Assembly (NCBI GenBank): GCA_013115125.1
Contig: JABANN010000047.1
Span: 1 to 64,000 of the forward strand
DNA: 64,000 bases
Origin: Perkinsus olseni
Lineage: Eukaryota
Direction of reading: 5' to 3'
The position numbers and the translations under genes are program-made. Below are positions 1-64,000 of the stretch, one piece after another. Position 1 is the stretch's first letter. Every line of letters starts with the position of its first letter. The notes under the pieces were generated by a model that saw only the letters and a program-made list of their open reading frames with translations, had not been told where the DNA came from and did not search any database.

Positions 1-1
1 G

Positions 2-33
<32 letters not shown>

Positions 34-34
34 G
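1..34. repeat. (GTT)n microsatellite, truncated by window start
   Basis: Direct reading of GTT repeats. Confidence 0.95.
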
Positions 35-508
35 AGACATCAGCAAATTGGCGGATAGGGTTGCCGTTGCCGTTGCCGTAGCCTATAGGCTATAGGATTC
101 ACGCCAAATAGGCTTCTGAATGGTATAGTCGTTGTTGAGAATCTCCACCCGAAGCTTCAACGGCTGCAAAATGATCGGTTCGTCATCCCGGATGACTCAT
201 CCGTGACGAACGCCTTTGGTGCAAAAGACTCAATTCGACTGTCTCATTTCCACTGCGTCAGTCATGGGGCTTTGAAAACTCCTCATCGCGTACACACGCC
301 TAGTTCCCCTCGAAAGCATGAAATTCCCTTCGCACTGCCCTACGCCTTTGGAGGTTCGTTCTGTGTTCAGTGTCTTGGACACATCCACTGCAAAACAACG
401 CATCTCAAAAGATTGAGATCGAGAAGATAGCGTTATGAGACGGGAGAATCTCAAATTGCGCCGCGGGCATCCTCCCGCTTTACGGCGCGGTTGTCTGGGG
501 CGCTGGAC

Positions 509-3465
509 TTAGCCGAAACGTTGTACGGCACCGTACGTACCGAGAACAATCATTGGTATACACCAGACTAAAATTATAGCAATGATAAGACTTTCCATCT
601 TATGACTTTTGACGTAGACGAAGAAAGAACCTGACTGGGAATTGAACCAGCAACCTCTCGATAGCAACCACCGCTCACCAGCGTTCATCTGCTGTACTCT
701 GACGTAGTAAATACACGGCATCATAGCGACCATGAATACCATCGTAATGGAGCCTACTAGATCCAGCAGACTTGATAAGTTGGGGACAGCCACGGCAATG
801 ATGGCCGTGAAGATGATGCACCCCACACGTGCCAAAAAACGTCGGAACAAAGCCGAACGAGAATCATCATCAACACGAATCCTGCAGACATATTCCACTG
901 AAGAGACGATCGGCAGCAACAATACCTGAACCAACGCGATAACAGCCTTTCCTGGGTAGTGAAGGTTGTTGGCTCACCACATAATGGGGGACGCAAGTCA
1001 ATAGTATAGCGACTATCGTGATGTACGACCAGACCCCGGATACGGCCAAGCCTGGTGGGACTATTGAATCCAAAATGGGGTGCTCAATGAGCTTCCTGCC
1101 GTAACCGTAGTAGCCACAGACTCCTATGGCTGTGTAACTGAACAGGGACGGGCAAGGGCCTGAGCCTCGTGCGTCCGATTGTGGTAGTCCGACTGGAGAA
1201 AGCGCAGATCTTATCAAATACGCATGATTTGGCAACCAAACTTTCACGCAATGAGGCTGGCTCACCCTGGCTGAGCAGAGGTGAAATGTCAATAAATAAT
1301 TTTTAACGACATATTGATCGCCGTTTCACTTCTAGAGCGCGCGAGTGTACTGAACCCATCGCGTGCTGTCCAGATTCTGTAGTTTTACTCGACTTTCTTG
1401 CATCAAGGGTCGCGGAAAACTACTCTCAACTGAAGCTCGTGCGTCTGCTGGCTCTAGGGGAGCCAAAACATTCTGGAGACTAAGACACATTCTAAGGCAG
1501 ACTTTTCTCTCGGATGTACTTTTCGAAATGTCGAATATCCCCTGTGAGCAAAGCTTCCTCGCCCTTAACGACAGTTCGGCAGCTTACATAGCGTAAATAA
1601 TAACATAGGCCACTCTGGAGACCCGTACGAAATGTTTTGGTTTGGCCATATCTCGCACCAGCGTAGCGGCAGAGTTGGTGGTGTTGTAGGCCAAAATACA
1701 AACACCAAAGTTCGTGGCCAGCCTCGTGACATCCGTCACGAAAATGTCGTAAGCTATCTCCTCGTGGGTTGTCAACTGAAAAGTCACCTCGAGCCGACCT
1801 GACTATCCCACAGCATCGAATATTCCTCAATAAACAAAATTCTGACGGAGTTGACCATCACAGAGCATCTAGGAGCATCTAGGAGCACTACAAGCGTTAC
1901 ATGAGATCTTGACTCTCCTCGGTCACCGAAGGAATGCTATGGCAGCGAATATTGTCGTGATAAATACTATCACAGCGGAATCTAGGGCCAAGATAATCCT
2001 GTTCTTTCCACGATGCCCGAAATGGCAATGAGACAACTGCACCCTCTAATGACTTACCCCAACCATGAGGCCATTGGCGCTGACCACGGCAAACAGGGTT
2101 AGGATGGACACCATACCAATGGCGGCGACATAGGATACTTCATGCATCGTACGAAGGAAGGTGAAGGGGATAAAGAATACAGCCCAGATGACAATCCAAA
2201 TACGTTGGGATATTGATGGTACCAATTTAGTAGTATTCTCGCCCAATAACACCAACAACGATGCACAGAGTCCGGACATCGTCAGGTGCACAACCATGGC
2301 TGTGAAGATCCAACCTGAGGCACAGGTTCAATTCCCGGGATCGGCAAAACCAACGTCCGCACAACCACAAACACTCCGCCAGGCTTTACTCGAGACCAGA
2401 CCTTCGATGAACGCGATCAGAAAAGCATCGTTGGAAAAATGCCACGAATCCAACGCCCAAGTCCGCAACATCCAAAAAGAAGGTCTCCCCAATATAGCGA
2501 GTATCCGCTCGAAGCGGCCACTGGTTTTAACAGCGGCGGAAGGTGAAAATTACCTGTCCGACGAACTAGACCACCACATCCACCACAAGAATGCTGAGGA
2601 CGACACACAATTCGAACGAATGCAGCGGCGTGTAAGTCAACTATAGGTAGATGTCTAGCAACTCTAGCGAAGAGCCACAATGACATAACCCCCTCGAAAC
2701 CTATCCTCCGCGCACCCGAGCAGCTAGTCGGAACCCTCAGCGTCCAGGCCCGGCTGGCGAGAGCACATTTCCTCAAAGGCCGCACGTGGTCGGCATCATT
2801 TCCGAATGACGGCAGACCGACGAGGCGCTGACCTGCTTTTCCGAAACAGACTCCGCCCAGGTCCTCGTAAGTGTAGACCGGACCCTTCGACGGCGGAGTC
2901 AATGCGATACCGAGGTACTGCCGGGTCAACGCGAATGACGCGAATAAGGCACCCAGGGTTATAACCAGGACCCCACCCAGCCAACCACAGCTGGCAAATA
3001 CCGTCGGCAGCATAACTACACCTAGACCTGAACACGGGTAAAGATAGACTAGCAATGCTGGGCGGACTGACACATGTGCATGGGCAGCACATGAGCTAAT
3101 GGCCGGTCCGCCCAGTGCCGCCATTATGACAGGATGGCAATCACCGAGGGAATGAATGTGAACTGGAGGTTTGAGGCCCCCAAATTGAGGGGTACTCGAG
3201 GATTGCAGTTCAATATTGATACGGCGAATCAAGGAGTGGCCCCTGCAGATTTCCAGCAGACAACCGCGTCGTAAAAGAAGCGACGCCACATCGAGAGAAC
3301 GAATTCACCCCGGCGATCACAGCATAATGAGCCTAACTGTCACGATGTACCCTACAGTAACTTACCAATAGCTGACAATGTAAGACTCAGCACAGCTCTT
3401 ATATCCGAGCATTTGCCATGGACATAGTCTTGTTGAGGTAACTTCTCCGACGAAGTACGCTCCAT
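509..3465 (-). CDS. AAAP/Aa_trans-family amino acid transporter, copy 1 (multi-exon, expanded introns)
   Basis: Exons MERTSSEK...GKCSDIRAVLSLTLSAIG | GLGVVMLPTVFASCGWLGG...YTYEDLG | LRTMHEVSYVA | DMAKPKHF | VAVPNLSSLLDLVGS...MMPCIYY, joined by GT-AG introns. Confidence 0.88.
1175..1385 (+). repeat. Dispersed repeat fragment inside an intron of transporter copy 1
   Basis: Aligns by eye to 57215-57412 (GCAACCAAACTTTC...CAATGAGGCTG, CCGTTTCACTTCTAG, CCCATCGCGTGCTGTC). Confidence 0.75.
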
Positions 3466-3715
3466 CGTTACACCATCAGTTGTTGACGCCGAGTTGGAAA
3501 TGAATGGAAGAAAGATATCTTACAGACTTTTCACTATTATCAAACACACTCAACCTTAGTCTAATCGGAAACGTATTAATCAATTAACGAAAATTGAAAC
3601 TTTCTACGATTCCTTTGAGTACTTCGGAGAGCGTAAAGCTCGTACGACGTAGGCCACCGTCTTCATCAGTCGAGAGAATCATCGTGAAAACGTGGTGGAA
3701 CTATGCCGACTTGGA

Positions 3716-6544
3716 TTATATAAAATTCTGGATTGCTCCGTACGTGCCGATGACTATCATCGGCAAACACCAAACTAGCACTAACGCTACCAAGAAGAAC
3801 TCCACCCTGTGACTAGAAACGTACTTCCGTAAAGAACCTGAATCAACCAAAGATTCCCACACAAGTGCGGACGCCCCTTCGGTCCTACGCTGCCGCAGCT
3901 GCTGAATACGACAGTAATAGACACACGGCATGACAGCCACCATCAACACCATCGTGAAAGAGCCGAGGATGTCCAGCAGGCTTGAGAGGTTGGGGACGAG
4001 CACTGCGATAAAAACCGTGAAAAGTATGATCGTAACCCTGACCGCGAAGCGCTTAATATGAGCGGGCAGACGATCATCATTGACATCAACTTTGCATACG
4101 TACTCGGCAGAGGCCATAATCGGTAGGATGATGACCTGAGGAGGAACCCATCGATTCTGGCCTGTCAGACCAATGTACCGGTAACGGCATTTATGACAAT
4201 CTGGTCGACACAAAGTCGTTGTAATTTATCGCGTGTCTCTAGTCTCCACGACTGTGTTCTGGTATCTTCTAGCGTCAAGATAGTGAACTTGGTCCACCAA
4301 TAATTGTTATTGAAGTTGCTGACGTCATTAGCATTGCTTTGGCTCTTCTGTGGTATCTACTTTATCCTCAAGTTCATCACCTAGAACCTTTGTATAATTC
4401 AACAGCAAAGAGTCTTGAGCTGTTTTAATTCCCTCATACCGACAGAACGACCTATACTCCAATACTCGACTTGCTGCTGCTCGACAGCAACACTCTGAGG
4501 CTGAGTAGCTCTCAAGTAGTCGGTAGCCATATACACCATTGATGTATTCCACTGTGATGAAGCTCCACGACATCCTAGCCGTGCAACATGTGTCAGAAAA
4601 TCACTGGATATAATAAGAGCGAGATAAGTCGCAACTAACAACCTTTAAAATCGGTATCTACATTCTCTATAAGCCAACCAGTGTACGAATTCGCAAGCAA
4701 TTGTGGAGCCCCGACATACGCTACAACCGAGCCGTAGTTCTTGCCCTGTTGTGACCAGCAATCCCCAGCCTACCTGATAATGAGGTACGCTGGAGCATAC
4801 GATTGCCACTAGAGTGACGTAGGCCCAGACGTCCGCCTTGAACATGTTCTGTGGCACTAGTTCGTCCAGGATGGTGTGATCTCTCAAAGATCTACCATAA
4901 CCGAGGTAGCCACATATGCCAATCGAAATGTATCTACCCGAGGAGAATTCATCTATTCACAAAAACTGCCTTGCCATGAAGACCTCGGGGTCTTCATAGC
5001 AACGGCGAGTGGTTCTCACAAGACCATGCCTTGCGAGGAGGGAGGCGTTTTTCTTACACTGTGTAGATGAGGACGTAGGCCCATCTCGATACCGCCACGA
5101 AATGGGTCGGCTTGGCCATGTCCCTCACGAGAGTTGCGACAGAGTTGGTAACGTTAAAGGAGAGGACGCAAACGCCGAAGCTCGTGGCGAGCCTCAGGAC
5201 GTTAGGCTCGAAAACACTATACTCTATTGGAGTCTCGGACACCACCTACCGTAAGGAGAAAAATGCCGTCACCGAGGATCGAACCCGTCACCTCTCACCT
5301 TATGATGAATCCCATTGGCACTGATGACCAGAAACAGGCCGAGGATGGACACCATGCCGATGGCCGCAACATAAGAGACCTCATGCATGGTACGCAGGAA
5401 AGTGAAAGGTACGAAGAACACCCCCCACAGGGTGATCCACACCCGATCGCTCAGCACGGGCAGCAGCTTGGCAGTATTACCACCAAGAATGACCAGTAGA
5501 GACGCGCACGCCCCGGCCATTGTCACATGAACGACAAGACCGGTGAAAACTCGACCTAACACAGAGGATGACCGTAATCAGGATATCAGCTCAACGGCTG
5601 TTTCGATCACTAGAATCGCGAGCTACTTTTGGTGGAAGTCGGCCAGTTCGCTCATCCAGAGGCTATTTAGGGCAGACTACATTCCACAGGGACGTACGCG
5701 TACGCATGTACTGGGAACCGGACGGAAGCAACCGGCTCGAGACTCCGATGGAAGAGGAGACCCGATCGGGGGAAACCTCGCACAGCTATGCTGAGCCGTA
5801 TAAAATTGAGCGCTCGAACTGACCACTACAGTTCTCAAGCAGGGAAGGAAATAGCGAACTCCACGAGCGTGAGTCGCATCCATCGAACCGTAATCTCCCG
5901 CCGATCGAATACCACCTGCACTTACCAACTGTGCCGAAGCAAGCCTTGCCGAGGTCCTCGTAGGTGTAGATCGGACCCTTTGGGGTAAGGGCAATGCCCA
6001 TGTACAGCTTGGAGACGGCAAAACCAGCAAAGAGGACACCGAGGGTGAGGACGAAGGCCCCACCGACCCACCCACAGGAGGCGAATACTGTTGGCAGCAT
6101 CACCACACCCAGGCCTAAGAAAGGGCCGCTCTCCAATTCTATTGAGTATATTCGGTCGATCCTTGATTGCTCTGATAAGAAGCTGAGCTAAAGCCAAGTG
6201 GCGGACGACAAGAAGACAGCAGATATAAGATTGGTTTCCAGCCGCCAAAACCCCGGTGTTCTGAATCACTCGGTTTCTAACAATCCGCCACATAGAGGCA
6301 ACATCGCCGACTTATACCGGCAGCGAAGATGAGTGCACTAACTGATCAGGCAGCTGATTCTGAGCCCACTGCTGTACCGAAGTAAAGCTGTTGAGGAAGG
6401 AGAAGAACTGATAACGAACTTACCAACAGCGGACAGGGCGAGGCTAAGAACAGCTCTGATATCTGAGCATCGTCCGACGTGCAGGCTACTGTAGTCGGTG
6501 ACCACACCCTTGAAAGAGTCTGCGGAAGCAGACCCTTTGGCCAT
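3716..6544 (-). CDS. AAAP/Aa_trans-family amino acid transporter, copy 2 (multi-exon)
   Basis: MAKGSAS...GRCSDIRAVLSLALSAVG, GVVMLPTVFASCGW, FLRTMHEVSY, DMAKPTHF, VPNLSSLLDILGS; same exon order as copy 1. Confidence 0.88.
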
Positions 6545-7023
6545 CTCTGGAAAATTAATCTCGGGCATACTGAGAAGACAATCACACAACTCAACCGTTG
6601 AGCAACCAAGTGTTCCTCCTATCGACCACCCAGCGAACGACACCACATTCGTAAGCCTTAATACTTCCTAAAAGCGAGTATTTTTCAGAGCGATTTCGAA
6701 ATACAAGACCACGAACTTTCGATTTGCTGATACCATAAATTTCACAACTCCCAGCGTTGTCAATGAACACTCAACACAAGAGTCGAGACTTCTCTTGAAA
6801 AGTAGTAACTAAGAACAACAGCTATTCAAACATCGTGTATCGGACAGAGACAACGATCTAGTCGCTGGAAATTATAGTAAGCCGATGAAAGTAATACCAA
6901 CTTTTTAGAAAATCTATCTATGAATAACAACACTAACAGTCACGCATGGCACCCGCCACAACAGCTACTCGTTGGTAGTAAAGAGAACGACACTTGAACA
7001 GAAAATACGTAACACAGGATGAA

Positions 7024-8652
7024 CTAACCGAAGTTCTTGATGGCACCATAAGAGCCCACAGCGATCATCGGAACGCACCACGTCAAAACAGCGAAGATGA
7101 AGCACGTTTCCACCTTGTGAGCTTTCACGTACGCCTTGAAGGAACCTGACAATGGCAACCATTCGAGAGAGAATCTTCCACTCCGCCACCAGAGACACTT
7201 ACCGAGCACAGTCTGCTGCATTCGCATGTAATATATACAGGGCATCATAGCGACCATAAAGACCATTGTGAAGGAACCGAGGATGTCGAGCAGACTGGAG
7301 ATGTTGGGAACGGAAACCGCTATTATAGTTGTGAAGATGATACAGGCAAGACGAGCCAGGAATCTTTTGATGCCCGCCTTGCGGGAGTTATCATCAACAT
7401 CGATGTTCAATACGTACTCGAGAGAGGAGGCAATCGGAAGCAAAAGTACCTGAATAATAACAAATGGTGTTCGACATCAACCTATTCTGTATCTTGCAAG
7501 GTCAACCACTAAGATACTTACCACATAATGAGGCACGCTAGACATGACGATTGCGATCAGAGTAACGTAGGCCCATGCTCCGGAAACAGGCTCGTTCGGC
7601 GGGACGATAGAATCCATGATCGGATGGTCTCTCAACGAGCGACCGTACCCGAAGTAACCACAAACACCAATACCGAAATAGACGGTAAAAATGATACCGT
7701 ACGCCCATCTCGAAACCGCTACGAAATGGGTCGGCTTGGCCATGTCCCTCACGAGAGTTGCGACAGAGTTGGTAACGTTAAAGGAGAGGATGCAAACGCC
7801 GAAGTTGGTCGCAATTTCGATGAAGTCCGGAACGAAAATATCATACACGATTGGCTCATCGGAAGTTATCTGAGAACGACCAGCATGAACAAAAGATACG
7901 CGTTAACCATTAGAGCCTACCCCAACCATGAGGCCATTGGCGCTGACCACGGCAAACAGGGTTAGGATGGACACCATACCAATGGCGGCGACATAGGATA
8001 CTTCATGCATCGTACGTAGGAAGGTGAAGGGTATAAAGAATACAGCCCAGATGACAATCCAAATACGTTGGGATATCGATGGTACCAATTTAGTAGTATT
8101 CTCGCCCAATAACACCAACAACGATGCACAGATACCCGACATAGTGACATGAACAATAAGGGCTGTCAACGCACGACCTGAGCAAACGAAGATATACTCT
8201 AAACCCGGTCCATCGAAAAGTTCAGCTTACCCCATTTTCCGTAGCATGCTCTGCCGAGGTCCTCATAGGTGTAGACGTGCCCTTTCTCCTTTGGGGTAAG
8301 GGCAATACCCATGTAGAGCTTGGAGACGGCAAAGCCAGCAAAGAGGACACCAAGGGTGAGGACGAAGGCGCCACCGACCCACCCACAGGAGGCGAATACT
8401 GTTGGCAGCATCACCACACCCATACCTGCACAAGGGGCCACTCAAGTGAAAGCAACGAGGGCGGTCTTGACGCTTACCAATAGCGGAGAGAACTATGCTG
8501 AAGACGCCTCGGATATCCGAGCACTTGCCGTGGTGCGCTGACGGGTCGACTTCCTCCTTGCTGATGTCATCGAAGCTTTTCACCTCTACCTCGGGCAGAT
8601 GATGGATACGTTTCAGCTCAACTTTGGCGGACTCTCCCTCGGTTATTGTCAT
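7024..8652 (-). CDS. AAAP/Aa_trans-family amino acid transporter, copy 3 (compact introns)
   Basis: MTITEGES...GKCSDIRGVFSIVLSAIG followed by the same motifs; short GT-AG introns. Confidence 0.92.
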
Positions 8653-10119
8653 TGTATAAGAAACAGTAACTGGTGGTAAGTAAGATACGCTGTAGCCACC
8701 CGACCCAGCCGGAAAATTTTATGCTACATCCTCATGGTCAATAGTTTCTGCACCACAGTACTGTTAGTCCGTTGGTATTTTCATGTTCGCTAGAGGATAC
8801 TCACTTGAGGAGAACACAAACGGAGCTAGAGAAAGATACTCGGATAGGATGGTGACACCAGCACCACCAGGAGAATCAAACCAACGTGTGCGAAATAGCG
8901 TTGAGAGTATGCAAGATTTGACAAGATTGCAAGATCGGTTTCTTTCGTGCACGCAGGCGTTCGTACGTCGGCTGTTCCTTTTTGCAGCAATGTTTTAGTA
9001 TGTGCGAAGACGCTCCAGAAAAAGCCACCCCTTCGGTTGGTCGGGTGAGGAGGATGATATCAGACATCGAAGATCGGCTGGCCAAGGAGGCCCGTGAGCT
9101 GCTGAGAGGCCGGTCGTCGTCTGTTGGTGACGATGATGATGATCAGCGACCAGAGAATGGGTGATGTACCTGCGGGAATGCCTGCATCGCAAAGGGGTGT
9201 CGGTGAACATTATGGGGGAATGAGGCTGATCGAGGCGACGAGTAGTGGCGAAAAATGCTCATAGTGTCGGAGGATGGTCAGCTTCGAGTGAACTCTTTGC
9301 AGCAATGATCGTCGATGAACCGGTCAAACAGATCGTAGAATGAAAATTCACCGCTAAATTTTTTGTTCATACATCTGAAAATAAATTAGATCCATGGTCC
9401 ACGGCGCGAGTCGGTAATGATATACGTATGTTGCCCGCTGATGGCATAACCGAGTTGGTTGGGGGGCCGAGTTGCGGTCCTTACAGATACTCTTTAGAGA
9501 AGAAGATTGACGCCTTCAATGGCGAAGGGCCCTCGGAAGCCGATGAAGATGGGAGGGATTTTTCTACCGCAATCTCGTCGACTGAGGATCCGAACCCTCC
9601 TACCGAGTGCACTGACGAAATTTCGGAGAGAGAGTTGCATGGTAAACGATTGATCGACACTTTAGTTGAGCGAACATATGTAGGGCAACGTAATGAATGC
9701 AGCATTTGACTAAGAGTTTCGCAGATATCACACGACATTCGAAGACGGGAGGGACATCTCCGAACGCCGGAGTCTGGAAAGTGATCAAAATCCACTGCCC
9801 TCCACACCTCGTAAAATGTTATGCCCTTCAGAAGACAGAACGAGGCTCAGTCGGCGAGGAATTCTATCGGTGATCGCAGCCGTAGCGGGATCGAAGTACG
9901 CCGGGAAAAGGTAAGCCTCGAGGAAGGGGAAGGAGTCGAGTATGGCGGCGACTGGTGGCCATCGGACTAATCTGCTGGAGGATGGGCTCTGGTCTTCAGT
10001 TGCATATGCAACGGATTCGCAAACTCAGCGACGAAGTCTCAGAGTGCACTTTCACACCGAAGGTGAGCTCTCAAGTGGAGTATAATCGAATTTGCCGGAG
10101 CCTCTGAGTTTGGTATAAG

Positions 10120-10193
10120 TACTGGTACCGAGAATCGAACTCGGGACCTACTGCGTGTTAGGCAGTCGTCATAACCGACTAGACCATTCCAGC
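10120..10193 (-). tRNA. tRNA-Val(AAC)
   Basis: GCTGGAA acceptor (one A-A mismatch), D arm TGGTCTAGTCGGTTATGAC, anticodon arm ACTGC-CTAACAC-GCAGT, T arm CCGAG-TTCGATT-CTCGG. Confidence 0.9.
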
Positions 10194-12055
10194 TGCCGAT
10201 CATGTCGACATGAGCGTCACTCGTCGGCATCGGAGACATCTGTCTACGGTTTGTGCTTCAGACTCTGGGTCGCCCCGAAAAACGGGCGGATTCCCCTGAC
10301 AGCCGTGGCTCTCGATGGGATTCACTTTACTTTGACGCAGAGCGCCGCACAGTGGAACGCTCGCTACAGTAGGCCGACGAGTGGAGTCTGTCCGTGCACA
10401 GCTTCGTATCCTGATAGGCTAGCAGTCGGGCAGGGAAGCGGATTGAAGGAGCGACCACCATCGAACAGACAATCCGTAAGATCTTAGTTTTCCGACTAGA
10501 CATCGACTCTCCCATTTGAATAATACATACATGATTCATCCCGAGATTCCATCATATGAGTCATATATAAGCATAAATGTCATTTGCATATCAAACTGGC
10601 ACACACAGTATACATAACATGATGAGCGGATGGAATCGGGGAACTCGGCATCTTTCGCTAAGTCAGTTCATTGGTTCCGTCTTTTTGCAGATCCCCGGGA
10701 GGCGTTCTGAGGAGTGGGATGAGAGTAGCGTGTACGGCAGACTGTACGGCGACGCGATGAAGCGGTTGCACGCTAGAATCGAGGGCTCTTCAACTGCCCC
10801 GCCTGATTCTTCTCATGACGCGGGGAGGCGTTCCTTCACTGAGCACATGGCTGATTCCATCATGCGTTTGTAATCTCCTCTAATGCCGTATGTAGATAGT
10901 GTTTCTTGACTCTAGTTCAACCAGTCGTTACGTACGAAGTTCATACTATGAACTGGGCTACAAACTTGTCTATATCGGACCCGACCAACTCATAATGCAA
11001 CAGTCACCGTCCAGTGAAAATGTTCAGACTGAACAGTTCAGTGAATGCACAGCGGCTACTTCCAAGTCAAGCCGCCTGCCCAGGCCCGCGCTCCACTCCT
11101 GCCGCTTATGATATAACGATGGTGAGGGCTTGATTGAGAGGGCGAAAGTTGTGTTGGCAGAAGGCATCTTACGGAAACACGGACCCCTACCTTATGGGAC
11201 TCCAGTGGAGTCACTCCACTTGACGCTCGCTCAACCCAAGGCTCGCTCGACCCAAAAACCCGAAAAACCGGTGGAGACCATCGACTAATAATAGCTAACC
11301 TACCAACACCTGGGCGAGGCTTGGGTGACGGTCGTAGGCGGATCCTACCAGGAGAAAAGAAAGCTTCCCTGGTTGAACGTACCCCTGAGAAAGCTTCTTG
11401 ACATTCTGTTTGATCGCACTGGATGTCAACGCAACAGAGAGTCTCCAACTGAGCGGCGAAGATCTAACTAAGCCGGGAGCGAGGTTGTGCTAGGGAGTCC
11501 CTAGTAGGGACTCGCACGCACCAAAAAAACCTGAAGTGCTCGGCATCGTCGACGGCGATTTGCCGTGGAACCGCTCGCCCGACTGTGAAACCGTTGACTG
11601 CGGGTACTGAGACTCTCCGGCTGCGAGTAGGTGCGGTCAACGCGACGAACCTGAAAGCAGTTAGAGTGACAAGGGGTGATACCGGCGGGTATATCTCATC
11701 TCATCCAGTATAATTACATCCATTGGGCTGCTCGCCCATCTCAACTCGCCCAGTATAAATCCGCCCATTCTATTTCCATCCAGTGCGGCAGTTTCGCTGT
11801 CCTCAGAGGGATTTTGAAACCGTGATGAATGAACTCGCCCAGTCTCATCACATCCATGGCCCGGATGAGATGAGACTTGGCGATGAAGGAATCCCGGACC
11901 AGGACTCGGATGAAGTTGCAACCCTGAGCATACAGTGGCTGCCGCTGTTATACGCGTGAGTAGCTTGGCGAATCATTTGGGAAGCACCTCAGTCAGAGAA
12001 GCGCTCGAAGCCCCGCTTGCTGCAAGAGTCTCGTCCACTTTGACTCCCCGTAGCT

Positions 12056-12706
12056 CTACACCATTTCAGACCTAATTAGTAGAACCCCAGAGCAAATTAG
12101 TGGAACCCCAGGGCAATTTAATAAAGCCCAGGCCAAATTAGTAAAACCCCAAAGCAATTTAGTCGGCACGCGAGACTCATCCGTCCCTCCTCCCGGCCTG
12201 GGAACTCCAGCCCTTGAGTGGCGGGAGAGGCGGTGGAACGAAGGCAGAGTACCTCCTGCAGTACTGTGAGAAGCTGCTTCAAAAAGGGGTTGAAGAGGTT
12301 ACTATGCAACTTTGTATACAATTTGCAACTTTGCTTCAATCAAGCCCAAACATTGTACCATTGTTGCTCAGCTATGTAAGGCATGCCAGTCGAAGCCCCA
12401 ATTCGAATGTTTAACGAATAAACTTCAACCCGCGATCTGTAGGATAACGAGGGCCTACTTCATGTAGGCTGACGCTGTGAGTTTTCCGTACTTCTTGGTG
12501 ATCTTGTTGGGCTCTACTAAATTGGTCTTTCATAAAATCAAATTGCTTTGGGGCTTTACTAATTTGCTCTGGGCTTTATTAAATTGCCTTGGGGTTTTAC
12601 TAACTTGGTCTGGGCTTTATTGAATTGCTCTGGGGTTTTACTAAGTAGGTATGTGCTTTATTGAATTGCTCTGGGGTTTTACTAAGTAGGTCTGGAAATG
12701 GTGTAG
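12056..12706 (+). mobile_element. Non-autonomous TIR element family A, copy 1 (probably Tc1/mariner-type, TA target)
   Basis: TIR CTACACCATTTC...GAAATGGTGTAG; arrays of ~20-nt subterminal repeats (AAATTAGTAAAACCCCAGAGC) inverted between the ends; second copy at 16261. Confidence 0.88.
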
Positions 12707-14089
12707 TAAGCGCAGCGCTGCAAGTCCTCAAGTGAGTGATATTCTGGACATCAGGTAGCTGAACGGTGGTGGAGTGCTAGCCTGGCATTGCTAGGGTATA
12801 ACACAATGCTCGGGATAATTGGCATTGTAAGCTCGTTCAAGGGTCTGCTCGATGAGAATTTGCATTTCTGGGTGTTCTCTAATGGATGATGAAATGAGCC
12901 GGATGAAATTGCACTGGATGGAATGGCCGTGGGCGAGATAAGAATGGGTGAATTGAGTGGCGAATGAAATTATACCGGATGAGATGGGTAACACCGGTCA
13001 GCAACAGCCCTCCCTGCTGCCTTATGCGGCATAAGTCATGCCAGAGGCTTCCGCGTTCGGCTGCGCAAAGCGGGTGCACGACCCCTACGCGCCGCGTAGT
13101 ACGTGGTGAAAAGCAAAATTGGTATAAATCAAAACTTCTATCAGATCTTTCACAAATCTTCTGCGCTAGGCGGCGCTTCGGCTTTGTACCCCTCTTAACT
13201 TGCTTTTGGCTTGGATTGTCCAGGCTGCATACGTGTGCAAATCGTGTACTCTTCCTGCACTGTAAGAATGAGGATATCGGAATATGAGATGACTGTAGAA
13301 CCCAACACGGAAGTTTAGGGGACACCAGATAGGTAAAAACCGTCGTACGGGATAATATCTACGAGGCATCATGAGCTACATCCGTCTCGTCTGTCTCATC
13401 AATCGCGTCTCATGTCACAAGCAGGATAAGAAGGACTATCCTCAATGTGCTCGGCAGCCGAGCACTTCGTGCTCCAGTAGATCAGGCCTGGCGATGGGTC
13501 AGGTCAGCTGGTTCAGGTGGTCCACTGAGCGTATGCTTTTCGTTCTCTGCGCGAAGTCGAGTTCAATTTTTCGCTCTCATTCTCTTCTCTCTTCGGGAGG
13601 TGCCAAGTTTGTGACTAGGTCATCTATTTATACATATACTGGAATTGCCTCCCGTAGACTATCTACGGTAGATAGCGAACAGGCTGTTCGGAACGGCAAG
13701 CATCACCAATCTAGCCTGCAATATAGTTGCCAGCATACGATATCACAGCGCAACGCGCTGAGCGCATCTGTTGGCCTAATCATCCGCCTCTTCCCACTCT
13801 CCCGGAGGGAAAGCAAACTATCATTCGCTTATCGAAGGTGCTGGCGTGCCGCAGCTAGTCGCCGGGTAATGCGAAAAACAAACCCGTTATGCTCCGTAGA
13901 CACTCAGCGAGACCGGCGTGAGCTCGAGAGGGTGAAAGCAATCATTCGGAAATAAAGTCGAATTGATAGGGCGAAAAGGCTGTTCGAAACTGCCTTTCGA
14001 ACAGCGAAACATGAACCGGGCGACTAGGCCGATGTATGAATCGCTTCGCCTTGTGCATGATGTGGATAACAAATCCACCGTGTCTCTCA

Positions 14090-14383
14090 GGGCCGCGACG
14101 CGCGACGAGACGGCCGAAAGACCTCCACCCACGTCTTGCCTGAGACGAGACGCTCACTCGCGTTGTCCTTGGCGGAATCTCCTGAATCCAGCTCTTCGTT
14201 CGCCGAGACTGAGATGATTGACGTCTTTGTCTGCTCATGCGCCCGTTGAATTCCGATGCGATGAAGCTTCTCTCCTTCCTGCCGCTCATAGCCGCATCAA
14301 GATCCGCAGGCGTTTCGGAGAGCTCGACTATCCTGTCGATCACTTCCAGTGATGCTTTGTTTCGTATCCGCCGTGTCTCGTAG
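14090..14383 (+). pseudogene. Tandem duplicate of the subtilisin upstream region and signal-peptide start
   Basis: Repeats 14383-14640; encodes MKLLSFLPLIAASRSAGVSESSTILSITSSDALF, then stops. Confidence 0.85.
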
Positions 14384-14536
14384 GCCGTGACGTGTGGCGA
14401 GATGGCCGAGTGACCTCCACATCTTGTCTGAGACGAGACGCTTACTCGCATAATCCTCGGCGGGAGTCTCCTCAATCCATCTCTTGGCCGAGACTGTGAT
14501 GGTTGCCGCTTTTTAGTTGTCTGTTCATTTGACTCG

Positions 14537-15811
14537 ATGAAGCTCCTCTCCTTCGTCCCGCTCATAGCCGCATCGAGCTCCGCAGACGTTTACGACAGCA
14601 AGACTATCCTGTCGATCACCTCCGACGATGCTTTTGTCGACGTGCGGGACGTCCCGCAGCGCCTCGAAAACGCCAAGCTCGCGTCCAACGCTGAGATGAG
14701 CGCCTTCCTCAAGACAGCAACAATCAAGACTCTGAAGTCCTCGGGCCTGCAGGTAGTCTCTACTTCCGATGACACGGTGAGCTCCGCCGATCTCTGTGCC
14801 TACTTGAAGAACGCAGCCTCCGAGCTACCCGGTCTGGAGTGTGAATGCTCCCCTAACTTCGCCATCAAGGAAGAGACCACCGACGACGATCTCGGCGTCA
14901 ATGACCCTCGCGCTTCGTGGCAACGGGCGTTCAAGCGGATGAACATGAAGGAAGTGTGGAGACTGTCTAGACCCTACGCGAGGCAGACCGTGAAAGTAGC
15001 TGTTATGGACAACGGCCTCAACTTCAGCGATCCTGAGATCTCCCCTTACCGTGGTTTCTTCCGTAAGAGAAGCGGTGGGTTCATTGACGGTGGCTGGAAC
15101 TTCGTGGACGACAGCTCGAACTTCACGTCGGTTAATCAGCATGGTCAAAGGTGTGCCAGACTCATCGCGGCCAGGAGGAACAATAACCTCGATATGGCCG
15201 GCATGTCATCTAATGTACGTCTGGTGTCTTTGAGAACCCTTAGCGAAGATGGTCATGGCAGCTGGTGGCATATGGCGGAAGCTATGGACATGGCAGTCGA
15301 CATCGGGGTTGACATCGTATCAATCTCATTGGGTGAGTTCATATCGAAGAGTTACGCGGACCGGGTCCTCAGTAAGGCCTTCAAAGCAGCAACTGACCAG
15401 GGTATCACTGTCGTCGCCTCTGCTGGTAACGATAATAAGGCAGCTGTCCATTACTATCCATGCGCGCTTCCTGGTGTGACCTGTGTGGCCTCCATCGATA
15501 TCCAAGACACTCTACAAGTCTCCGGTTTCAGCAACTACGGTAACGACGTTGACATCGCTGCCTATGGCTCTGGCGTCTACACTGGCTACAACGGGCTCTC
15601 CTCGGGCACGTCTTTCTCGTGTCCCATCGTCTCTGGAGCGGTGGCGATCCTGCTGTCTATGGGTGTTAAACCCAAGTACGTTGCTGGGATTCTTACCTAC
15701 AACGTTGATCGGTTCTCCAGTCCTCTGAAGCCCTTGAAAAGGAACGCTGGGGCTCTGAACCCGCTGAAGGCCGTCCAGATGGCCATCGATTATCCGGCTC
15801 TCAGACGCTAA
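14537..15811 (+). CDS. Secreted subtilisin-like serine protease (S8), copy A, intronless
   Basis: Signal peptide; catalytic Asp (VAVMD), His (HGQRCA), oxyanion Asn (SAGND), Ser (SGTSFSCP). Confidence 0.95.
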   Translation: MKLLSFVPLIAASSSADVYDSKTILSITSDDAFVDVRDVPQRLENAKLASNAEMSAFLKTATIKTLKSSGLQVVSTSDDTVSSADLCAYLKNAASELPGLECECSPNFAIKEETTDDDLGVNDPRASWQRAFKRMNMKEVWRLSRPYARQTVKVAVMDNGLNFSDPEISPYRGFFRKRSGGFIDGGWNFVDDSSNFTSVNQHGQRCARLIAARRNNNLDMAGMSSNVRLVSLRTLSEDGHGSWWHMAEAMDMAVDIGVDIVSISLGEFISKSYADRVLSKAFKAATDQGITVVASAGNDNKAAVHYYPCALPGVTCVASIDIQDTLQVSGFSNYGNDVDIAAYGSGVYTGYNGLSSGTSFSCPIVSGAVAILLSMGVKPKYVAGILTYNVDRFSSPLKPLKRNAGALNPLKAVQMAIDYPALRR

Positions 15812-16260
15812 TAGGCTTCGGTTCCATATACTTCTGTTCTCATATGACAGGCCCGATTCTTTTTTTTACCGCATCTTGGATACGTCATCTACATCGCCTA
15901 TATATTAGCTTCAGCTCAGATATAGAATCGGAGTGTTGCCGAGACCCTCCCAGGGAGGTTCGACGCACGCGGCAATATCCAGTTTAAGCCCAGATTTACT
16001 GGCTCGTCTTTTTAATATAATCTTTTAACCTGAACTCCATCAATACGCACAATCCAGCAGCTAGGGATCCTGACTCAGGGTATCCAACGAATCTCTTGTT
16101 GCGTTCACTAGTTCAGTGGAATCACGGGCGATGCAGAATGATTGTCTCATTTCAACGCGTTTGCCTGGACAAGGCAAAGGTCTAATTCGTAGAGTGTACC
16201 AAGTGTAGCATTTTGCTACCCGGATAACACATGTGTTATTATTAATTTGCCAACATTATA

Positions 16261-16891
16261 CTACACCATTTCAAGACCTGCTCAGTAAAATCCCAGAGCA
16301 AATTAGTAAAACCCCAGAGCAACTTAATAAAGCCCAGGCCAAATTAGTAAAATCCCAAAGCAATTTAATAAAGCCCAGGCCAAATTAGTAGAACTCCAAA
16401 GCAATTTAGTTGGCACGCGAGACGCATCCGGATCGCCCCTCCTCCCGGCCCGGGGACTCCGGCACATGAGTGGCGGGAGATCCTCTCCCGGAGAGGCGGT
16501 GGAGCGAAGGCAGGGTACCTCCTGCCGCACTGTGAGAAGTTGCTTCAAAAAGAGGTTGAAGAGGTTACTATGCAACTTTGTATACAATTTGCAACTTTGC
16601 TTCAATCACCCCCAAACATGGTATCCTTGTTGCTAAGCTATGTTAGGCATGACAGTCGGAGGCTCAATTCGAATGCTTAACGATTAAACTTTAACCCGCG
16701 ATCTGTAGAATAAGGAGGGCTTACTTAATGTAGGCTGACGTTGCGAATTTTTCCGTACTTGTTAGTGATTTTGTTGGGCTCTAGTAAATTGGTCTTTCAT
16801 AAAGTCAAATTGCTTTGGGGTTTTACTAATTTCCTCTGGGCTTTATTAAATTGCTGTGGGGTTTTACTAAGTAGGTCTGGAAATGGTGTAG
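16261..16891 (+). mobile_element. Non-autonomous TIR element family A, copy 2
   Basis: Same TIRs and internal sequence as 12056-12706, same orientation. Confidence 0.88.
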
Positions 16892-18272
16892 TCAAGCCCG
16901 GTCAGGTTACATCAGGGCTGCTCTTAGGGCATGCCCTAAGTACAGGGTACATAACGATACGTACCATTACTAGATACGAAGGGCCATAGAGCCCGGGACC
17001 AAAGAGAGCACCGGGGACCCAAGACCTGAGTCCTGAGTGCCCGGTTAATTGCACTGTCTAGAACGGAGCAAGTGGTGGCGACTGGCAAAGATAAGAGAGC
17101 AGACATCGGTAGCTCCCCACAGCAGTCAGTGCGCAAGTGTGAGTGCAAAAATGCGATTTGGAAGCGATTTGGTCGCGGTTTTGATGGAATGGACAATGAA
17201 TCAAACACTTTGCCACCGAGCATACCCTGGACGAAACGCTGAAGGACAAAATGACGGTACACAGTGTATGCACCAAACGTAGGGGGGCAGAGGGAGGGCG
17301 CTGATCCCTCTTTGGCCTGAGCTGCGTACAGGCGTACGAACGTCCGCGTGCAGGTCAGAATGCCCGTTTTTTCAAAATGGTCCCCAATGAACAGGAACAT
17401 GTCGAGGCTGACCAATTTGGGGAAGTTGCCCCCCAGTGAAATCGCACTTTGGCCGCCAAAGTGCGAACGTCGTACACAATGATCTGTGTACACCGGTCGA
17501 ACCTACATAGCTTCCTCCTGTAGATAATTCGGCCAAAGTTTGGCGCCAACATGATGTGGCACAAAGAAGTCTGTTTGACAGTCTGTCTGTCGTAGGTGGC
17601 TATGTGTACCGTACACTCTAGGTGTGACACCCAGAAATGAGAGCAAGAATAATACGAAAGAATATGTAATGAGAGATGATGAGTAGTGCTCATGTAGGGC
17701 GTGAATCACGCCGCGTGATACAAATCAAATGAAATGACGGATATACCGAAAGTATCATCATTATCATGGTTATTATCACGGTCATCTTACCTGTTCTTGT
17801 GAGGCTAGTGACTAGCCCCACTAGCGGACTAGCCGCTAGTCGGACAGGTTCATCATCGTGTAGTCGTGTCGGTTGTGGTCATGAACTGGAGAGAGGCAGG
17901 GTTGTTGGTCAAGGGGAAGGAAGTCCGACTTCATTTTCCGAACTGAAATAGATTAGAAAAAAGGAAAATTAGTTTTCTCAACTAAAAGTGCTAGTCTAAC
18001 ACGGTATCAAATGAAAAAACCGAAATATTTCGGAAGCTGTCAAGCTAGATCGAGCCATAATGGACGAATTAATACTGGGTGCGAATTCATACTTCCAGTC
18101 TGGAAGCATTGCGATGGGCGAGTTGCACCTTTGGGTGAAATGAGACTCATTTCAAATGACCACTGGATCAAATCATGCAGGATCACTTGAGGTACAACCG
18201 AGTAAGCCAGTGTACCGCATGAAAATACTCCAATACACGATTTTCTAAGATCATGATGATTTCCGAGACTTG

Positions 18273-18925
18273 CGGGCTGTTCAGTAAACTTTGGCAAAAC
18301 CTATTCCAGAAGTGGTTCTCAGAATTAATTCTCAGAATGCATTCCCGAATCCTGTTCAGTGAACTCTATTCCCAAATACTTCAGAACGAGTTCTGGAATC
18401 AGTTCCGAGATGTGTTCAAAGAACTCAATTCTGAGAATCGATTCTCAGAATAGATTCTGGCAGCCAACTTGGCGATATCCAGAGCTGCGGTCCGTTTTTC
18501 CAGAGGGATGCGCACGCCGCTCGAGAAATGACTTCGCTAGGTTATAACACAACTCAGGCATACTTCATTCAAGTAGTCTAGTGCGTTAGCCGGTTGCGTC
18601 GACACTCGTACCACGGTGGTACTACCACCCTGGTTCGATCCTCGCTAGCGATTGCCTCTGTACTTTGGATGGGCATCACGAACTTGGCCGTCCTCAGTTG
18701 TGATGTCACGCGCCACGAAACTCTCAGCATAGGTTTCACCTATTCCGAAATAACTCATTCTGGAATGCGCTTCAGAACCGATTCCGAAGTTCACTGAACA
18801 GGTTGGGAACCGATTCTGGAACCCATTCCAGAATCTGTTCTGGATACAGTTCACTGAACACGATTTCGCCGAAACTAATTCTGGAATCTATTCTGAATTT
18901 CGGAATAGGTTTACTGAACACCCCG
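18273..18925 (+). mobile_element. MITE family B, copy 1 (3-bp TSD, PIF/Harbinger-like)
   Basis: TIR CGGGCTGTTCAGTAAAC...GTTTACTGAACACCCCG; TTG on both sides; many TTCTGGAAT/TTCTGAGAAT subterminal motifs. Confidence 0.9.
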
Positions 18926-19213
18926 TTGGTACTGTGCCCGGGGGCCCTGGGCCAGGATACATCAGAGCTTGGCTAGTAAAATTTTGGCAGGGCAATAATA
19001 ACATAGGTGTAAACGCGTTGTGATTAGACAATCACTCTGTATGGCCAGTCGTCCCGTCGAATTAGCAAACACACCAGCTGCTTTGTTGGATACCTTGGTG
19101 TAGCATCTCGGGTTACAAAGCGCAACTGTTGGAAGTTCCAACATTTCCAGATATTTACCCCTCGTCATATGTTGCGTTCCAACTTGGAACGCAACATATG
19201 ACGAGGGGTAAAT

Positions 19214-20277
19214 GGCCCTATAACTTAGTAGTCCTTCCTTAAGGCGTCCCTTAAAGGAAGGAGTCCTTAACGATCCTTCCTTAAGGGGCAACTCCTTATA
19301 ACTTTTTAATTTTAAGGATCGTAAGGAGTTCCTTTAAGGTACACCCCAAGGAGCATAAGGTGCGGTTTCTCACCGAAGATGAGCGGAGCGATGCGGGAAT
19401 TGAGGTGATCTATTCTGGACTTAGCGTATTTATGGGAAGTTCTATAAACAGTCCGCACGCTATTGGAACTTCCTACGAATGTCTCTAAAACTTAAGTCCG
19501 GTGACTGAGCTTCCGAAATGTTAAGTTGGCTTCTGCCGTGATGATCGAACACCGCAAAAAACTAGTAAGACTCCATTAGCGGGAGTCGGGAGCAAGACTC
19601 TCCGGGTGCGGTATACAGCAGAAATTTTGTTACTTAACGCTCCACGCGGCACCAGCCATGAGAGTCAGCGCAACTTGCAGAGCGCCGGCTCATCAATCGG
19701 GCAACCCAAGTTCAAGTCCTGGCAGAGCCCCATTGGAAGGCTGCTCACAGAGTAACGTGAAAATCTCGAAGTGCAGCAGCGCTGGACTGAAGATGTGGCG
19801 GGCTAATGACTCTGGGGAGGAGAACGATTACTTGACGCCGTCAAGTTGACGGAGAACGCCATCGGCCATGAACCCCCGGACACCTGAATTTGGTTGCAAT
19901 GATGGCTTCTTGATGTTTGGCGGCGTGGTTATTATGTCGCGCTGGCCATCGAGAGGGTGCCGGATCGATTCTCGGGGTTGTCAATTCTAAATTTTCTCAC
20001 TCAAGGAGCCCGTAAGCCGGGGGTAAGCTAGGTCGGAGCAACCTTACGATCCTTACGCTCCTTGTGTAAGGTCCTTAAGGAGCGGCTCCTAAATGTTATA
20101 AGGAGCAACTCCTCAGCTTCCTTCCTTAAGGACCTCACGTTAGGACCTGAAGGTCCTTACTTTAAGGAAGGAGGCTTAGGAACTTACGCCCCTAAGCCTC
20201 CAAAGTTACAAGGAGGAGCTCCTTCCTTAAGCAACTTACGGTCCTTCCTTAAGGAAGGAGTCCTAAATTATAGGGCC
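19214..20277. mobile_element. Non-autonomous TIR element family C (3-bp TSD AAT, PIF/Harbinger-like)
   Basis: TIR GGCCCTATAA...TTATAGGGCC; AAT duplicated; CCTTAAGGA-rich subterminal repeats; empty site GGTAAATGTCTGCAGCT in the paralogous flank at ~28391. Confidence 0.92.
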
Positions 20278-21652
20278 AATGTCTGCAGCTAACGATGTTG
20301 TGCTGTAACGATCAGAATGCGCGACTGATCAAGTCCGCGATGGAGAATAAGTTATCGTTTAACAGTCTGGCGTCGAAGGCGAGCGGGTCCGCGACGCTAA
20401 GAGCTTGGCATGACTGGGGCTGCACACTGGCTATTGGATTGCCACAATCTGATTGTGCGAATTGATGGCGTCCAGCGTCCAAAATGAGATAAAAATACGA
20501 GTCGGGCTTGACTTGTGGAGACAGAAGAGAAAAGACTTGCATCCTACATAATAGGCCTTACTAGCGCCTGCTTCTCAAAATCGGATAATCGATGGCCATC
20601 TTGACCCCCTTCAGCGGGTTCAGAGCCCCAGCGTGCTTTTTCAAAGGCTTCAGAGGGCTGGCGAACCGATCAACGTTGTGAGTGAGAATTCCAGCAACGT
20701 ACTTGGGCTTAACGCCCATAGAAAGGAGGATCGCGGCCGCTCCCGAGACGATGGGGCACGAGAAAGACGTGCCCGAGGAGAGCCCGTTGTAGCCAGTGTA
20801 GACGCCGGCGCCGTAGGCAGCGATGTCGACGTAGTTACCGTAATTACTGAAACGGGAGACTTGTAGAGTGTCTTCGACATCGATGGAACCCACGCAGATC
20901 ACGCCGGAAGCGGACATGGATAGTGCGTGTCAGCGAGCGCATTGTCGTTACCAGCTGACTCAGCTGGTAACGACAATGCGCTCGCCTCAGCTGAGGCGAC
21001 GACGATGATACCCTGGTCAGCAGCTGCTTTGAAGGCCTTACCGAAGATCCGCTCCCCGTTACTCCTCGACATGAAGTACCCAAGTGAGATTGATACGATA
21101 GCAACCTCGATGTCGACTCAGTCGACTCGACTGCCATGTCCATAGCTTCAGCCAAATTCGCCCAGCCACCATAACCATTATCTTCATGGGTTCTCAAAGA
21201 CACCAAACGTACATTAGGTGACATGCCGGCCATATCGAGGTTATTGTTCCTCCTGGCCGCGATGAGTCTGGCACACCTTTGACCATGCTGATTAACCGAC
21301 GTGAAGTTCGAGCTGTCGTCCACGAAGTTCCAGCCACCGTCAATGAACCCACCGCTTCTCTCACGGAAGAAACCACGGTAAGGGGCGATCTCAGGATCGC
21401 TGAAATTGAGGCCGGTGTCTATAACGGCTACGCCGATGGTCCGCCTCGCGTAGGGCGCAGACAGTCTCCACACTTCCTTCATGTTCATCCGCTCGAATGC
21501 TCTTTGCCTCCAAGCTTGAGGGTCATTGACGCCGAGATCGTCGCCGGTGGTCTCTTCCTTGGTGGCGAAGTTAGGGGAGCATTCACACTCCAGACCGGGT
21601 AGCTCGGAGGCTGCGTTCTTCAAGTAGGCACAGAGATCAGTAGAGCTCAGTG

Positions 21653-22787
21653 GTTTCACCTAGGCGTACCCCACGCGCCTCCAGGCGCGTGTCGTGTACC
21701 GTCGTACCTTCACAGACGCGCCTGCTGGGTCGCCGCTTAGGCGCGTCCAACGCGTCTGTTGGCACATGTCTCAGCCATGATGGCTGAGCATCGGAGTTTT
21801 TGGTATTAGTCGTCCAAAATGTAGGTTGTCGTTGCCGAATTGTCATTGTCTTCATGCCAACTTGGAATTGTCAAGTTGCTGCCAGCGTTCTTCTGCACGG
21901 GAGGGGGCCCGACTCAGTCGACTTACGGGGTGTTCAGTAAACCTATTCCGAAATTCAGAAGACATTCCAGAATGAGTTCTGGCGAAATCGTGTTCAGTAA
22001 ACTGCATCCAGAATAGATTCTGGAATGGCCCATTCCGAATGGGTTCCAGAATCGGTACCCAACCTGTTCAGTGAACTTCGGAATCAGTTCTGAAACGCAT
22101 TCCAGAATGAGTTATTTCGGAATAGGTAAAACCAATGCCGAGAGTTTCGTGGCGCGTGACATCGCAGCTGAGGACGGCCAATTTTGAGATGCCTATCCGA
22201 AGTTCATAAGGAGTTGCCGGCGAGGATCGAACCTGGGCGCTACGAGTGCCAACGCAGCCGTCTAACGCACTAGACTACTTGAATGAAGTTTGCCCGAGTT
22301 GTGTTGTGACCTAGCGAATTCTTTTCTCGGCGGCGTGCGCATCGGAAAAAACGGATCGCAGCTCTGGATATCGCCCAGTTGGCTGCCAGAATCTATTCTG
22401 AGAATCGATTCTCAGAATTGAGTTCTTTGAACACATCTCAGAACTGATTCCAGAACTCGTTCTGAAATATTTGAGAATAGAGTTCCTTGAACAGGATTCG
22501 GGAATGCATTCTGAGAATTGATTCTGAGAACTAGTTCTGGAATAGGTTTTGCCAAAGTTTACTGAACAGCCCGTTACAAGTTATGAGGGCGGGATCTCCT
22601 GCTAGGGACTGTATTTGCGGCTTTTTGATGAGCGGTGTCAGGCTTGTGTGAACAGGCTTGCAACTCCTCAAAGGCTCCCGGAGTTACCCCGGGAGCCTGG
22701 AGGAAGCCCTTCTAGGGCTCGGCCCCAGGCGCGCCTCCGGGACCCGATCGAACCACAGGCGCGTCCGAGATTTTGGCTAGGCTCACC
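21653..22787. mobile_element. Outer insertion in subtilisin B with GTG duplicated at both ends; hosts MITE B copy 2
   Basis: Absent from paralogues A, C and D; GTG at 21650-21652 and 22788-22790; only weak terminal inverted similarity (CCTAG...CTAGG). Confidence 0.7.
21926..22573 (-). mobile_element. MITE family B, copy 2
   Basis: Reverse complement of 18273-18925; TSD TTA at both ends. Confidence 0.9.
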
Positions 22788-24075
22788 GTGAGCTCAGCTC
22801 ACCGTGTCGTCGGAAGTAGAGACCACCTGCAAGCCCGAGGACTTCAGGGTCTTGATTGTTGCAGTCTTCAGGAAGGCGGCCACATCAGCGTTGGACGGCA
22901 ACTTGGCTTTTTCGAGGCGCTGCGGGAGTCCCGCAGCGGGACATCCCGGACGTCGACGAAGGTATCACTCGAGCTCATCGACAGGATAGTCTTGCTATCG
23001 TAAACCTCGGTGTGCGACTACGCGCGGAACGAAGGAGAGGAGCTTCATCGCATGGGATGAACAAAGAACTAAGAAGCGATATCACAGTTTCGGCGAATTC
23101 AAGAGGTTTCAGTCGAGCATTTCCGGGGTGAGCCTCACCACTAACCAAGGTGAAGTGCTTTAGATGTTACATATGATGTGTATCGGCCTGGTCACCCGAC
23201 TATATGGTTCGGCTAATCCCATTCATCGGAGTGAAACCTGGGCGTTCTCGCGATGCGGTGCGCGCATGCACTTCTTGCGTGACCGTGACACTGTCTAGTC
23301 GTGACGCGTAGTTTGGCTACATGAACTACGCTCTAAATCTTCGGATAAATCTGAAAGTCTCCGGATTCTATGCCCGAAATTTCCTCGGCCCTGCCCATCC
23401 TCTCCTTGTCGGATATGCGGCGACGGTCGCCGAGCGACCCCGCCTGGGATCACCTTTCGCAGCGCTGTGCAGGTTCTATCAAGTGAACAAACCATTCAAT
23501 ATAGTCCTAGTGACTGAGGAAGTACGACATTGAACGTGAGGGCGCGTCCTCAGTTGCAGCAGACATAGCCTGTCTATCTTTGTAAATTCGTTGCTTTCTA
23601 ATAGTAGTGCTCTGCAACCGAGTTGCTACGAGAGCAGCCCTTTTCCGTTAGTTCATCTTCTCGACGACCATTTATCTTGTTTATTCCGAGAAACTTTGTT
23701 TCATCGGTGTAGAACCTGCGCGATCTCGCCTTGCGTTGGGCTTGCGTGCATAAGCCCACGCGTCACGCAGTGACGCGGGGTAGCGCCTGTTCATGTCGCT
23801 AGTCCCCTGTGGATCTCGCCATGTCGAGCATCGCTGATGCTCGGCGTGCTGGTTTTCGAGCCCAGCCCGTCCCGCCCGTCCCGCCCGTCAGTCGGGGTCA
23901 GCCATCGAGGCTCTCCATCCCCTGGGATGGTCCCGCCCCTCTGTCTGTGGAGCTTGCTTGCTTGCGTCGCTTCCCACTATCTGGTTCGCGAGCTAGCGAG
24001 ATCGTAAACGGAGTTAAACTCCGGGAGTTTTATGATTCCTCCCTCACAGCATCATTTTTTCTACCACCTTCTCAT

Positions 24076-25830
24076 ATGAGATGCCTCTCTTTAATCATCT
24101 GCTGTTCATCGAGCCTAATCGCAACGAGCGTTCGTGCCTCCCACCCTTGGGGCCATCCCATCGGTGCTTACGGTTGCAGAGGATCAAACCGATACGGTGG
24201 TCGTTTAGATTTTGACGAAAATAAGCAGGTCCTCCGCATCAGCGCCTTGCTCGGCAGATGTGGGACTTCTGCCGAGAACGTCCCCTATACCATAACCCCC
24301 ATCCCTGGTTTCGACTCCGAGTATTGGTTGACGCCTGACTATAGCTCTACTGACTTCAAAGCACAAGTGGCTGCCTGCAGAGATCCGTCTATTAATGCCG
24401 ACTTCTTCGACAGGCTCCACGTCAAGTCTGACAAAGGTGTTCTCATGAGCGGAATCGTTATCAACGGTGCTGGCGAGTCTCCGTTGAACTGCTGGCTATC
24501 CCGCGGGCCCACTCGCCCTGTACCAGACCCAACTGCAAGACCTACAACACCGGTGTCGAGTCACCCTGTAGGAAGCTTTTACTCCTCAGTAAGCGATGAC
24601 TCTGGCGGATCTTTGATGTTCCATGAGCAGCAGCAGACTTTTTCTATTTCCATCCGGTTGGAGACTTGCGTCGCGACTGCATATAACGTACCCTATGCAG
24701 TTAGAACGCACACTAACGAGCAATTTTGGGTGTTCCCCGACTACAGCTCGACGAACTTCGAGACGAAGCTCGATAGTTGCAACGACGCGGTTGTACGAGG
24801 TGGCCAATTCAGTCGTCTCAGAGTATCCTCGAAGGGCGGCTCGATGAGCGAGATCACTGCTTTCATCGTGGATGGTGTGGAATGGGTTTTCAAACTCGCC
24901 GGTGCTCCTCCTCCGCGCCCGGCTTACCCGACGCAATCTCCCGTTTCTCCTGTGCATGAGACTCACCCCATGGGGATCTACCAGAGTGATGAACATTCAA
25001 ACTCTGTTAGCACTATCGAGTTCTACGAGAACCTGCTGCTCATGAGTTTGACTGTCAACCTCGGTAGTTGCGTTGCTGCTGCCCGCAACGTCCCCTATCA
25101 TACTGGCCGTCTCCACAGTCATAAAGGAGACATTCTCGACGACGAGTTCTTCGTGGTGCCCGATTTCGGCAGTACAGACTTCATGACGCAGGTGGACAAC
25201 TGCGGCGACCCTGCTATCCACGGCGAGTCTTTTAAATATCTGGCGGTTACCTCCGAGCAGGGTGTTCCGATGAGCGAGGTCTTCACCTACGGGCAGCAAA
25301 CTAAAGAATGGGAATTTCAGCTACGTGGTGTTCCCACTAGGCCGCCACCGACCACAACTCCTTTTCCCACGACTACTACTCCGACCCCTACAGTTCCAAC
25401 TAAGCCTCACCCAAGTGGTCTCTATGATGGTGGCAGTAAAGGAGCCTCAGGAGAATTGGTATTCCTTCAACCAGGACACTTTACTATGCATATCACACTG
25501 GGTGGTTGCCGTCTTTATTACGAGGATATACCATACGAGATGGTGGAGGAGAATGGAGTATCTTGGGTGAAGCCTGACTATAGATCCACCAGCCTGGCTT
25601 ACACTCTGAGGAGATGCAGGTTCAAAGCCAGGTCAAAATACGGCCTTAGTGATCTAGAGAAGATCGAATTCAAGGATGCGCCGGACCCGAACGACCAGAT
25701 ACTAGTCATTTATAGACGTTCCCGTCGGTCCCGACAGTCTGGACGGTCCCGACAGTCTGGACGGTCCCGACAGTCTCGACGGTCCCGTATACATAGGACG
25801 ACACGGGCGAAGGTATTCAAAAACCAGTGA
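24076..25830 (+). CDS. Intronless secreted protein with four tandem ~125-aa domains, Pro/Thr linkers and an Arg/Ser-rich tail
   Basis: Signal-like MRCLSLIICCSSSLIATSVRA; each domain starts HP-x-G-x-(F)Y and contains C...(N/D)(V/I)PY and PD(Y/F)-x-ST...C. Confidence 0.85.
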   Translation: MRCLSLIICCSSSLIATSVRASHPWGHPIGAYGCRGSNRYGGRLDFDENKQVLRISALLGRCGTSAENVPYTITPIPGFDSEYWLTPDYSSTDFKAQVAACRDPSINADFFDRLHVKSDKGVLMSGIVINGAGESPLNCWLSRGPTRPVPDPTARPTTPVSSHPVGSFYSSVSDDSGGSLMFHEQQQTFSISIRLETCVATAYNVPYAVRTHTNEQFWVFPDYSSTNFETKLDSCNDAVVRGGQFSRLRVSSKGGSMSEITAFIVDGVEWVFKLAGAPPPRPAYPTQSPVSPVHETHPMGIYQSDEHSNSVSTIEFYENLLLMSLTVNLGSCVAAARNVPYHTGRLHSHKGDILDDEFFVVPDFGSTDFMTQVDNCGDPAIHGESFKYLAVTSEQGVPMSEVFTYGQQTKEWEFQLRGVPTRPPPTTTPFPTTTTPTPTVPTKPHPSGLYDGGSKGASGELVFLQPGHFTMHITLGGCRLYYEDIPYEMVEENGVSWVKPDYRSTSLAYTLRRCRFKARSKYGLSDLEKIEFKDAPDPNDQILVIYRRSRRSRQSGRSRQSGRSRQSRRSRIHRTTRAKVFKNQ

Positions 25831-27134
25831 GTAGAAACCATTATCGCGGATAATAGGCAAGCCTAACAAGGCCTTCTTTGACTTTTTTTAATAAACAGAT
25901 TCTGAAAAAAGACTTGAGTTAGCCATCAATATGCTTATCCGTATGTTGGCCCAGCGAGGTCCGTATTCCGCTCATTCACACTTTTCAATTTACATCACAT
26001 GGTGTTGCTAACTTGTGGTGGTAGATGATATTAGCATAGAAATTTCAACGAAGACGAGAGGAGGCTCTATGTGAGGATAACTGGCAGTAATTTCCGCCAC
26101 GCCCAGGACTCATTACTCCTGAGGGCGATTGAGGGGATGTTGTATACATTCTCCGCTGGTTCGCTCGGTATTTAGCGCCCCTACCTACTGTATACTCCTA
26201 CGACCTTCGATGAGTCATCGGACGGAGCTTCCTCATTGAAGCTCAGTGCTGAAAGTTACTGAAAATACAGGGAACATCGTAACGAGTCCTCATCATTGTT
26301 GATTGTTGATTGATGATTGATGATTGATGAGTCATCAATGTTATAATGTTAGGGACGTACGGTTAAGGTCTTCTACATCTCTTCTACCTCAAAGATAATG
26401 CCGTTCTCCTCTCATCATTATCAGAAATTCTGATTCAGAATCGTATTCCTAAGGATTAGTTGAACCTTGAGTCAGTCGGTCAAGGTCCTTGACTCAAGGT
26501 TGTAGGTCACAGTTTGTAACTCGGTGACCCTCGCTCTCAATTATCCTGAGGAACCATACGCTCAATGCGAACTATCTCAATGCGAACTAGGCTGACGCAT
26601 CTTCCTGTCAGCCACGACATCCGGCCTCACGTGCTCGTCTACATAACCTTCATGATGAAGTCTTCATCTGCTCTAGACTCTTCAAGGATCTTCTCGACGG
26701 TCAATAAGTCGAAGCCGAGGCAGTTCAGCCGCCGGCACATGGTACGTTCCGAATAGCAATCGCTTCCTTGGAATTTCCGAGTTGGAAAGTTTTCCCACTA
26801 ACTGCGGCTCTGCGCTGACCCAGTCTTGAATCTTAGTGTCTGTCAAATTAGCTGTGCCTGGACCAACCGAATCCGCATCTGGTGCTCACTGAGCAGTCAT
26901 AAGAGTCCTAGGAGTTCGACGCAGTCTATGCGTATCGATAATTTAGGGTCTGGGACGACGGAGATACTCAGAGCCCATATAGACTCGCCCTCCATGGTGG
27001 CCATGATAGGAAGCGAATTTCAAGAATTTAATTACCTTGTGTCCGCAAGTCGATGATAATCTAGAGCTGTTCGACTGGCTCGAAACTGAGCAGAAGGTAA
27101 TTATCCAAGAGGCCAACATTACCCAACAGTCATA

Positions 27135-27277
27135 ATAATGATGATGGTAATGAATCATTACTAATGATTATGATGATGATGATGATGATGGTAATGAATC
27201 ATTACTAATGATTATGATGATGGTAATGAATCATTACTAATGATTATGATGATGGTAATGAATCATTACTAATGATT

Positions 27278-27319
<42 letters not shown>

Positions 27320-27397
27320 GTAATGAATCATTACTAATGATTATGATGATGGTAATGAATCATTACGAATGATGATGATGATGATGATGATGATGAT
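27135..27397. repeat. Compound minisatellite: GTAATGAATCATTACTAATGAT x6 interleaved with (GAT)n
   Basis: Direct reading; last copy imperfect. Confidence 0.95.
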
Positions 27398-28244
27398 ACG
27401 GCATGTGCCTGCGTTACTAACTAGGCCTAAGAGTCGAGATTACGTTACCTATTTACTTCATTCGATTGTTAGTTGTACCTTAGACTGTTTGATTCGTTTT
27501 CCCCACCCTCTACCACCCGGGAGCAGGTACCATTGAGCGAGGTGGCTTGCCTAATCACGATTGACTGTAGTTGCACTTCAAGCCATGCCCATTGTGTAGG
27601 ACGTTGTTTACTCCGGGATACACATGGTCGCTCAATGGTCCGGTTTGCCCGACTACGTCGTCTTGCTGCTATGGGATAGAACAGAGGAATCTATGAGTGC
27701 AGTTGTTCGCACTTCTGACGCTGATAGTAACACACCAAAACACAGGTCAAAATGCAGACGTCGGTGGTGTGACAGTACCACAGTAAGTTATCGTCTATAA
27801 CTGATCACCCACCGAGACCCGTGGTGACCCGCGAGACCAACCGCGACAGGAACGGGTCAGAGATAATAGGAGCAATTCAGCGTCACAGCTCGCCCCGGGA
27901 GGCTGCGGGTGGGTTAGAAAGGAAAACTCCAACAATACCTGCTACTGACTATTGAACACTCTATTCCCCTTTCTCAGCGATACGTTCACTATACCAAGAG
28001 AAGTCTCGAACTGTCGTTCTTCAATCATACATAAATCTTGAGACTACCGTAGATAGTTCTAGCTTCGCGAAGCTAGTACCGTGCTTCAAGGCAACGACAC
28101 AACATGTTGTCATAACACAAACATCCCAGGCCCACCAGACACCCAATCAGGAAAGAATAGAAATAACCGTGACGAATTCATTGTGGCATTCGCAGATTGT
28201 TCCTTCCGGCACGTAGTGCTTTTCAAATTACACTCAAATCCATG

Positions 28245-28360
28245 GGCTCTCGGATTGGGATTTCCGAAGCTCGGAACTCGATAACCGAGCAATTGGACGC
28301 GGAACTCGGAACTTCCGAGTCGGAAGGCCTAAGCACTCTAATCGGCTCCTCGGCTCAAGA
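28245..28360. repeat. Fragment with CTCGGAACT/TTCCGAG motifs, probably related to element family D
   Basis: Motif content resembles 55831-56526; no TIR pair found. Confidence 0.45.
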
Positions 28361-28663
28361 ACTACTGTTGGGACGCAACATATGATTAGAGGTAAATGTC
28401 TGCAGCTGACGATGTCGTGCAGTGAAGGTGAAAAAGCGAGACTGGTCAAGTCTGCAAGGAAAAATATGTTATCGATCAACAGTCTGCCGTCAGAGAGGAG
28501 CGAACTCGCGACGCTAACAGCTTGGCCCGACTGGCGCTGCACTCTGGCTACTGAATTGTAGGTATTGATGGCGCCCAACGTCCAGTAAGCGTTAAAAAAA
28601 TCGGCCCTGGCAGGCCCGGCTTGCCTTATGAAGACAGACAGAGATATGAAGAATTATAGCTTG

Positions 28664-29944
28664 TTAGCGAGCTTCTCTCAGAACCGGGAAATCGATGGCC
28701 ATCTTGACGGCCTTCAGCGGGTTCAGGGCCCCAGCGTGCTTTTTCAAAGGCCTCAGAGGGCTGGCGAACCGATCAACGTTGTGAATGAGGGTCCCGGCGA
28801 CGTACTTGGGCTTAACGCCCATAGAAAGCAGGATCGCGGCCGCGCCCGAGACGATGGGGCACGAGAAGGACGTGCCCGAGGAGAGCCTGTTGTAGCCGGT
28901 GTAGACGTCCGAGCCGTAGGCAGCGATGTCGACGTAACCCCCGTAGTTGCTGAAACCAGATAATTGTAGAGTGTCTTGGATATCGATGGAAGCCACGGCG
29001 ATCACGCCGGGAAGCGCAGATGGATAGTGCGTGTCAGCAGCCTTTCCATCGTTACCAGCAGAGGCGACGATAATGATACCCTGGTCAGTGGCTGCTTTGA
29101 AGGCCTTCCCGAAGACCTGCTCCGCGTAGCTCTGCGACATGAAGTGTCCCAGTGAGATTGATACGACATCAATTCCGATGTCGACTGCCATGTCCATGGC
29201 TTCGGCCACATTAGACCAGCTGCCGGCACCATTATCCTCATGAGTTCTGAAAGACACCAAACGTACATTAGATGACATGCCGACCATATCGAGGTTATTG
29301 TTCCTCCTGGCCGCGATGAGTCTGGCACACCTTTGACCATGCGGATTAACCGACGTGAAATTCGAGTTGTCGTCCACGAAGTTCCAGCCACCGTCAATGA
29401 ACCCGCCGCTCTTCTTACGAAAAAATCCCCGATAAGGCGCGATCTCAGGATCGCTGAAATTGAGGCCGCTGTCCATAACCGCTACGCCGACGGTCCGCGT
29501 CGCGTAGGGTCCAGACAATCTCCAAACTTCCTTCATGTTCATCAGCTTGAAAGCCCTTTGATACGAAGCGTTAGGGTCATTCACGCCGAGATCGTCGTCG
29601 GTGGTCTCTTGCTTGGCGGCGAAGTTAGGGGAGCATTCACACTCCAGACCGGGTAGCTCGGAGGCTGCGTTCTTCAAGTAGGAACAGAGATCGGCGGAGC
29701 TCACCGTGTCATCGGAAGTAGAGACTACCTGCAAGCCCGAGGACTTCAAGGTTTTGATCGATGCTGTCTTGAGGAAAGCGGCCACTTCAGGGTTGGACGC
29801 GAAACTGGCGTTCTCGAGAAGTTTAGGGACATCTCGGACGTCGACAAAAGCATCGCCGGAGGTGATCGACAGGATAGTCTTGCTATCGTAAACGTCCTGG
29901 GAGATCGATGCGGCTATGAGGTGGACGGCAAAGAGGAGCTTCAT
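28664..29944 (-). CDS. Secreted subtilisin-like serine protease (S8), copy C, intronless
   Basis: MKLLFAVHLIAAS signal; AVMD, HGQRCA, SAGND and GTSFSCP intact. Confidence 0.95.
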   Translation of the reverse strand: MKLLFAVHLIAASISQDVYDSKTILSITSGDAFVDVRDVPKLLENASFASNPEVAAFLKTASIKTLKSSGLQVVSTSDDTVSSADLCSYLKNAASELPGLECECSPNFAAKQETTDDDLGVNDPNASYQRAFKLMNMKEVWRLSGPYATRTVGVAVMDSGLNFSDPEIAPYRGFFRKKSGGFIDGGWNFVDDNSNFTSVNPHGQRCARLIAARRNNNLDMVGMSSNVRLVSFRTHEDNGAGSWSNVAEAMDMAVDIGIDVVSISLGHFMSQSYAEQVFGKAFKAATDQGIIIVASAGNDGKAADTHYPSALPGVIAVASIDIQDTLQLSGFSNYGGYVDIAAYGSDVYTGYNRLSSGTSFSCPIVSGAAAILLSMGVKPKYVAGTLIHNVDRFASPLRPLKKHAGALNPLKAVKMAIDFPVLREAR

Positions 29945-31967
29945 AGCGTGAAATGAACAGAAAACTGAGAATTCGCTTTTTAAAAGCGCAACCATCACAG
30001 TCTCGGCTGATAAAAAGCTGGATTTAGGAGACTTCAGAACCCGAGGGTAACCCGAGTGAGCATCACGGCTCGCCCATCATACTCGAAGAGAGGTGCTTCA
30101 TATTTATCAGCTTGGTCAGAGGGCTATTTAGTTCCATGAAATTTGTTAATCGGTGTAGAACGCGAACGTTCTCGCCTGGCGGTGGCAGCACGGGCGCGGG
30201 GCACGCGCGTGCCATCGTCACACTGCCGCGTCGTGGCGCGCAGGTTGGCTACATGAGCAAGGCTCAAGATCCCCCGGTGGATCTATTGGTCTCTCCGGAT
30301 TCTAGGTTCGAAACCTTCCTGACCCCGACCATTGCTCCCTAGTCGGCTATTAAGTAGCCTATTAGGAGATGCCGTAGGGGATAACCTTCACGGTGCTCCA
30401 ACCTGGATTTTTCTCGCCCCTTCGTCTGCGGAGCCCGTTTACGTACCACACTCGGCCACCCTGGACATACGGCAGCTTCCAACGGGAGCATCCCATCGAT
30501 CTCATCGGCGGCTTCAGCTGAGCCCTCAACGACTGGAGCGAGTGTAGCTCGGTCCCGAGATAAGTAAATACCCCGAAACCCATTCACTGCCACGCCACGA
30601 ATATACCAGGGGACCCCAGAGAGTCCATGACAAGAGCACCGTATTCAGGAGCCGCGCAAGAGGCAGCCATTGATGAGCGGTCGAGCACGAGAGTCTCAAA
30701 CGACCAGCTATCTGACAAATGGCTGCCACCACCCTCACTTCCTCAAAGCCCCGTAGAAATGTACGAGAAAAACTCAGCATCTGCGTGTCAGCAGCACTAA
30801 TTAATATGCTCACTCGCCCAAAAACGAGATGTCGAGAAACTTAGTTGAAGGAAAAACATTCAACTTACCACTAATAAAAATTCAAGAGTTGATATCAAAC
30901 GAAAGACTTTGACTACTCTCACCATCACCCGAGAGAACCATAGCATATCTCGTTGAAAGCGGGGCCGCTTGCCAAAACCTGAAGGACAACATGGAACAAG
31001 TTGGCCGCAAGCGTCGAGTGTTCACCTTGCCCGTGGAGTCCGTCAACTCAGCGACACCAAATGCCTCCGACATTTCCGAAAGCATATCGCTTCCCTTCAA
31101 CGTCCAATCATGGACAGCCTTCACACCCACCGAGAGTTTATTCAGCCTGAAGTCGGAGCTGCTCGGCAGGGCATAAGGCAGTATTATTACGACTTACCGA
31201 GCCTCGAAGAAAGAACAAGCGACCCTCTGCTGATGGGCAGTGAACTCTCCGGGGATGGACTCGACTTTGCCGGTCTGTATATTCAGCAACTTCCAGTAAT
31301 TATACCTGAGTATATATATCTGAGTATTCAGGGTAAACCATTACTCGAAGATAAAAAAACAGTGTAGCATGCTTGTGACATCGGCACACTATGAGCAAAT
31401 CGACAACATCGATGATGATTCGTCAGATTCTCACTAACGTTGCATTGTGTTTTATAGCAACAGTGTTGCTGCAATAAGAGGCAATCTGAGGCATGTCCGC
31501 GACAAGTTGTGCTGACAGAGCCTCCTGTTTTCTTCCCTTCTTTCGCCCTTCTTTTTCTCCCTTTTTCCCCCTCTCCTTTCTCGATTTTTGGAAGAGTTGG
31601 CAGAAGCTCTACTCTTCCCCCCTCACGGATAAAACCCTACAGGGAGTGGCGGGAGGGCCAAAAAACTCAAGGAGTCTTCCTCTCCGGGATTAGTGCGCTC
31701 TATAGCACTAATCTCGTTCTTCAATGAGCAACCCACGTCACGCTCACGTGACGCTCGCCCCATGATCCGGTGCGTATGCGTACACAAGCTTCGTCGTGTA
31801 CCCCATTCCCGGCACGTCCGTACTTGTTGTTTCCGAAAGTTGCATCCGCCGTCCACAGGACACTTTCCGGCTCCCCTATAGTTTCATCCTTCAATATGGT
31901 ATGAATAAAACGATACCCCCAGACTGGACCATAATTAGGACCGTAATAACGTTTCGAGTAACTGAGG

Positions 31968-32621
31968 ATGGAAAAACCGATGGGAGAAGATCATCATCGA
32001 TGCAGTGGAATCCTCCAGCAGCCCGGCGAGGAGGGTGGCTTTCAAAACCTACCCATGCATGAGGCTGTGTACGTCGTCCATGATGAGATCTCCGCGAAGG
32101 AACGGCCTGTGCACAACCTTGTCCTTCTGACCAGGCACCTCCCAGGGGTAGTGGAGACCCTCGGTTGTAAAATGCCTGGCATGAGTCGCTACACATCTCT
32201 GGCTAGAGGTGTCAGAAAGCACCAATCTCACATTCGAAGCATCTCGCTACCCTCATGCAGCAGGGTGAACTCCCCCACACCTTTCGAATCATCAACATCA
32301 TCTCGAAGAATCAAGCTTCCGAGCGAACCCAATTCGATTTTTATCTGTCGTAGAACTAAGTGGCAAATATCGCCCACGAGGGTGATCTACCTGTCCATCA
32401 GGGACCTCACGAAGGGCGTTCAAGCTCTTACTCTGGTAGTCAACCAGAACCTTGGTCTCTCCTTCGTCGGTTACGTACCTCAGTTTGAGAAAATGCACAA
32501 AAAAATGCATCGCTCCGCTGCTGCTCACCAAAGCCAGGCCCTGAGTGGGAGTGACTTGGCCGACCAAATCCTGAAGCTCAGAGATTTGATTCTGGACTTC
32601 TCGTTGGCGGCGAAAAAATGA
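31968..32621 (+). CDS. Hypothetical protein (possibly exons of a larger gene)
   Basis: 217-aa ORF with protein-like composition; no family recognised. Confidence 0.3.
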   Translation: MEKPMGEDHHRCSGILQQPGEEGGFQNLPMHEAVYVVHDEISAKERPVHNLVLLTRHLPGVVETLGCKMPGMSRYTSLARGVRKHQSHIRSISLPSCSRVNSPTPFESSTSSRRIKLPSEPNSIFICRRTKWQISPTRVIYLSIRDLTKGVQALTLVVNQNLGLSFVGYVPQFEKMHKKMHRSAAAHQSQALSGSDLADQILKLRDLILDFSLAAKK

Positions 32622-33041
32622 AACTGCCAGTTGTCGTGATCAGCGAGGGGGAAGACCTTCGAATTGGTGCATCCGTTGGTCTCAATGATCGACATCGGCA
32701 CCTGTCGGCCACATCACACGGGAGAGGAGATGATCCATTTCGGATCTACCGCTCCTCAGGCAGGAGCGAGCTTCCTGTTAAATGCCGTGACTGCGCCTAG
32801 AGCGATTGCCGCCCTCCATCATTATCAACGGCACAACAGTTACACTACGCGCCATCTAGAAACGCGCAAACCGGGCGGGCACTTTTTCCTTCGTCTTGAT
32901 GAGTTTGACCCTAATTCCTTTTCCATTGAATTCACCATACACTAGGCAATGTACTTTGCCTCTTGCTGAGGTCATAACTGATACCGCAGATCGCTGATGA
33001 CTGGCATCGTCCCACAACAAGCCGAAATATCGGCTTCTCAA

Positions 33042-35305
33042 TCAGGAGACAAATGTGCGCATATCCAGGAAAATCAAATCACGCTCGGCCCTCATCGCAA
33101 GAGCTTTCTAACGCGCAGCGATGAATTCCACCTGAATGACCCACCCGAGCCATCTTCTCCTCCGTCAAAGCGTCGCGACCCTCAACCAAACGTCTCTCCA
33201 TAACAGTTGGTTTCCTCATAGTAATACTCGCGCCTGTGTGCGTACCATAACTCCACCAACTCTCGATTGCTATCTTCACTTTACCTCCCAGGCGGCCTCC
33301 ACGGAATAGCTCTGCAACTGCGGCGTAGAACTTGGAACGATTATTAAAATGCTCCACTCCGACGCTCGATATCTGACGCTCCTTGCCGGCCGCGTAACTG
33401 GGCATAATAAAAATAACCGTCCTGGGGATCGAACCCGGGACCTCTCACTCTTCCGATCTCTGCTGCGACCATGGCCCCCAAACCTTGGTGAGATCCCTGA
33501 ACTCGATGTCCACAAAACCAGCATCCATCAGTTCCCTCCTATACCTGACGACCTAGCGTCTCGGACTTTCCGGAGACTCAACAGTCATCGACCTCGATGG
33601 CCGTCTAACCTTCCCTTCGCTGCCCCACAGAGAGGAGTCCTCAGAGGACCAACATGACAATTGTGCTATGCGGCGCGGCCATTGCCAATTTCCCGTAAAA
33701 GAAAGTGTTCAAACCCATGACCATTCTACCGCTTACTCGTCAACATCGGAGACACTGTGCGCTCCGACCATCTCCCGAAGGAGTCCCTCTTCTCTATCAG
33801 TGAAGGGCCCCTCGTCAGTGAGGTGAATCATATCTTCTATCAAAACCTAGGGTAGCACTGTAACCTAACACTGGCTTTGTATGGCAGTAGCATGGCTCAC
33901 CGATCCGCCGGGCTTCAACGCCTCGTACATCGCCTTCAGCACGCTCAGCCGGTTAGGAATGTGGAGGATCACCAGCAGCGAAAATGCTGCATCATATCTA
34001 CACCAACCAGTAGACCGCACGACTTTCATGCCGACAACCCCGAGTTCAATTCTCAGCAGGCGCACTTTTCTTTGTTCGCGGAGGCATACATATCTTTAGT
34101 AGCATCACCACAGACAAGGTCAACCTTGCTGGTCAGCCCCACGGCTTCAGTGAGCTCTCTACCAACTTCGATCAACCCCTCCTGGACATCGTAGCCAACC
34201 ACAGAGCACCCCGATTTATACGAAATGTATCTGCCAGAAAAAATGACACCTTCTAGCGGAGCGAAGCTGAGCTCACCTGGCGGGGCCTCCAACGCCGCAG
34301 CCAACGTCGAGCACCGTCACATCGGGTCCGAGGCCGAGAGTCGATATCACCTCGTCGCACGCGACCAAACCGCGATAGTGATACCTTCCACAGGATTTGG
34401 GAAAAAGTTGGTATTGAGCTGCTGCACCGCCCATGCCCACTGATCGAGGTGTCCCAAGCTCTCCAGGTCGGAAACTCTGAGCTTCCCATCACCGCTGGAT
34501 TTCGCCTTGAACTCGTCGATCCACTGCCTCAACGCCTTCACCCTCCACGAGTACATCACACTCGGCAGAGGGACGGTGGCCGACGACGCCAATGACGGAG
34601 ACATCAAATCGGTTATTACGGAAGCGTCAGCACTGAGGGCCGAGAAGCTGTTGGTCATAGTCAACGCAAGGCGGGTGACGTTCATGACGGATCGGATACA
34701 CAGGTTCTGCCGTGACGAACACTATCCACGAGTCCACTGGACCAAGAACCAGCCGTACAGCCCCTCCCGAAGGGAAGCAGCAGCTTCGCCCAGACTGGCT
34801 TCAACGAGGGACAACTCTCCCGTCAGGTTGCATGGGTACCACCCATGCAGCCCCATCTCCTACGGACCATCGGCGATCGGGTAAGGCTACAGTGCCTCCA
34901 CCGCCCTCACACGATCGCTTATGCCATACCACGCCCACTGAAAGGACAGCCCTCCGGCCCTCATTGATCCAACACAAAGAATAGTATTTCCTAGAAATCC
35001 ATCGGAGACAGATCGCTCTCGATCCACGTTCCCTGACCGTGCAAGGCCGGACTCCCGCTGCTGGGGCTGCCCAACTTCCGGGCCTTCATCGCTGCTGTCC
35101 GCCGTCGCGTCGATATCACCGGACCTGCACCACAACTAGCTTCAGCCGTGAAAATTCAGCCCAGCTCACAGTCGTCGCCCTCGCCTTCCCGAAAGACCTT
35201 CGGAGGAGACCAATACACTTCTGATGCTTCCAAAGGCAAGCCACTCCCACGCGCAACCTGAACGAATCTCATCGTCACGCGCCACGAAATTACTTGCCTT
35301 ACCAT
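33042..35305 (-). CDS. Class I SAM-dependent methyltransferase (multi-exon; 5' end uncertain)
   Basis: VLDVGCGVGGPAR | YISYKSGCSVVGYD...VDLVCGDA | YDAAFSLLVILHIPNR...EALKPGG | VLIEDM | YRRELMDAGFVDIEFRDLT. Confidence 0.85.
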
Positions 35306-36067
35306 TTTGAGTGCTTCAATAGTAGGTGTATCACAGCTGACCCTCCTCTCCAGCTTCGCCGGCGTCAATGTCGGCAGCCTGTCCCCGGCCGAGGCCCGGG
35401 GTCGCAACCTAGAGAGGATCGAGCATCCAACGACCTGTCGAGGCGATGCACGAGATGGTAGAATAAAGCAGCAAGAGTGGGGAGCAAGTAGACACTGTGA
35501 GCCTGTTACTCATTACGCGCCGCCGATCGTTTTGTGCATGCGTGGCACGCATTGCGTGCACAGCTAATACTCCCGCTCCCCGAACAGGCGAAAGTAAAAG
35601 ACTTCACCCTCCTTCTCGCCTTGCGTTGACTATTAGCAACAACGGAGAAGCAACAGAACCAAACCTTCTTGCACCGCCCTCAGATCGATCGGTTTTTAGT
35701 TTCATCATCATCAGTTTCTATCGGTCCTCATGGAAGCTTCGAGGTCGGGAAAGGCTATTCACGTCCCACCCGCGACCTTGCCACGGTCCCCGCCTACTTG
35801 TTCTGTGACGGCAGTAGACCAGCCTCAGTGAGAGTGCTCCAGATATCGCTCGGTATCACACTAGTAGCGTGAGCTATGCTAGCGATATTAACCGTGCATG
35901 CCACCGAGCTCCGGCCAGCCTCCTCCTCCCTGAAGGGACCACCTTGACTGGCTTCAATGCGTCACTGGCCCTTACCGTGTTCGATCCAGAAACTCTAATA
36001 TTCTCCGCGCCCAGACTGCGTGCAGGAGGACGTGACCACTAGGAGAGAATGGCCGCTCAGCGCTGCC

Positions 36068-36593
36068 ATGCCTGACGAAATCAACCTTAACGTAGTACTG
36101 CTAGGGAACCATTACGATATCGATCAGAATGGCGTGCGCTCTCCCCCTCTCATACAGTACTCACCTGTTTTCACGATCACTGAGCTCAAACGCCAAGTTA
36201 ACAAGGAACTTGCCGTAACCATGGCGTTGGAACGACGGCAAGACCATGATGCACGACAGGATATGCGAGAACTGCCGATCGACCTTCTCCTTCGAAAAAT
36301 ACCCAACAAAGTGCGGGGGCTTCGTTGACGTCGGCATGGCCGTAGGGGAGGCGGGGACCTACAGGGGTCTCGACCACCGACGTGATACAGTGTGGCTGCT
36401 GCTGCTGCTGCTGCTACCTCCTCGGGATGGTCCCATTGGACGAGCATGTAGAACCAAAAGGACTTCACCAGATCCCTGCGGTTACTCTGATGTTCTGATA
36501 AACTCTTACCCTGATGAAAGATCCGTTAAAGATGGTGCCACGAGTTTCGATTCGATTCTCTCCCATTGCGATGAATTGAATTTTCATCGATGA
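36068..36593 (+). CDS. Hypothetical protein, small multi-exon gene
   Basis: MPDEINLNVVLLGN... with plausible GT-AG introns; no family recognised. Confidence 0.3.
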
Positions 36594-37059
36594 AGCTGAT
36601 GCCCGTAGTCTCATGACCATACTCTCTGTACTGAACTCCGTTGGTCGTAGCGTGGATTAACGATGATGATGATAATAATAATGATATCAATGATCACCTT
36701 GAGAATTTATCAAAGATGAAATTACTTCTATCAATTGAAGGCACACAATGTACCCTTACTATAATTATACAACATAACGAAGAGCAGTACTATATGGTAC
36801 TACACTCGACCTTCACAACGGAACGGCGGAGCTCGGCACTAGCTTCTCGAGCTCGAACCCCTAGCCCATGCCCAGCGCGGGTAGCAAGGAAATAATTCTT
36901 ATTATTTTGACGAAGGCCTATACAACCTTGCATGAAGAAATATAGATTCTTTACTATAAACATACAACACATTCAATAGCATCACTATACGATACTGAAT
37001 CACCACAGAATAAGGCATCTATCTCATCGTCATAGTCCGAACGGGAGAGGAAAGAGCTT

Positions 37060-39530
37060 CTCATGGCGGACGAGAATAATACGACCAACGCTGCGGTTTT
37101 CATTGCGAACAGAATGATTCGAGCATCGCTCCGCTCACTTCGAGAAACAACTTCGTGAAGAGGACGACGTTCTCGCAGTAGTCCTCATTAGACTGTCCGT
37201 CAACTTCGACCACGCCCAGCACCTTATCCCCCGACACCTTGCGCCAGATGAGAACACCTAAGGAGAGCCGTCGCTGTAGCGGCCCGTACCTGCATCGTGA
37301 CTTACCCGGGGGGTTGGAAACGCTGCAGGCGGTCATGTGAGAAAACCTGAAAAACAACAATAGCAACGAAAAAACCCCCAAGAACAGGCAGGGATGAAGG
37401 TAATAAGAACAGCCTATCAGGTGACCGAGACGCCGCCGTTCTCACATCCCCCGTTCACTCGCGAACGGTCGAAAGAATGGTTTGCAAATATCTATCCAAT
37501 TGGGCTTGTGTGAACAGAGCTGATAGGAACGTAGAAGGCAATTGGGGCAAGCACCCAATAGAGCCGTGGAGAACGATGGGCGAGAGTTGGAGCGGAGAGA
37601 TGATTATGTAATGAAGAGGAACGAGCTCTCAGTACTGTATATACACTGCTGGCCGATAACACGCAAGCTTCATGAGGTCGGATGATGCAAACGACCCCTT
37701 GCTCACATCTGCCGTTCACTCGCGAACGGTCGGAAACATCGTTTGCAGATATGTAGCAGGGTGGAAGGATCATCCCGCGTGTCACCAGGCCGCAGCCGGA
37801 GCTGATCGACTATCTCTCGAGGATAGGGTGAGAAGAACCTAGAAGGAGCAGCAGTCGGTGGCAGTCGTCCTGTGACGCACAAAGGACGCATCACCACGAT
37901 GGAAGCTAACAGGAAGGCGACACACGAATGGCCATTCACAGTTCCGAGTCGAGGAGCGTGTATCATCCAAGACAATTTTCGTTTATCGTAGCCTGATGAG
38001 ATCTTGGAGTTGAAACTTCAACCGGACAATCATATCCTATTATTCATTTCTGTTATGAATGCTTCGGGAATGCGCTAGTGACCGGATCGCTTATCAGCGT
38101 CCCTCAGGGAAAACCAAGGCACTCCGACCAGACGCATCGCCAGGCCTACCAAGTGTACAAGGGTGGATCCTCGCCGACCTTCACAAATCTAACGTTCTTC
38201 ACTCGAGCCTTCGCCTTCTCTAGGTTGATCCGATGGCTCGCTATATAATACTGTTCATTGTGTTTACGTCCATACCTGAGCAATGGCATGAACACCCTAC
38301 CAGAGAGACGCTGATCCTACTGTAGCTCCCAATACTTCTCGTCTATGCCCAGTGAGTCCGAGGGCCCTCGAGACGGGTAATGGTGGAGGCGCGGTGTGTT
38401 GGGGGTCGTCCCGGCATGCGACATGCCGCTGTCCAAATCTGAGGCATCCACCACCGGAATATACACAGCCGTTGCTGTATCATCAACCCCAACGCTCCGA
38501 ACAACCAGCACGGAACCCGTGCTCTTCGCCCGTGGAATGTCACCAAGCTTGCGATGATGATGCGCTCAGGAGAGAGGCAGAACCCCCTCACCCACCAGCG
38601 GTCGAGACTGAGTCATTCAGAGGCGTCCTTGCCATACCACTGCTATGCCCCTCATCTCCCTCGGGTATCCGATAGCTGGCCACCTCGTCGATGGTCAAGG
38701 CGACAACATCACTACTTCTATACCTACCAAAATCAACATTGATTATTGAGCGCTCAATTAACGACGGACACCGGCCGCGCTGCGGATTCTGCGACCCGCA
38801 AGGTACGTAAACGCCGCTTCGTCGACACCCTGGACGTTCTCAAACCCTGCGCAGCGTGCCGGGTGACTCGAGCTCGGCGGGAAGCAGAGTGAGAGCCTCC
38901 CGAAGCCTACCAGTCGGAGAAGTGCATGCCTTTGTCGTACAGCAGTACGTAATACAAAAATCGCCGAGCCACGCCGGAGACCTCATCCTCCTCCGGAACT
39001 TTCATCACATCAATCACTTCACCCAGTAGACGCTGCTCCGATTCAAAATTTTGCACAGGTGCTACTGCTGCTGACAGCAGGAACACCTGAGGCCGGGAGC
39101 GTTCGGCCGCGGGGTGGCGGTGCTTGAGACCTACGTTGGAGCTGTCCACCCAGACCAACTGCCCGACGAAGAGGGCTCCCTCGAACGTCCGGCCGAGCGA
39201 GTTTCGAGTTTGCGGCGTGTCGGGCAGGACCTGAGGATTGATCTCCCCAGCAGAGCACGAAATGCAGGTAGTCGAATCATGGGAGTTCTACAAGAACATT
39301 GAGGAAAGAAGAAACTCGGAAACACCCTCGACCACCTCGTACGGAAAGACCATCCGATGCTTACCTTCCCTCTAACTGGCGTTGTTGTGCTCGTAGCCTG
39401 GTCTCTCGTCGGAATCGGCTCGGCCTCTTCTTCCTTGTTGACCATCGGGGCAAGCACTCCCATGGACGTGTCCTCGGAGCTCTTCCCGAGGAGAACGGGT
39501 TGGAGAACGGGGTCAGGGACCGGGACGGTC
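37060..39530 (-). pseudogene. Divergent MYST-family (Esa1/Tip60/MOF-like) acetyltransferase, apparently 3'-truncated
   Basis: Tudor-knot-like GEVIDV...YYVLLYDKGMHFSDW; FFSPYP...LHICKRCF...HMTACSVSNPPG (C2HC finger); EVDGQSNEDYCENVVLFTKLFLE; no downstream acetyl-CoA motif seen. Confidence 0.7.
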
Positions 39531-39799
39531 ATGGAAACAACTGCGTACGAGGAGACCTCTAGAGAACCCGCGAACGCTGAGCGGTTTTCGGCTCTCGCGG
39601 TACCGTACCGCCGGTACTACAACTCGAAGCGGTCTTTCATTCATCTTTGGAAACGGAAACATAACCGTTCATGGCCATACAGCGCTCGATGAGGGATCAT
39701 CAGGAAGGGCACTAGCTTCATGCGAGTATCCATACTACAGCGAGTCCTCTCGGGCGTGGCATCCGTAGGCCACCATCTTCCCTCCTCAAAAACAGTAGA

Positions 39800-41294
39800 C
39801 CAATACGGTCGATACTCAGGTTATGGATGACGGCAACGACCGACGGTGGGCACCTGAGGGTGAGAAAATTCAACGTCTTCTAGACCCCTTCGAACCATAT
39901 TTCGACTGCTCAATCCTCGCTGTCACGTTCCACCATCTACTTCCACCATCTATCGTGCTGCTCATTTCAAAAGGCTCATTTAGGAAACACAAGCTGTAGT
40001 GACTTTCAACTATGAGAACGAAAAAGTGCTACGTGTCACAGACTGTGACACATGGACGATTGGACGATTTTTACGGGGGCCCCGTAAAAATCGTCCATTT
40101 AAGGCTTGCGCAGGAATTTTGGGCGAACGAGATTGATCCGTAAGAATTTGACAAAATCCGCGAAGAAAAAACGAATATACCCTCACTCAGTGAAGCTCAC
40201 TGACATCTTCGGATCGAGTTCCTGCTAGTATGCCTGTTCCGCTATTGGGTACTGCAGTACCCAATAGCGGTATCGATGCTACCGAATCTCCAATCTGCAC
40301 GCAACTGAACCCGTCTTCTTAATAATCACTAGCTCGCTCTTATAAGACTCACTTCAGGTAGCCATCACACGCACTCTTGTGTCCACCCATCAGATCCCCG
40401 GAATTTACCGACTGATGGAGAAATCCCTTCGAACTGAGAGAGAAGAATTATGATCCCGCACGAATTCCACTTGAATGAACGAGATCGGTAATTAATCAGG
40501 CTGATTAAATCAGCTTCCGTTCTAAACGAATTCTGAGTTCTCAATACGGATTGACTACTGGTTGGTATAAGTATTAACGACTTGAAGTAAACGCTTATAA
40601 TCGAGGCTACATTTTTGAAAGTGAAGCACGGCCCCCTCAGTTAATCGAGCTGAAAACTGTTATGGTCTTAAGAGATAGATTCAATTTATTAGAGGTGTTT
40701 TTACCACTACTCCGCACAGTCAACGGGTACGAAGATGGTATCGAATTCGGAATTCGGGATTCCAATGGAAGGGCCTCAGTAAGGGCGCCTTACCATTTTC
40801 CGCCTATCCTTTCCTCGCTCCAGGACCGATGCTGATGCCGGCGGGAGCCATTCCACAGCATAAAAACTGATCAACTACCGATGAGATCAGAGCTCCGAGC
40901 TCACCAATAGGGTAGTGCTCAGTCGGCTGACTGAGAGTTGGGCTAGAATTTTGCGGAAGCCTGGTCCCTCGGGGGGCAGCAAAAACCATTGAGAATATGT
41001 CAAACCCCGAGTCGACGTCACCGAACAGCCTTAGACCAGGGAAGCATTACGGCTCATCATAAGCAGCATCCGCACGAGTCAGCCCGAACCAAACCTCGCA
41101 CCTCAATTAAAAGAAGCAATCACGTAGCTAGCATGATGAGTACGTCGTAGCGTCGCTTGTGTCCCGCAAACATTTATCGACTACCGGCTAAGTATATAAA
41201 CAATCTCTTCGCCCAAAGAATCAGGCAGCCCCAGTGAGGTCACTCCACTAGGCCACCATAGTCCAATACGGTCGATACTCAGGTTATGGATGAC
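39800..41294 (+). repeat. Exact 32-bp direct repeat at 39800-39831 and 41263-41294
   Basis: CCAATACGGTCGATACTCAGGTTATGGATGAC occurs twice. Confidence 0.9.
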
Positions 41295-41667
41295 TAGGTC
41301 TTCATGACCTCGACGGCGGTTTAGCAGGCTTCGGAGGCAGCTTGCCCCTCTCAGGAGTACGATCGATGCCTCGAGATACCTATCATATCCTGTATGACGA
41401 TGGCTTACTGCTTATCAAGCAGTGCTCGACTCTCAGGCTGAGACCCAATACGCGACGAGTACGGTGTCACCGTAACGGTGACTCTTGTGGTTCACGATTC
41501 ACGAATTCGCGTCAGATTGATAATTCTCGGAAAGCTCCTAGACATGAAGGGTTCCAGCGAACTCACCTCCGTGCGCCTCGGAATCTCATCATCAGTCGGC
41601 GAGTCGTCAGGTGAGGTGTTGGCACCCGAGCTCGAGCTGTTAGTCTGACGAAGGAGCGAGAAGAAAA

Positions 41668-43381
41668 CTACAAAGAGAATAAGTCGAACGTAACAGCAGT
41701 ACGCACCCGTCCTGCAGAGGACCCTAGCTTTCCCCTATCTGCCGGGTAGACACGGCGCGGCGGACGAGCTGCCCCGCGGCTTGCGGCACTGTCACCAATA
41801 CGGTCGACGGGTGGAGAATACTGTGGCCTTGGTGGGACAGTTGGCAAGGGATCGATGTCCCTCGATGCACGTGCCCCGGGTAGAACAGACATAGCAGGAG
41901 GAATGACTTGCGGCAGGGGCGGGAGACTCTCAGCCGCAACTTGCGGCGACGGCATCTCAGGTACGACACCGACAGATGATGGCACTGGTATCTGGCGCGG
42001 CCTAGGAGGTATGGCAACCATCGGCTGGTTCTGTAGTTCCGGCGAAGACGATGGAGGCGAATACAAAGGCCCATCGTGTCGAACTTCCCCCCAGCATTCG
42101 GCTGGCCTTGATGATTCGGAATCTGTAGTGTTGGCTGACGACTCCGCCGCGCCACCGATATTGAGTGGGATGTTCCCACTACGTCGAGCCGTCCAGATCC
42201 ACTCACAGCCATCTGAAACGCAAAGACGATCTCGTGCGAGCGCTCCTCCTAAGATCCACGCTAGAGCGCCAATACAATTAATGACTGGAACGTACTGTTC
42301 GCCGTGTCTTTCCACCAGTCGTCCCACACTGCGTTCAACTCTTCTCTAGCCCTCGACGTCCCAGAGCCCCTATCCCTTCCCATGTTGCTCGAGCTCACAC
42401 CGACCGTAACTTCACCCCCTCTCGCGATAGCATCAACACGTCTAGTCTCACCCCACCGGCTACCGACACCCCAATCAGCATCCCCCACAGGGCCCGTGGC
42501 CGGGACCACTTTGGCTGTCATCGGCCGTTGTGGGGCCATGCTAGGTACACTCGCCTGGCTGCTGCTCGCCACACTGCCCACAGCCTCTTCCGCCTCGGGC
42601 TCCACTGTCGTTCTAGGTGGCCGTGGAGCGCACGCAAAAGCATCTAATACCGGTCCAGAGATAACAAGTCCAACACCTATGCCCTCACCTACTCTGCCCA
42701 AAAGGACCCTCGACTATCCCCGAGAACGAATAAGAAGCCTCCGGGTACGGACCTGGCATCGCTTCGACCTTCCTGCCGGGCGAAGCGGGCGCCCAGTTGC
42801 CATCGAGACCTGACACGGCATCAAACCAGCTCACGCCGGACCATGAGTCCCACTCTCTTCCTCCATCTGTAATATGGCAGCTAACGCCGCATCATCCCTG
42901 CAGTCCTCTTCCATTGAAGAGGTCTGCGGCGCTGGGAGATCGCGGGCGGTCGGCATCTGCCTCAGTAATACTCGATTCGGCCTGGCAGTAGAACGATACA
43001 TCAGGTTGATGCTGGGTTCAGCGGTCCACCCGAACGACATTTCCACTGCGTAGTCCTACACAACACAAGCTTCGTCACTCTCCCTCTGGCACTCCGGGCA
43101 TCGAACTCCATTCTGGCTCGACCGTTTCATCATAGTATCGATACAACTACGGCAATATGTATGTCCACATCGACCGAGTACCTGCCCAAAAACCACTCCC
43201 CCGCGCTGCTAACCCTGGAGTGTGATCGGAAAGGGATCTTTCTCACAACACTGATTGAACAAGGAATGAAGAGTAAAAGAGGGCTTCCCAAGGGGCCCTC
43301 TCGGCTCACCATTGGCGCGTGCGTGCCGCCGTCATAGACATCGAAGCAGATCGCGCATGTCTCTCCGTCCAAGTCAACCAT
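41668..43381 (-). CDS. N-terminal RING zinc-finger protein with low-complexity tail (multi-exon; 3' end approximate)
   Basis: CAICFDVY...PM | VLGRCGHTYCRSCI...CPEC across a GT-AG intron. Confidence 0.8.
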
Positions 43382-43657
43382 CACACAGACAAGTACAAAC
43401 TGAGACTTCTGCCTCGGCTACCCACCCTCCCAACCCAGGGCGGCGCTAGAGGAAACGGATCACAGTAATAACACCCATGCTGCTGTTAGTACAATCAATC
43501 AACTTATCGCCACGTGAACCCAGCCTGCTGATAAGACAGGGCCTGCCTACTGTCAGATATCTGACAAGCTCGCCCTGAATTCCTCGCCTCCAACTCCGCC
43601 AAAGTCGGTGGCCGGGACTTTGGTTTCGGAGGAGGTCTCCGCTGTCCACCAGCAACT

Positions 43658-46047
43658 TCACCGGACGGGACTGGCGGCGGCTGCCATACACAAGGCAATC
43701 ACTGCAGCTGTCACGACCTCTCTTACCGGAGGTAGGCCTTGCCAAATGGCCGCTGTTGGCGCTCCAGAGTCCCACTTAATCCCTCCCGTCCGACCCACGT
43801 TTGATGCCGCCCCTCCTCCTCCCCGCGACTCCTTCTTGCCGAAGTCCCAGTACCGACTCCTTGGGCTCAAAACAGCGGATGGCTTGTCCTTCTCCGCCCA
43901 TCCGGACTTCCACTCGCCTTTGCATTCCACCGGTATCGGGATCCTCTTCGGCAGCTGCACAGACTCCGGAAGACTCAGTGGCATCGGAATTCTGCTGGGC
44001 AGCGGCGGCGTCTCCGGAGACGCTCCTCCCTCTTCTTCTTGCTGCTGTTGGTCGTCCTCCTCCACCGAAGAGCATTGGCCAATGTTCATAGGGATGTTGC
44101 CGCTCTTCTTAGCCGCCTCTAGCCAACTCACTCCACCTGGCCAAGTTGACTCCGCATCGAATAGAGCTAGAAGAGCCGTCTATGATGCAAAAGATGACGA
44201 GATGTCACGGTATCATACAATAAGCACGCAATGCATGCCCTCTTTCTAACTGTAGCGAGGCCCTCAACCTACTGTCAGTATCGGCTCCTCCCGACGACCA
44301 CCACGGGTTGGTCCACCCATTGTCCGTACGGGGCGCCGACCTCCCGTTACCTGCCGTTGATGGCGGCGCACCTTCTGTCGAACCTACAACACGGAGGGAG
44401 GACACCCCGGCTTGAACCCGACCCGACCCCCTACCCGCACTCCTCCAGGGGTCACTCCAAGACCCGCCGCCGCCTCGACGGCTGTTCGGGCTAGTCTGGG
44501 GCTCAGGAGACGACCTGGACAACGGAAGGACCGCTGGAGCCCGCAAACTAGATCAGAAGACCCAACTCTGCTTCTCCCTGCCGTCGGGGATTGCGCTGAG
44601 TTGGAAACGTACCTAAGAGAAGAGTGGGCCGCTAGACTCAAATTCAACCCTGCTAAGAGCAGTGGCGAGATCCTGAGTGAGAGAACTGCTCAAATACTGG
44701 GCGTTGAATACTGAACCGCGAGTACGCTGTTGATCGGCTATCTCTAGTCCTCGCTGACCAACATCCCCTACTGTATCAGAGATCAGCCTCACAATAGGAA
44801 GGGCTGGTATTAATAAGAGTGGAAAAAAGAAGGAAAAAGGGCGTTCCTAGGGCGTCTATCATCGCCAGTTGACGAGGAGGATTATCGACTGTGGGCAGAC
44901 TTTCAGTTTACTCGTCCAAGCACGGAGAGAACGAGAAGCGTGGTGAGTAGTACTACACCGGCCGAATGGTCCCTCCTCCAACCCCATAGGCTGCGGCTCC
45001 TGTCTCGTATACATCTCCCAACCCTGTCTGCCTTGCCCCGTAGCCGCTTCTGCTGGCGATGATAATGGCGCTGCAGTGGTCGGCGCGGATGTGACTGCAG
45101 AGAACCGAAGGAAATCCACTAAAGCCCTCAACCACTCTCTCTGTCTATTCTAAGCTTGAATGGTTCACGAGACTCTACCGTTCCTCGCGGCGTACACAGC
45201 GCTCCCTACCAGAGAGCGTCAAAGAAATCCGCCGCTCACTTCCGCAGGGCTACTAACCACCCTACTCAGCCTCAACGACCATTCTAAGCAGAAATGGGCA
45301 TCTGTGGCCTCTTCCTCCCGGTGTACACCGGTGAACTCTCCCTGCCAACGGTCCAGCCCATCCTACCCGCACTCTCTCGACGGTCCTCAACTGTCGGGGT
45401 GTAAGCTTCCGTCAGATTCGCCGTTCTCTGCCGTTCCGGGAACAGGTTGCCGATGAGTACACGATTGGGTCTGACGAAGTGATAACATACAGACGATCTT
45501 GCTGAACTTGCTCTATGTTGCATTTCCTCAGTTGGATATGCGACCCACAACGCAGCCGCCCTCGTCCATTCATCCAAGTGCGTGCAGAATTAGTGATTAG
45601 ATTTCTATGCTACACTAACACTTGCAACCTGTTCGCACCAACCGCACTACTAGCCAGATAAGTCTAACATCACAGTGATTTTATCACCGCAGCAAACGCT
45701 GAGACCAATACCAAATTTCGCCTAAATCTATACCGCTTCTCCGCATTTTTCACAACCACCGAGGCAATTCAGCGGCCCGACCTACTTGATGCACATCGGG
45801 TCCGACCAAACCCGACACTCCGGACACTGGGCGGGGCCGCTGATGGGATCCCACGACCCAACTCGGGATACACAACCAGATTCCACCAACTTGATGATGC
45901 ATTCCCGACAGTACGTATGGCCGCACATACCCAAGGTCTGCAACAGACTCCCATGCCGAAGGTCCCTGGTTCGATCCTCACCATCGGCAACCGATCCTTT
46001 TCATTGAAAGGGAAGCAGCACACATTGCAGGACATCTTTTCGGGCAT
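43658..46047 (-). CDS. Second N-terminal RING zinc-finger protein (multi-exon; 3' end approximate)
   Basis: CNVCCFPF...LPM | TLGMCGHTYCRECI...CPEC; intron at the same position as in the neighbouring gene. Confidence 0.8.
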
Positions 46048-46881
46048 ACTAAAGAGTACGGCCTGCGGCGACAAACAAGCGCCCCACACGCCCATCACCA
46101 CCACGATACGCCCTCCTCCCTACTTCCACCTAGACGAAGATTCTGACACACCAAAAGTCTGTTTACAAGGGGAAGTGACGTGAGGGAAGTAAGCCAACAT
46201 GGTGGGGGCTAGAACCACAGTTGCATCAACAATTTGTTGACAACGAAGCTGAGCGCCTTGTCCTAAAGCGAGATAAAAACGAAGAGGCTAAGACGAGACA
46301 TGAGAGAAAAGAAGAATACTTGAGCCCGGACCCCCCAAGATAAATAAACTAACTCGACGCGACCAAGTACCGGTACCCATGAATATAGTTCCGACCCCGG
46401 AGTCCGTGGCCCGGACGCACAATCGCAGTGGAAGTGATACCTTGCAGGGTCGCCAACACTGGGTGACACCCAAGTGACGTGACGTGGCAAAACGGTGCGC
46501 TGATACTCACTGATGCCCACCCACTAAAAACGCTGAGGCGGTCGAGAATATACGGCGAACCCGAGTTCACTGAACCTTCAGGCTTCTCGACACCATCGAT
46601 AGATGAGGACTCAACTTTCTTACAAAGTCTCACACAACCCTTCTGCGTCCGCCGTCCTAAATGACTCCAGTTTCCGCCAGAAGAACCCCCGGAATTCCGC
46701 TGGGCTGTCCAAGGTTGATCATTGCTCATCGCAAGTCAGCGAACGACGGTCGTGAAGAGGCCATCATCAGTAGTAAGAAAGCAACCCATTCCCCGGGCCC
46801 CAGCGAGGGAGTTCCCTTTAGGCGCCCCTATGACGATGACGCGCTATCAAAGATCATTGAGGAGCACAAGTCGAAAGCATA

Positions 46882-47985
46882 TTACTTTTCCGAGAAACAG
46901 CAGCAACCACCATTAACATCAATTATGATATCCACCGTATACCATCCAACCTCCTTAGAAGAATCTTGGAATCCAAAACCTTCGCTGTGCGCAATACCCG
47001 CCAAAGATTCCATCACTGCATTCTCCATCGCACTCGTCTCAACCTCCCCCCTCTCACAATGATATCTTCCCAGCGTATCTTTCACCCGTTCGAGCTCGCG
47101 TATCGTAAGTCGACCTATAACCTCAGGATACTCCGCAAGAAGCGCCGCTAGCTGCCGAGCATACGATGCTGTCGGCCTCCGCTTCGAGTGCTCGAGGGAG
47201 CATCGGACCACCGAAATTACAATTTTTTCATCAGAATTTCCTCCACCATAGGACAGGGCCGTAATGATGTTATTAACATCCACTGAACTCATGCTAACTT
47301 CGCTCCGCTCGCAACATTCCACTGCATGCTTCATTACCCTCACGTCACACTCCCACTGGAGAGTAGCGCACGCCCAGATGATCGATGAGGATTCCCTTAC
47401 GATCAACCTATCCGTATCTTCCAAGCTCGGCAAAGGATTCTTCCCTCCCCTTCTATACCCCACCGAAGCCATCGCATGGGTGAGTACAGCGTACTGTTTC
47501 GCCGTCAACGCCGAAACACGCTCATTAATTTCACCCAAAATTCTATCAAAAACCGTCGAATTAAAGAAGTCTAATTTGGCAAAGGCGGCCGCGAGCGAGC
47601 ATATCCCATCAACTGTTAGCTGCTCGAGCGCGTATCTTTCCATCACCGCCTCTGCCACCCAATTGAGTATCTTATCTTGACGCATGCAGACGGCAGAATA
47701 AGCCACCGCAACCACCTGACCTATCCACATCTGTACGAATCTTGGGTCGTGATTTTCCGCAATCCACTCGCCCACTACTTCCCCCAACGCCGCGTCCACC
47801 CGCCGATGCCTCGAAAGGATATCAAAGGCCTCCACCACAATCGGGAGGGAGTTCCGAAATCTTCGCCGTGCGCAACAGATATCTTCCAACACTCTTCGAG
47901 CGGTCTCCATTTCCAGGAGCAATGATGGATGTTGCAAAGCTGGCAGCGATCGGAGAGGTCGCCGAAGCCGGACGGAGCTCGTCAT
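46882..47985 (-). CDS. Helical-repeat (OPR/HPR-like) protein ending in the start of a RAP-like domain
   Basis: Repeats ICSLAAAFAKLDFFNSTVFDRI, YAVLTHAMASVGY, SSIIWACATLQW; C-terminal EVGWYTVDIII. Confidence 0.65.
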   Translation of the reverse strand: MTSSVRLRRPLRSLPALQHPSLLLEMETARRVLEDICCARRRFRNSLPIVVEAFDILSRHRRVDAALGEVVGEWIAENHDPRFVQMWIGQVVAVAYSAVCMRQDKILNWVAEAVMERYALEQLTVDGICSLAAAFAKLDFFNSTVFDRILGEINERVSALTAKQYAVLTHAMASVGYRRGGKNPLPSLEDTDRLIVRESSSIIWACATLQWECDVRVMKHAVECCERSEVSMSSVDVNNIITALSYGGGNSDEKIVISVVRCSLEHSKRRPTASYARQLAALLAEYPEVIGRLTIRELERVKDTLGRYHCERGEVETSAMENAVMESLAGIAHSEGFGFQDSSKEVGWYTVDIIIDVNGGCCCFSEK

Positions 47986-50699
47986 AGGGTAAGTTGGAAC
48001 TATGAAAAAACTTGCCGGTCTTTCTACATAGTGAGACCCGGTGTATCTTAGGTTGCTCCAAGGACATGATAGAAAAAATGATTCACGCAACCACAGCAAC
48101 TTCCACCACGGGCAACACTCTCGATAAAGCAGCCCTCGCCATGACCTCTCGAGATCTATGACAGCAAGTAACAGTGGTACTCTAAAAACAATAACACAGC
48201 TCATGGGTAGAGCAGCGAGGCCATAGCCCGAGAAGTAGCACCGCAACGCTGGTCCCCTTGGGAGACAGGGTAAGGGGTGGGACGAGCAAATGTGCCTGTG
48301 CCAGGTAGTCTAACCCAACAAGCCTTCCTCATAGCTATCGCCTTGTACGCAAGCTCATGCGGCTGCTGCACACGCCCAAAACACGCCGCTCCGCGAAAAT
48401 CTAAAGAGAAAGTATATTTTCTGAGGAAGAAATCTCGCTCGCCCGGAAACTCGCCGGCATGCCGTGCGGCACGCGCGCGCGTCTATAGGACAGCGAGCCG
48501 CTGTCAGCGACTAAACAGTTTTTCTACGAACCATAGTATAAGGATTGGGGTTTCGGAGGAAAATGCAAAGACTCCTCAGGAAAATGTCGAGGGCGAGCGA
48601 GATTTCTGGCAGTGATCGACCACGAGTCGTGGTCCACATGTGATCGACGAGATTCTCGTCGATCAGAAGAAACAACGCACAAAGTCACGAGAATGACATT
48701 CGGGGAGTAGAGGAGATTTTCACCCCCGCACAACGAAGACGACGATCGGTTGTGCAATGAGCCGTTGGAGCATCTTCCGCACACATGAAGCTAGTGCGAC
48801 ATTCAATCGCTACTAATTATCAACGTATGAATCAATGTATATTGATGTTCGCGGTGAGCACCAGTCAACCATCATCAAGGGTGCGAAAATCAGCTTAAGT
48901 CTGGTGAGCAGCTACCACCGCCTTGTGGTTCGGTTTGTCTGGCAGCTGATCGTGGGCTGCTCTTGCGTTACAGGCTGTTCTTATTAAGACCCTCTTAACG
49001 GTCTCAGACCGTCGGCCTGTGACATATGGACCACACCAGTTCTGCTGTGGGCAACGCAGTCCGCTTTGCCCCGGCTGCCTTGGCCAGTCAGCTGCATGAT
49101 GCAGCCTGCATCTATTTATCCCATCCTCTACGTCATTGGGAATTTCATGCTGAAGGGAATATACTTTGTCCTTAGAAAATTTTCTTCGCTCCCTTTATCG
49201 TATCGCCCTTCTCCTCAAGTGGGAAGACTAATACAGTGCACGTCCGGGGCCCCGAATCAGGGCAATCACCGCGCAGGTTCCCATCATTTTTGAAAAATGA
49301 TTTTTCCGTGCAGCACGTTGAAAAGAGCAGCGAGGTCGTAGTCCGAGGAGTAGCACCCCCAACGTTGGCCTCCCGTCTGAGGTGTGCGCTGTTCCTCCAC
49401 GGTAAGCTGCTCACTCTTTTCTTCAGGCGACGCTAACACAACACTCGTTGGCGATTGAATGTAGTTCGAGCTGAGGAGTTCTGCGAAACCTCCTCATTTA
49501 TCTAACTCTATTCACCTCCGCTGAACGATGAGGTCGAATACGACAAGTAATTTTTAAGAAATGAGTAATAAACCGTTTCCACAATATGAAGCACAAAAAC
49601 GAAATGTGACAGAGAAATAACTACTAAGACCTCCACGAATGATTATCTTGGGAAGATCCTTCATTCTTCTTTCACCAAGCGAACATCGTACAATAGTGAC
49701 CTTCGAAAGGGTACGAAGAAAAAGAAGCAAAGGCGGCTGATCCACAGAAATAAAAAGTATAATGAAACGATGATATAGAAATTCTCGTAGCGAGAACGTG
49801 ATTAATAGAATGGGCACCCGTGCTAAAACACGGCGCATGAATGAAACAAGGAGATGACAACTGGGACTTCTTCTAATAAAAATACGATGATCAATAATGC
49901 CCCTTCAAAAAAGTATAATGAAACAGTGGAATGAAAGTTATCACGGCTCATTCGCGCGAATTGGGGGATATCACAGACGGTCACTGCAGAAGAAAAGTCG
50001 CCTATGATTAGGCCCCTTCCTACGTCACCATCACCATCACAGCCAGCCGCGAGGCGTCGAAGCACTGATCAGCATCACTCGCAGAGGGATACTATGAACC
50101 GCGAAAAAAGGTTGATAATCATGATGAATAAAAGGGAGTAAAGAGTTGGATTGACTGCAGTCAGCCTTCTACAGAGAAAGATATCTCCACCGTGCAAAAG
50201 GTGGCTTCCCCTGTTTCACCAGAGTCTACCATAGAGGAAGTCCTGGAAGAAGGAGCGCTGGATACCCCTAGGGTTGTTGAGATCAGAGTAATGACCGCCA
50301 TCTGTAACCTGAACATGTCGGTTTCATGAAAAACAACACACATAATATCATGGGTTATCGGAATCCTTACCGCAGCAACGGGCGAGTTGTCCGTTGCGGG
50401 CCGCAGCTGCGGGATTCCACCACAATCACTGTGATCACTACTTCTACCATCGAAAAGAATCCGCGTGATTGTATGCAGAAGAAGCTCCGTATATAGAATC
50501 GAGATATAACGATACCCAAAATACATACGCTTATCGAATGGAAATTATCTGCTCTTTCGAGCGGTGTTCACGGCCGTTGTTCACTCGTCTACGTTGCCGA
50601 AAAACAAACGATTTTAAAGAAATTCTTCCAAAGAATCCTATCGATCATGAAATGGCAATGGGTAAGAATTGTGAGGGGTTCTCCGAGTGTTATTCCCGC

Positions 50700-51462
50700 T
50701 GTGGCACCGAACTCCGAGGTTCCAGTGGTGTAGTTCGGGTCTACCACGGAATCCACTGGATTAGCCGCTGGACTCACATTAATAAAGGCAATCTTCGCTC
50801 CAGTAGTGGCGTACTTCAACGCCCTCACCGTTCCCAACACTCCGCCTTTGGGATACTGAAGAGACGAAGGAGGGTAGTGGAAGCAGCACAGACGGGGTAT
50901 CGTGAGGTCACCTTGAGGGTCTTAGGTTGGACAGCTCTCTCCGTAGTTATCTTTACCCTTCAAGCTGGTCATCCAGTTGAGGTTACCAATGGCGTTGGTG
51001 ATGTAGTCATAATTACCCGCAACTACCACTACCTGACGGAATCAGCAGGGAGATGCCGGAGACAGAGAACACCACTCTAGAAATATAGCGTGTGGGTAAT
51101 AGATACTGAATCAAACACACTGAGGATATTCTCAGACTCTAAGCGGTGGATATTCCACCACTCTCCCGCAGTTATTGAAAGCTCCGATGAGCTTAGGGCA
51201 AGACCAGTCAAGTCTGACGTCCGTACTGATACTTGCTGCGCTTTGATACTCTCGCTCGGTGCCCGACGGTGATAGCAAGTAGTTCTTGCCAAGTACATCA
51301 TTTCATCGTCAACTGTCCTGGAGGTTCCTCACGAGTAAAGGATGGCCCTGCGTTACCTCGATCCCTCCATCCAGTAGATCTACGACGAAGCTCGTCGTAT
51401 CGTATGCGGTAAACTTATTGAAAGCCTCTCGGACCTACATCGAGGAGGGGCGACCAATAATG

Positions 51463-51532
<70 letters not shown>

Positions 51533-53859
51533 CATGCCGGCTACTACTTCCGGATTGGACTGTACGAAGGCCTGAGGAACACCCAGCTTAGTGACTCCCA
51601 GCTTAGTCTGAACGTCCCTCCTGTTGAGGAACCCGACAGCCTAACCAACACGATGATGCCGTCGAGAATCCCCACAATAAACGGATGGCAGACACGACTG
51701 ACCGATCCGGGTTGGTCTTGAAGAACTTCCCCTCTTTTCCAGTGGACGCCCGGACGTCGTATCTGCATCATCGAAGTGCTCATCAGTCACTGATGATCAA
51801 TGTGATCGAGAATCAGCTCATCCGATGCGAAAGAGACAATTGTGAGTTCAGAAAGTACTATAGGAAATTGCGCGTGTAGACAGCTAAACTGTGTCAGCTT
51901 CTCGAGAACTAGCGTACCCTACTTCATATCGCAAGTCGGCCCTTTTTTGTCAAAAAAGACTTCCGTGGGAATCGAGCTGGAGACGTCGGTAGTCAGCATA
52001 TCTTTACTAGCACGATTCTTTAAAGCTTACGAATTAACAAGGGGGTATAACACACACAGTGGTTTACGGTGCACACATTCATCGAGCTCCGCCCTTTGGT
52101 CTCCAAGGCCAAGTTTCGACGGCGGGCGGAAGGAGCGTCGCTCGAACGGCAACATGGGCCTTTATCGGAAACCTCAACGTTGAGCAGGTCTAGGTTAACT
52201 TAACCTAGATCGCTGATGTAACTTTTGCATTTACCCATCACTAATGACAGGAATCAACCAACCATACTGCATGCACATACTTCAAGTCCTTCAATCAACT
52301 TTGTTCGGCCCTCATGCAGTATCTCGATGCTCTGCAGTGCCGGGTAGGCACAACTTTTGGTTTTCCGCCTCTGTTTTGTACGAGGCCCACCATTGAATAT
52401 TTGCAGGGAAGTACTCAGACTCGGAACTCGGAAGTGTTTTGCACCTTGGTAGCGTCAGCACAAGCAACTGAAAAAGGAGCAGGAAAAGCAGGAAAACAGC
52501 ATGGGCTCTGAGGGCAGCTGAGCTGCCCCGAAGAGCTGCCGCAGCTCTACTGACATCCGACCCTACCCAGATCAGGAGGCCCGCCCGGACCACCGGAATT
52601 GCACTTGGCGATTTTCGTCTCGCATGTTTTCAAATCTTCGGCCATTTTTTCAAGTCTGAGAGGGATCTGTGGAAAACTGGAAGCACGTAGGCGGGCATTC
52701 CGACTCCTCCGCAGGCAGCAGTCGGCGTTCCTTCGCCATCGTCAAGCAGCCATGGTAACTACCGTGAGAAGAGGAGTGGAAGTAGCGATATAATTTTAAG
52801 CTACAATTACATTGACAACGGTCCGACTACACCATAGCGCATAATCACCCCCTTGAGATTGATCTTCAGCTGAGGCTTCCTCATAATGATAGACCCGAGC
52901 ATGGCGACGACCGAGGCTGCGAACGACGGAAATCAACAATGCGGGTTGTCAATGGACTGCTGCGTCTCCTTATTTCGAAGAGCGCTTTCAGGATTGAAAT
53001 TAACGTGCAAAATCCAACGATCCTGAGAGAGTTGTTCTTGACTTAGGAGACGTAGCAGTCTGTTGAATTATTCAACTTGAAAACCAGCAATGATGAACAA
53101 CGAAAGATACACTCACCGGACGCTGAACTTCCGACCAGGTGAAGGTCCCTGTTCAGATTGCCATGGTCCTTGAACAAGAGCCAGAGGAAATTCGCCCTGC
53201 GAGAACAACAGAGCATACCCCTTACTGCAGTTGAATGTCGGTGACTCACAAATTCACCGCCACCGCCGACAATTTCGATTCGATCGGCCCTTCGCTGAAT
53301 CTAGTTGGCGCCGGGGCGTCGACCCAAATGCTGTTGGCGTCCTCCGTCCAGGAGTATCTTAAGGCTCGTCAAGTACCATGATAATCCCATGAATAGCCCT
53401 ACAGATTCAATAGCTGCGTCTCCCCCTTCGGATCCATCCTGCAGGGTCCAAGCAGGCGAGTTGCCGTACCAATGCTGCTGCTGCTGCCGAGACCACCACC
53501 GATTAAGAGGAAAGTCGGGGACGTCTCCGGGTTCTTGTCAGCTTCGATGATGACATAAAAGTACCGGTAGGGAGGGTCTCCTCCGCCGCAGCCGGGAGAA
53601 AGGTTGCACTCACTTGATGCCACCGCTTAGTTTGATGTACCTGAAGTGCTGAGCCCCTGGGCTGAGGGGGCACAGGACACCTCCGTTTTGTGAACCTCTC
53701 AGCGATGGCTGGGAATCTAAGATTGGCCATAGCACATCTCACGTAGAATGATGATGTGAATTCATCTATGAAAAAAACCCAAGTACTATTTCTATTGTCG
53801 TGATGGGCACTGACCATAGCGAGGAGAAACGCATGGAGCGAGGACAGGATGGTAGGCAT
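50700..53859 (-). pseudogene. S10 serine carboxypeptidase-like gene, multi-exon, probably decayed
   Basis: Signal MPTILSSLHAFLLAMVSA; YFYVIIEADKNP...GGGLGSSS...GPCRM; YSWTEDANSIWVDAPAPTRFSEG; HLVGSSASG; INLKGVIM; YDVR; LLDGGIE | VVVVAGNYDYITNAIGNLNWM; some splice sites look non-canonical. Confidence 0.8.
51464..51532. repeat. (GAT)n microsatellite within an intron
   Basis: Direct reading. Confidence 0.95.
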
Positions 53860-55830
53860 GATCTTAGGAAAGGACTGAGCAGGCATGGCCATCAAGGAAA
53901 GTTTCCGCAGGGGACGCAAAAGTTGATAATGCGACATGTTCAAGGGCCCCGGATCAACCCTCCTAGTTTCGGCTACTATCTCGAGCTGTGGTGATCACTG
54001 TTGAGGGTATGCCACCTGGGACTGAACTCTGAAATTCAGAGTCTGAATCATCAAGAATCTAAGAAAAAGGAAAACAAGTCGGGACTAGGAGAACGTCCGA
54101 TGATCTTCTTCTTGCGCAGCGCCCCTTCGGCCGGGCAGGTGATGGCCAGACTGGCCAGGTCAGTGTAGAGATATAGCTATACTGACTATCACCTGCCTGA
54201 TTATCGGGCTATTCAACTGATCTGTTCAAGTTGATTTAGCGACTGCACGCATACTTACGTTCCTCCGAGGAATGAGGTGACGCAGAGGACTCTACACGTA
54301 GACAAGGGAGGCAAACTGGGACCCTCTCTTCGTAGACTCCCCTAATAGAGTTGACTAGTGAGATGGTGTGGGAGGCCCCCACCAGGAGCGCCTCAGCTTG
54401 GTCCAGATGGGACCTCAACAGGAATGGGAGCTGTCGCGGAGGCAAACGACGACAGGCAGATCAGCTTCATGACGCTCGCGTACGCAGTCGCGAGCCAATC
54501 CCAGGAGAGTCACTCGACGCGCTTCCCTCCTCCGAGTGAAATAGACAAGTAATAGGCCGAGCGATTTAAAGTCAAGATTGTTGAATAAATAGAGAATCTC
54601 CGAGTGAGGGGTGAGAATACTCATGCAGATGAACATCACGACGTGATCACACGTGTCTTGCGTTAATTGAGCCCTTTGACACGGTACACTTGAGCCAAAC
54701 CCAGTATTAAGTTAACACAGACCCGAGTTGAGTCAGATTAACGTAATTGATGAGTTCTAAATTATACGATAAAACTCTACGATTATACTAGCGTCGCAGC
54801 TTAAGTAGTGCAAGCTGCGCGCCACAGACGACGGACTGACACAATCGGGGACAGACTAGAGGCGATACGGCACACACTGTACCGGTACTTTACCGGCCCG
54901 GTACTACCGGATACAGACTGTATCATACAGCCTGCTACTAGCAGGTGCGACAGGCTTCTCGTTTTTTTTCGCAAGTTCGGAAAGTTCTCGTGCAAGTCCA
55001 ACATGATTGGCCTTAGGTAATTCAGGTGTTGTAGTAGAAGTAGATGTGTGTCACACTGTGTGTGTGAAGATAGGGTATGACGGAGTAGTTGGCTGAGCCG
55101 ACTTGGCTCCCCTAGGTGTTGATGAGTACTAGGAAGAGTAGAGTAGATCCAGGGTTGAAAAGGACCAACCCTTGTAGCAGTATCGTAACCTGCCGGATGG
55201 GATAGTGTTCCAACACTGCGAAGCACGTTGAATAATGCGCTCGAATTGTGGGAACGTCAACTGGTCTGCAAAATGACATCCGAGTCACTCATCGAAAATA
55301 CGATGGACGTGTAATATTCTTCCATTCACCCGTCATGCGTATGCAAGTGAAGTTTGGGAGTCACAGTGAACACGGTTGGGCTCATCTGTAAATCCTGTGG
55401 AACCGGGCTATGGCCCTGAGCCACTCCAGAACCACTCCGAGACTGTGTTTCGCGTAATGTTCACAGTAATGAGGAAGCAGGTAAACCACTAGTTCATTGC
55501 CTCAAGATGAAGTCGGGAGTCTCAATCAGAGCGACAACAGTTGTCGGAGTTACTCCGTAGCGATACTCTTATCCTGGATAAGGGTGCGCTATGAAGTCGC
55601 TATGGATAAGTTATCCATATGATAAGCGGCCATGGGATCAGAGGAGTCGTTCAGAGAGTTATCGACAGAGCCACCAACTTGAATGGCTTTGTCGTGGGCA
55701 ATGATCTGTTAAGGGAGAGTATTACAGCACGATTCAGTGTAACAGAGTGTTCAATACTCAGTATTGTAGCCAATGAGGATGGCCGGCATCATTAGAGGCG
55801 ATTGCCAATCCACCGACTGATTTACACCAG

Positions 55831-56526
55831 GAGCCCGTTCAGGTGCAAAACACTTCCGAGTTCCGAGTCTGAGTACTTCCCTCCGAGTCAGTATTTCTAG
55901 TGAACGAGTTCCGAGTAATCGTCTGTTCAAGTCCGGCCGCTCGGTTTGGTCGCATTTCCGATCTGTTTTGCAAGGTACGAATCCCGAGTTAATTTTTCTC
56001 GTGTTCAAGTCATTGCTGTGAGAAATGTCTCCGACTCGGAAAAGTAGCCTTACTCGGTGAACTAATTCCTGCGACGAAACGCGCTACGGGACAGAAACAC
56101 AAAGCAACTTTTTTACTTGGTTCTCGTCAATACAATATGAGTTTGCACTATGAGGCCCTCACAGTGAGGAATAGGCTATTCCGAGTAGATACATTACTGG
56201 TAGTAATCATTCAATAGCATAGTATGATCCAAGGGAACGGAAGCGTTGCGTTCGCAGGAAGTTCGGGTTTCGAAAGGACTCGGAAACACTAGCCCTCTCC
56301 ACTCGGACTCGGATTCACCTTTAGCGAGCCGAGTGGGCGGCACTTGAACTAAGAACTCGGTTCGAGTTATCCGAGAGCTCGGATTTCCAGGCCGCAGAGA
56401 ATTTCTTAGCTCTCGGAAAGTGAACTCGGGAAAAGTTTGCACTTGAACGGACAATTTTTCTCTGAGCTCGGAAGGGTGCTCTTTCCGAGAGCTAAGACTC
56501 GGAAATTGGAGCACTTGAACGGCCTC
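55831..56526. mobile_element. Non-autonomous TIR element family D (3-bp TSD CAG)
   Basis: GAGCCCGTTCAGGTGC...GCACTTGAACGGCCTC; CAG on both sides; TTCCGAG/CTCGGAA subterminal motifs with inverted polarity. Confidence 0.82.
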
Positions 56527-57214
56527 CAGATCTCCTAGAAGAGCTGAAGGCTTCAGCGAGCTTCAGCCTGAAGCTCGTATGTGGTAATCAAATAAGATAG
56601 GAGAGTCTCCTATCTTACTTAGTGACCACATACGAGGTCTCCTAAGGAGACCAGTGGAATTCGAACAACCTGCTCGATCAATCATATGATAATGCCCATA
56701 AACCTCACGAGTTCAACACCGAGTGTTGAACACTCTACTATTCGAGGGCACTTGCTCTTACGAGGATATTGGAGATGCACCGTGCATCATGCACGCGAAA
56801 TGACATTACTCACGAATTGATAACCGCGAAGACCGCGAATTAAAATTTGTCGCGAATACCTTACGCGGTTTTCGAGGTTTACCCTTTTTCCACGCGGTTT
56901 TCGGGCAGTGAAACGAGAGGCATGCCCTTCGCTAGCGGTTTTCACCTCGCGGTTGCATCTATCTCAAATAAAACTTAAGCTTAAATGGCCCCTTGCGGCC
57001 TTTGCTACCTTCGATATAAGATTTACCCTGAGTTCGTCCTCGATCCTTACCGTAACCTTCACTGTAGCCGAGACGGCAGGAGCATCAACATGGCATGCTG
57101 AACACGCTCGTCCTCTTCCCTCCCCTCCCATTATAGGAGTCCTATACCCGGCTGAGCCATCGCATCGAGTCTCACCGTGAGACTCACAAGGTTTATTCAC
57201 CCGGTGAGTACAGT

Positions 57215-57412
57215 GTGTTCGATTTTGATAGTCCAAAACGGAAAAACGCATAACTTCTCGAATACGGAGGATTCTGCAACCAAACTTTCGTACAATGAGG
57301 CTGAGTAGACTTGAAATCTAACTAGATAATTTTTGACTACATATCGGTCACCGTTTCACTTCTAGGGCGCGCGCGACTAATACACCCATCGCGTGCTGTC
57401 TCATTCTGATAG
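57215..57412 (+). repeat. Dispersed repeat, homologous to 1175-1385
   Basis: Shared blocks listed for 1175-1385. Confidence 0.75.
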
Positions 57413-57759
57413 TCAACGCAACAAAGACAGCAAGAAAGGAACCTAGTACTATATATCACGCATAAGGTCATGCTTTAATATGTCCACCACGTGTGATAAA
57501 AAGTTTTTCCAGCCTTTTGTCGACAGAATCAGTGGGGTTCTTGACTTCAGCTGAGCTTATGGCCTTAGCCGCCGCCTGAACCGCATCCCACAGCGTGTCA
57601 AGGTCATTATACTGTCTGTTGTTCGCGTAAATCTTCCTCAAGCCCGAGAACGACTGGCTGAATGGATATTCAGGACCGTTTACCTCTTCAAGATCGCCCA
57701 GTAATTTTCTACCGGATTTAGATCCGGTAGAAACTAAAAGGTAGTTTACTGTTTCGCCT

Positions 57760-58075
57760 TCAACGCCGAACCACGATTATTGATTGCATCCTAAAGTCTG
57801 TCAAAAACCGATTATTCTGCAGTCTTGGAAGAGCGGCCGCTAGCGAGCTTATCGCATCGGCCGTTAGCTGTCCCAGCGCGTATCTCTCCGCCTATGCCAC
57901 CCAAATGAGTATCGTATCTTGACGCATGCCGACGACAGAATAAGCCTCCGCTCCGAAAGGAGATCAACGGCCTACACCACGATGGGAGTTTCTGACTCGG
58001 AAGGGAGTTCCACAATTTTCGCAGTGCGCAGCACATCTTCCAAAGCTTTTCAAGCGGTCTCCATTCCCAATCGTG
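57760..58075 (-). pseudogene. Degenerate relic of the 46882-47985 gene
   Basis: Shares TATCTTGACGCATGC...CAGAATAAGCC and GCGGTCTCCATT; internal deletion and frameshifts. Confidence 0.75.
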
Positions 58076-59494
58076 GCGATCGATTATGCGATCATTGCAG
58101 CACACGCAGTTGTGTCACAACTGCTGAGAGAGCTTCAAGCTGGCGTAGCGAGGTTCACAGAGTCCCACCTGAGCGAGAAGGGAAAGGCAAACAAGGCAGA
58201 CCGAGGGAGTGGGCATGTGATCATCACATTGTGATGACTAACCCTCTCACATCCACTGTGGATGATCTACACGCCTCATACGAAGGAGCAACATATTGGA
58301 GCTTCACCCGTGTTGTGTTGAACGCTAGTGAGAACGCATAACACGACGAGAAATGGATGATTTTTGAGGCCAAAACGCGGTAAACATTCAGGTGTTCAAC
58401 ATACCGTCTTTTCAAAAGACAAAAGACTCTTTTGTAACGCGTTGACATAACGTGTGAGACAAATCACACTCTCACCGTAATAGAAGGCACAAGAAGGAAT
58501 GTACACGATAGAAACTAAGCTGCAGGCCCAATACCAGTTTGCTGATGACGGGAATCGAAGTTGGTCAAAATTGTGAAAGCGCAAAGTTTGCGGCATGCTG
58601 CATGCCGCATGCACATTCGAAATGTTATTGGAATGTTACATTCCTTGCAGGCTTATGCCCAGCTATATGCGAGTGATTGTTTTCTGTGCTGTGCTTGAGT
58701 GTGTTGTTCTGTTGCTTGTTTTCATGACGTTGTGTTGTGTTGAACGCGATTAACATTTCGGTGAACGCGTGATGACGCGTTATCTCGTCAGAGTTCTTCG
58801 CGTTATTGCGTTTCACGCGTGCGTTTTGGCGTGAAGTGTTATTTCAACACAACACTTCGCGTAAAACTGTTTTACACCTTAAACGAGTGAAACTCTATTT
58901 AAGCGAGGGGACAGACAGGAGTATGTGTCTATGTGATCAACTAAGCGGATCGTCTGAGTCAGACCCCTCGTAGGAATGTTTTCCTTATACAATCCCGCTT
59001 TGCTACGCACTCGTGTAAACTCAAGACCACAGAGCTCATGGGCGGAGAAGGTAGAATTGCTACTTGGGTAGCTGCCGAGCACGACGCGCTACCAGAAACC
59101 TTGTACGACGCAAGGGCTTACCGAAAGTAGGTGTTGATGGTTAACGGGGGTGGTAATCCGCATCTGCTAAACGCCCTCCGGAACCAGAGACCAAACCAGT
59201 AGCCCTCTGTACACGAAGATAGTGTGAGACAGCTACCCACACCGATCACTCAGCCCCCGAGAGGCAGTGGGTGGGTTAAATCGCGAGACACGGAGAGACC
59301 AACTGAAAATAGTACTACTCCCATGACAACAACTCCGAGATGGTACCGCTACAACTTCTAATAACGATGCAGACCAGGAAACCAGATATCTGAAGCGCTA
59401 GCTTCCACATAATACAAACACGATACACAAAACGCACGAGGGCGTAGCTGTCTCGGTATTGTACTTCCCAGCACCAAGATGCCTTCCAAGACAT

Positions 59495-59665
59495 TCCATT
59501 GTGTAGAATGCTGGCCCAGGGGACACATTGGGGCGTGCGCTACTGTGGATATCTGCGCCATCAGCATCTAACCGATTCATTGTGTCTCGTCTCCTCTGAA
59601 ATCTTACGGTGCGAGCCTCTGCAATTTCTGCATACGCTTGCTTTACCTGCCGGAAGCGTCTCTCT
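59495..59665. repeat. ~165-bp diverged repeat, second copy at ~62410-62580
   Basis: TTGTGTAGAATGCTGGCC...GGGGCGTGC...ATATCTGCGCCATCAG shared. Confidence 0.8.
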
Positions 59666-59929
59666 TCACTAACTCCGTCTGCAACTACTCGCCAGTTCAA
59701 GCTATCTACATCAAGAACTGCTACTGTTAGTAGTTAATCTCGGTCTCGATCGAGGTTGACTTCTAACAAGATCTTACCCATTACTAACGACACGCTTTAA
59801 CCTAAGATACCCTATGCTCTCACATACTCGTTCCCTTCTTCTTCTTCAAAGGGCCTAAAGTAACTGACTCGCAGACCTTCATAGCGTCCGCACAGGCAGC
59901 TTAAGGGAGAAGAAGAAGAACAGCTCTTC

Positions 59930-60500
59930 CAATATCTCCTGATCTACCCTACCCAGATCAGGAGGCCCGCCGGCACCACCGGAACTGCACTTGGCGATTT
60001 TCGTCCCGCATGTTTTCAAATATGGGGCCATCTTATCTTGACGCATGCAGACGGCAGAATAAGCCAGCGCAACCATTTGGCAAGTCCACATCTGTACGAA
60101 TCTTGGGTCGTGATTTTCCGCGATCCACTCGCCCACTACTTGTCCCAATGCCGCGTCCACCCGCCGATGCCTCGAAAGGATGTCACAGGCTTCCACCACA
60201 ATCGAAAGGCAGTTCCGAAATATTCGCCGTGCGCAACAGAAACCTTCCGACGCTCTTCGAGAGCTCTCGATTCCCAGGTGCGATGATGGATGTTGCAAAG
60301 CTGGCAGCAATCGGAGGGGTTGCCAAAGTCGGACAGAGCTCGCCATAGGGAATGATGGCACTACGAAGAACGTGTCGATTTCTCTACACAGTGAGACCCG
60401 GTGTATCTTAGGTTGCCCTGAGGACATAATAGAGAAAAAGATTCGCGCGACCTTACCATCTTCCACCTAGGACAACACTCTCAACTGAGCAGCCGTCGGC
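59930..60500 (-). pseudogene. Chimeric relic: 5' part of the OPR/RAP-like gene fused to a carboxypeptidase exon
   Basis: 60031-60500 matches 47670-48140; 59950-60030 matches 52565-52645. Confidence 0.8.
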
Positions 60501-61534
60501 ATAGCCTTCCTCTAGATATCCACCAGAGTAATGAATAGCGGACCTCCCAAGACGATTATGCAACAGATTCTACTGCATATCGGAGGATACCAACACCACA
60601 GGCTCTGGCGCTCGAAGCTAGTTCGAATCGAATGAATGCCGTATTCCCCTGTGCGAGCATGCCCACCACCTGCGCATGTAGAATTCAAGTACCTAACTAG
60701 TTTGGACGGCTGACTCGGGGAATATCTTGTGTTCTCGCTCGCCATGATGTATTGAAACGGTCATCGATTCGTGTATACCAGTGTTACATGTTGCTCTTCG
60801 TACAAGAGCATGCTATTGTGGGAATTACGAAGCTTGAACCCCGAAATTCATTCTAATATCGCCTTATGAGAAGAAACGAAGAAAGCCGTTCCATTTTGCC
60901 CAACGAATGTCTGAGCACCAATATGCCGATGATGATAGTTCGACCGGATGATGATGTCGGCGAAAGGTCATTCACACGCCAACGCTCCTCAGGCATCGTC
61001 GAGACCCTCTCAGTAATACCTCGACCCCTCCATTCAGTGAATCTACTACGAAGCGAGTCGTATCGTAAAAAGCGGCGGCCACCTACAACGAAGACGGGGC
61101 CGACCAACAGTGATGATGATGACGTCCTGACGGCTGCTATGTACATCCATCGCTACATACTCCTGAGGAACACCCACAGGGTGTTCCACCTGCGAGCTGG
61201 CAGCTCGGTCTGAACATCTACGCTGTCGAGCAACTTGTTGGCTGGAGCGCATCGGTCGTCACACAAGCGCTGTCTTCGTGTTTACGAGCAGACATTGCGC
61301 TGAAGCGTGATCGATATATTGAGCTACGAGCTCAACGATATGTGGACAGATCGTCTATAGCAGAGGGTACATATCCCAGAGGCTGAGAGTAACCAGCCTG
61401 CTGGAGACACAGATTATACGTTAGAGTTGACTCGGATAAGAAATGTATTCAGTTGTGTTGAATCAATTAAGGGAAGTCTCTCATTGATAGGCAGTCGGAC
61501 GAACCAACAAACTCTCCGTTGGAGAATCTCCGAC

Positions 61535-61690
61535 GTAACCAACACGACGATGTTGCCGTCGACCTGCCGAACTATCGGCAGATAGAACTATCGGCGTTGC
61601 TCACCGGTCCAGGGTTGGCCTGACCAACTTGGTCTTGAAGAACTGATCCTCTTGCCCAGCGGACGCCCGGACGTCGTATCTGCATCCTCA
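61535..61690 (-). pseudogene. Relic of the carboxypeptidase YDVR exon
   Basis: Matches 51640-51770 (TTGGTCTTGAAGAACT...GGACGCCCGGACGTCGTATCTGCATC). Confidence 0.8.
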
Positions 61691-62819
61691 TCACCATCAA
61701 CATCATCATTAAAGTGCTCATCATACACGGGTGTCAAATTTGCGCCAATTTAATTGGCGCGGACGAGAATTTCTCGTCGAGAAAGTAGTAGGAAAATTTC
61801 CGGTGGGTATATTTTCACCTAGATTTTAGATTTTTACGATTTTAGATTTTTTCCGTTACGTATTTCACGCAGCGGCACGTAACAAACACGGCGATTCGAA
61901 ATCTAAGCTCGTGTCTGAGCTGAGCCGCTCAGCCTGAGCGCACTGTGCCACAGTGACTGTGATAACTATGCTGGTCATCGGTGCAATCAACTAATCCGAT
62001 GCGGAATGAAGGATGAATAATGGAGTCACTTGCGAGTTCGGAGAAGGCAACCAGTTAGAAAATTCGGACTGCGAACGCAAAGTTGCGTCACGAGAATGAC
62101 AAAAGCATATCCGCTGCCTCCAACATTATCTAAAACCTCAACCTTAACCTCGGGCCTCAACCTAGGCTGAATAGACTTTTGAGTGGTATAGTAGTACAAC
62201 TCGCCGAGCAGCTGACCCAAGTTGGGTTGGGTTGGGTTGAACCCAACTTGGGCTTTGCTCGCCAAGCGGGAAGTAGTCTACTACCCGCTACTACCAGCAG
62301 TCTCTACTACTAGTAGAGAGCCTCCGCCAAGTAGGGCGGTGTCGTGCCTAGATGAGATTAAGTGAGCGGATCGTTTGACACCTCCTGGGAATGCTTCGCT
62401 GAGACGTTCTGTTGTGTAGAATGCTGGCCGAGGAGACACAATGGGGCGTGCTCTACTCTGAATATCTGCGCCATCAGTATCTAGCTGTCTCATGTGGTTT
62501 CGTGTGTCTCCTCTGGATTACTATGGTTACAGTCTCTCCAGTCTCTGCATACAGTTGCCTTTGCCTTCCGGGAATGCTTCGTTCCACTGGGTTTCTGTGC
62601 ATCGCACAGAAACACAGTGTGCAACAGGGGTTGCACACTGTGTGCAACTACCCATCAGTTCAAACTATTTACACCAAGAAGCCGTACTTGCATTCTAAAT
62701 CCCTTTTCAACTACACCACCCCAGATCGGGTTATTTCCGCTGAAATGTCCTGAACCCAGCTCTTCATTCGCCGAGACTGTGATGGTGGTCGCTTCTTAGT
62801 TTCCTGTTCACTCCACGCG

Positions 62820-64000
62820 ATGAAACTCCTCTCCTTCGTCCCGCTCATAACCGCATCGAGCGGCGCAGACGTTTATGACAGCAAGACTATCCTATCGATC
62901 ACCTCCGACGATGCTTTTGTCGACGTCCGAGATTTCCCGCAGCGCCTCGAAGACGCCAAGTTCGCGTCCAACCGTGAAGTGGCCGCCTTCCTCAAGACAG
63001 CAACAATCAAGACTCTGAAGTCCTCGGGCCTGCAGGTAGTCTCTACTTCCGATGACACGGTGAGCTCCGCCGATCTCTGTGCCTACTTGAAGAACGCAGC
63101 CTCCGAGCTACCCGGTCTGGAGTGTGAATGCTCCCCTAACTTCGCCATCAAGGAAGAGACCACCGACGACGATCTCGGCGTCAATGACCCTCAAGCTTGG
63201 AGGCAAAGAGCATTCAAGCGGATGAACATGAAGGAAGTGTGGAGACTGTCTGCGCCCTACGCGAGGCGGACCATCAAAGTAGCTGTTGTGGACGCCGGCC
63301 TCAATTTCAGCGATCCTGAGATCGCCGCTTATCGAGGTTTCTTCCGTAAGAGGAGCGGCGGGTACATTGACGGTGGCTGGAACTTCGTCGACGACAACTC
63401 GAATTTAACGTCGTTTAATCAGCATGGTCAGCAGTGTGCCAGACTCATCGCGGCCAGGCGGAACAATAGCATCGATATGGCCGGCATGTCATCTAACGTA
63501 CGTCTAGTGTCTTTCAGAACTCATGAGGATAATGGCGCCGGCAGCTGGGCGAATGTGGCCGAAGCTTTGGACATGGCAGTCGACATCGGAATTGATGTCG
63601 TATCAATCTCACTGGGGGTTTACATGTCGAGCAGTGAAGCGGACCGGATCTTCGGCAAGGCCTTCAAAGCAGCCACTGACCAGGGTATCATTATCGTCGC
63701 CTCTGCTGGTAACGATGGAAAGGCTGCTGACACGCACTATCCATCTGCGCTTCCCGGCGTGATCGCCGTGGCTTCCATCGATATCCAAGACACTCTACAA
63801 TTATCTGGTTTCAGCAACTACGGGGGTTACGTCGACATCGCTGCCTACGGCTCGGACGTCTACACCGGCTACAACAGGCTCTCCTCGGGCACGTCCTTCT
63901 CGTGCCCCATCGTCTCGGGAGCGGCCGCGATCCTGCTTTCTATGGGTGTCAAACCCAAGTACGTTGCGGGAACCCTCATTCACAACGTTGATCGGTTCGC
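62820..64000 (+). CDS. Secreted subtilisin-like serine protease (S8), copy D, running off the window end
   Basis: MKLLSFVPLITASSGADVYDSK; AVVD, HGQQCA, SAGND, GTSFSCP; absent from the ORF track, presumably because no stop lies in the window. Confidence 0.93.
   Translation, partial: MKLLSFVPLITASSGADVYDSKTILSITSDDAFVDVRDFPQRLEDAKFASNREVAAFLKTATIKTLKSSGLQVVSTSDDTVSSADLCAYLKNAASELPGLECECSPNFAIKEETTDDDLGVNDPQAWRQRAFKRMNMKEVWRLSAPYARRTIKVAVVDAGLNFSDPEIAAYRGFFRKRSGGYIDGGWNFVDDNSNLTSFNQHGQQCARLIAARRNNSIDMAGMSSNVRLVSFRTHEDNGAGSWANVAEALDMAVDIGIDVVSISLGVYMSSSEADRIFGKAFKAATDQGIIIVASAGNDGKAADTHYPSALPGVIAVASIDIQDTLQLSGFSNYGGYVDIAAYGSDVYTGYNRLSSGTSFSCPIVSGAAAILLSMGVKPKYVAGTLIHNVDRF

What the first reader, a model, noticed from the sequence alone, without database searches (positions are those of the whole stretch)
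182..61962. Window-wide stereotyped '7-8-7' inverted-triplication scars: footprints of an unseen hairpin-forming excision and repair system
Seen: an 8-mer X appears as X[1-7] + revcomp(X) + X[2-8], i.e. two overlapping hairpins with 1-nt loops and a net +14 nt. Perfect cases start at 182 (GTCATCC CGGATGAC TCATCCG), 11198, 11490, 18608, 21112, 22022, 22921, 26420, 27147, 40493, 54027, 61763 and 61919. Cases with 1-2 mismatches start at 16475, 26479, 39597, 40181, 40742, 48998, 54143, 54910, 56714, 61614 and 61941. The 8-mers are unrelated to each other, so the geometry is conserved, not the sequence. Fourteen constrained bases give about 2e-4 expected chance hits in 64 kb at uniform composition. 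I saw none in intact coding exons. Established: hAT transposases (Ac/Ds, Tam3, Hermes) make 8-bp TSDs and leave hairpins on the flanks; their footprints are palindromes centred on the complement of the base next to the element. Inference: both hairpins open with long tails and anneal through the shared inverted TSD, giving an unusually uniform repair product. I know of no description of this as a dominant genome-wide mutation class, but I cannot search the literature.
Basis: partly seen in the sequence, partly recalled or inferred. Interest (0 to 1): 0.95.

Follow-up and report, generated by a model that had tools for sequence, protein, structure and literature searches.

The report
Transposon excision scars litter Perkinsus DNA
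This stretch of a Perkinsus (shellfish parasite) genome carries over a hundred identical-shaped 14-base insertions that look like scars left each time a jumping gene of the hAT type cut itself out, giving an unusually dense and uniform record of past transposition.

Summary
All 24 listed sites check out. The window holds 29 perfect X[1-7]+rc(X)+X[2-8] 22-mers (0 in shuffles) and about 106 scars above background at 3 or fewer edits. Only an 8-mer with a 1-nt offset is populated.

Scar-free paralogues carry a single X, so each scar is exactly +14 nt. Length 14 is a sharp peak in the paralogue indel spectrum. Independent contigs from two studies reproduce the scars, and a divergent isolate lacks exactly 14 nt at one perfect scar.

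Seven rare variants keep both palindromic tails unjoined (7-10 nt, up to 30, running into flank complement). That shows two separate flank hairpins rather than template switching.

The geometry is what hAT chemistry predicts: an 8-bp target duplication, flank hairpins centred on the complement of the base next to the element, and joining through the 8-nt complementary tails.

The organism is Perkinsus (closest to P. olseni). No element or transposase lies in the window, and none could be searched genome-wide, so the enzyme's family is inferred. I found no prior description. The mechanism is known, but its uniformity, density (about 1.7 per kb) and steady accumulation appear new.

The parts
182..203 (.). 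perfect scar, X=GTCATCCG
1254..1275 (.). scar with 2 edits; 14-nt gap against a paralogue
11021..11042 (.). perfect scar
11198..11219 (.). perfect scar
11490..11511 (.). perfect scar
16475..16496 (.). scar with 1 edit, inside one copy of a high-copy element; the other copy (about 12.2 kb) has a single X and a 14-nt gap
17698..17719 (.). perfect scar
17803..17841 (.). unannealed variant: X[1-7] + 8-nt tail + 9-nt filler + 8-nt tail + X[2-8], X=GGCTAGTC
18608..18629 (.). perfect scar; the inverted paralogue at 21925-22573 has a 14-nt gap here
19128..19213 (.). unannealed variant, X=GTTGGAAC: left hairpin with 8-nt tail, 10-nt filler, right hairpin with a tail of about 30 nt running into flank complement
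19831..19852 (.). perfect scar, polymorphic: one contig of run X7 lacks exactly 14 nt at 19832 (depth 134 of 176)
20436..20457 (.). scar with 2 mismatches; 14-nt gap against a paralogue
20933..20995 (.). long-tail variant: odd-centred palindrome with 26-nt arms, then the expected X[2-8] 3 nt after the arm
21112..21133 (.). perfect scar inside a subtilase paralogue; two intact paralogues have a single X; conserved protein blocks on either side lie in different frames
22022..22043 (.). perfect scar; paralogue has a single X
22921..22942 (.). perfect scar; 14-nt gap against paralogues
24009..24030 (.). perfect scar; a contig joint in all 4 runs breaks at 24015, the last base of X[1-7]
26420..26441 (.). 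perfect scar
27147..27373 (.). one scar (X=GTAATGAT) copied 6 times (5 perfect, 1 with one mismatch) in a tandem array with a period of about 32 bp
28305..28326 (.). perfect scar
35538..35559 (.). perfect scar
40493..40514 (.). perfect scar
41460..41481 (.). perfect scar
49091..49112 (.). perfect scar
49285..49306 (.). perfect scar
52513..52547 (.). unannealed variant: 9-nt tail + 3-nt filler + 9-nt tail; both tails extend 1 nt into flank complement
54027..54048 (.). perfect scar
55568..55617 (.). unannealed variant: 8-nt tail + 18-nt filler + 10-nt tail
56543..56574. unannealed variant: 8-nt left tail joined directly to a 10-nt right tail (read by eye output)
56774..56795 (.). perfect scar
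58215..58236 (.). perfect scar
58406..58434 (.). unannealed variant: 8-nt + 7-nt tails joined without annealing
58592..58613 (.). perfect scar
61763..61784 (.). perfect scar
61919..61962 (.). perfect scar (61919) directly followed by a 1-mismatch scar (61941)
1..64000. a further ~70 scars with 1-3 edits spread over the window (113 independent sites in all at 3 or fewer edits; those with 2 or fewer mismatches are listed)

Best explanation
The 22-mers are donor-site footprints left by repeated insertion and excision of a cut-and-paste DNA transposon with hAT-type chemistry in a Perkinsus genome.

Steps:
1. The ancestral site holds one 8-mer X. This is shown.
2. An element inserts with an 8-bp staggered cut, giving X-element-X. 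This is inferred; two duplex copies of X are needed.
3. On excision, each flank is nicked 1 nt inside the duplication. Its 3'-OH attacks the other strand at the element boundary, capping the flanks as hairpins: L-X1..7-x8-x7..1-L' and its mirror image. This is inferred from palindromes centred on the complement of the boundary base, which is the established hAT footprint signature.
4. The hairpins are opened on the 3' side, mostly 7-10 nt from the tip and occasionally up to about 30 nt. This is shown by the unjoined variants.
5. The two 3' tails then end in rc(X) and X, a perfect 8-bp complementarity. They anneal, short flaps are trimmed, 7 nt are filled in on each strand and the nicks are sealed. 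The result is X[1-7]+rc(X)+X[2-8], a net +14 nt. This is inferred.

Because any in-register pairing gives the same product, the outcome is nearly uniform. The scars have no function. They decay neutrally, are purged from coding sequence, sometimes disrupt genes and can be amplified in tandem arrays.
For: Geometry is fixed at 8 bp with offset 1: 29 perfect and 59 with one or fewer edits, against 0 in shuffles. All neighbouring geometries are at or near background.

Polarity and +14: the scar-free paralogue has a single X at 21112 (two paralogues), 22022, 18608 and 16475. In 16,421 aligned paralogous columns, length 14 is a sharp peak (14 of 87 gaps; lengths 9-13 have 0-1 each and 15-19 have none). 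Nine of the 12 distinct 14-nt gap placements lie on 7 scars.

Real and still segregating: contigs of X1, X2 and X6 (two studies) cover scars with 0 differences. One X7 contig lacks exactly 14 nt at 19832, with depth 134 of 176.

Two independent hairpins: 7 variants keep both tails unjoined, with or without filler, and tails run past the 8-mer into flank complement. The sites are 17803, 52513, 55568, 56543, 58406, 19128-19213 and 20933-20995. The search gave 0 in 5 shuffles.

Match to known chemistry: Ac/Ds footprints are palindromes centred on the complement of the base next to the element. In yeast the arms reach 20 nt and 88-89% show microhomology (PMC5873905, passages read). hAT elements make 8-bp TSDs and flank hairpins (PMC4763223 and PMC5499845, passages read).

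Steady process: the edit spectrum is flat at 25/31/24/33 independent sites for 0-3 edits.

Selection: scars are depleted in long ORFs (6 vs 21.8 expected), and one is a frame-breaking case.
Against: No element with an 8-bp TSD and TIRs is present in the window. The strict scan gave 6 hits, all palindromic 8-mers inside an inverted duplication. The relaxed scan gave 8 hits against 0-5 in shuffles.

No transposase domain was found in the 17 long ORFs scanned.

No report of hAT elements in Perkinsus turned up, and the genome could not be searched.

The target 8-mers show only a weak preference: G/C at positions 1 and 8, and slight T at 2-3. This is neither the nTnnnnAn nor the nnnTAnnn pattern that I recall for the Ac and Buster groups of hAT.

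Short-tail footprints, which dominate in plants and Candida, are barely enriched here: (0,1) 9 vs 2.6, (1,0) 8 vs 3.8 and (1,1) 3 vs 0.6. So the repair differs from studied hosts.

The X7 evidence rests on one explicit row, and the other indel rows were cut from the output.
Confidence: 0.75

Rival explanations
1. The events are the same (insertion with an 8-bp duplication, then hairpin excision), but the transposon belongs to another superfamily, for example Merlin-like, MULE-like or an undescribed one.
For: P. marinus is reported to hold two conserved Merlin-type transposase ORFs with no recognisable TIRs or TSDs, and Merlin makes 8-9 bp TSDs (PMC8101967, passages read). MULEs also make flank hairpins and 8-10 bp TSDs (PMC5499845, passages read). 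The target preference here is not the classical hAT one.
Against: The Muta1 flank hairpin is 43+43 nt, so it has no 1-nt offset, and over 90% of its excisions are precise (PMC5499845). Here the offset-0 class is empty (0 of 0). Nine-bp versions are also absent, although both Merlin and MULE make them. Merlin excision chemistry is unknown to me.
Confidence: 0.12
2. No mobile element is involved. A host-encoded, domesticated transposase-like nuclease makes 8-bp staggered breaks that are filled in, hairpin-capped and rejoined, so it acts as an endogenous mutator.
For: No element is seen in 64 kb despite more than 100 scars. Domesticated hAT transposases that make hairpin-capped breaks do exist (Kat1; PMC4763223, passages read). 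Conserved transposase ORFs without ends are reported in P. marinus (PMC8101967).
Against: No known chemistry duplicates the 8-mer and then hairpins both copies without an intervening element. Known domesticated enzymes act at specific sites, whereas these 8-mers are unrelated. A low-copy element is enough to explain its absence from one window (my arithmetic).
Confidence: 0.06
3. The scars are replication template-switch or fold-back synthesis errors that create inverted triplications.
For: Template switching can create X-rc(X)-X-like patterns (recalled, not tested).
Against: That process has no reason to favour one length and offset, yet only k=8 with offset 1 occurs. Variants with two separate palindromes divided by 2-18 nt of unrelated filler, and tails copying flank complement, do not fit a single switch-and-return.
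Confidence: 0.03
4. The motifs are selected functional hairpins (protein-binding or RNA structures) or an assembly artefact.
For: The motifs are strong hairpins and lie outside coding sequence.
Against: The 8-mers are unrelated, and sites decay with a flat mismatch spectrum as neutral DNA would. They are absent from paralogous copies. They are reproduced in read-derived contigs from two studies and are polymorphic in a third sample.
Confidence: 0.02

Closest known systems
Ac/Ds (hAT) excision footprints in plants, S. cerevisiae and Candida albicans
   Same: Palindromic P-nucleotide tracts centred on the complement of the base next to the element, an 8-bp TSD, and use of microhomology after hairpin opening. 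Yeast arms reach 20 nt (PMC5873905, passages read).
   Different: In those hosts the footprints are heterogeneous: 28 types among 128 events in Candida, mostly with arms of 0-3 nt. Here one product, with the full 8-nt inverted TSD, makes up roughly 95% of recognisable scars (about 106 canonical vs 7 variants). Short-arm classes are barely enriched.
Genome-wide transposon excision footprints in rice (O. sativa vs O. glaberrima)
   Same: Excision scars recognised by genome comparison and treated as a mutational force (PMC4423477, passages read).
   Different: Rice gave 94 excisions in over 63% of two aligned genomes, only 9 hAT events, and nearly all came with deletions or foreign filler. Here there are about 1.7 uniform scars per kb.
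Kat1, a domesticated hAT transposase of Kluyveromyces lactis
   Same: Makes hairpin-capped breaks on flanking host DNA. It is a precedent for transposase activity without a mobile element (PMC4763223, passages read).
   Different: Kat1 cuts one specific locus and the break is repaired by gene conversion. It does not act at random 8-mers and leaves no +14 scars.
MULE (Muta1) excision
   Same: Flank hairpins and 8-9 bp TSDs (PMC5499845, passages read).
   Different: The hairpin is even (43+43 nt), and excision is mostly precise.
P-nucleotides at V(D)J coding joints (RAG plus Artemis); recalled, not read here
   Same: Palindromic additions from asymmetric opening of hairpin-capped ends.
   Different: No 1-nt offset, tails usually 1-4 nt, and no target duplication, so no three-arm structure.

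Membership tests
hAT superfamily excision footprint | 8-bp target-site duplication | tested here: met
   Only k=8 is populated. k=7 and k=9 have 0 perfect cases, and 2 and 0 cases with one or fewer edits. The duplication is inferred from the scar, not seen flanking an element.
hAT superfamily excision footprint | [quoted passage not shown] | tested here: met
   Offset 1 only: offset 0 and offset 2 both have 0 cases at k=8. Hairpins with a 1-nt loop and stem 7 number 80 vs 3.8. The signature is as described in PMC5873905.
hAT superfamily excision footprint | Elements with short TIRs flanked by 8-bp TSDs present in the genome | tested here: inconclusive
   None in this 64-kb window. No whole genome is held.
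hAT superfamily excision footprint | Transposase with DDE/RNase-H fold, BED finger and hAT C-terminal domain encoded in the lineage | not testable with these tools
   No Pfam transposase hit in the 17 long ORFs of the window. No Perkinsus genome or proteome could be searched by family. The literature searches found none reported.
hAT superfamily excision footprint | Typical (not defining) target consensus nTnnnnAn (Ac group) or nnnTAnnn (Buster group); motifs recalled | tested here: not met
   Across 80 scars, only G/C at X1/X8 is nominally significant (halved chi-square 9.2, 3 df). T at X2 and X3 is 32-34%.
MULE / Mutator footprint | TSD of 8-10 bp (mostly 9) and an even flank hairpin | tested here: not met
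   k=9 and k=10 have 0 cases, and offset 0 has 0 cases. The Muta1 hairpin is 43+43 nt (PMC5499845).
Merlin footprint | 8-9 bp TSD; excision chemistry unknown to me | tested here: inconclusive
   8 bp fits, but 9 bp is absent. Merlin-like ORFs are reported in P. marinus without TIRs or TSDs (PMC8101967).
Template-switch mutation | Inverted copy of variable length and position (broad length distribution) | tested here: not met
   A single sharp geometry, and two-hairpin variants with filler.

The most novel reading that the evidence does not exclude
Perkinsus carries a very low-copy, or even domesticated, hAT-like cut-and-paste system that has run continuously, with a repair route that turns nearly every excision into the same indelible 14-nt hairpin scar.

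By extrapolating this window, the genome would hold tens of thousands of dated transposition events. This single process would be a leading source of longer indels and of pseudogenes in multigene families such as the subtilases. In the boldest form no conventional resident element family exists at all.
Probability: 0.25. Interest if true: 0.85.

Novelty: new variant of a known kind. Interest (0 to 1): 0.72.

Why it matters
If the pattern holds genome-wide, several things follow.
- **Datable record:** Each scar is a countable record of one transposition event, and its age can be read from its decay. The long-term activity of a DNA transposon could then be measured directly, which is rarely possible because excisions usually leave messy or no traces.
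- **Repair in a little-studied lineage:** The uniform product shows how hairpin-capped breaks are repaired in a relative of dinoflagellates and apicomplexans: distal hairpin opening followed by annealing through 8 nt.
- **Mutation class:** The scars are a distinct mutation class, +14 nt and frame-breaking. One already interrupts a subtilase paralogue in a tandem gene family.
- **Strain markers:** Scars are polymorphic between isolates, so they could serve as simple presence/absence markers for strains of an aquaculture parasite.
- **Annotation:** Pipelines should expect frequent 14-nt hairpin insertions in this genome.

Tried and rejected
- **Whole genome:** None is held, so there was no genome-wide k-scan and no transposase or Ku/Lig4/Pol-theta search.
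- **Intact elements in the window:** The strict TSD+TIR scan gave only palindromic 8-mers inside the 15.3-22.5 kb inverted duplication. The relaxed scan did not beat shuffles convincingly (8 vs 0-5).
- **High-copy element at 12.06-12.71 and 16.26-16.89 kb:** I considered it as the culprit and rejected it. Its ends are flanked by TA at most, not by an 8-bp duplication (read by eye).
- **Short-tail footprint classes (m+n<8):** Only marginal excess.
- **Scar clustering or local hopping:** Not significant (6 adjacent pairs vs 4.85 expected, P=0.35).
- **Scar 28603:** The paralogue alignment was too poor to read.
- **14-nt gaps not on recognised scars:** 29970/29972 and 57984. The first holds a single 7/1 hairpin, seen by eye.
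- **X7 gap totals:** The totals over scar-bearing pieces (28, 84, 37, 16) hint at multiples of 14. The per-indel rows were cut from the output, so I do not count them as evidence.
- **Haplotype variant at 17296-17298 (32 extra letters):** It looks unrelated.
- **Literature on Perkinsus end-joining genes:** Nothing useful.
- **Yu et al. 2004 (PMC321453):** Not held. Whether that paper already shows the exact 7-8-7 product in yeast remains unchecked.
- **Supplementary files of papers:** Not consulted.

Full report
**Observation**

A full scan finds 29 perfect X[1-7]+rc(X)+X[2-8] 22-mers, against 0 in each of 10 dinucleotide-preserving shuffles. Perfect counts for other k were:
- k=4: 23 vs 15.0
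- k=5: 2 vs 0.6
- k=6: 0 vs 0.1
- k=7 and k=9-13: 0

So the peak at k=8 is sharp.

I also varied the overlap offset and allowed one edit. Only k=8 with offset 1 is populated (59 sites vs 0). The other 14 combinations of k=6-10 and offset 0-2 are at or near background.

Counting the minimum substitutions from a perfect scar gives 29/32/24/33 sites at 0/1/2/3 edits, against 0/0/0.2/6.8 in shuffles. Five of the perfect sites and one imperfect site are copies of one scar in a tandem array of about 32 bp at 27147-27373. After collapsing that array, 113 independent sites remain, about 106 above background, or roughly 1.7 per kb. At 14 nt each, that is about 2.5% of the window (my arithmetic).

Hairpins with a 1-nt loop have a maximal stem that peaks at 7 (80 vs 3.8), with a tail that looks like chance extension. 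Of 127 such hairpins, 101 belong to triplets.

**Organism and setting**

The window encodes a cluster of subtilase (Peptidase_S8) genes in direct and inverted orientation. The best named relatives of one are Perkinsus olseni proteins at 80-87% identity, then P. marinus at 72-75%. One tRNA is the only Rfam hit.

**Polarity: the scar is a +14 insertion at a single 8-mer**

I compared paralogous copies within the window.
- At 21112 (against two paralogues), 22022, 18608 and 16475, the scar-free copy has one X and the scarred copy has exactly 14 more bases.
- 20436 gave a 15-column gap in that alignment and a 14-nt gap with BLAST.
- 28603 could not be read.

Across all self-alignments (50 HSP pairs, 16,421 columns, 87 gaps), length 14 is a sharp secondary peak: 14 gaps, against 0-1 for each length from 9-13 and none from 15-19. 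Of the 12 distinct 14-nt gap placements, 9 lie on 7 scars (1254, 16475, 18608, 20436, 21112, 22022, 22921). The other 3, at two sites, do not.

**Not an artefact, and still segregating**

Read-derived contigs of three samples from two studies (X1, X2, X6) cover scar-bearing pieces with 0 differences. Examples are 19758-20679 and 25747-27153.

In a more divergent sample of the same coded organism (X7), one contig lacks exactly 14 nt at 19832, inside the perfect scar at 19831, with depth 134 of 176. The rest of the indel table was cut, so other X7 gap totals (28 and 84) are only hints.

**Two independent flank hairpins**

Seven rare variants keep both palindromic tails without annealing:

| Site | Structure |
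|---|---|
| 17803 | 8 + 9-nt filler + 8 |
| 52513 | 9 + 3-nt filler + 9 |
| 55568 | 8 + 18-nt filler + 10 |
| 56543 | 8 + 10, no filler |
| 58406 | 8 + 7 |
| 19128-19213 | 8 + 10-nt filler + a tail of about 30 nt |
| 20933-20995 | 26-nt arm, then X[2-8] 3 nt later |

The search gave 0 in 5 shuffles.

Tails that pass the 8-mer continue as the complement of the adjacent flank. That is what an opened flank hairpin gives and what a switch-and-return copying error does not.

**Mechanism**

I wrote out hAT chemistry for a site X-element-X (my derivation).
1. A nick 1 nt inside each flank, followed by attack on the opposite strand at the element boundary, gives the hairpins L-X1..7-x8-x7..1-L' and the mirror image.
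2. Opening them on the 3' side, 8 or more nt from the tip, leaves 3' tails ending in rc(X) and X.
3. These tails pair perfectly over 8 bp.
4. Filling 7 nt on each strand yields exactly X[1-7]+rc(X)+X[2-8].

Any in-register pairing gives the same sequence, which explains the uniformity.

The literature passages I read agree on the known parts.
- hAT elements make 8-bp TSDs and flank hairpins (PMC4763223, PMC5499845).
- Ac/Ds footprints are palindromes centred on the complement of the base next to the element.
- In yeast the arms reach 20 nt and microhomology is used in 88-89% of footprints (PMC5873905).

The MULE Muta1 hairpin is even (43+43 nt) and its excision is mostly precise (PMC5499845). 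That does not fit, because the offset-0 and 9-bp classes are empty here.

**What is not shown**

- No element with an 8-bp TSD and TIRs is in the window.
- No transposase domain is found in the 17 long ORFs scanned.
- A high-copy element at 12.06-12.71 and 16.26-16.89 kb has long sub-repeated TIRs but at most a TA duplication, so it is not the source. Scar 16475 lies inside one copy and is missing from the other.
- The target 8-mers show only a weak preference: G/C at X1/X8 and slight T at X2-3. This is unlike the hAT consensus motifs I recall.
- No whole genome is held, so the presence of a hAT-like transposase in the lineage is untested.

Absence from one window is not strong evidence against an element. 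The flat edit spectrum implies roughly one scar per hundred or so point substitutions per site (my estimate). A family of ten to a hundred copies hopping at ordinary rates could produce that, and such a family would rarely be caught in 64 kb.

**Consequences seen here**

- Scars are depleted in ORFs of 200 aa or more (6 of 113 vs 21.8 expected).
- Scar 21112 lies within subtilase coding homology. The S8 match of that ORF ends at the scar, and the conserved blocks on its two sides are in different frames.
- One scar has been amplified in a tandem array.

**Novelty**

Eight literature searches found no description of this pattern in Perkinsus and none of a genome-wide, uniform footprint of this kind. 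The library is incomplete, and supplements were not seen.

Reported Perkinsus DNA transposons are Dada (6-7 bp TSD; PMC3706591) and Merlin-like ORFs without ends (PMC8101967). Genome-wide footprints in rice are sparse and heterogeneous (PMC4423477).

I therefore rate this as a new variant of a known kind. The chemistry is textbook hAT, but the near-single repair product, the density and the steady accumulation appear to be new.

Noticed in passing
window 12060-12710 and 16260-16895: Two copies (about 85% identical) of a MITE-like element. Its TIRs of about 150-170 bp are built of ~20-nt sub-repeats and end CTACACCATTTC...GAAATGGTGTAG, flanked by TA at most. Summed contig depth is 35-85 times that of neighbouring bins, and loose ends with many different flanks occur at 12708 and 16891/2, so it is a multi-copy family.
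   Followed up: partly
window 27132-27404: A tandem array with a period of about 32 bp, embedded in ATG/ATT microsatellite. Its repeat unit contains a complete scar, so a scar has been amplified secondarily. Reads 'seem cut' here.
   Followed up: partly
window 23682-24015: In all four runs a contig joins 24015 (the last base of X[1-7] of scar 24009) through 'TTA' back to 23682. This suggests a tandem copy-number variant of about 337 bp whose breakpoint coincides with the scar. The 23574-24240 bin has about 7-fold depth.
   Followed up: partly
window 14430-15811, 20278-21659, 28664-30076, 62740-64000 (and 22796-23098): A family of subtilase (Peptidase_S8) paralogues, 78-89% identical, in direct and inverted orientation. 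The 20.3-21.65 kb copy is disrupted.
   Followed up: partly
window 17454, 40079, 48653, 56605 (centres): Odd-centred palindromes with arms of 12-18 nt, with no recognisable third arm on either side. They may be one-sided footprints with a deletion of the other flank.
   Followed up: no
whole window: Even palindromes (no loop) with stems of 8 or more are also in excess (11 vs about 0.5 expected). The source is unknown and they are not part of the 7-8-7 class.
   Followed up: no
window 10120-10193 (-) and 1-34: A tRNA gene (59.5 bits), and a (GTT)n microsatellite at the start of the window.
   Followed up: no
window 17296-17298: Contigs of X1 and X6 carry 32 other letters in place of one base in a G-rich stretch. 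This is a haplotype variant and seems unrelated to the scars.
   Followed up: partly

Follow-up and report, generated by a model that had tools for sequence, protein, structure and literature searches.

Stereotyped scars in a subtilisin pseudogene of Perkinsus olseni as probable footprints of hAT-type transposon excision

One of the subtilisin gene copies of Perkinsus olseni, here called B, is broken by four insertions that its paralogues lack. This locus raises the question of what process left these scars, and of whether their number requires a special mutation rate in a gene no longer held by selection. The question was addressed over the whole stretch of DNA analysed, 64,000 nucleotides of contig JABANN010000047.1 (assembly GCA_013115125.1), hereafter the window.

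Four insertions private to subtilisin copy B

Copy B (20561..23100, minus strand) is a subtilisin (Peptidase_S8) pseudogene, whose homology to this family comes through its DNA identity to copies A and C, both of which match PF00082. Copy A (14537..15811, plus strand) is an intact ORF of 424 aa (Peptidase_S8, PF00082, E=4.7e-38), copy C (28664..29998, minus strand) is also intact (PF00082, E=9.2e-41), and copy D (62820..64000, plus strand) keeps its reading frame open up to the end of the window, all three being free of scars. B was aligned by MAFFT with A (14470-15830), C (28640-30010) and D (62750-64000), from which it differs moderately (84-85% nucleotide identity over ~1.07 kb, and 75-78% in the 5' 0.3 kb). 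The four scars that the original prediction had placed in B were all seen in this alignment and were absent from the three paralogues; as they are private to B, they are derived insertions, as had been claimed. That the +14 scars are frameshifts was also borne out, with the similarity of B to its paralogues spread over three frames, and frameshifts in pseudogenes like subtilisin B are explained by such scars without sequencing error. The alignment also showed that B has lost 1 nt near 20905 and 8 nt near 23013.

Two of the scars, named sites 2 and 4, match exactly a 22-mer built as T[1-7] + revcomp(T) + T[2-8], where T is an 8-bp target, and both were found by the alignment and by a 22-mer scan. 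At site 2 (21112..21133, +14) the paralogues have a single GTCGACTG, which is T, and B has its first 7 nt, its reverse complement and its last 7 nt. Site 4 (22921..22942, +14) has the same layout with TGCGGGAC as T. The extra bases at these two sites are therefore, as predicted, the reverse complement of an 8-mer plus a duplication, and none of them is shared by the paralogues.

Site 1 (20952..20995, +36 with respect to the paralogues) was delimited by its fold-back, the alignment and the hairpin grammar described below. It consists of T[1-7] of CAGCTGAG, 27 palindromic (P) nucleotides that copy the left flank, the dinucleotide CT and a complete T, in such a manner that the grammar (i=26, j=2) leaves 0 nt unexplained. 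The perfect 26-nt arms (20933-20958 and 20960-20985) and the gain of 36 nt agree with the earlier description of a 36-nt fold-back, but the paralogue sequence given there does not, since the paralogues have CAGCAGAG instead of CAGCTGAG. The T substitution at site 1 predates the event, because both B copies carry T.

Site 3 is split into two halves that lie 1135 nt apart. The left half (21643..21652) is T[1-7] of GAGCTCAC, that is GAGCTCA, followed by three P-nucleotides, GTG, so that just three of the eight reverse-complement bases are found there. The right half (22788..22802) is the reverse complement of T, GTGAGCTC, followed by T[2-8] (AGCTCAC), and forms an odd palindrome with 7-nt arms centred at 22795. 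The 1135-nt insert between them (21653..22787) is made of unique DNA (21653-21922 and 22577-22787) broken by a MITE, M1 (21926..22573, plus strand), and holds eight of the ten window occurrences of AGGCGCG or its reverse complement. We considered this insert as a TIR element still in place and rejected it, as inverted-repeat alignment of its ends gave scores of 30 and 37, within the shuffle range (mean 28.6, SD 5.0, maximum 43), and short-read contigs cross both of its borders unbroken. In two runs an opposite-strand joint was seen between 21926 and 22781. The apparent 8-bp duplication GAGCTCAG around the insert follows automatically from the palindromic target, so it is not independent evidence. 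Contigs that skip 21643-22796, or the 36/53 nt of site 1, were likewise discarded as empty B alleles, for their depth is of 2-3 copies or they carry paralogue letters, and they are most likely paralogues.

M1, which is nested in the site 3 insert and has duplicated a 3-bp target (TTA), has no relation to the 8-bp scars, and other copies of it exist, given the loose contig ends at 21925 and 22573 and the raised depth. Its sister copy M2 (18273..18926, minus strand) is 87% identical. Comparison of both copies revealed one private +14 scar in each, a canonical 22-nt footprint at 22022..22043 in M1, missing from M2, and another one at 18608-18629 in M2.

A single scar geometry repeated across the window

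The form seen at sites 2 and 4 is frequent. Exact 22-mers of this type number 29 in the 64-kb window against 2.4e-4 expected, and none was found in five of five shuffles even with up to 1 mismatch. All 22 nt of the canonical scars derive from the target 8-mer, and the scars have no sequence in common. With the other classes considered, 69 footprint loci were counted in the window, ~65 of them besides the four in B.

The geometry was scanned over 15 combinations, in which the duplication ranged from 6 to 10 nt and each side lost 0-2 bases, and an excess was detected only for 8 nt with one base dropped per side; 13 combinations gave 0 matches and one gave 1, which is the chance level. Duplications of 6, 7, 9 or 10 nt with one base dropped thus had no match in the window, and exactly one base is missing per side in the 29 exact scars. 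The reverse-complement pattern gave 29, 54 and 72 matches in the window at 0, up to 1 and up to 2 mismatches, against 0, 0 and 2 for a reverse-only control and 0, 0 and 3 for a complement-only control. Palindromes with arms of at least 7 nt followed the same rule, with 127 odd-centred and 20 even-centred cases, compared with 2-4 odd and 3-7 even in three Markov simulations; the odd-centred ones are enriched and the even-centred ones stay near the simulated level. Their arms reach 26-30 nt in the window.

Longer footprints with 0-65 nt of filler that obey the hairpin grammar were found at 14 loci, counted outside the array at 27.1-27.4 kb, and at none in each of five simulations. Short footprints (0-4 interior nt), the class that dominates in plants, Candida and human cells, showed no clear enrichment, with 13 real cases against 25 over five simulations summed, the microsatellite m=1 matches being still included. 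An excess of footprints with one interior nucleotide (80 matches) corresponded to trinucleotide microsatellites and was dropped. Regarding the targets, a modest preference was detected for T in the second position or A in the seventh, with 32 such cases among the 78 strand-symmetrised positions of 39 sites where 25% were expected (p=0.002); G in the first position or C in the eighth reached 42%.

The distribution of the scars bears on selection. Their density outside B is 1.04 loci per kb, and none of the 69 loci falls in the five long intact ORFs (6951 nt), where 7.2 were expected (P=7e-4). For B, of 1405 nt without the insert, 1.46 scars are expected and the probability of four or more is 0.06; with the intact ORFs excluded these values become 1.64 and 0.085. 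B thus carries about a neutral scar load, which can be explained without a special rate; the high rate after relaxed selection, which had been read from these four hits, is not supported in that form.

Excision model and its alternatives

The four lesions of B, together with the ~65 other loci of the window, are in our view probably footprints left by the excision of a cut-and-paste DNA transposon with hAT-type chemistry. Insertion of such an element would duplicate the 8-bp target T. On excision, the strand bearing the element's 5' end would be nicked one nucleotide inside the flank, and the 3'-OH of the flank would attack the opposite strand, which would close the flank into a hairpin tipped by the complement of the nucleotide next to the element. 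Opening of the two hairpins by host enzymes, 8 nt or more away from the tip, would then leave 3' tails that contain revcomp(T). These tails would anneal through this 8-nt microhomology, and after trimming of flaps and filling of gaps the product, 14 nt longer, would be T[1-7] + revcomp(T) + T[2-8]. In the variant proposed for site 1, opening would have taken place 27 nt from the tip in the left hairpin, and in the right one on the other strand and 2 nt from the tip, and at site 3 the two opened hairpins would have been joined with 1.1 kb of DNA in between.

Three sequence features of the scars agree with the putative assignment of the causal element to the hAT superfamily. The duplication is of 8 bp (29 matches, at the 8-nt geometry alone). 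The hairpin offset is of one nucleotide, as seen in the odd-centred palindromes and in the base lost on each side, and the nick offset of Hermes is also 1 nt. The Ac-type target consensus is nTnnnnAn, to which the modest T2/A7 preference corresponds.

Two scans of the window for occupied sites returned 14 and 11 candidates, most of which were by-products of inverted subtilisin or MITE copies and the rest had weak ends; within the 64 kb, no candidate element convincingly combined short terminal inverted repeats with an 8-bp duplication. One candidate, at 19285-20222, was rejected because it lies in a region full of CCTTAAGG motifs, its "duplication" being part of that repeat. A hAT transposase would carry an RNase-H-like DDE core and a hAT dimerisation domain, and no transposase domains were detected by Pfam in 12 + 121 window ORFs, the latter from the 135 ORFs of at least 100 aa, and the two longest unassigned ORFs had no similarity to solved transposases in a PDB sequence search. 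An Rfam scan of the window returned tRNA-Val only.

Another DDE superfamily able to make flank hairpins or duplications of ~8 bp, either Mutator-like, Merlin or an undescribed relative within the hAT/P/Kolobok/Dada clade, is in our opinion an unlikely source. The flanking DNA of the Mutator-like element Muta1 is made into hairpins, with duplications of 8-9 bp (PMC5499845), Merlin-related ORFs (PMC8101967) and Dada elements (PMC3706591) have been reported from Perkinsus marinus, and the scanned window ORFs included no hAT transposase. However, the duplication here is strictly of 8 nt, Dada duplications are of 6-7 bp (PMC3706591), and PMC5499845 gives Muta1 excision in yeast as precise in >90% of the cases, whereas the odd-centred palindromes and the T2/A7 preference fit Ac-type hAT elements. 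Mutator-like elements in general, with duplications of 9-11 bp (8-9 bp in Muta1) and mostly precise excision, find no counterpart here, where the 9- or 10-nt geometry gave 0 matches. Hairpins of RAG and Transib have no nick offset and go with a 5-bp duplication; the even-centred palindromes that they would give are not enriched in the window, and the geometry scan covered 6-10 nt. P elements duplicate 8 bp and leave remnants of their termini in the scar, whereas the canonical scars described here are purely target-derived. An origin without any transposon, in which double-strand-break repair through snap-back or theta-type polymerase templated synthesis copied the flank in reverse, appears very unlikely. 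Templated inverted insertions do occur at repaired breaks and the window holds no element, but random breaks would not yield a fixed 8-nt direct duplication with one base lost per side in 29 of 29 exact scars, nor a symmetric target-site preference.

The very high density of ~1 scar per kb and the lack of elements in 64 kb could also be read as programmed DNA elimination, repeated in each development by a domesticated transposase, the assembly being then the processed genome. This is highly improbable, as the scars are extra bases when compared with paralogous copies, do not vary among three samples from two studies, and include site 4, which is common to the window and to a lineage that differs at 13 of 659 positions. 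They also decay by point mutation (25, 31 and ~21 loci at 0, 1 and 2 mismatches), from which it follows that they are inherited. Some long-read assemblies contain palindromic artefacts, and small palindromes might have been made during assembly or sequencing; we give practically no credit to this possibility, since the short-read runs X1, X4 and X6, which come from samples S1-S3 of studies P1 and P2, yielded independent contigs that match B without a single difference over all four sites, and scars avoid the intact ORFs.

Known systems, tempo and polymorphism

The excision chemistry of hAT elements is already known, and it is the density and the uniformity of the scars that appear undescribed for Perkinsus; in a search of partial coverage, neither scars of this kind nor hAT elements or end-joining genes turned up in the literature on this genus. 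Footprints of hAT elements are ascribed to donor-end hairpins in PMC3499496, and hAT, Transib, RAG and MULE are compared in PMC5499845. PMC5873905, which covers yeast, Arabidopsis and Candida albicans and cites Weil & Kunze 2000, Yu et al. 2004 and Lazarow et al. 2012, describes in Ac/Ds footprints P-nucleotide palindromes centred on the complement of the element-adjoining base, with frequent microhomology and arms of up to 20 nt in yeast. The palindromic insertions of the window share this centre and the microhomology, with the longer arms (26-30 nt) given above. In those organisms Ac/Ds footprints are heterogeneous and mostly short, and the longest P-insertion in C. albicans has 3 nt, whereas the window is dominated by one product, in which a full 8-nt P-tract from both sides is joined on revcomp(TSD), and short classes are not visibly enriched. 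In addition, the window scars are natural, fixed and genome-wide, whereas the Ac/Ds data are products of reporter assays.

Another close parallel is the mechanism of the Hermes transposase, together with the coding-end hairpins of V(D)J recombination, reportedly treated by Zhou et al. (Nature, 2004). Flank hairpins, their opening by host enzymes and the P-nucleotides left behind would be common to Hermes, V(D)J recombination and the scars of the window, for which they are deduced from the letters. Colot et al. (Mol Cell Biol, 1998) reportedly argued for hairpin intermediates from the non-random footprints of Ascot-1, a Ds-like element of Ascobolus immersus. It is likewise a natural hAT-like element of a microbe with footprints that point to hairpins, but that study reportedly dealt with one locus and one element, and is not known to have described a stereotyped 22-mer or a density over a genome. 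Comparative genomics in rice (PMC4423477) led to 94 inferred excisions whose patterns are complex and hard to recognise, with only nine polymorphic hAT events (insertions and excisions together) and with common filler DNA at excision sites. Past excisions are deduced from sequences in both cases, but, unlike those described there, the footprints reported here can be recognised from a single sequence, at ~1 per kb.

This uniformity has consequences for counting. Excision footprints are usually too variable to be recognised in genomes, which is why the mutational cost and the tempo of cut-and-paste transposition are rarely measurable; the scar of the window is very uniform, and therefore countable from one sequence. 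Scars make up six of the ten indels between paralogous copies here. The roughly flat numbers of loci at 0, 1 and 2 mismatches suggest a long, continuous activity, and from this mismatch spectrum footprints would arise at ~1 per 100 point substitutions per site. We propose, only tentatively, that hAT-type scars constitute in Perkinsus a steady and countable mutation class that has accumulated for long and may still be forming, with one stereotyped scar of 22 nt in roughly each kb of neutral DNA. If this were true, such uniform scars would imply that in this lineage the hairpins made by a transposon are opened at a distance from the tip and their ends rejoined by microhomology, instead of being opened near the tip and sealed by classical end joining. 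An unusual repair repertoire could then be read directly from natural scars, which would also serve as a molecular clock of cut-and-paste transposition. The scar would report on how an alveolate parasite processes hairpin-capped breaks, and scars offer polymorphic, directional markers for strain typing.

Formation of scars may continue, because one of them is absent from a contig of a diverged isolate. The canonical footprint at 19831..19852 is polymorphic with respect to the diverged run X7, whose contig lacks exactly 14 nt, left out at 19832 with a depth of 134 of 176 among the indels listed. At site 4, by contrast with 19832, the scar is retained in X7, where one record crosses it without deleted letters; the scar states of X7 are those of these two places, its coverage being fragmentary elsewhere.

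Scars of the subtilisin paralogue B

The subtilisin (Peptidase_S8) paralogues of the window are A (14537-15811, forward strand), B (20561-23100, reverse strand), C (28664-29998, reverse strand) and D (forward strand, from 62820 onwards to the window end). The protein of A shares 94% identity with one from Perkinsus olseni and 77% with proteins of P. marinus. A four-way alignment bore out the four features originally predicted in B, all present in this copy and absent from the three other paralogues: site 1 (+36, 20952-20995), where 20933-20958 and 20960-20985 form the two perfect 26-nt arms of a fold-back; site 2 (+14, 21112-21133); site 3, a scar split into 21643-21652 and 22788-22802 by 1135 nt of foreign DNA; and site 4 (+14, 22921-22942). 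At site 1 the fold-back was confirmed, but the base ascribed to the paralogues needs correcting: they carry CAGCAGAG, and since both B copies carry CAGCTGAG, the substitution in B predates the scar event. The same alignment revealed two additional lesions in B, deletions of 1 nt and 8 nt. Likeness to the paralogues is scattered across three reading frames; B is therefore a pseudogene.

Private scars were also detected in two sister MITE copies, M1 (21926-22573) and M2 (18273-18926), which are 87% identical and carry one +14 scar each, at 22022 in M1 and at 18608 in M2, in both cases absent from the sister. When the paralogue B and MITE comparisons are combined, footprints make up 6 of the 10 indels.

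Footprints across the window

The canonical footprint of an 8-nt target T is a 22-mer, T[1-7] + revcomp(T) + T[2-8], with a gain of 14 nt. Exact 22-mers of this form occur 29 times in the 64 kb, against a chance expectation of 2.4e-4, and correspond to 25 loci, with five copies inside one minisatellite (27147-27341). Allowing up to one mismatch, 54 matches were found in the window and none in any of five shuffled sequences. When T was inferred from any of the three scar parts, 29, 32 and 25 matches were obtained at exactly 0, 1 and 2 mismatches, the control patterns giving 0, 0 and 3-4; the footprint loci net of controls (25, 31 and around 21) are roughly flat, which suggests prolonged, continuous scar accumulation. 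Among 15 geometries scanned (duplications of 6-10 nt, with 0-2 bases dropped per side), the only one in excess was that of 8 nt with one base dropped per side (29 matches), 13 giving zero matches and one a single match, at chance level. Perfect palindromes with arms of at least 7 nt numbered 127 for odd centres, with a spike of 80 at arms of exactly 7, and 20 for even centres, and Markov simulations gave 2-4 and 3-7, respectively. Outside the minisatellite, 14 further loci show longer footprints built on the same hairpin grammar, with extended palindromic tracts and filler of 0-65 nt, and no such locus was retrieved in any of five simulations. With overlaps merged, the window contains 69 footprint loci, so the scars are not peculiar to B but spread through the window.

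The repeat unit of the minisatellite (27147-27381) contains a full 22-nt footprint (T = GTAATGAT), after which come ATG/GAT trinucleotide runs. The footprint is present in five exact copies and a sixth that has one mismatch; this scar was thus amplified after its formation.

The scar density outside B is 1.04 loci per kb. B itself (1405 nt without the insert) has 4 scars versus 1.46 expected (P = 0.06), or 1.64 when intact ORFs are left out of the denominator (P = 0.085), so that the high rate under relaxed selection proposed in the original prediction is not borne out in that form. Five long intact ORFs, including A, C and D (6951 nt), have 0 loci versus 7.2 expected (P = 7e-4). With B near the window-wide density and intact ORFs free of scars, the proposal is better put as neutral DNA carrying here around one scar per kb, functional coding sequence being kept clean by selection and not by targeting.

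Proposed excision mechanism and alternative origins

This geometry is the outcome that hAT chemistry would predict. In work of Zhou et al. from 2004, Hermes reportedly nicks the strand with the element's 5' end one nucleotide inside the flank, after which the 3'-OH of the flank is said to close a hairpin. Reading through the left hairpin would yield T[1-7] and then revcomp(T), and through the right one revcomp(T) and then T[2-8]; if both were opened 8 nt or more away from the tip, two 3' tails complementary over exactly revcomp(T) would be produced, whose annealing, followed by flap removal and fill-in, would generate the 22-mer. At site 1 the left hairpin would have been opened 27 nt from its tip and the right one 2 nt from its tip, on the other strand, retaining the first base of T; the hairpin grammar (i = 26, j = 2) leaves 0 nt unexplained there. 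Site 3 is the extreme case of the filler class, its left tract of 3 nt and right tract of 8 nt being separated by the 1135 nt.

The target sites (n = 39) show a symmetric preference, positions 1-2 favouring G/T and positions 7-8 favouring A/C. T2 or A7 accounts for 32 of 78 positions (p = 0.002), and the preference agrees with the Ac-type hAT consensus. The nnnTAnnn target described for TcBuster in one account (PMC3499496) does not match this preference. The same account ascribes hAT footprints to hairpins at the donor ends, and a report on Ac/Ds describes P-nucleotide palindromes whose centre is the complement of the base adjoining the element and whose arms reach 20 nt, with 88-89% of the yeast footprints showing microhomology (PMC5873905). 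The putative hAT membership is thus a reading of footprint geometry, 8-bp duplication and target preference, not of an element or an enzyme. No occupied site (an element with 8-bp duplication and inverted ends) was found in the window, scans of 12 + 121 ORFs (the 121 being those submitted out of the 135 with at least 100 aa) detected no transposase domain, and two long unassigned ORFs resembled no solved transposase.

Another superfamily that makes flank hairpins is a possible source: the Mutator-like Muta1 makes 8-9 bp duplications, although the account concerned describes its excision as mostly precise (PMC5499845), and Merlin (PMC8101967) and Dada (PMC3706591) have been reported from Perkinsus, but the strict 8-nt geometry disfavours this origin. 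Transposon-free repair fails to account for a fixed 8-nt duplication plus a target preference, and programmed elimination is contradicted by scars that are heritable, mutating and common to several samples.

An artefact of assembly is excluded because short-read contigs of runs X1, X4 and X6 (three samples, two studies) reproduce B with 0 differences over all four sites; since the window may itself derive from one of these samples, the match is no proof of fixation in nature. In the more diverged run X7, a single-copy contig across 22886-23544 has 13 other letters and no deleted letters, so site 4 predates the X7 split. A 218-nt contig of this run, with 3 other letters, is without exactly 14 nt at 19832 at a depth of 134 of 176, and thus both forms occur in X7, whether as alleles or as repeat copies.

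Flank-hairpin excision chemistry is already textbook. What looks new is one dominant, stereotyped product, a scar density of around one per kb in an alveolate parasite, and short footprints that are not clearly enriched, whereas they prevail in plants, Candida and human cells in the accounts consulted (PMC5873905, PMC3499496). A literature search of partial coverage found no account of such scars in Perkinsus.

The site 3 insert and other features

At site 3, the insert consists of unique DNA in which AGGCGCG is frequent (8 of the 10 occurrences in the window) and which is interrupted by M1, itself carrying a TTA duplication. No significant inverted repeat was seen at the ends of the insert, and contigs run unbroken over both its borders. 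It may be captured filler, the excised element re-ligated after trimming of its ends, or DNA inserted into the scar at a later time. A one-mismatch footprint inside it (21765-21786; odd palindrome with 9-nt arms, centre 21779) means that the insert itself was also scarred. In X1 and X4, one contig each links 21926 to 22781 on opposite strands near single-copy depth (shorter sides of 60 and 151 nt), which could represent an inversion haplotype of M1 and the right part of the insert.

The MITE family contains a tRNA-like stretch (22210-22290 in M1, 18590-18670 in M2) with a T-arm-like GGATCGAACC motif, not called as tRNA by ARAGORN or by Rfam at gathering score. A 334-nt repeat (23682-24015), with a footprint at 24009 on its right border, has 5-10x depth in all four runs, and in each of them one contig connects the end of the repeat back to its start through a TTA, suggesting a MITE with TTA duplication that is either tandemly repeated or circular. 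Clusters of CCTTAAGG-type palindromic motifs (19240-19350 and 20020-20270) flank around 1 kb that is multi-copy in X7 and probably another foldback-like element, within which the footprint at 19831 sits.

Several ORF fragments at 500-8700 match the amino-acid transporter family PF01490 and appear to represent two or three paralogues in tandem, split by introns. At 37100-38020, weak MOZ/SAS and MYST zinc finger matches, under curated cut-offs, suggest exons of a putative MYST-type histone acetyltransferase gene.
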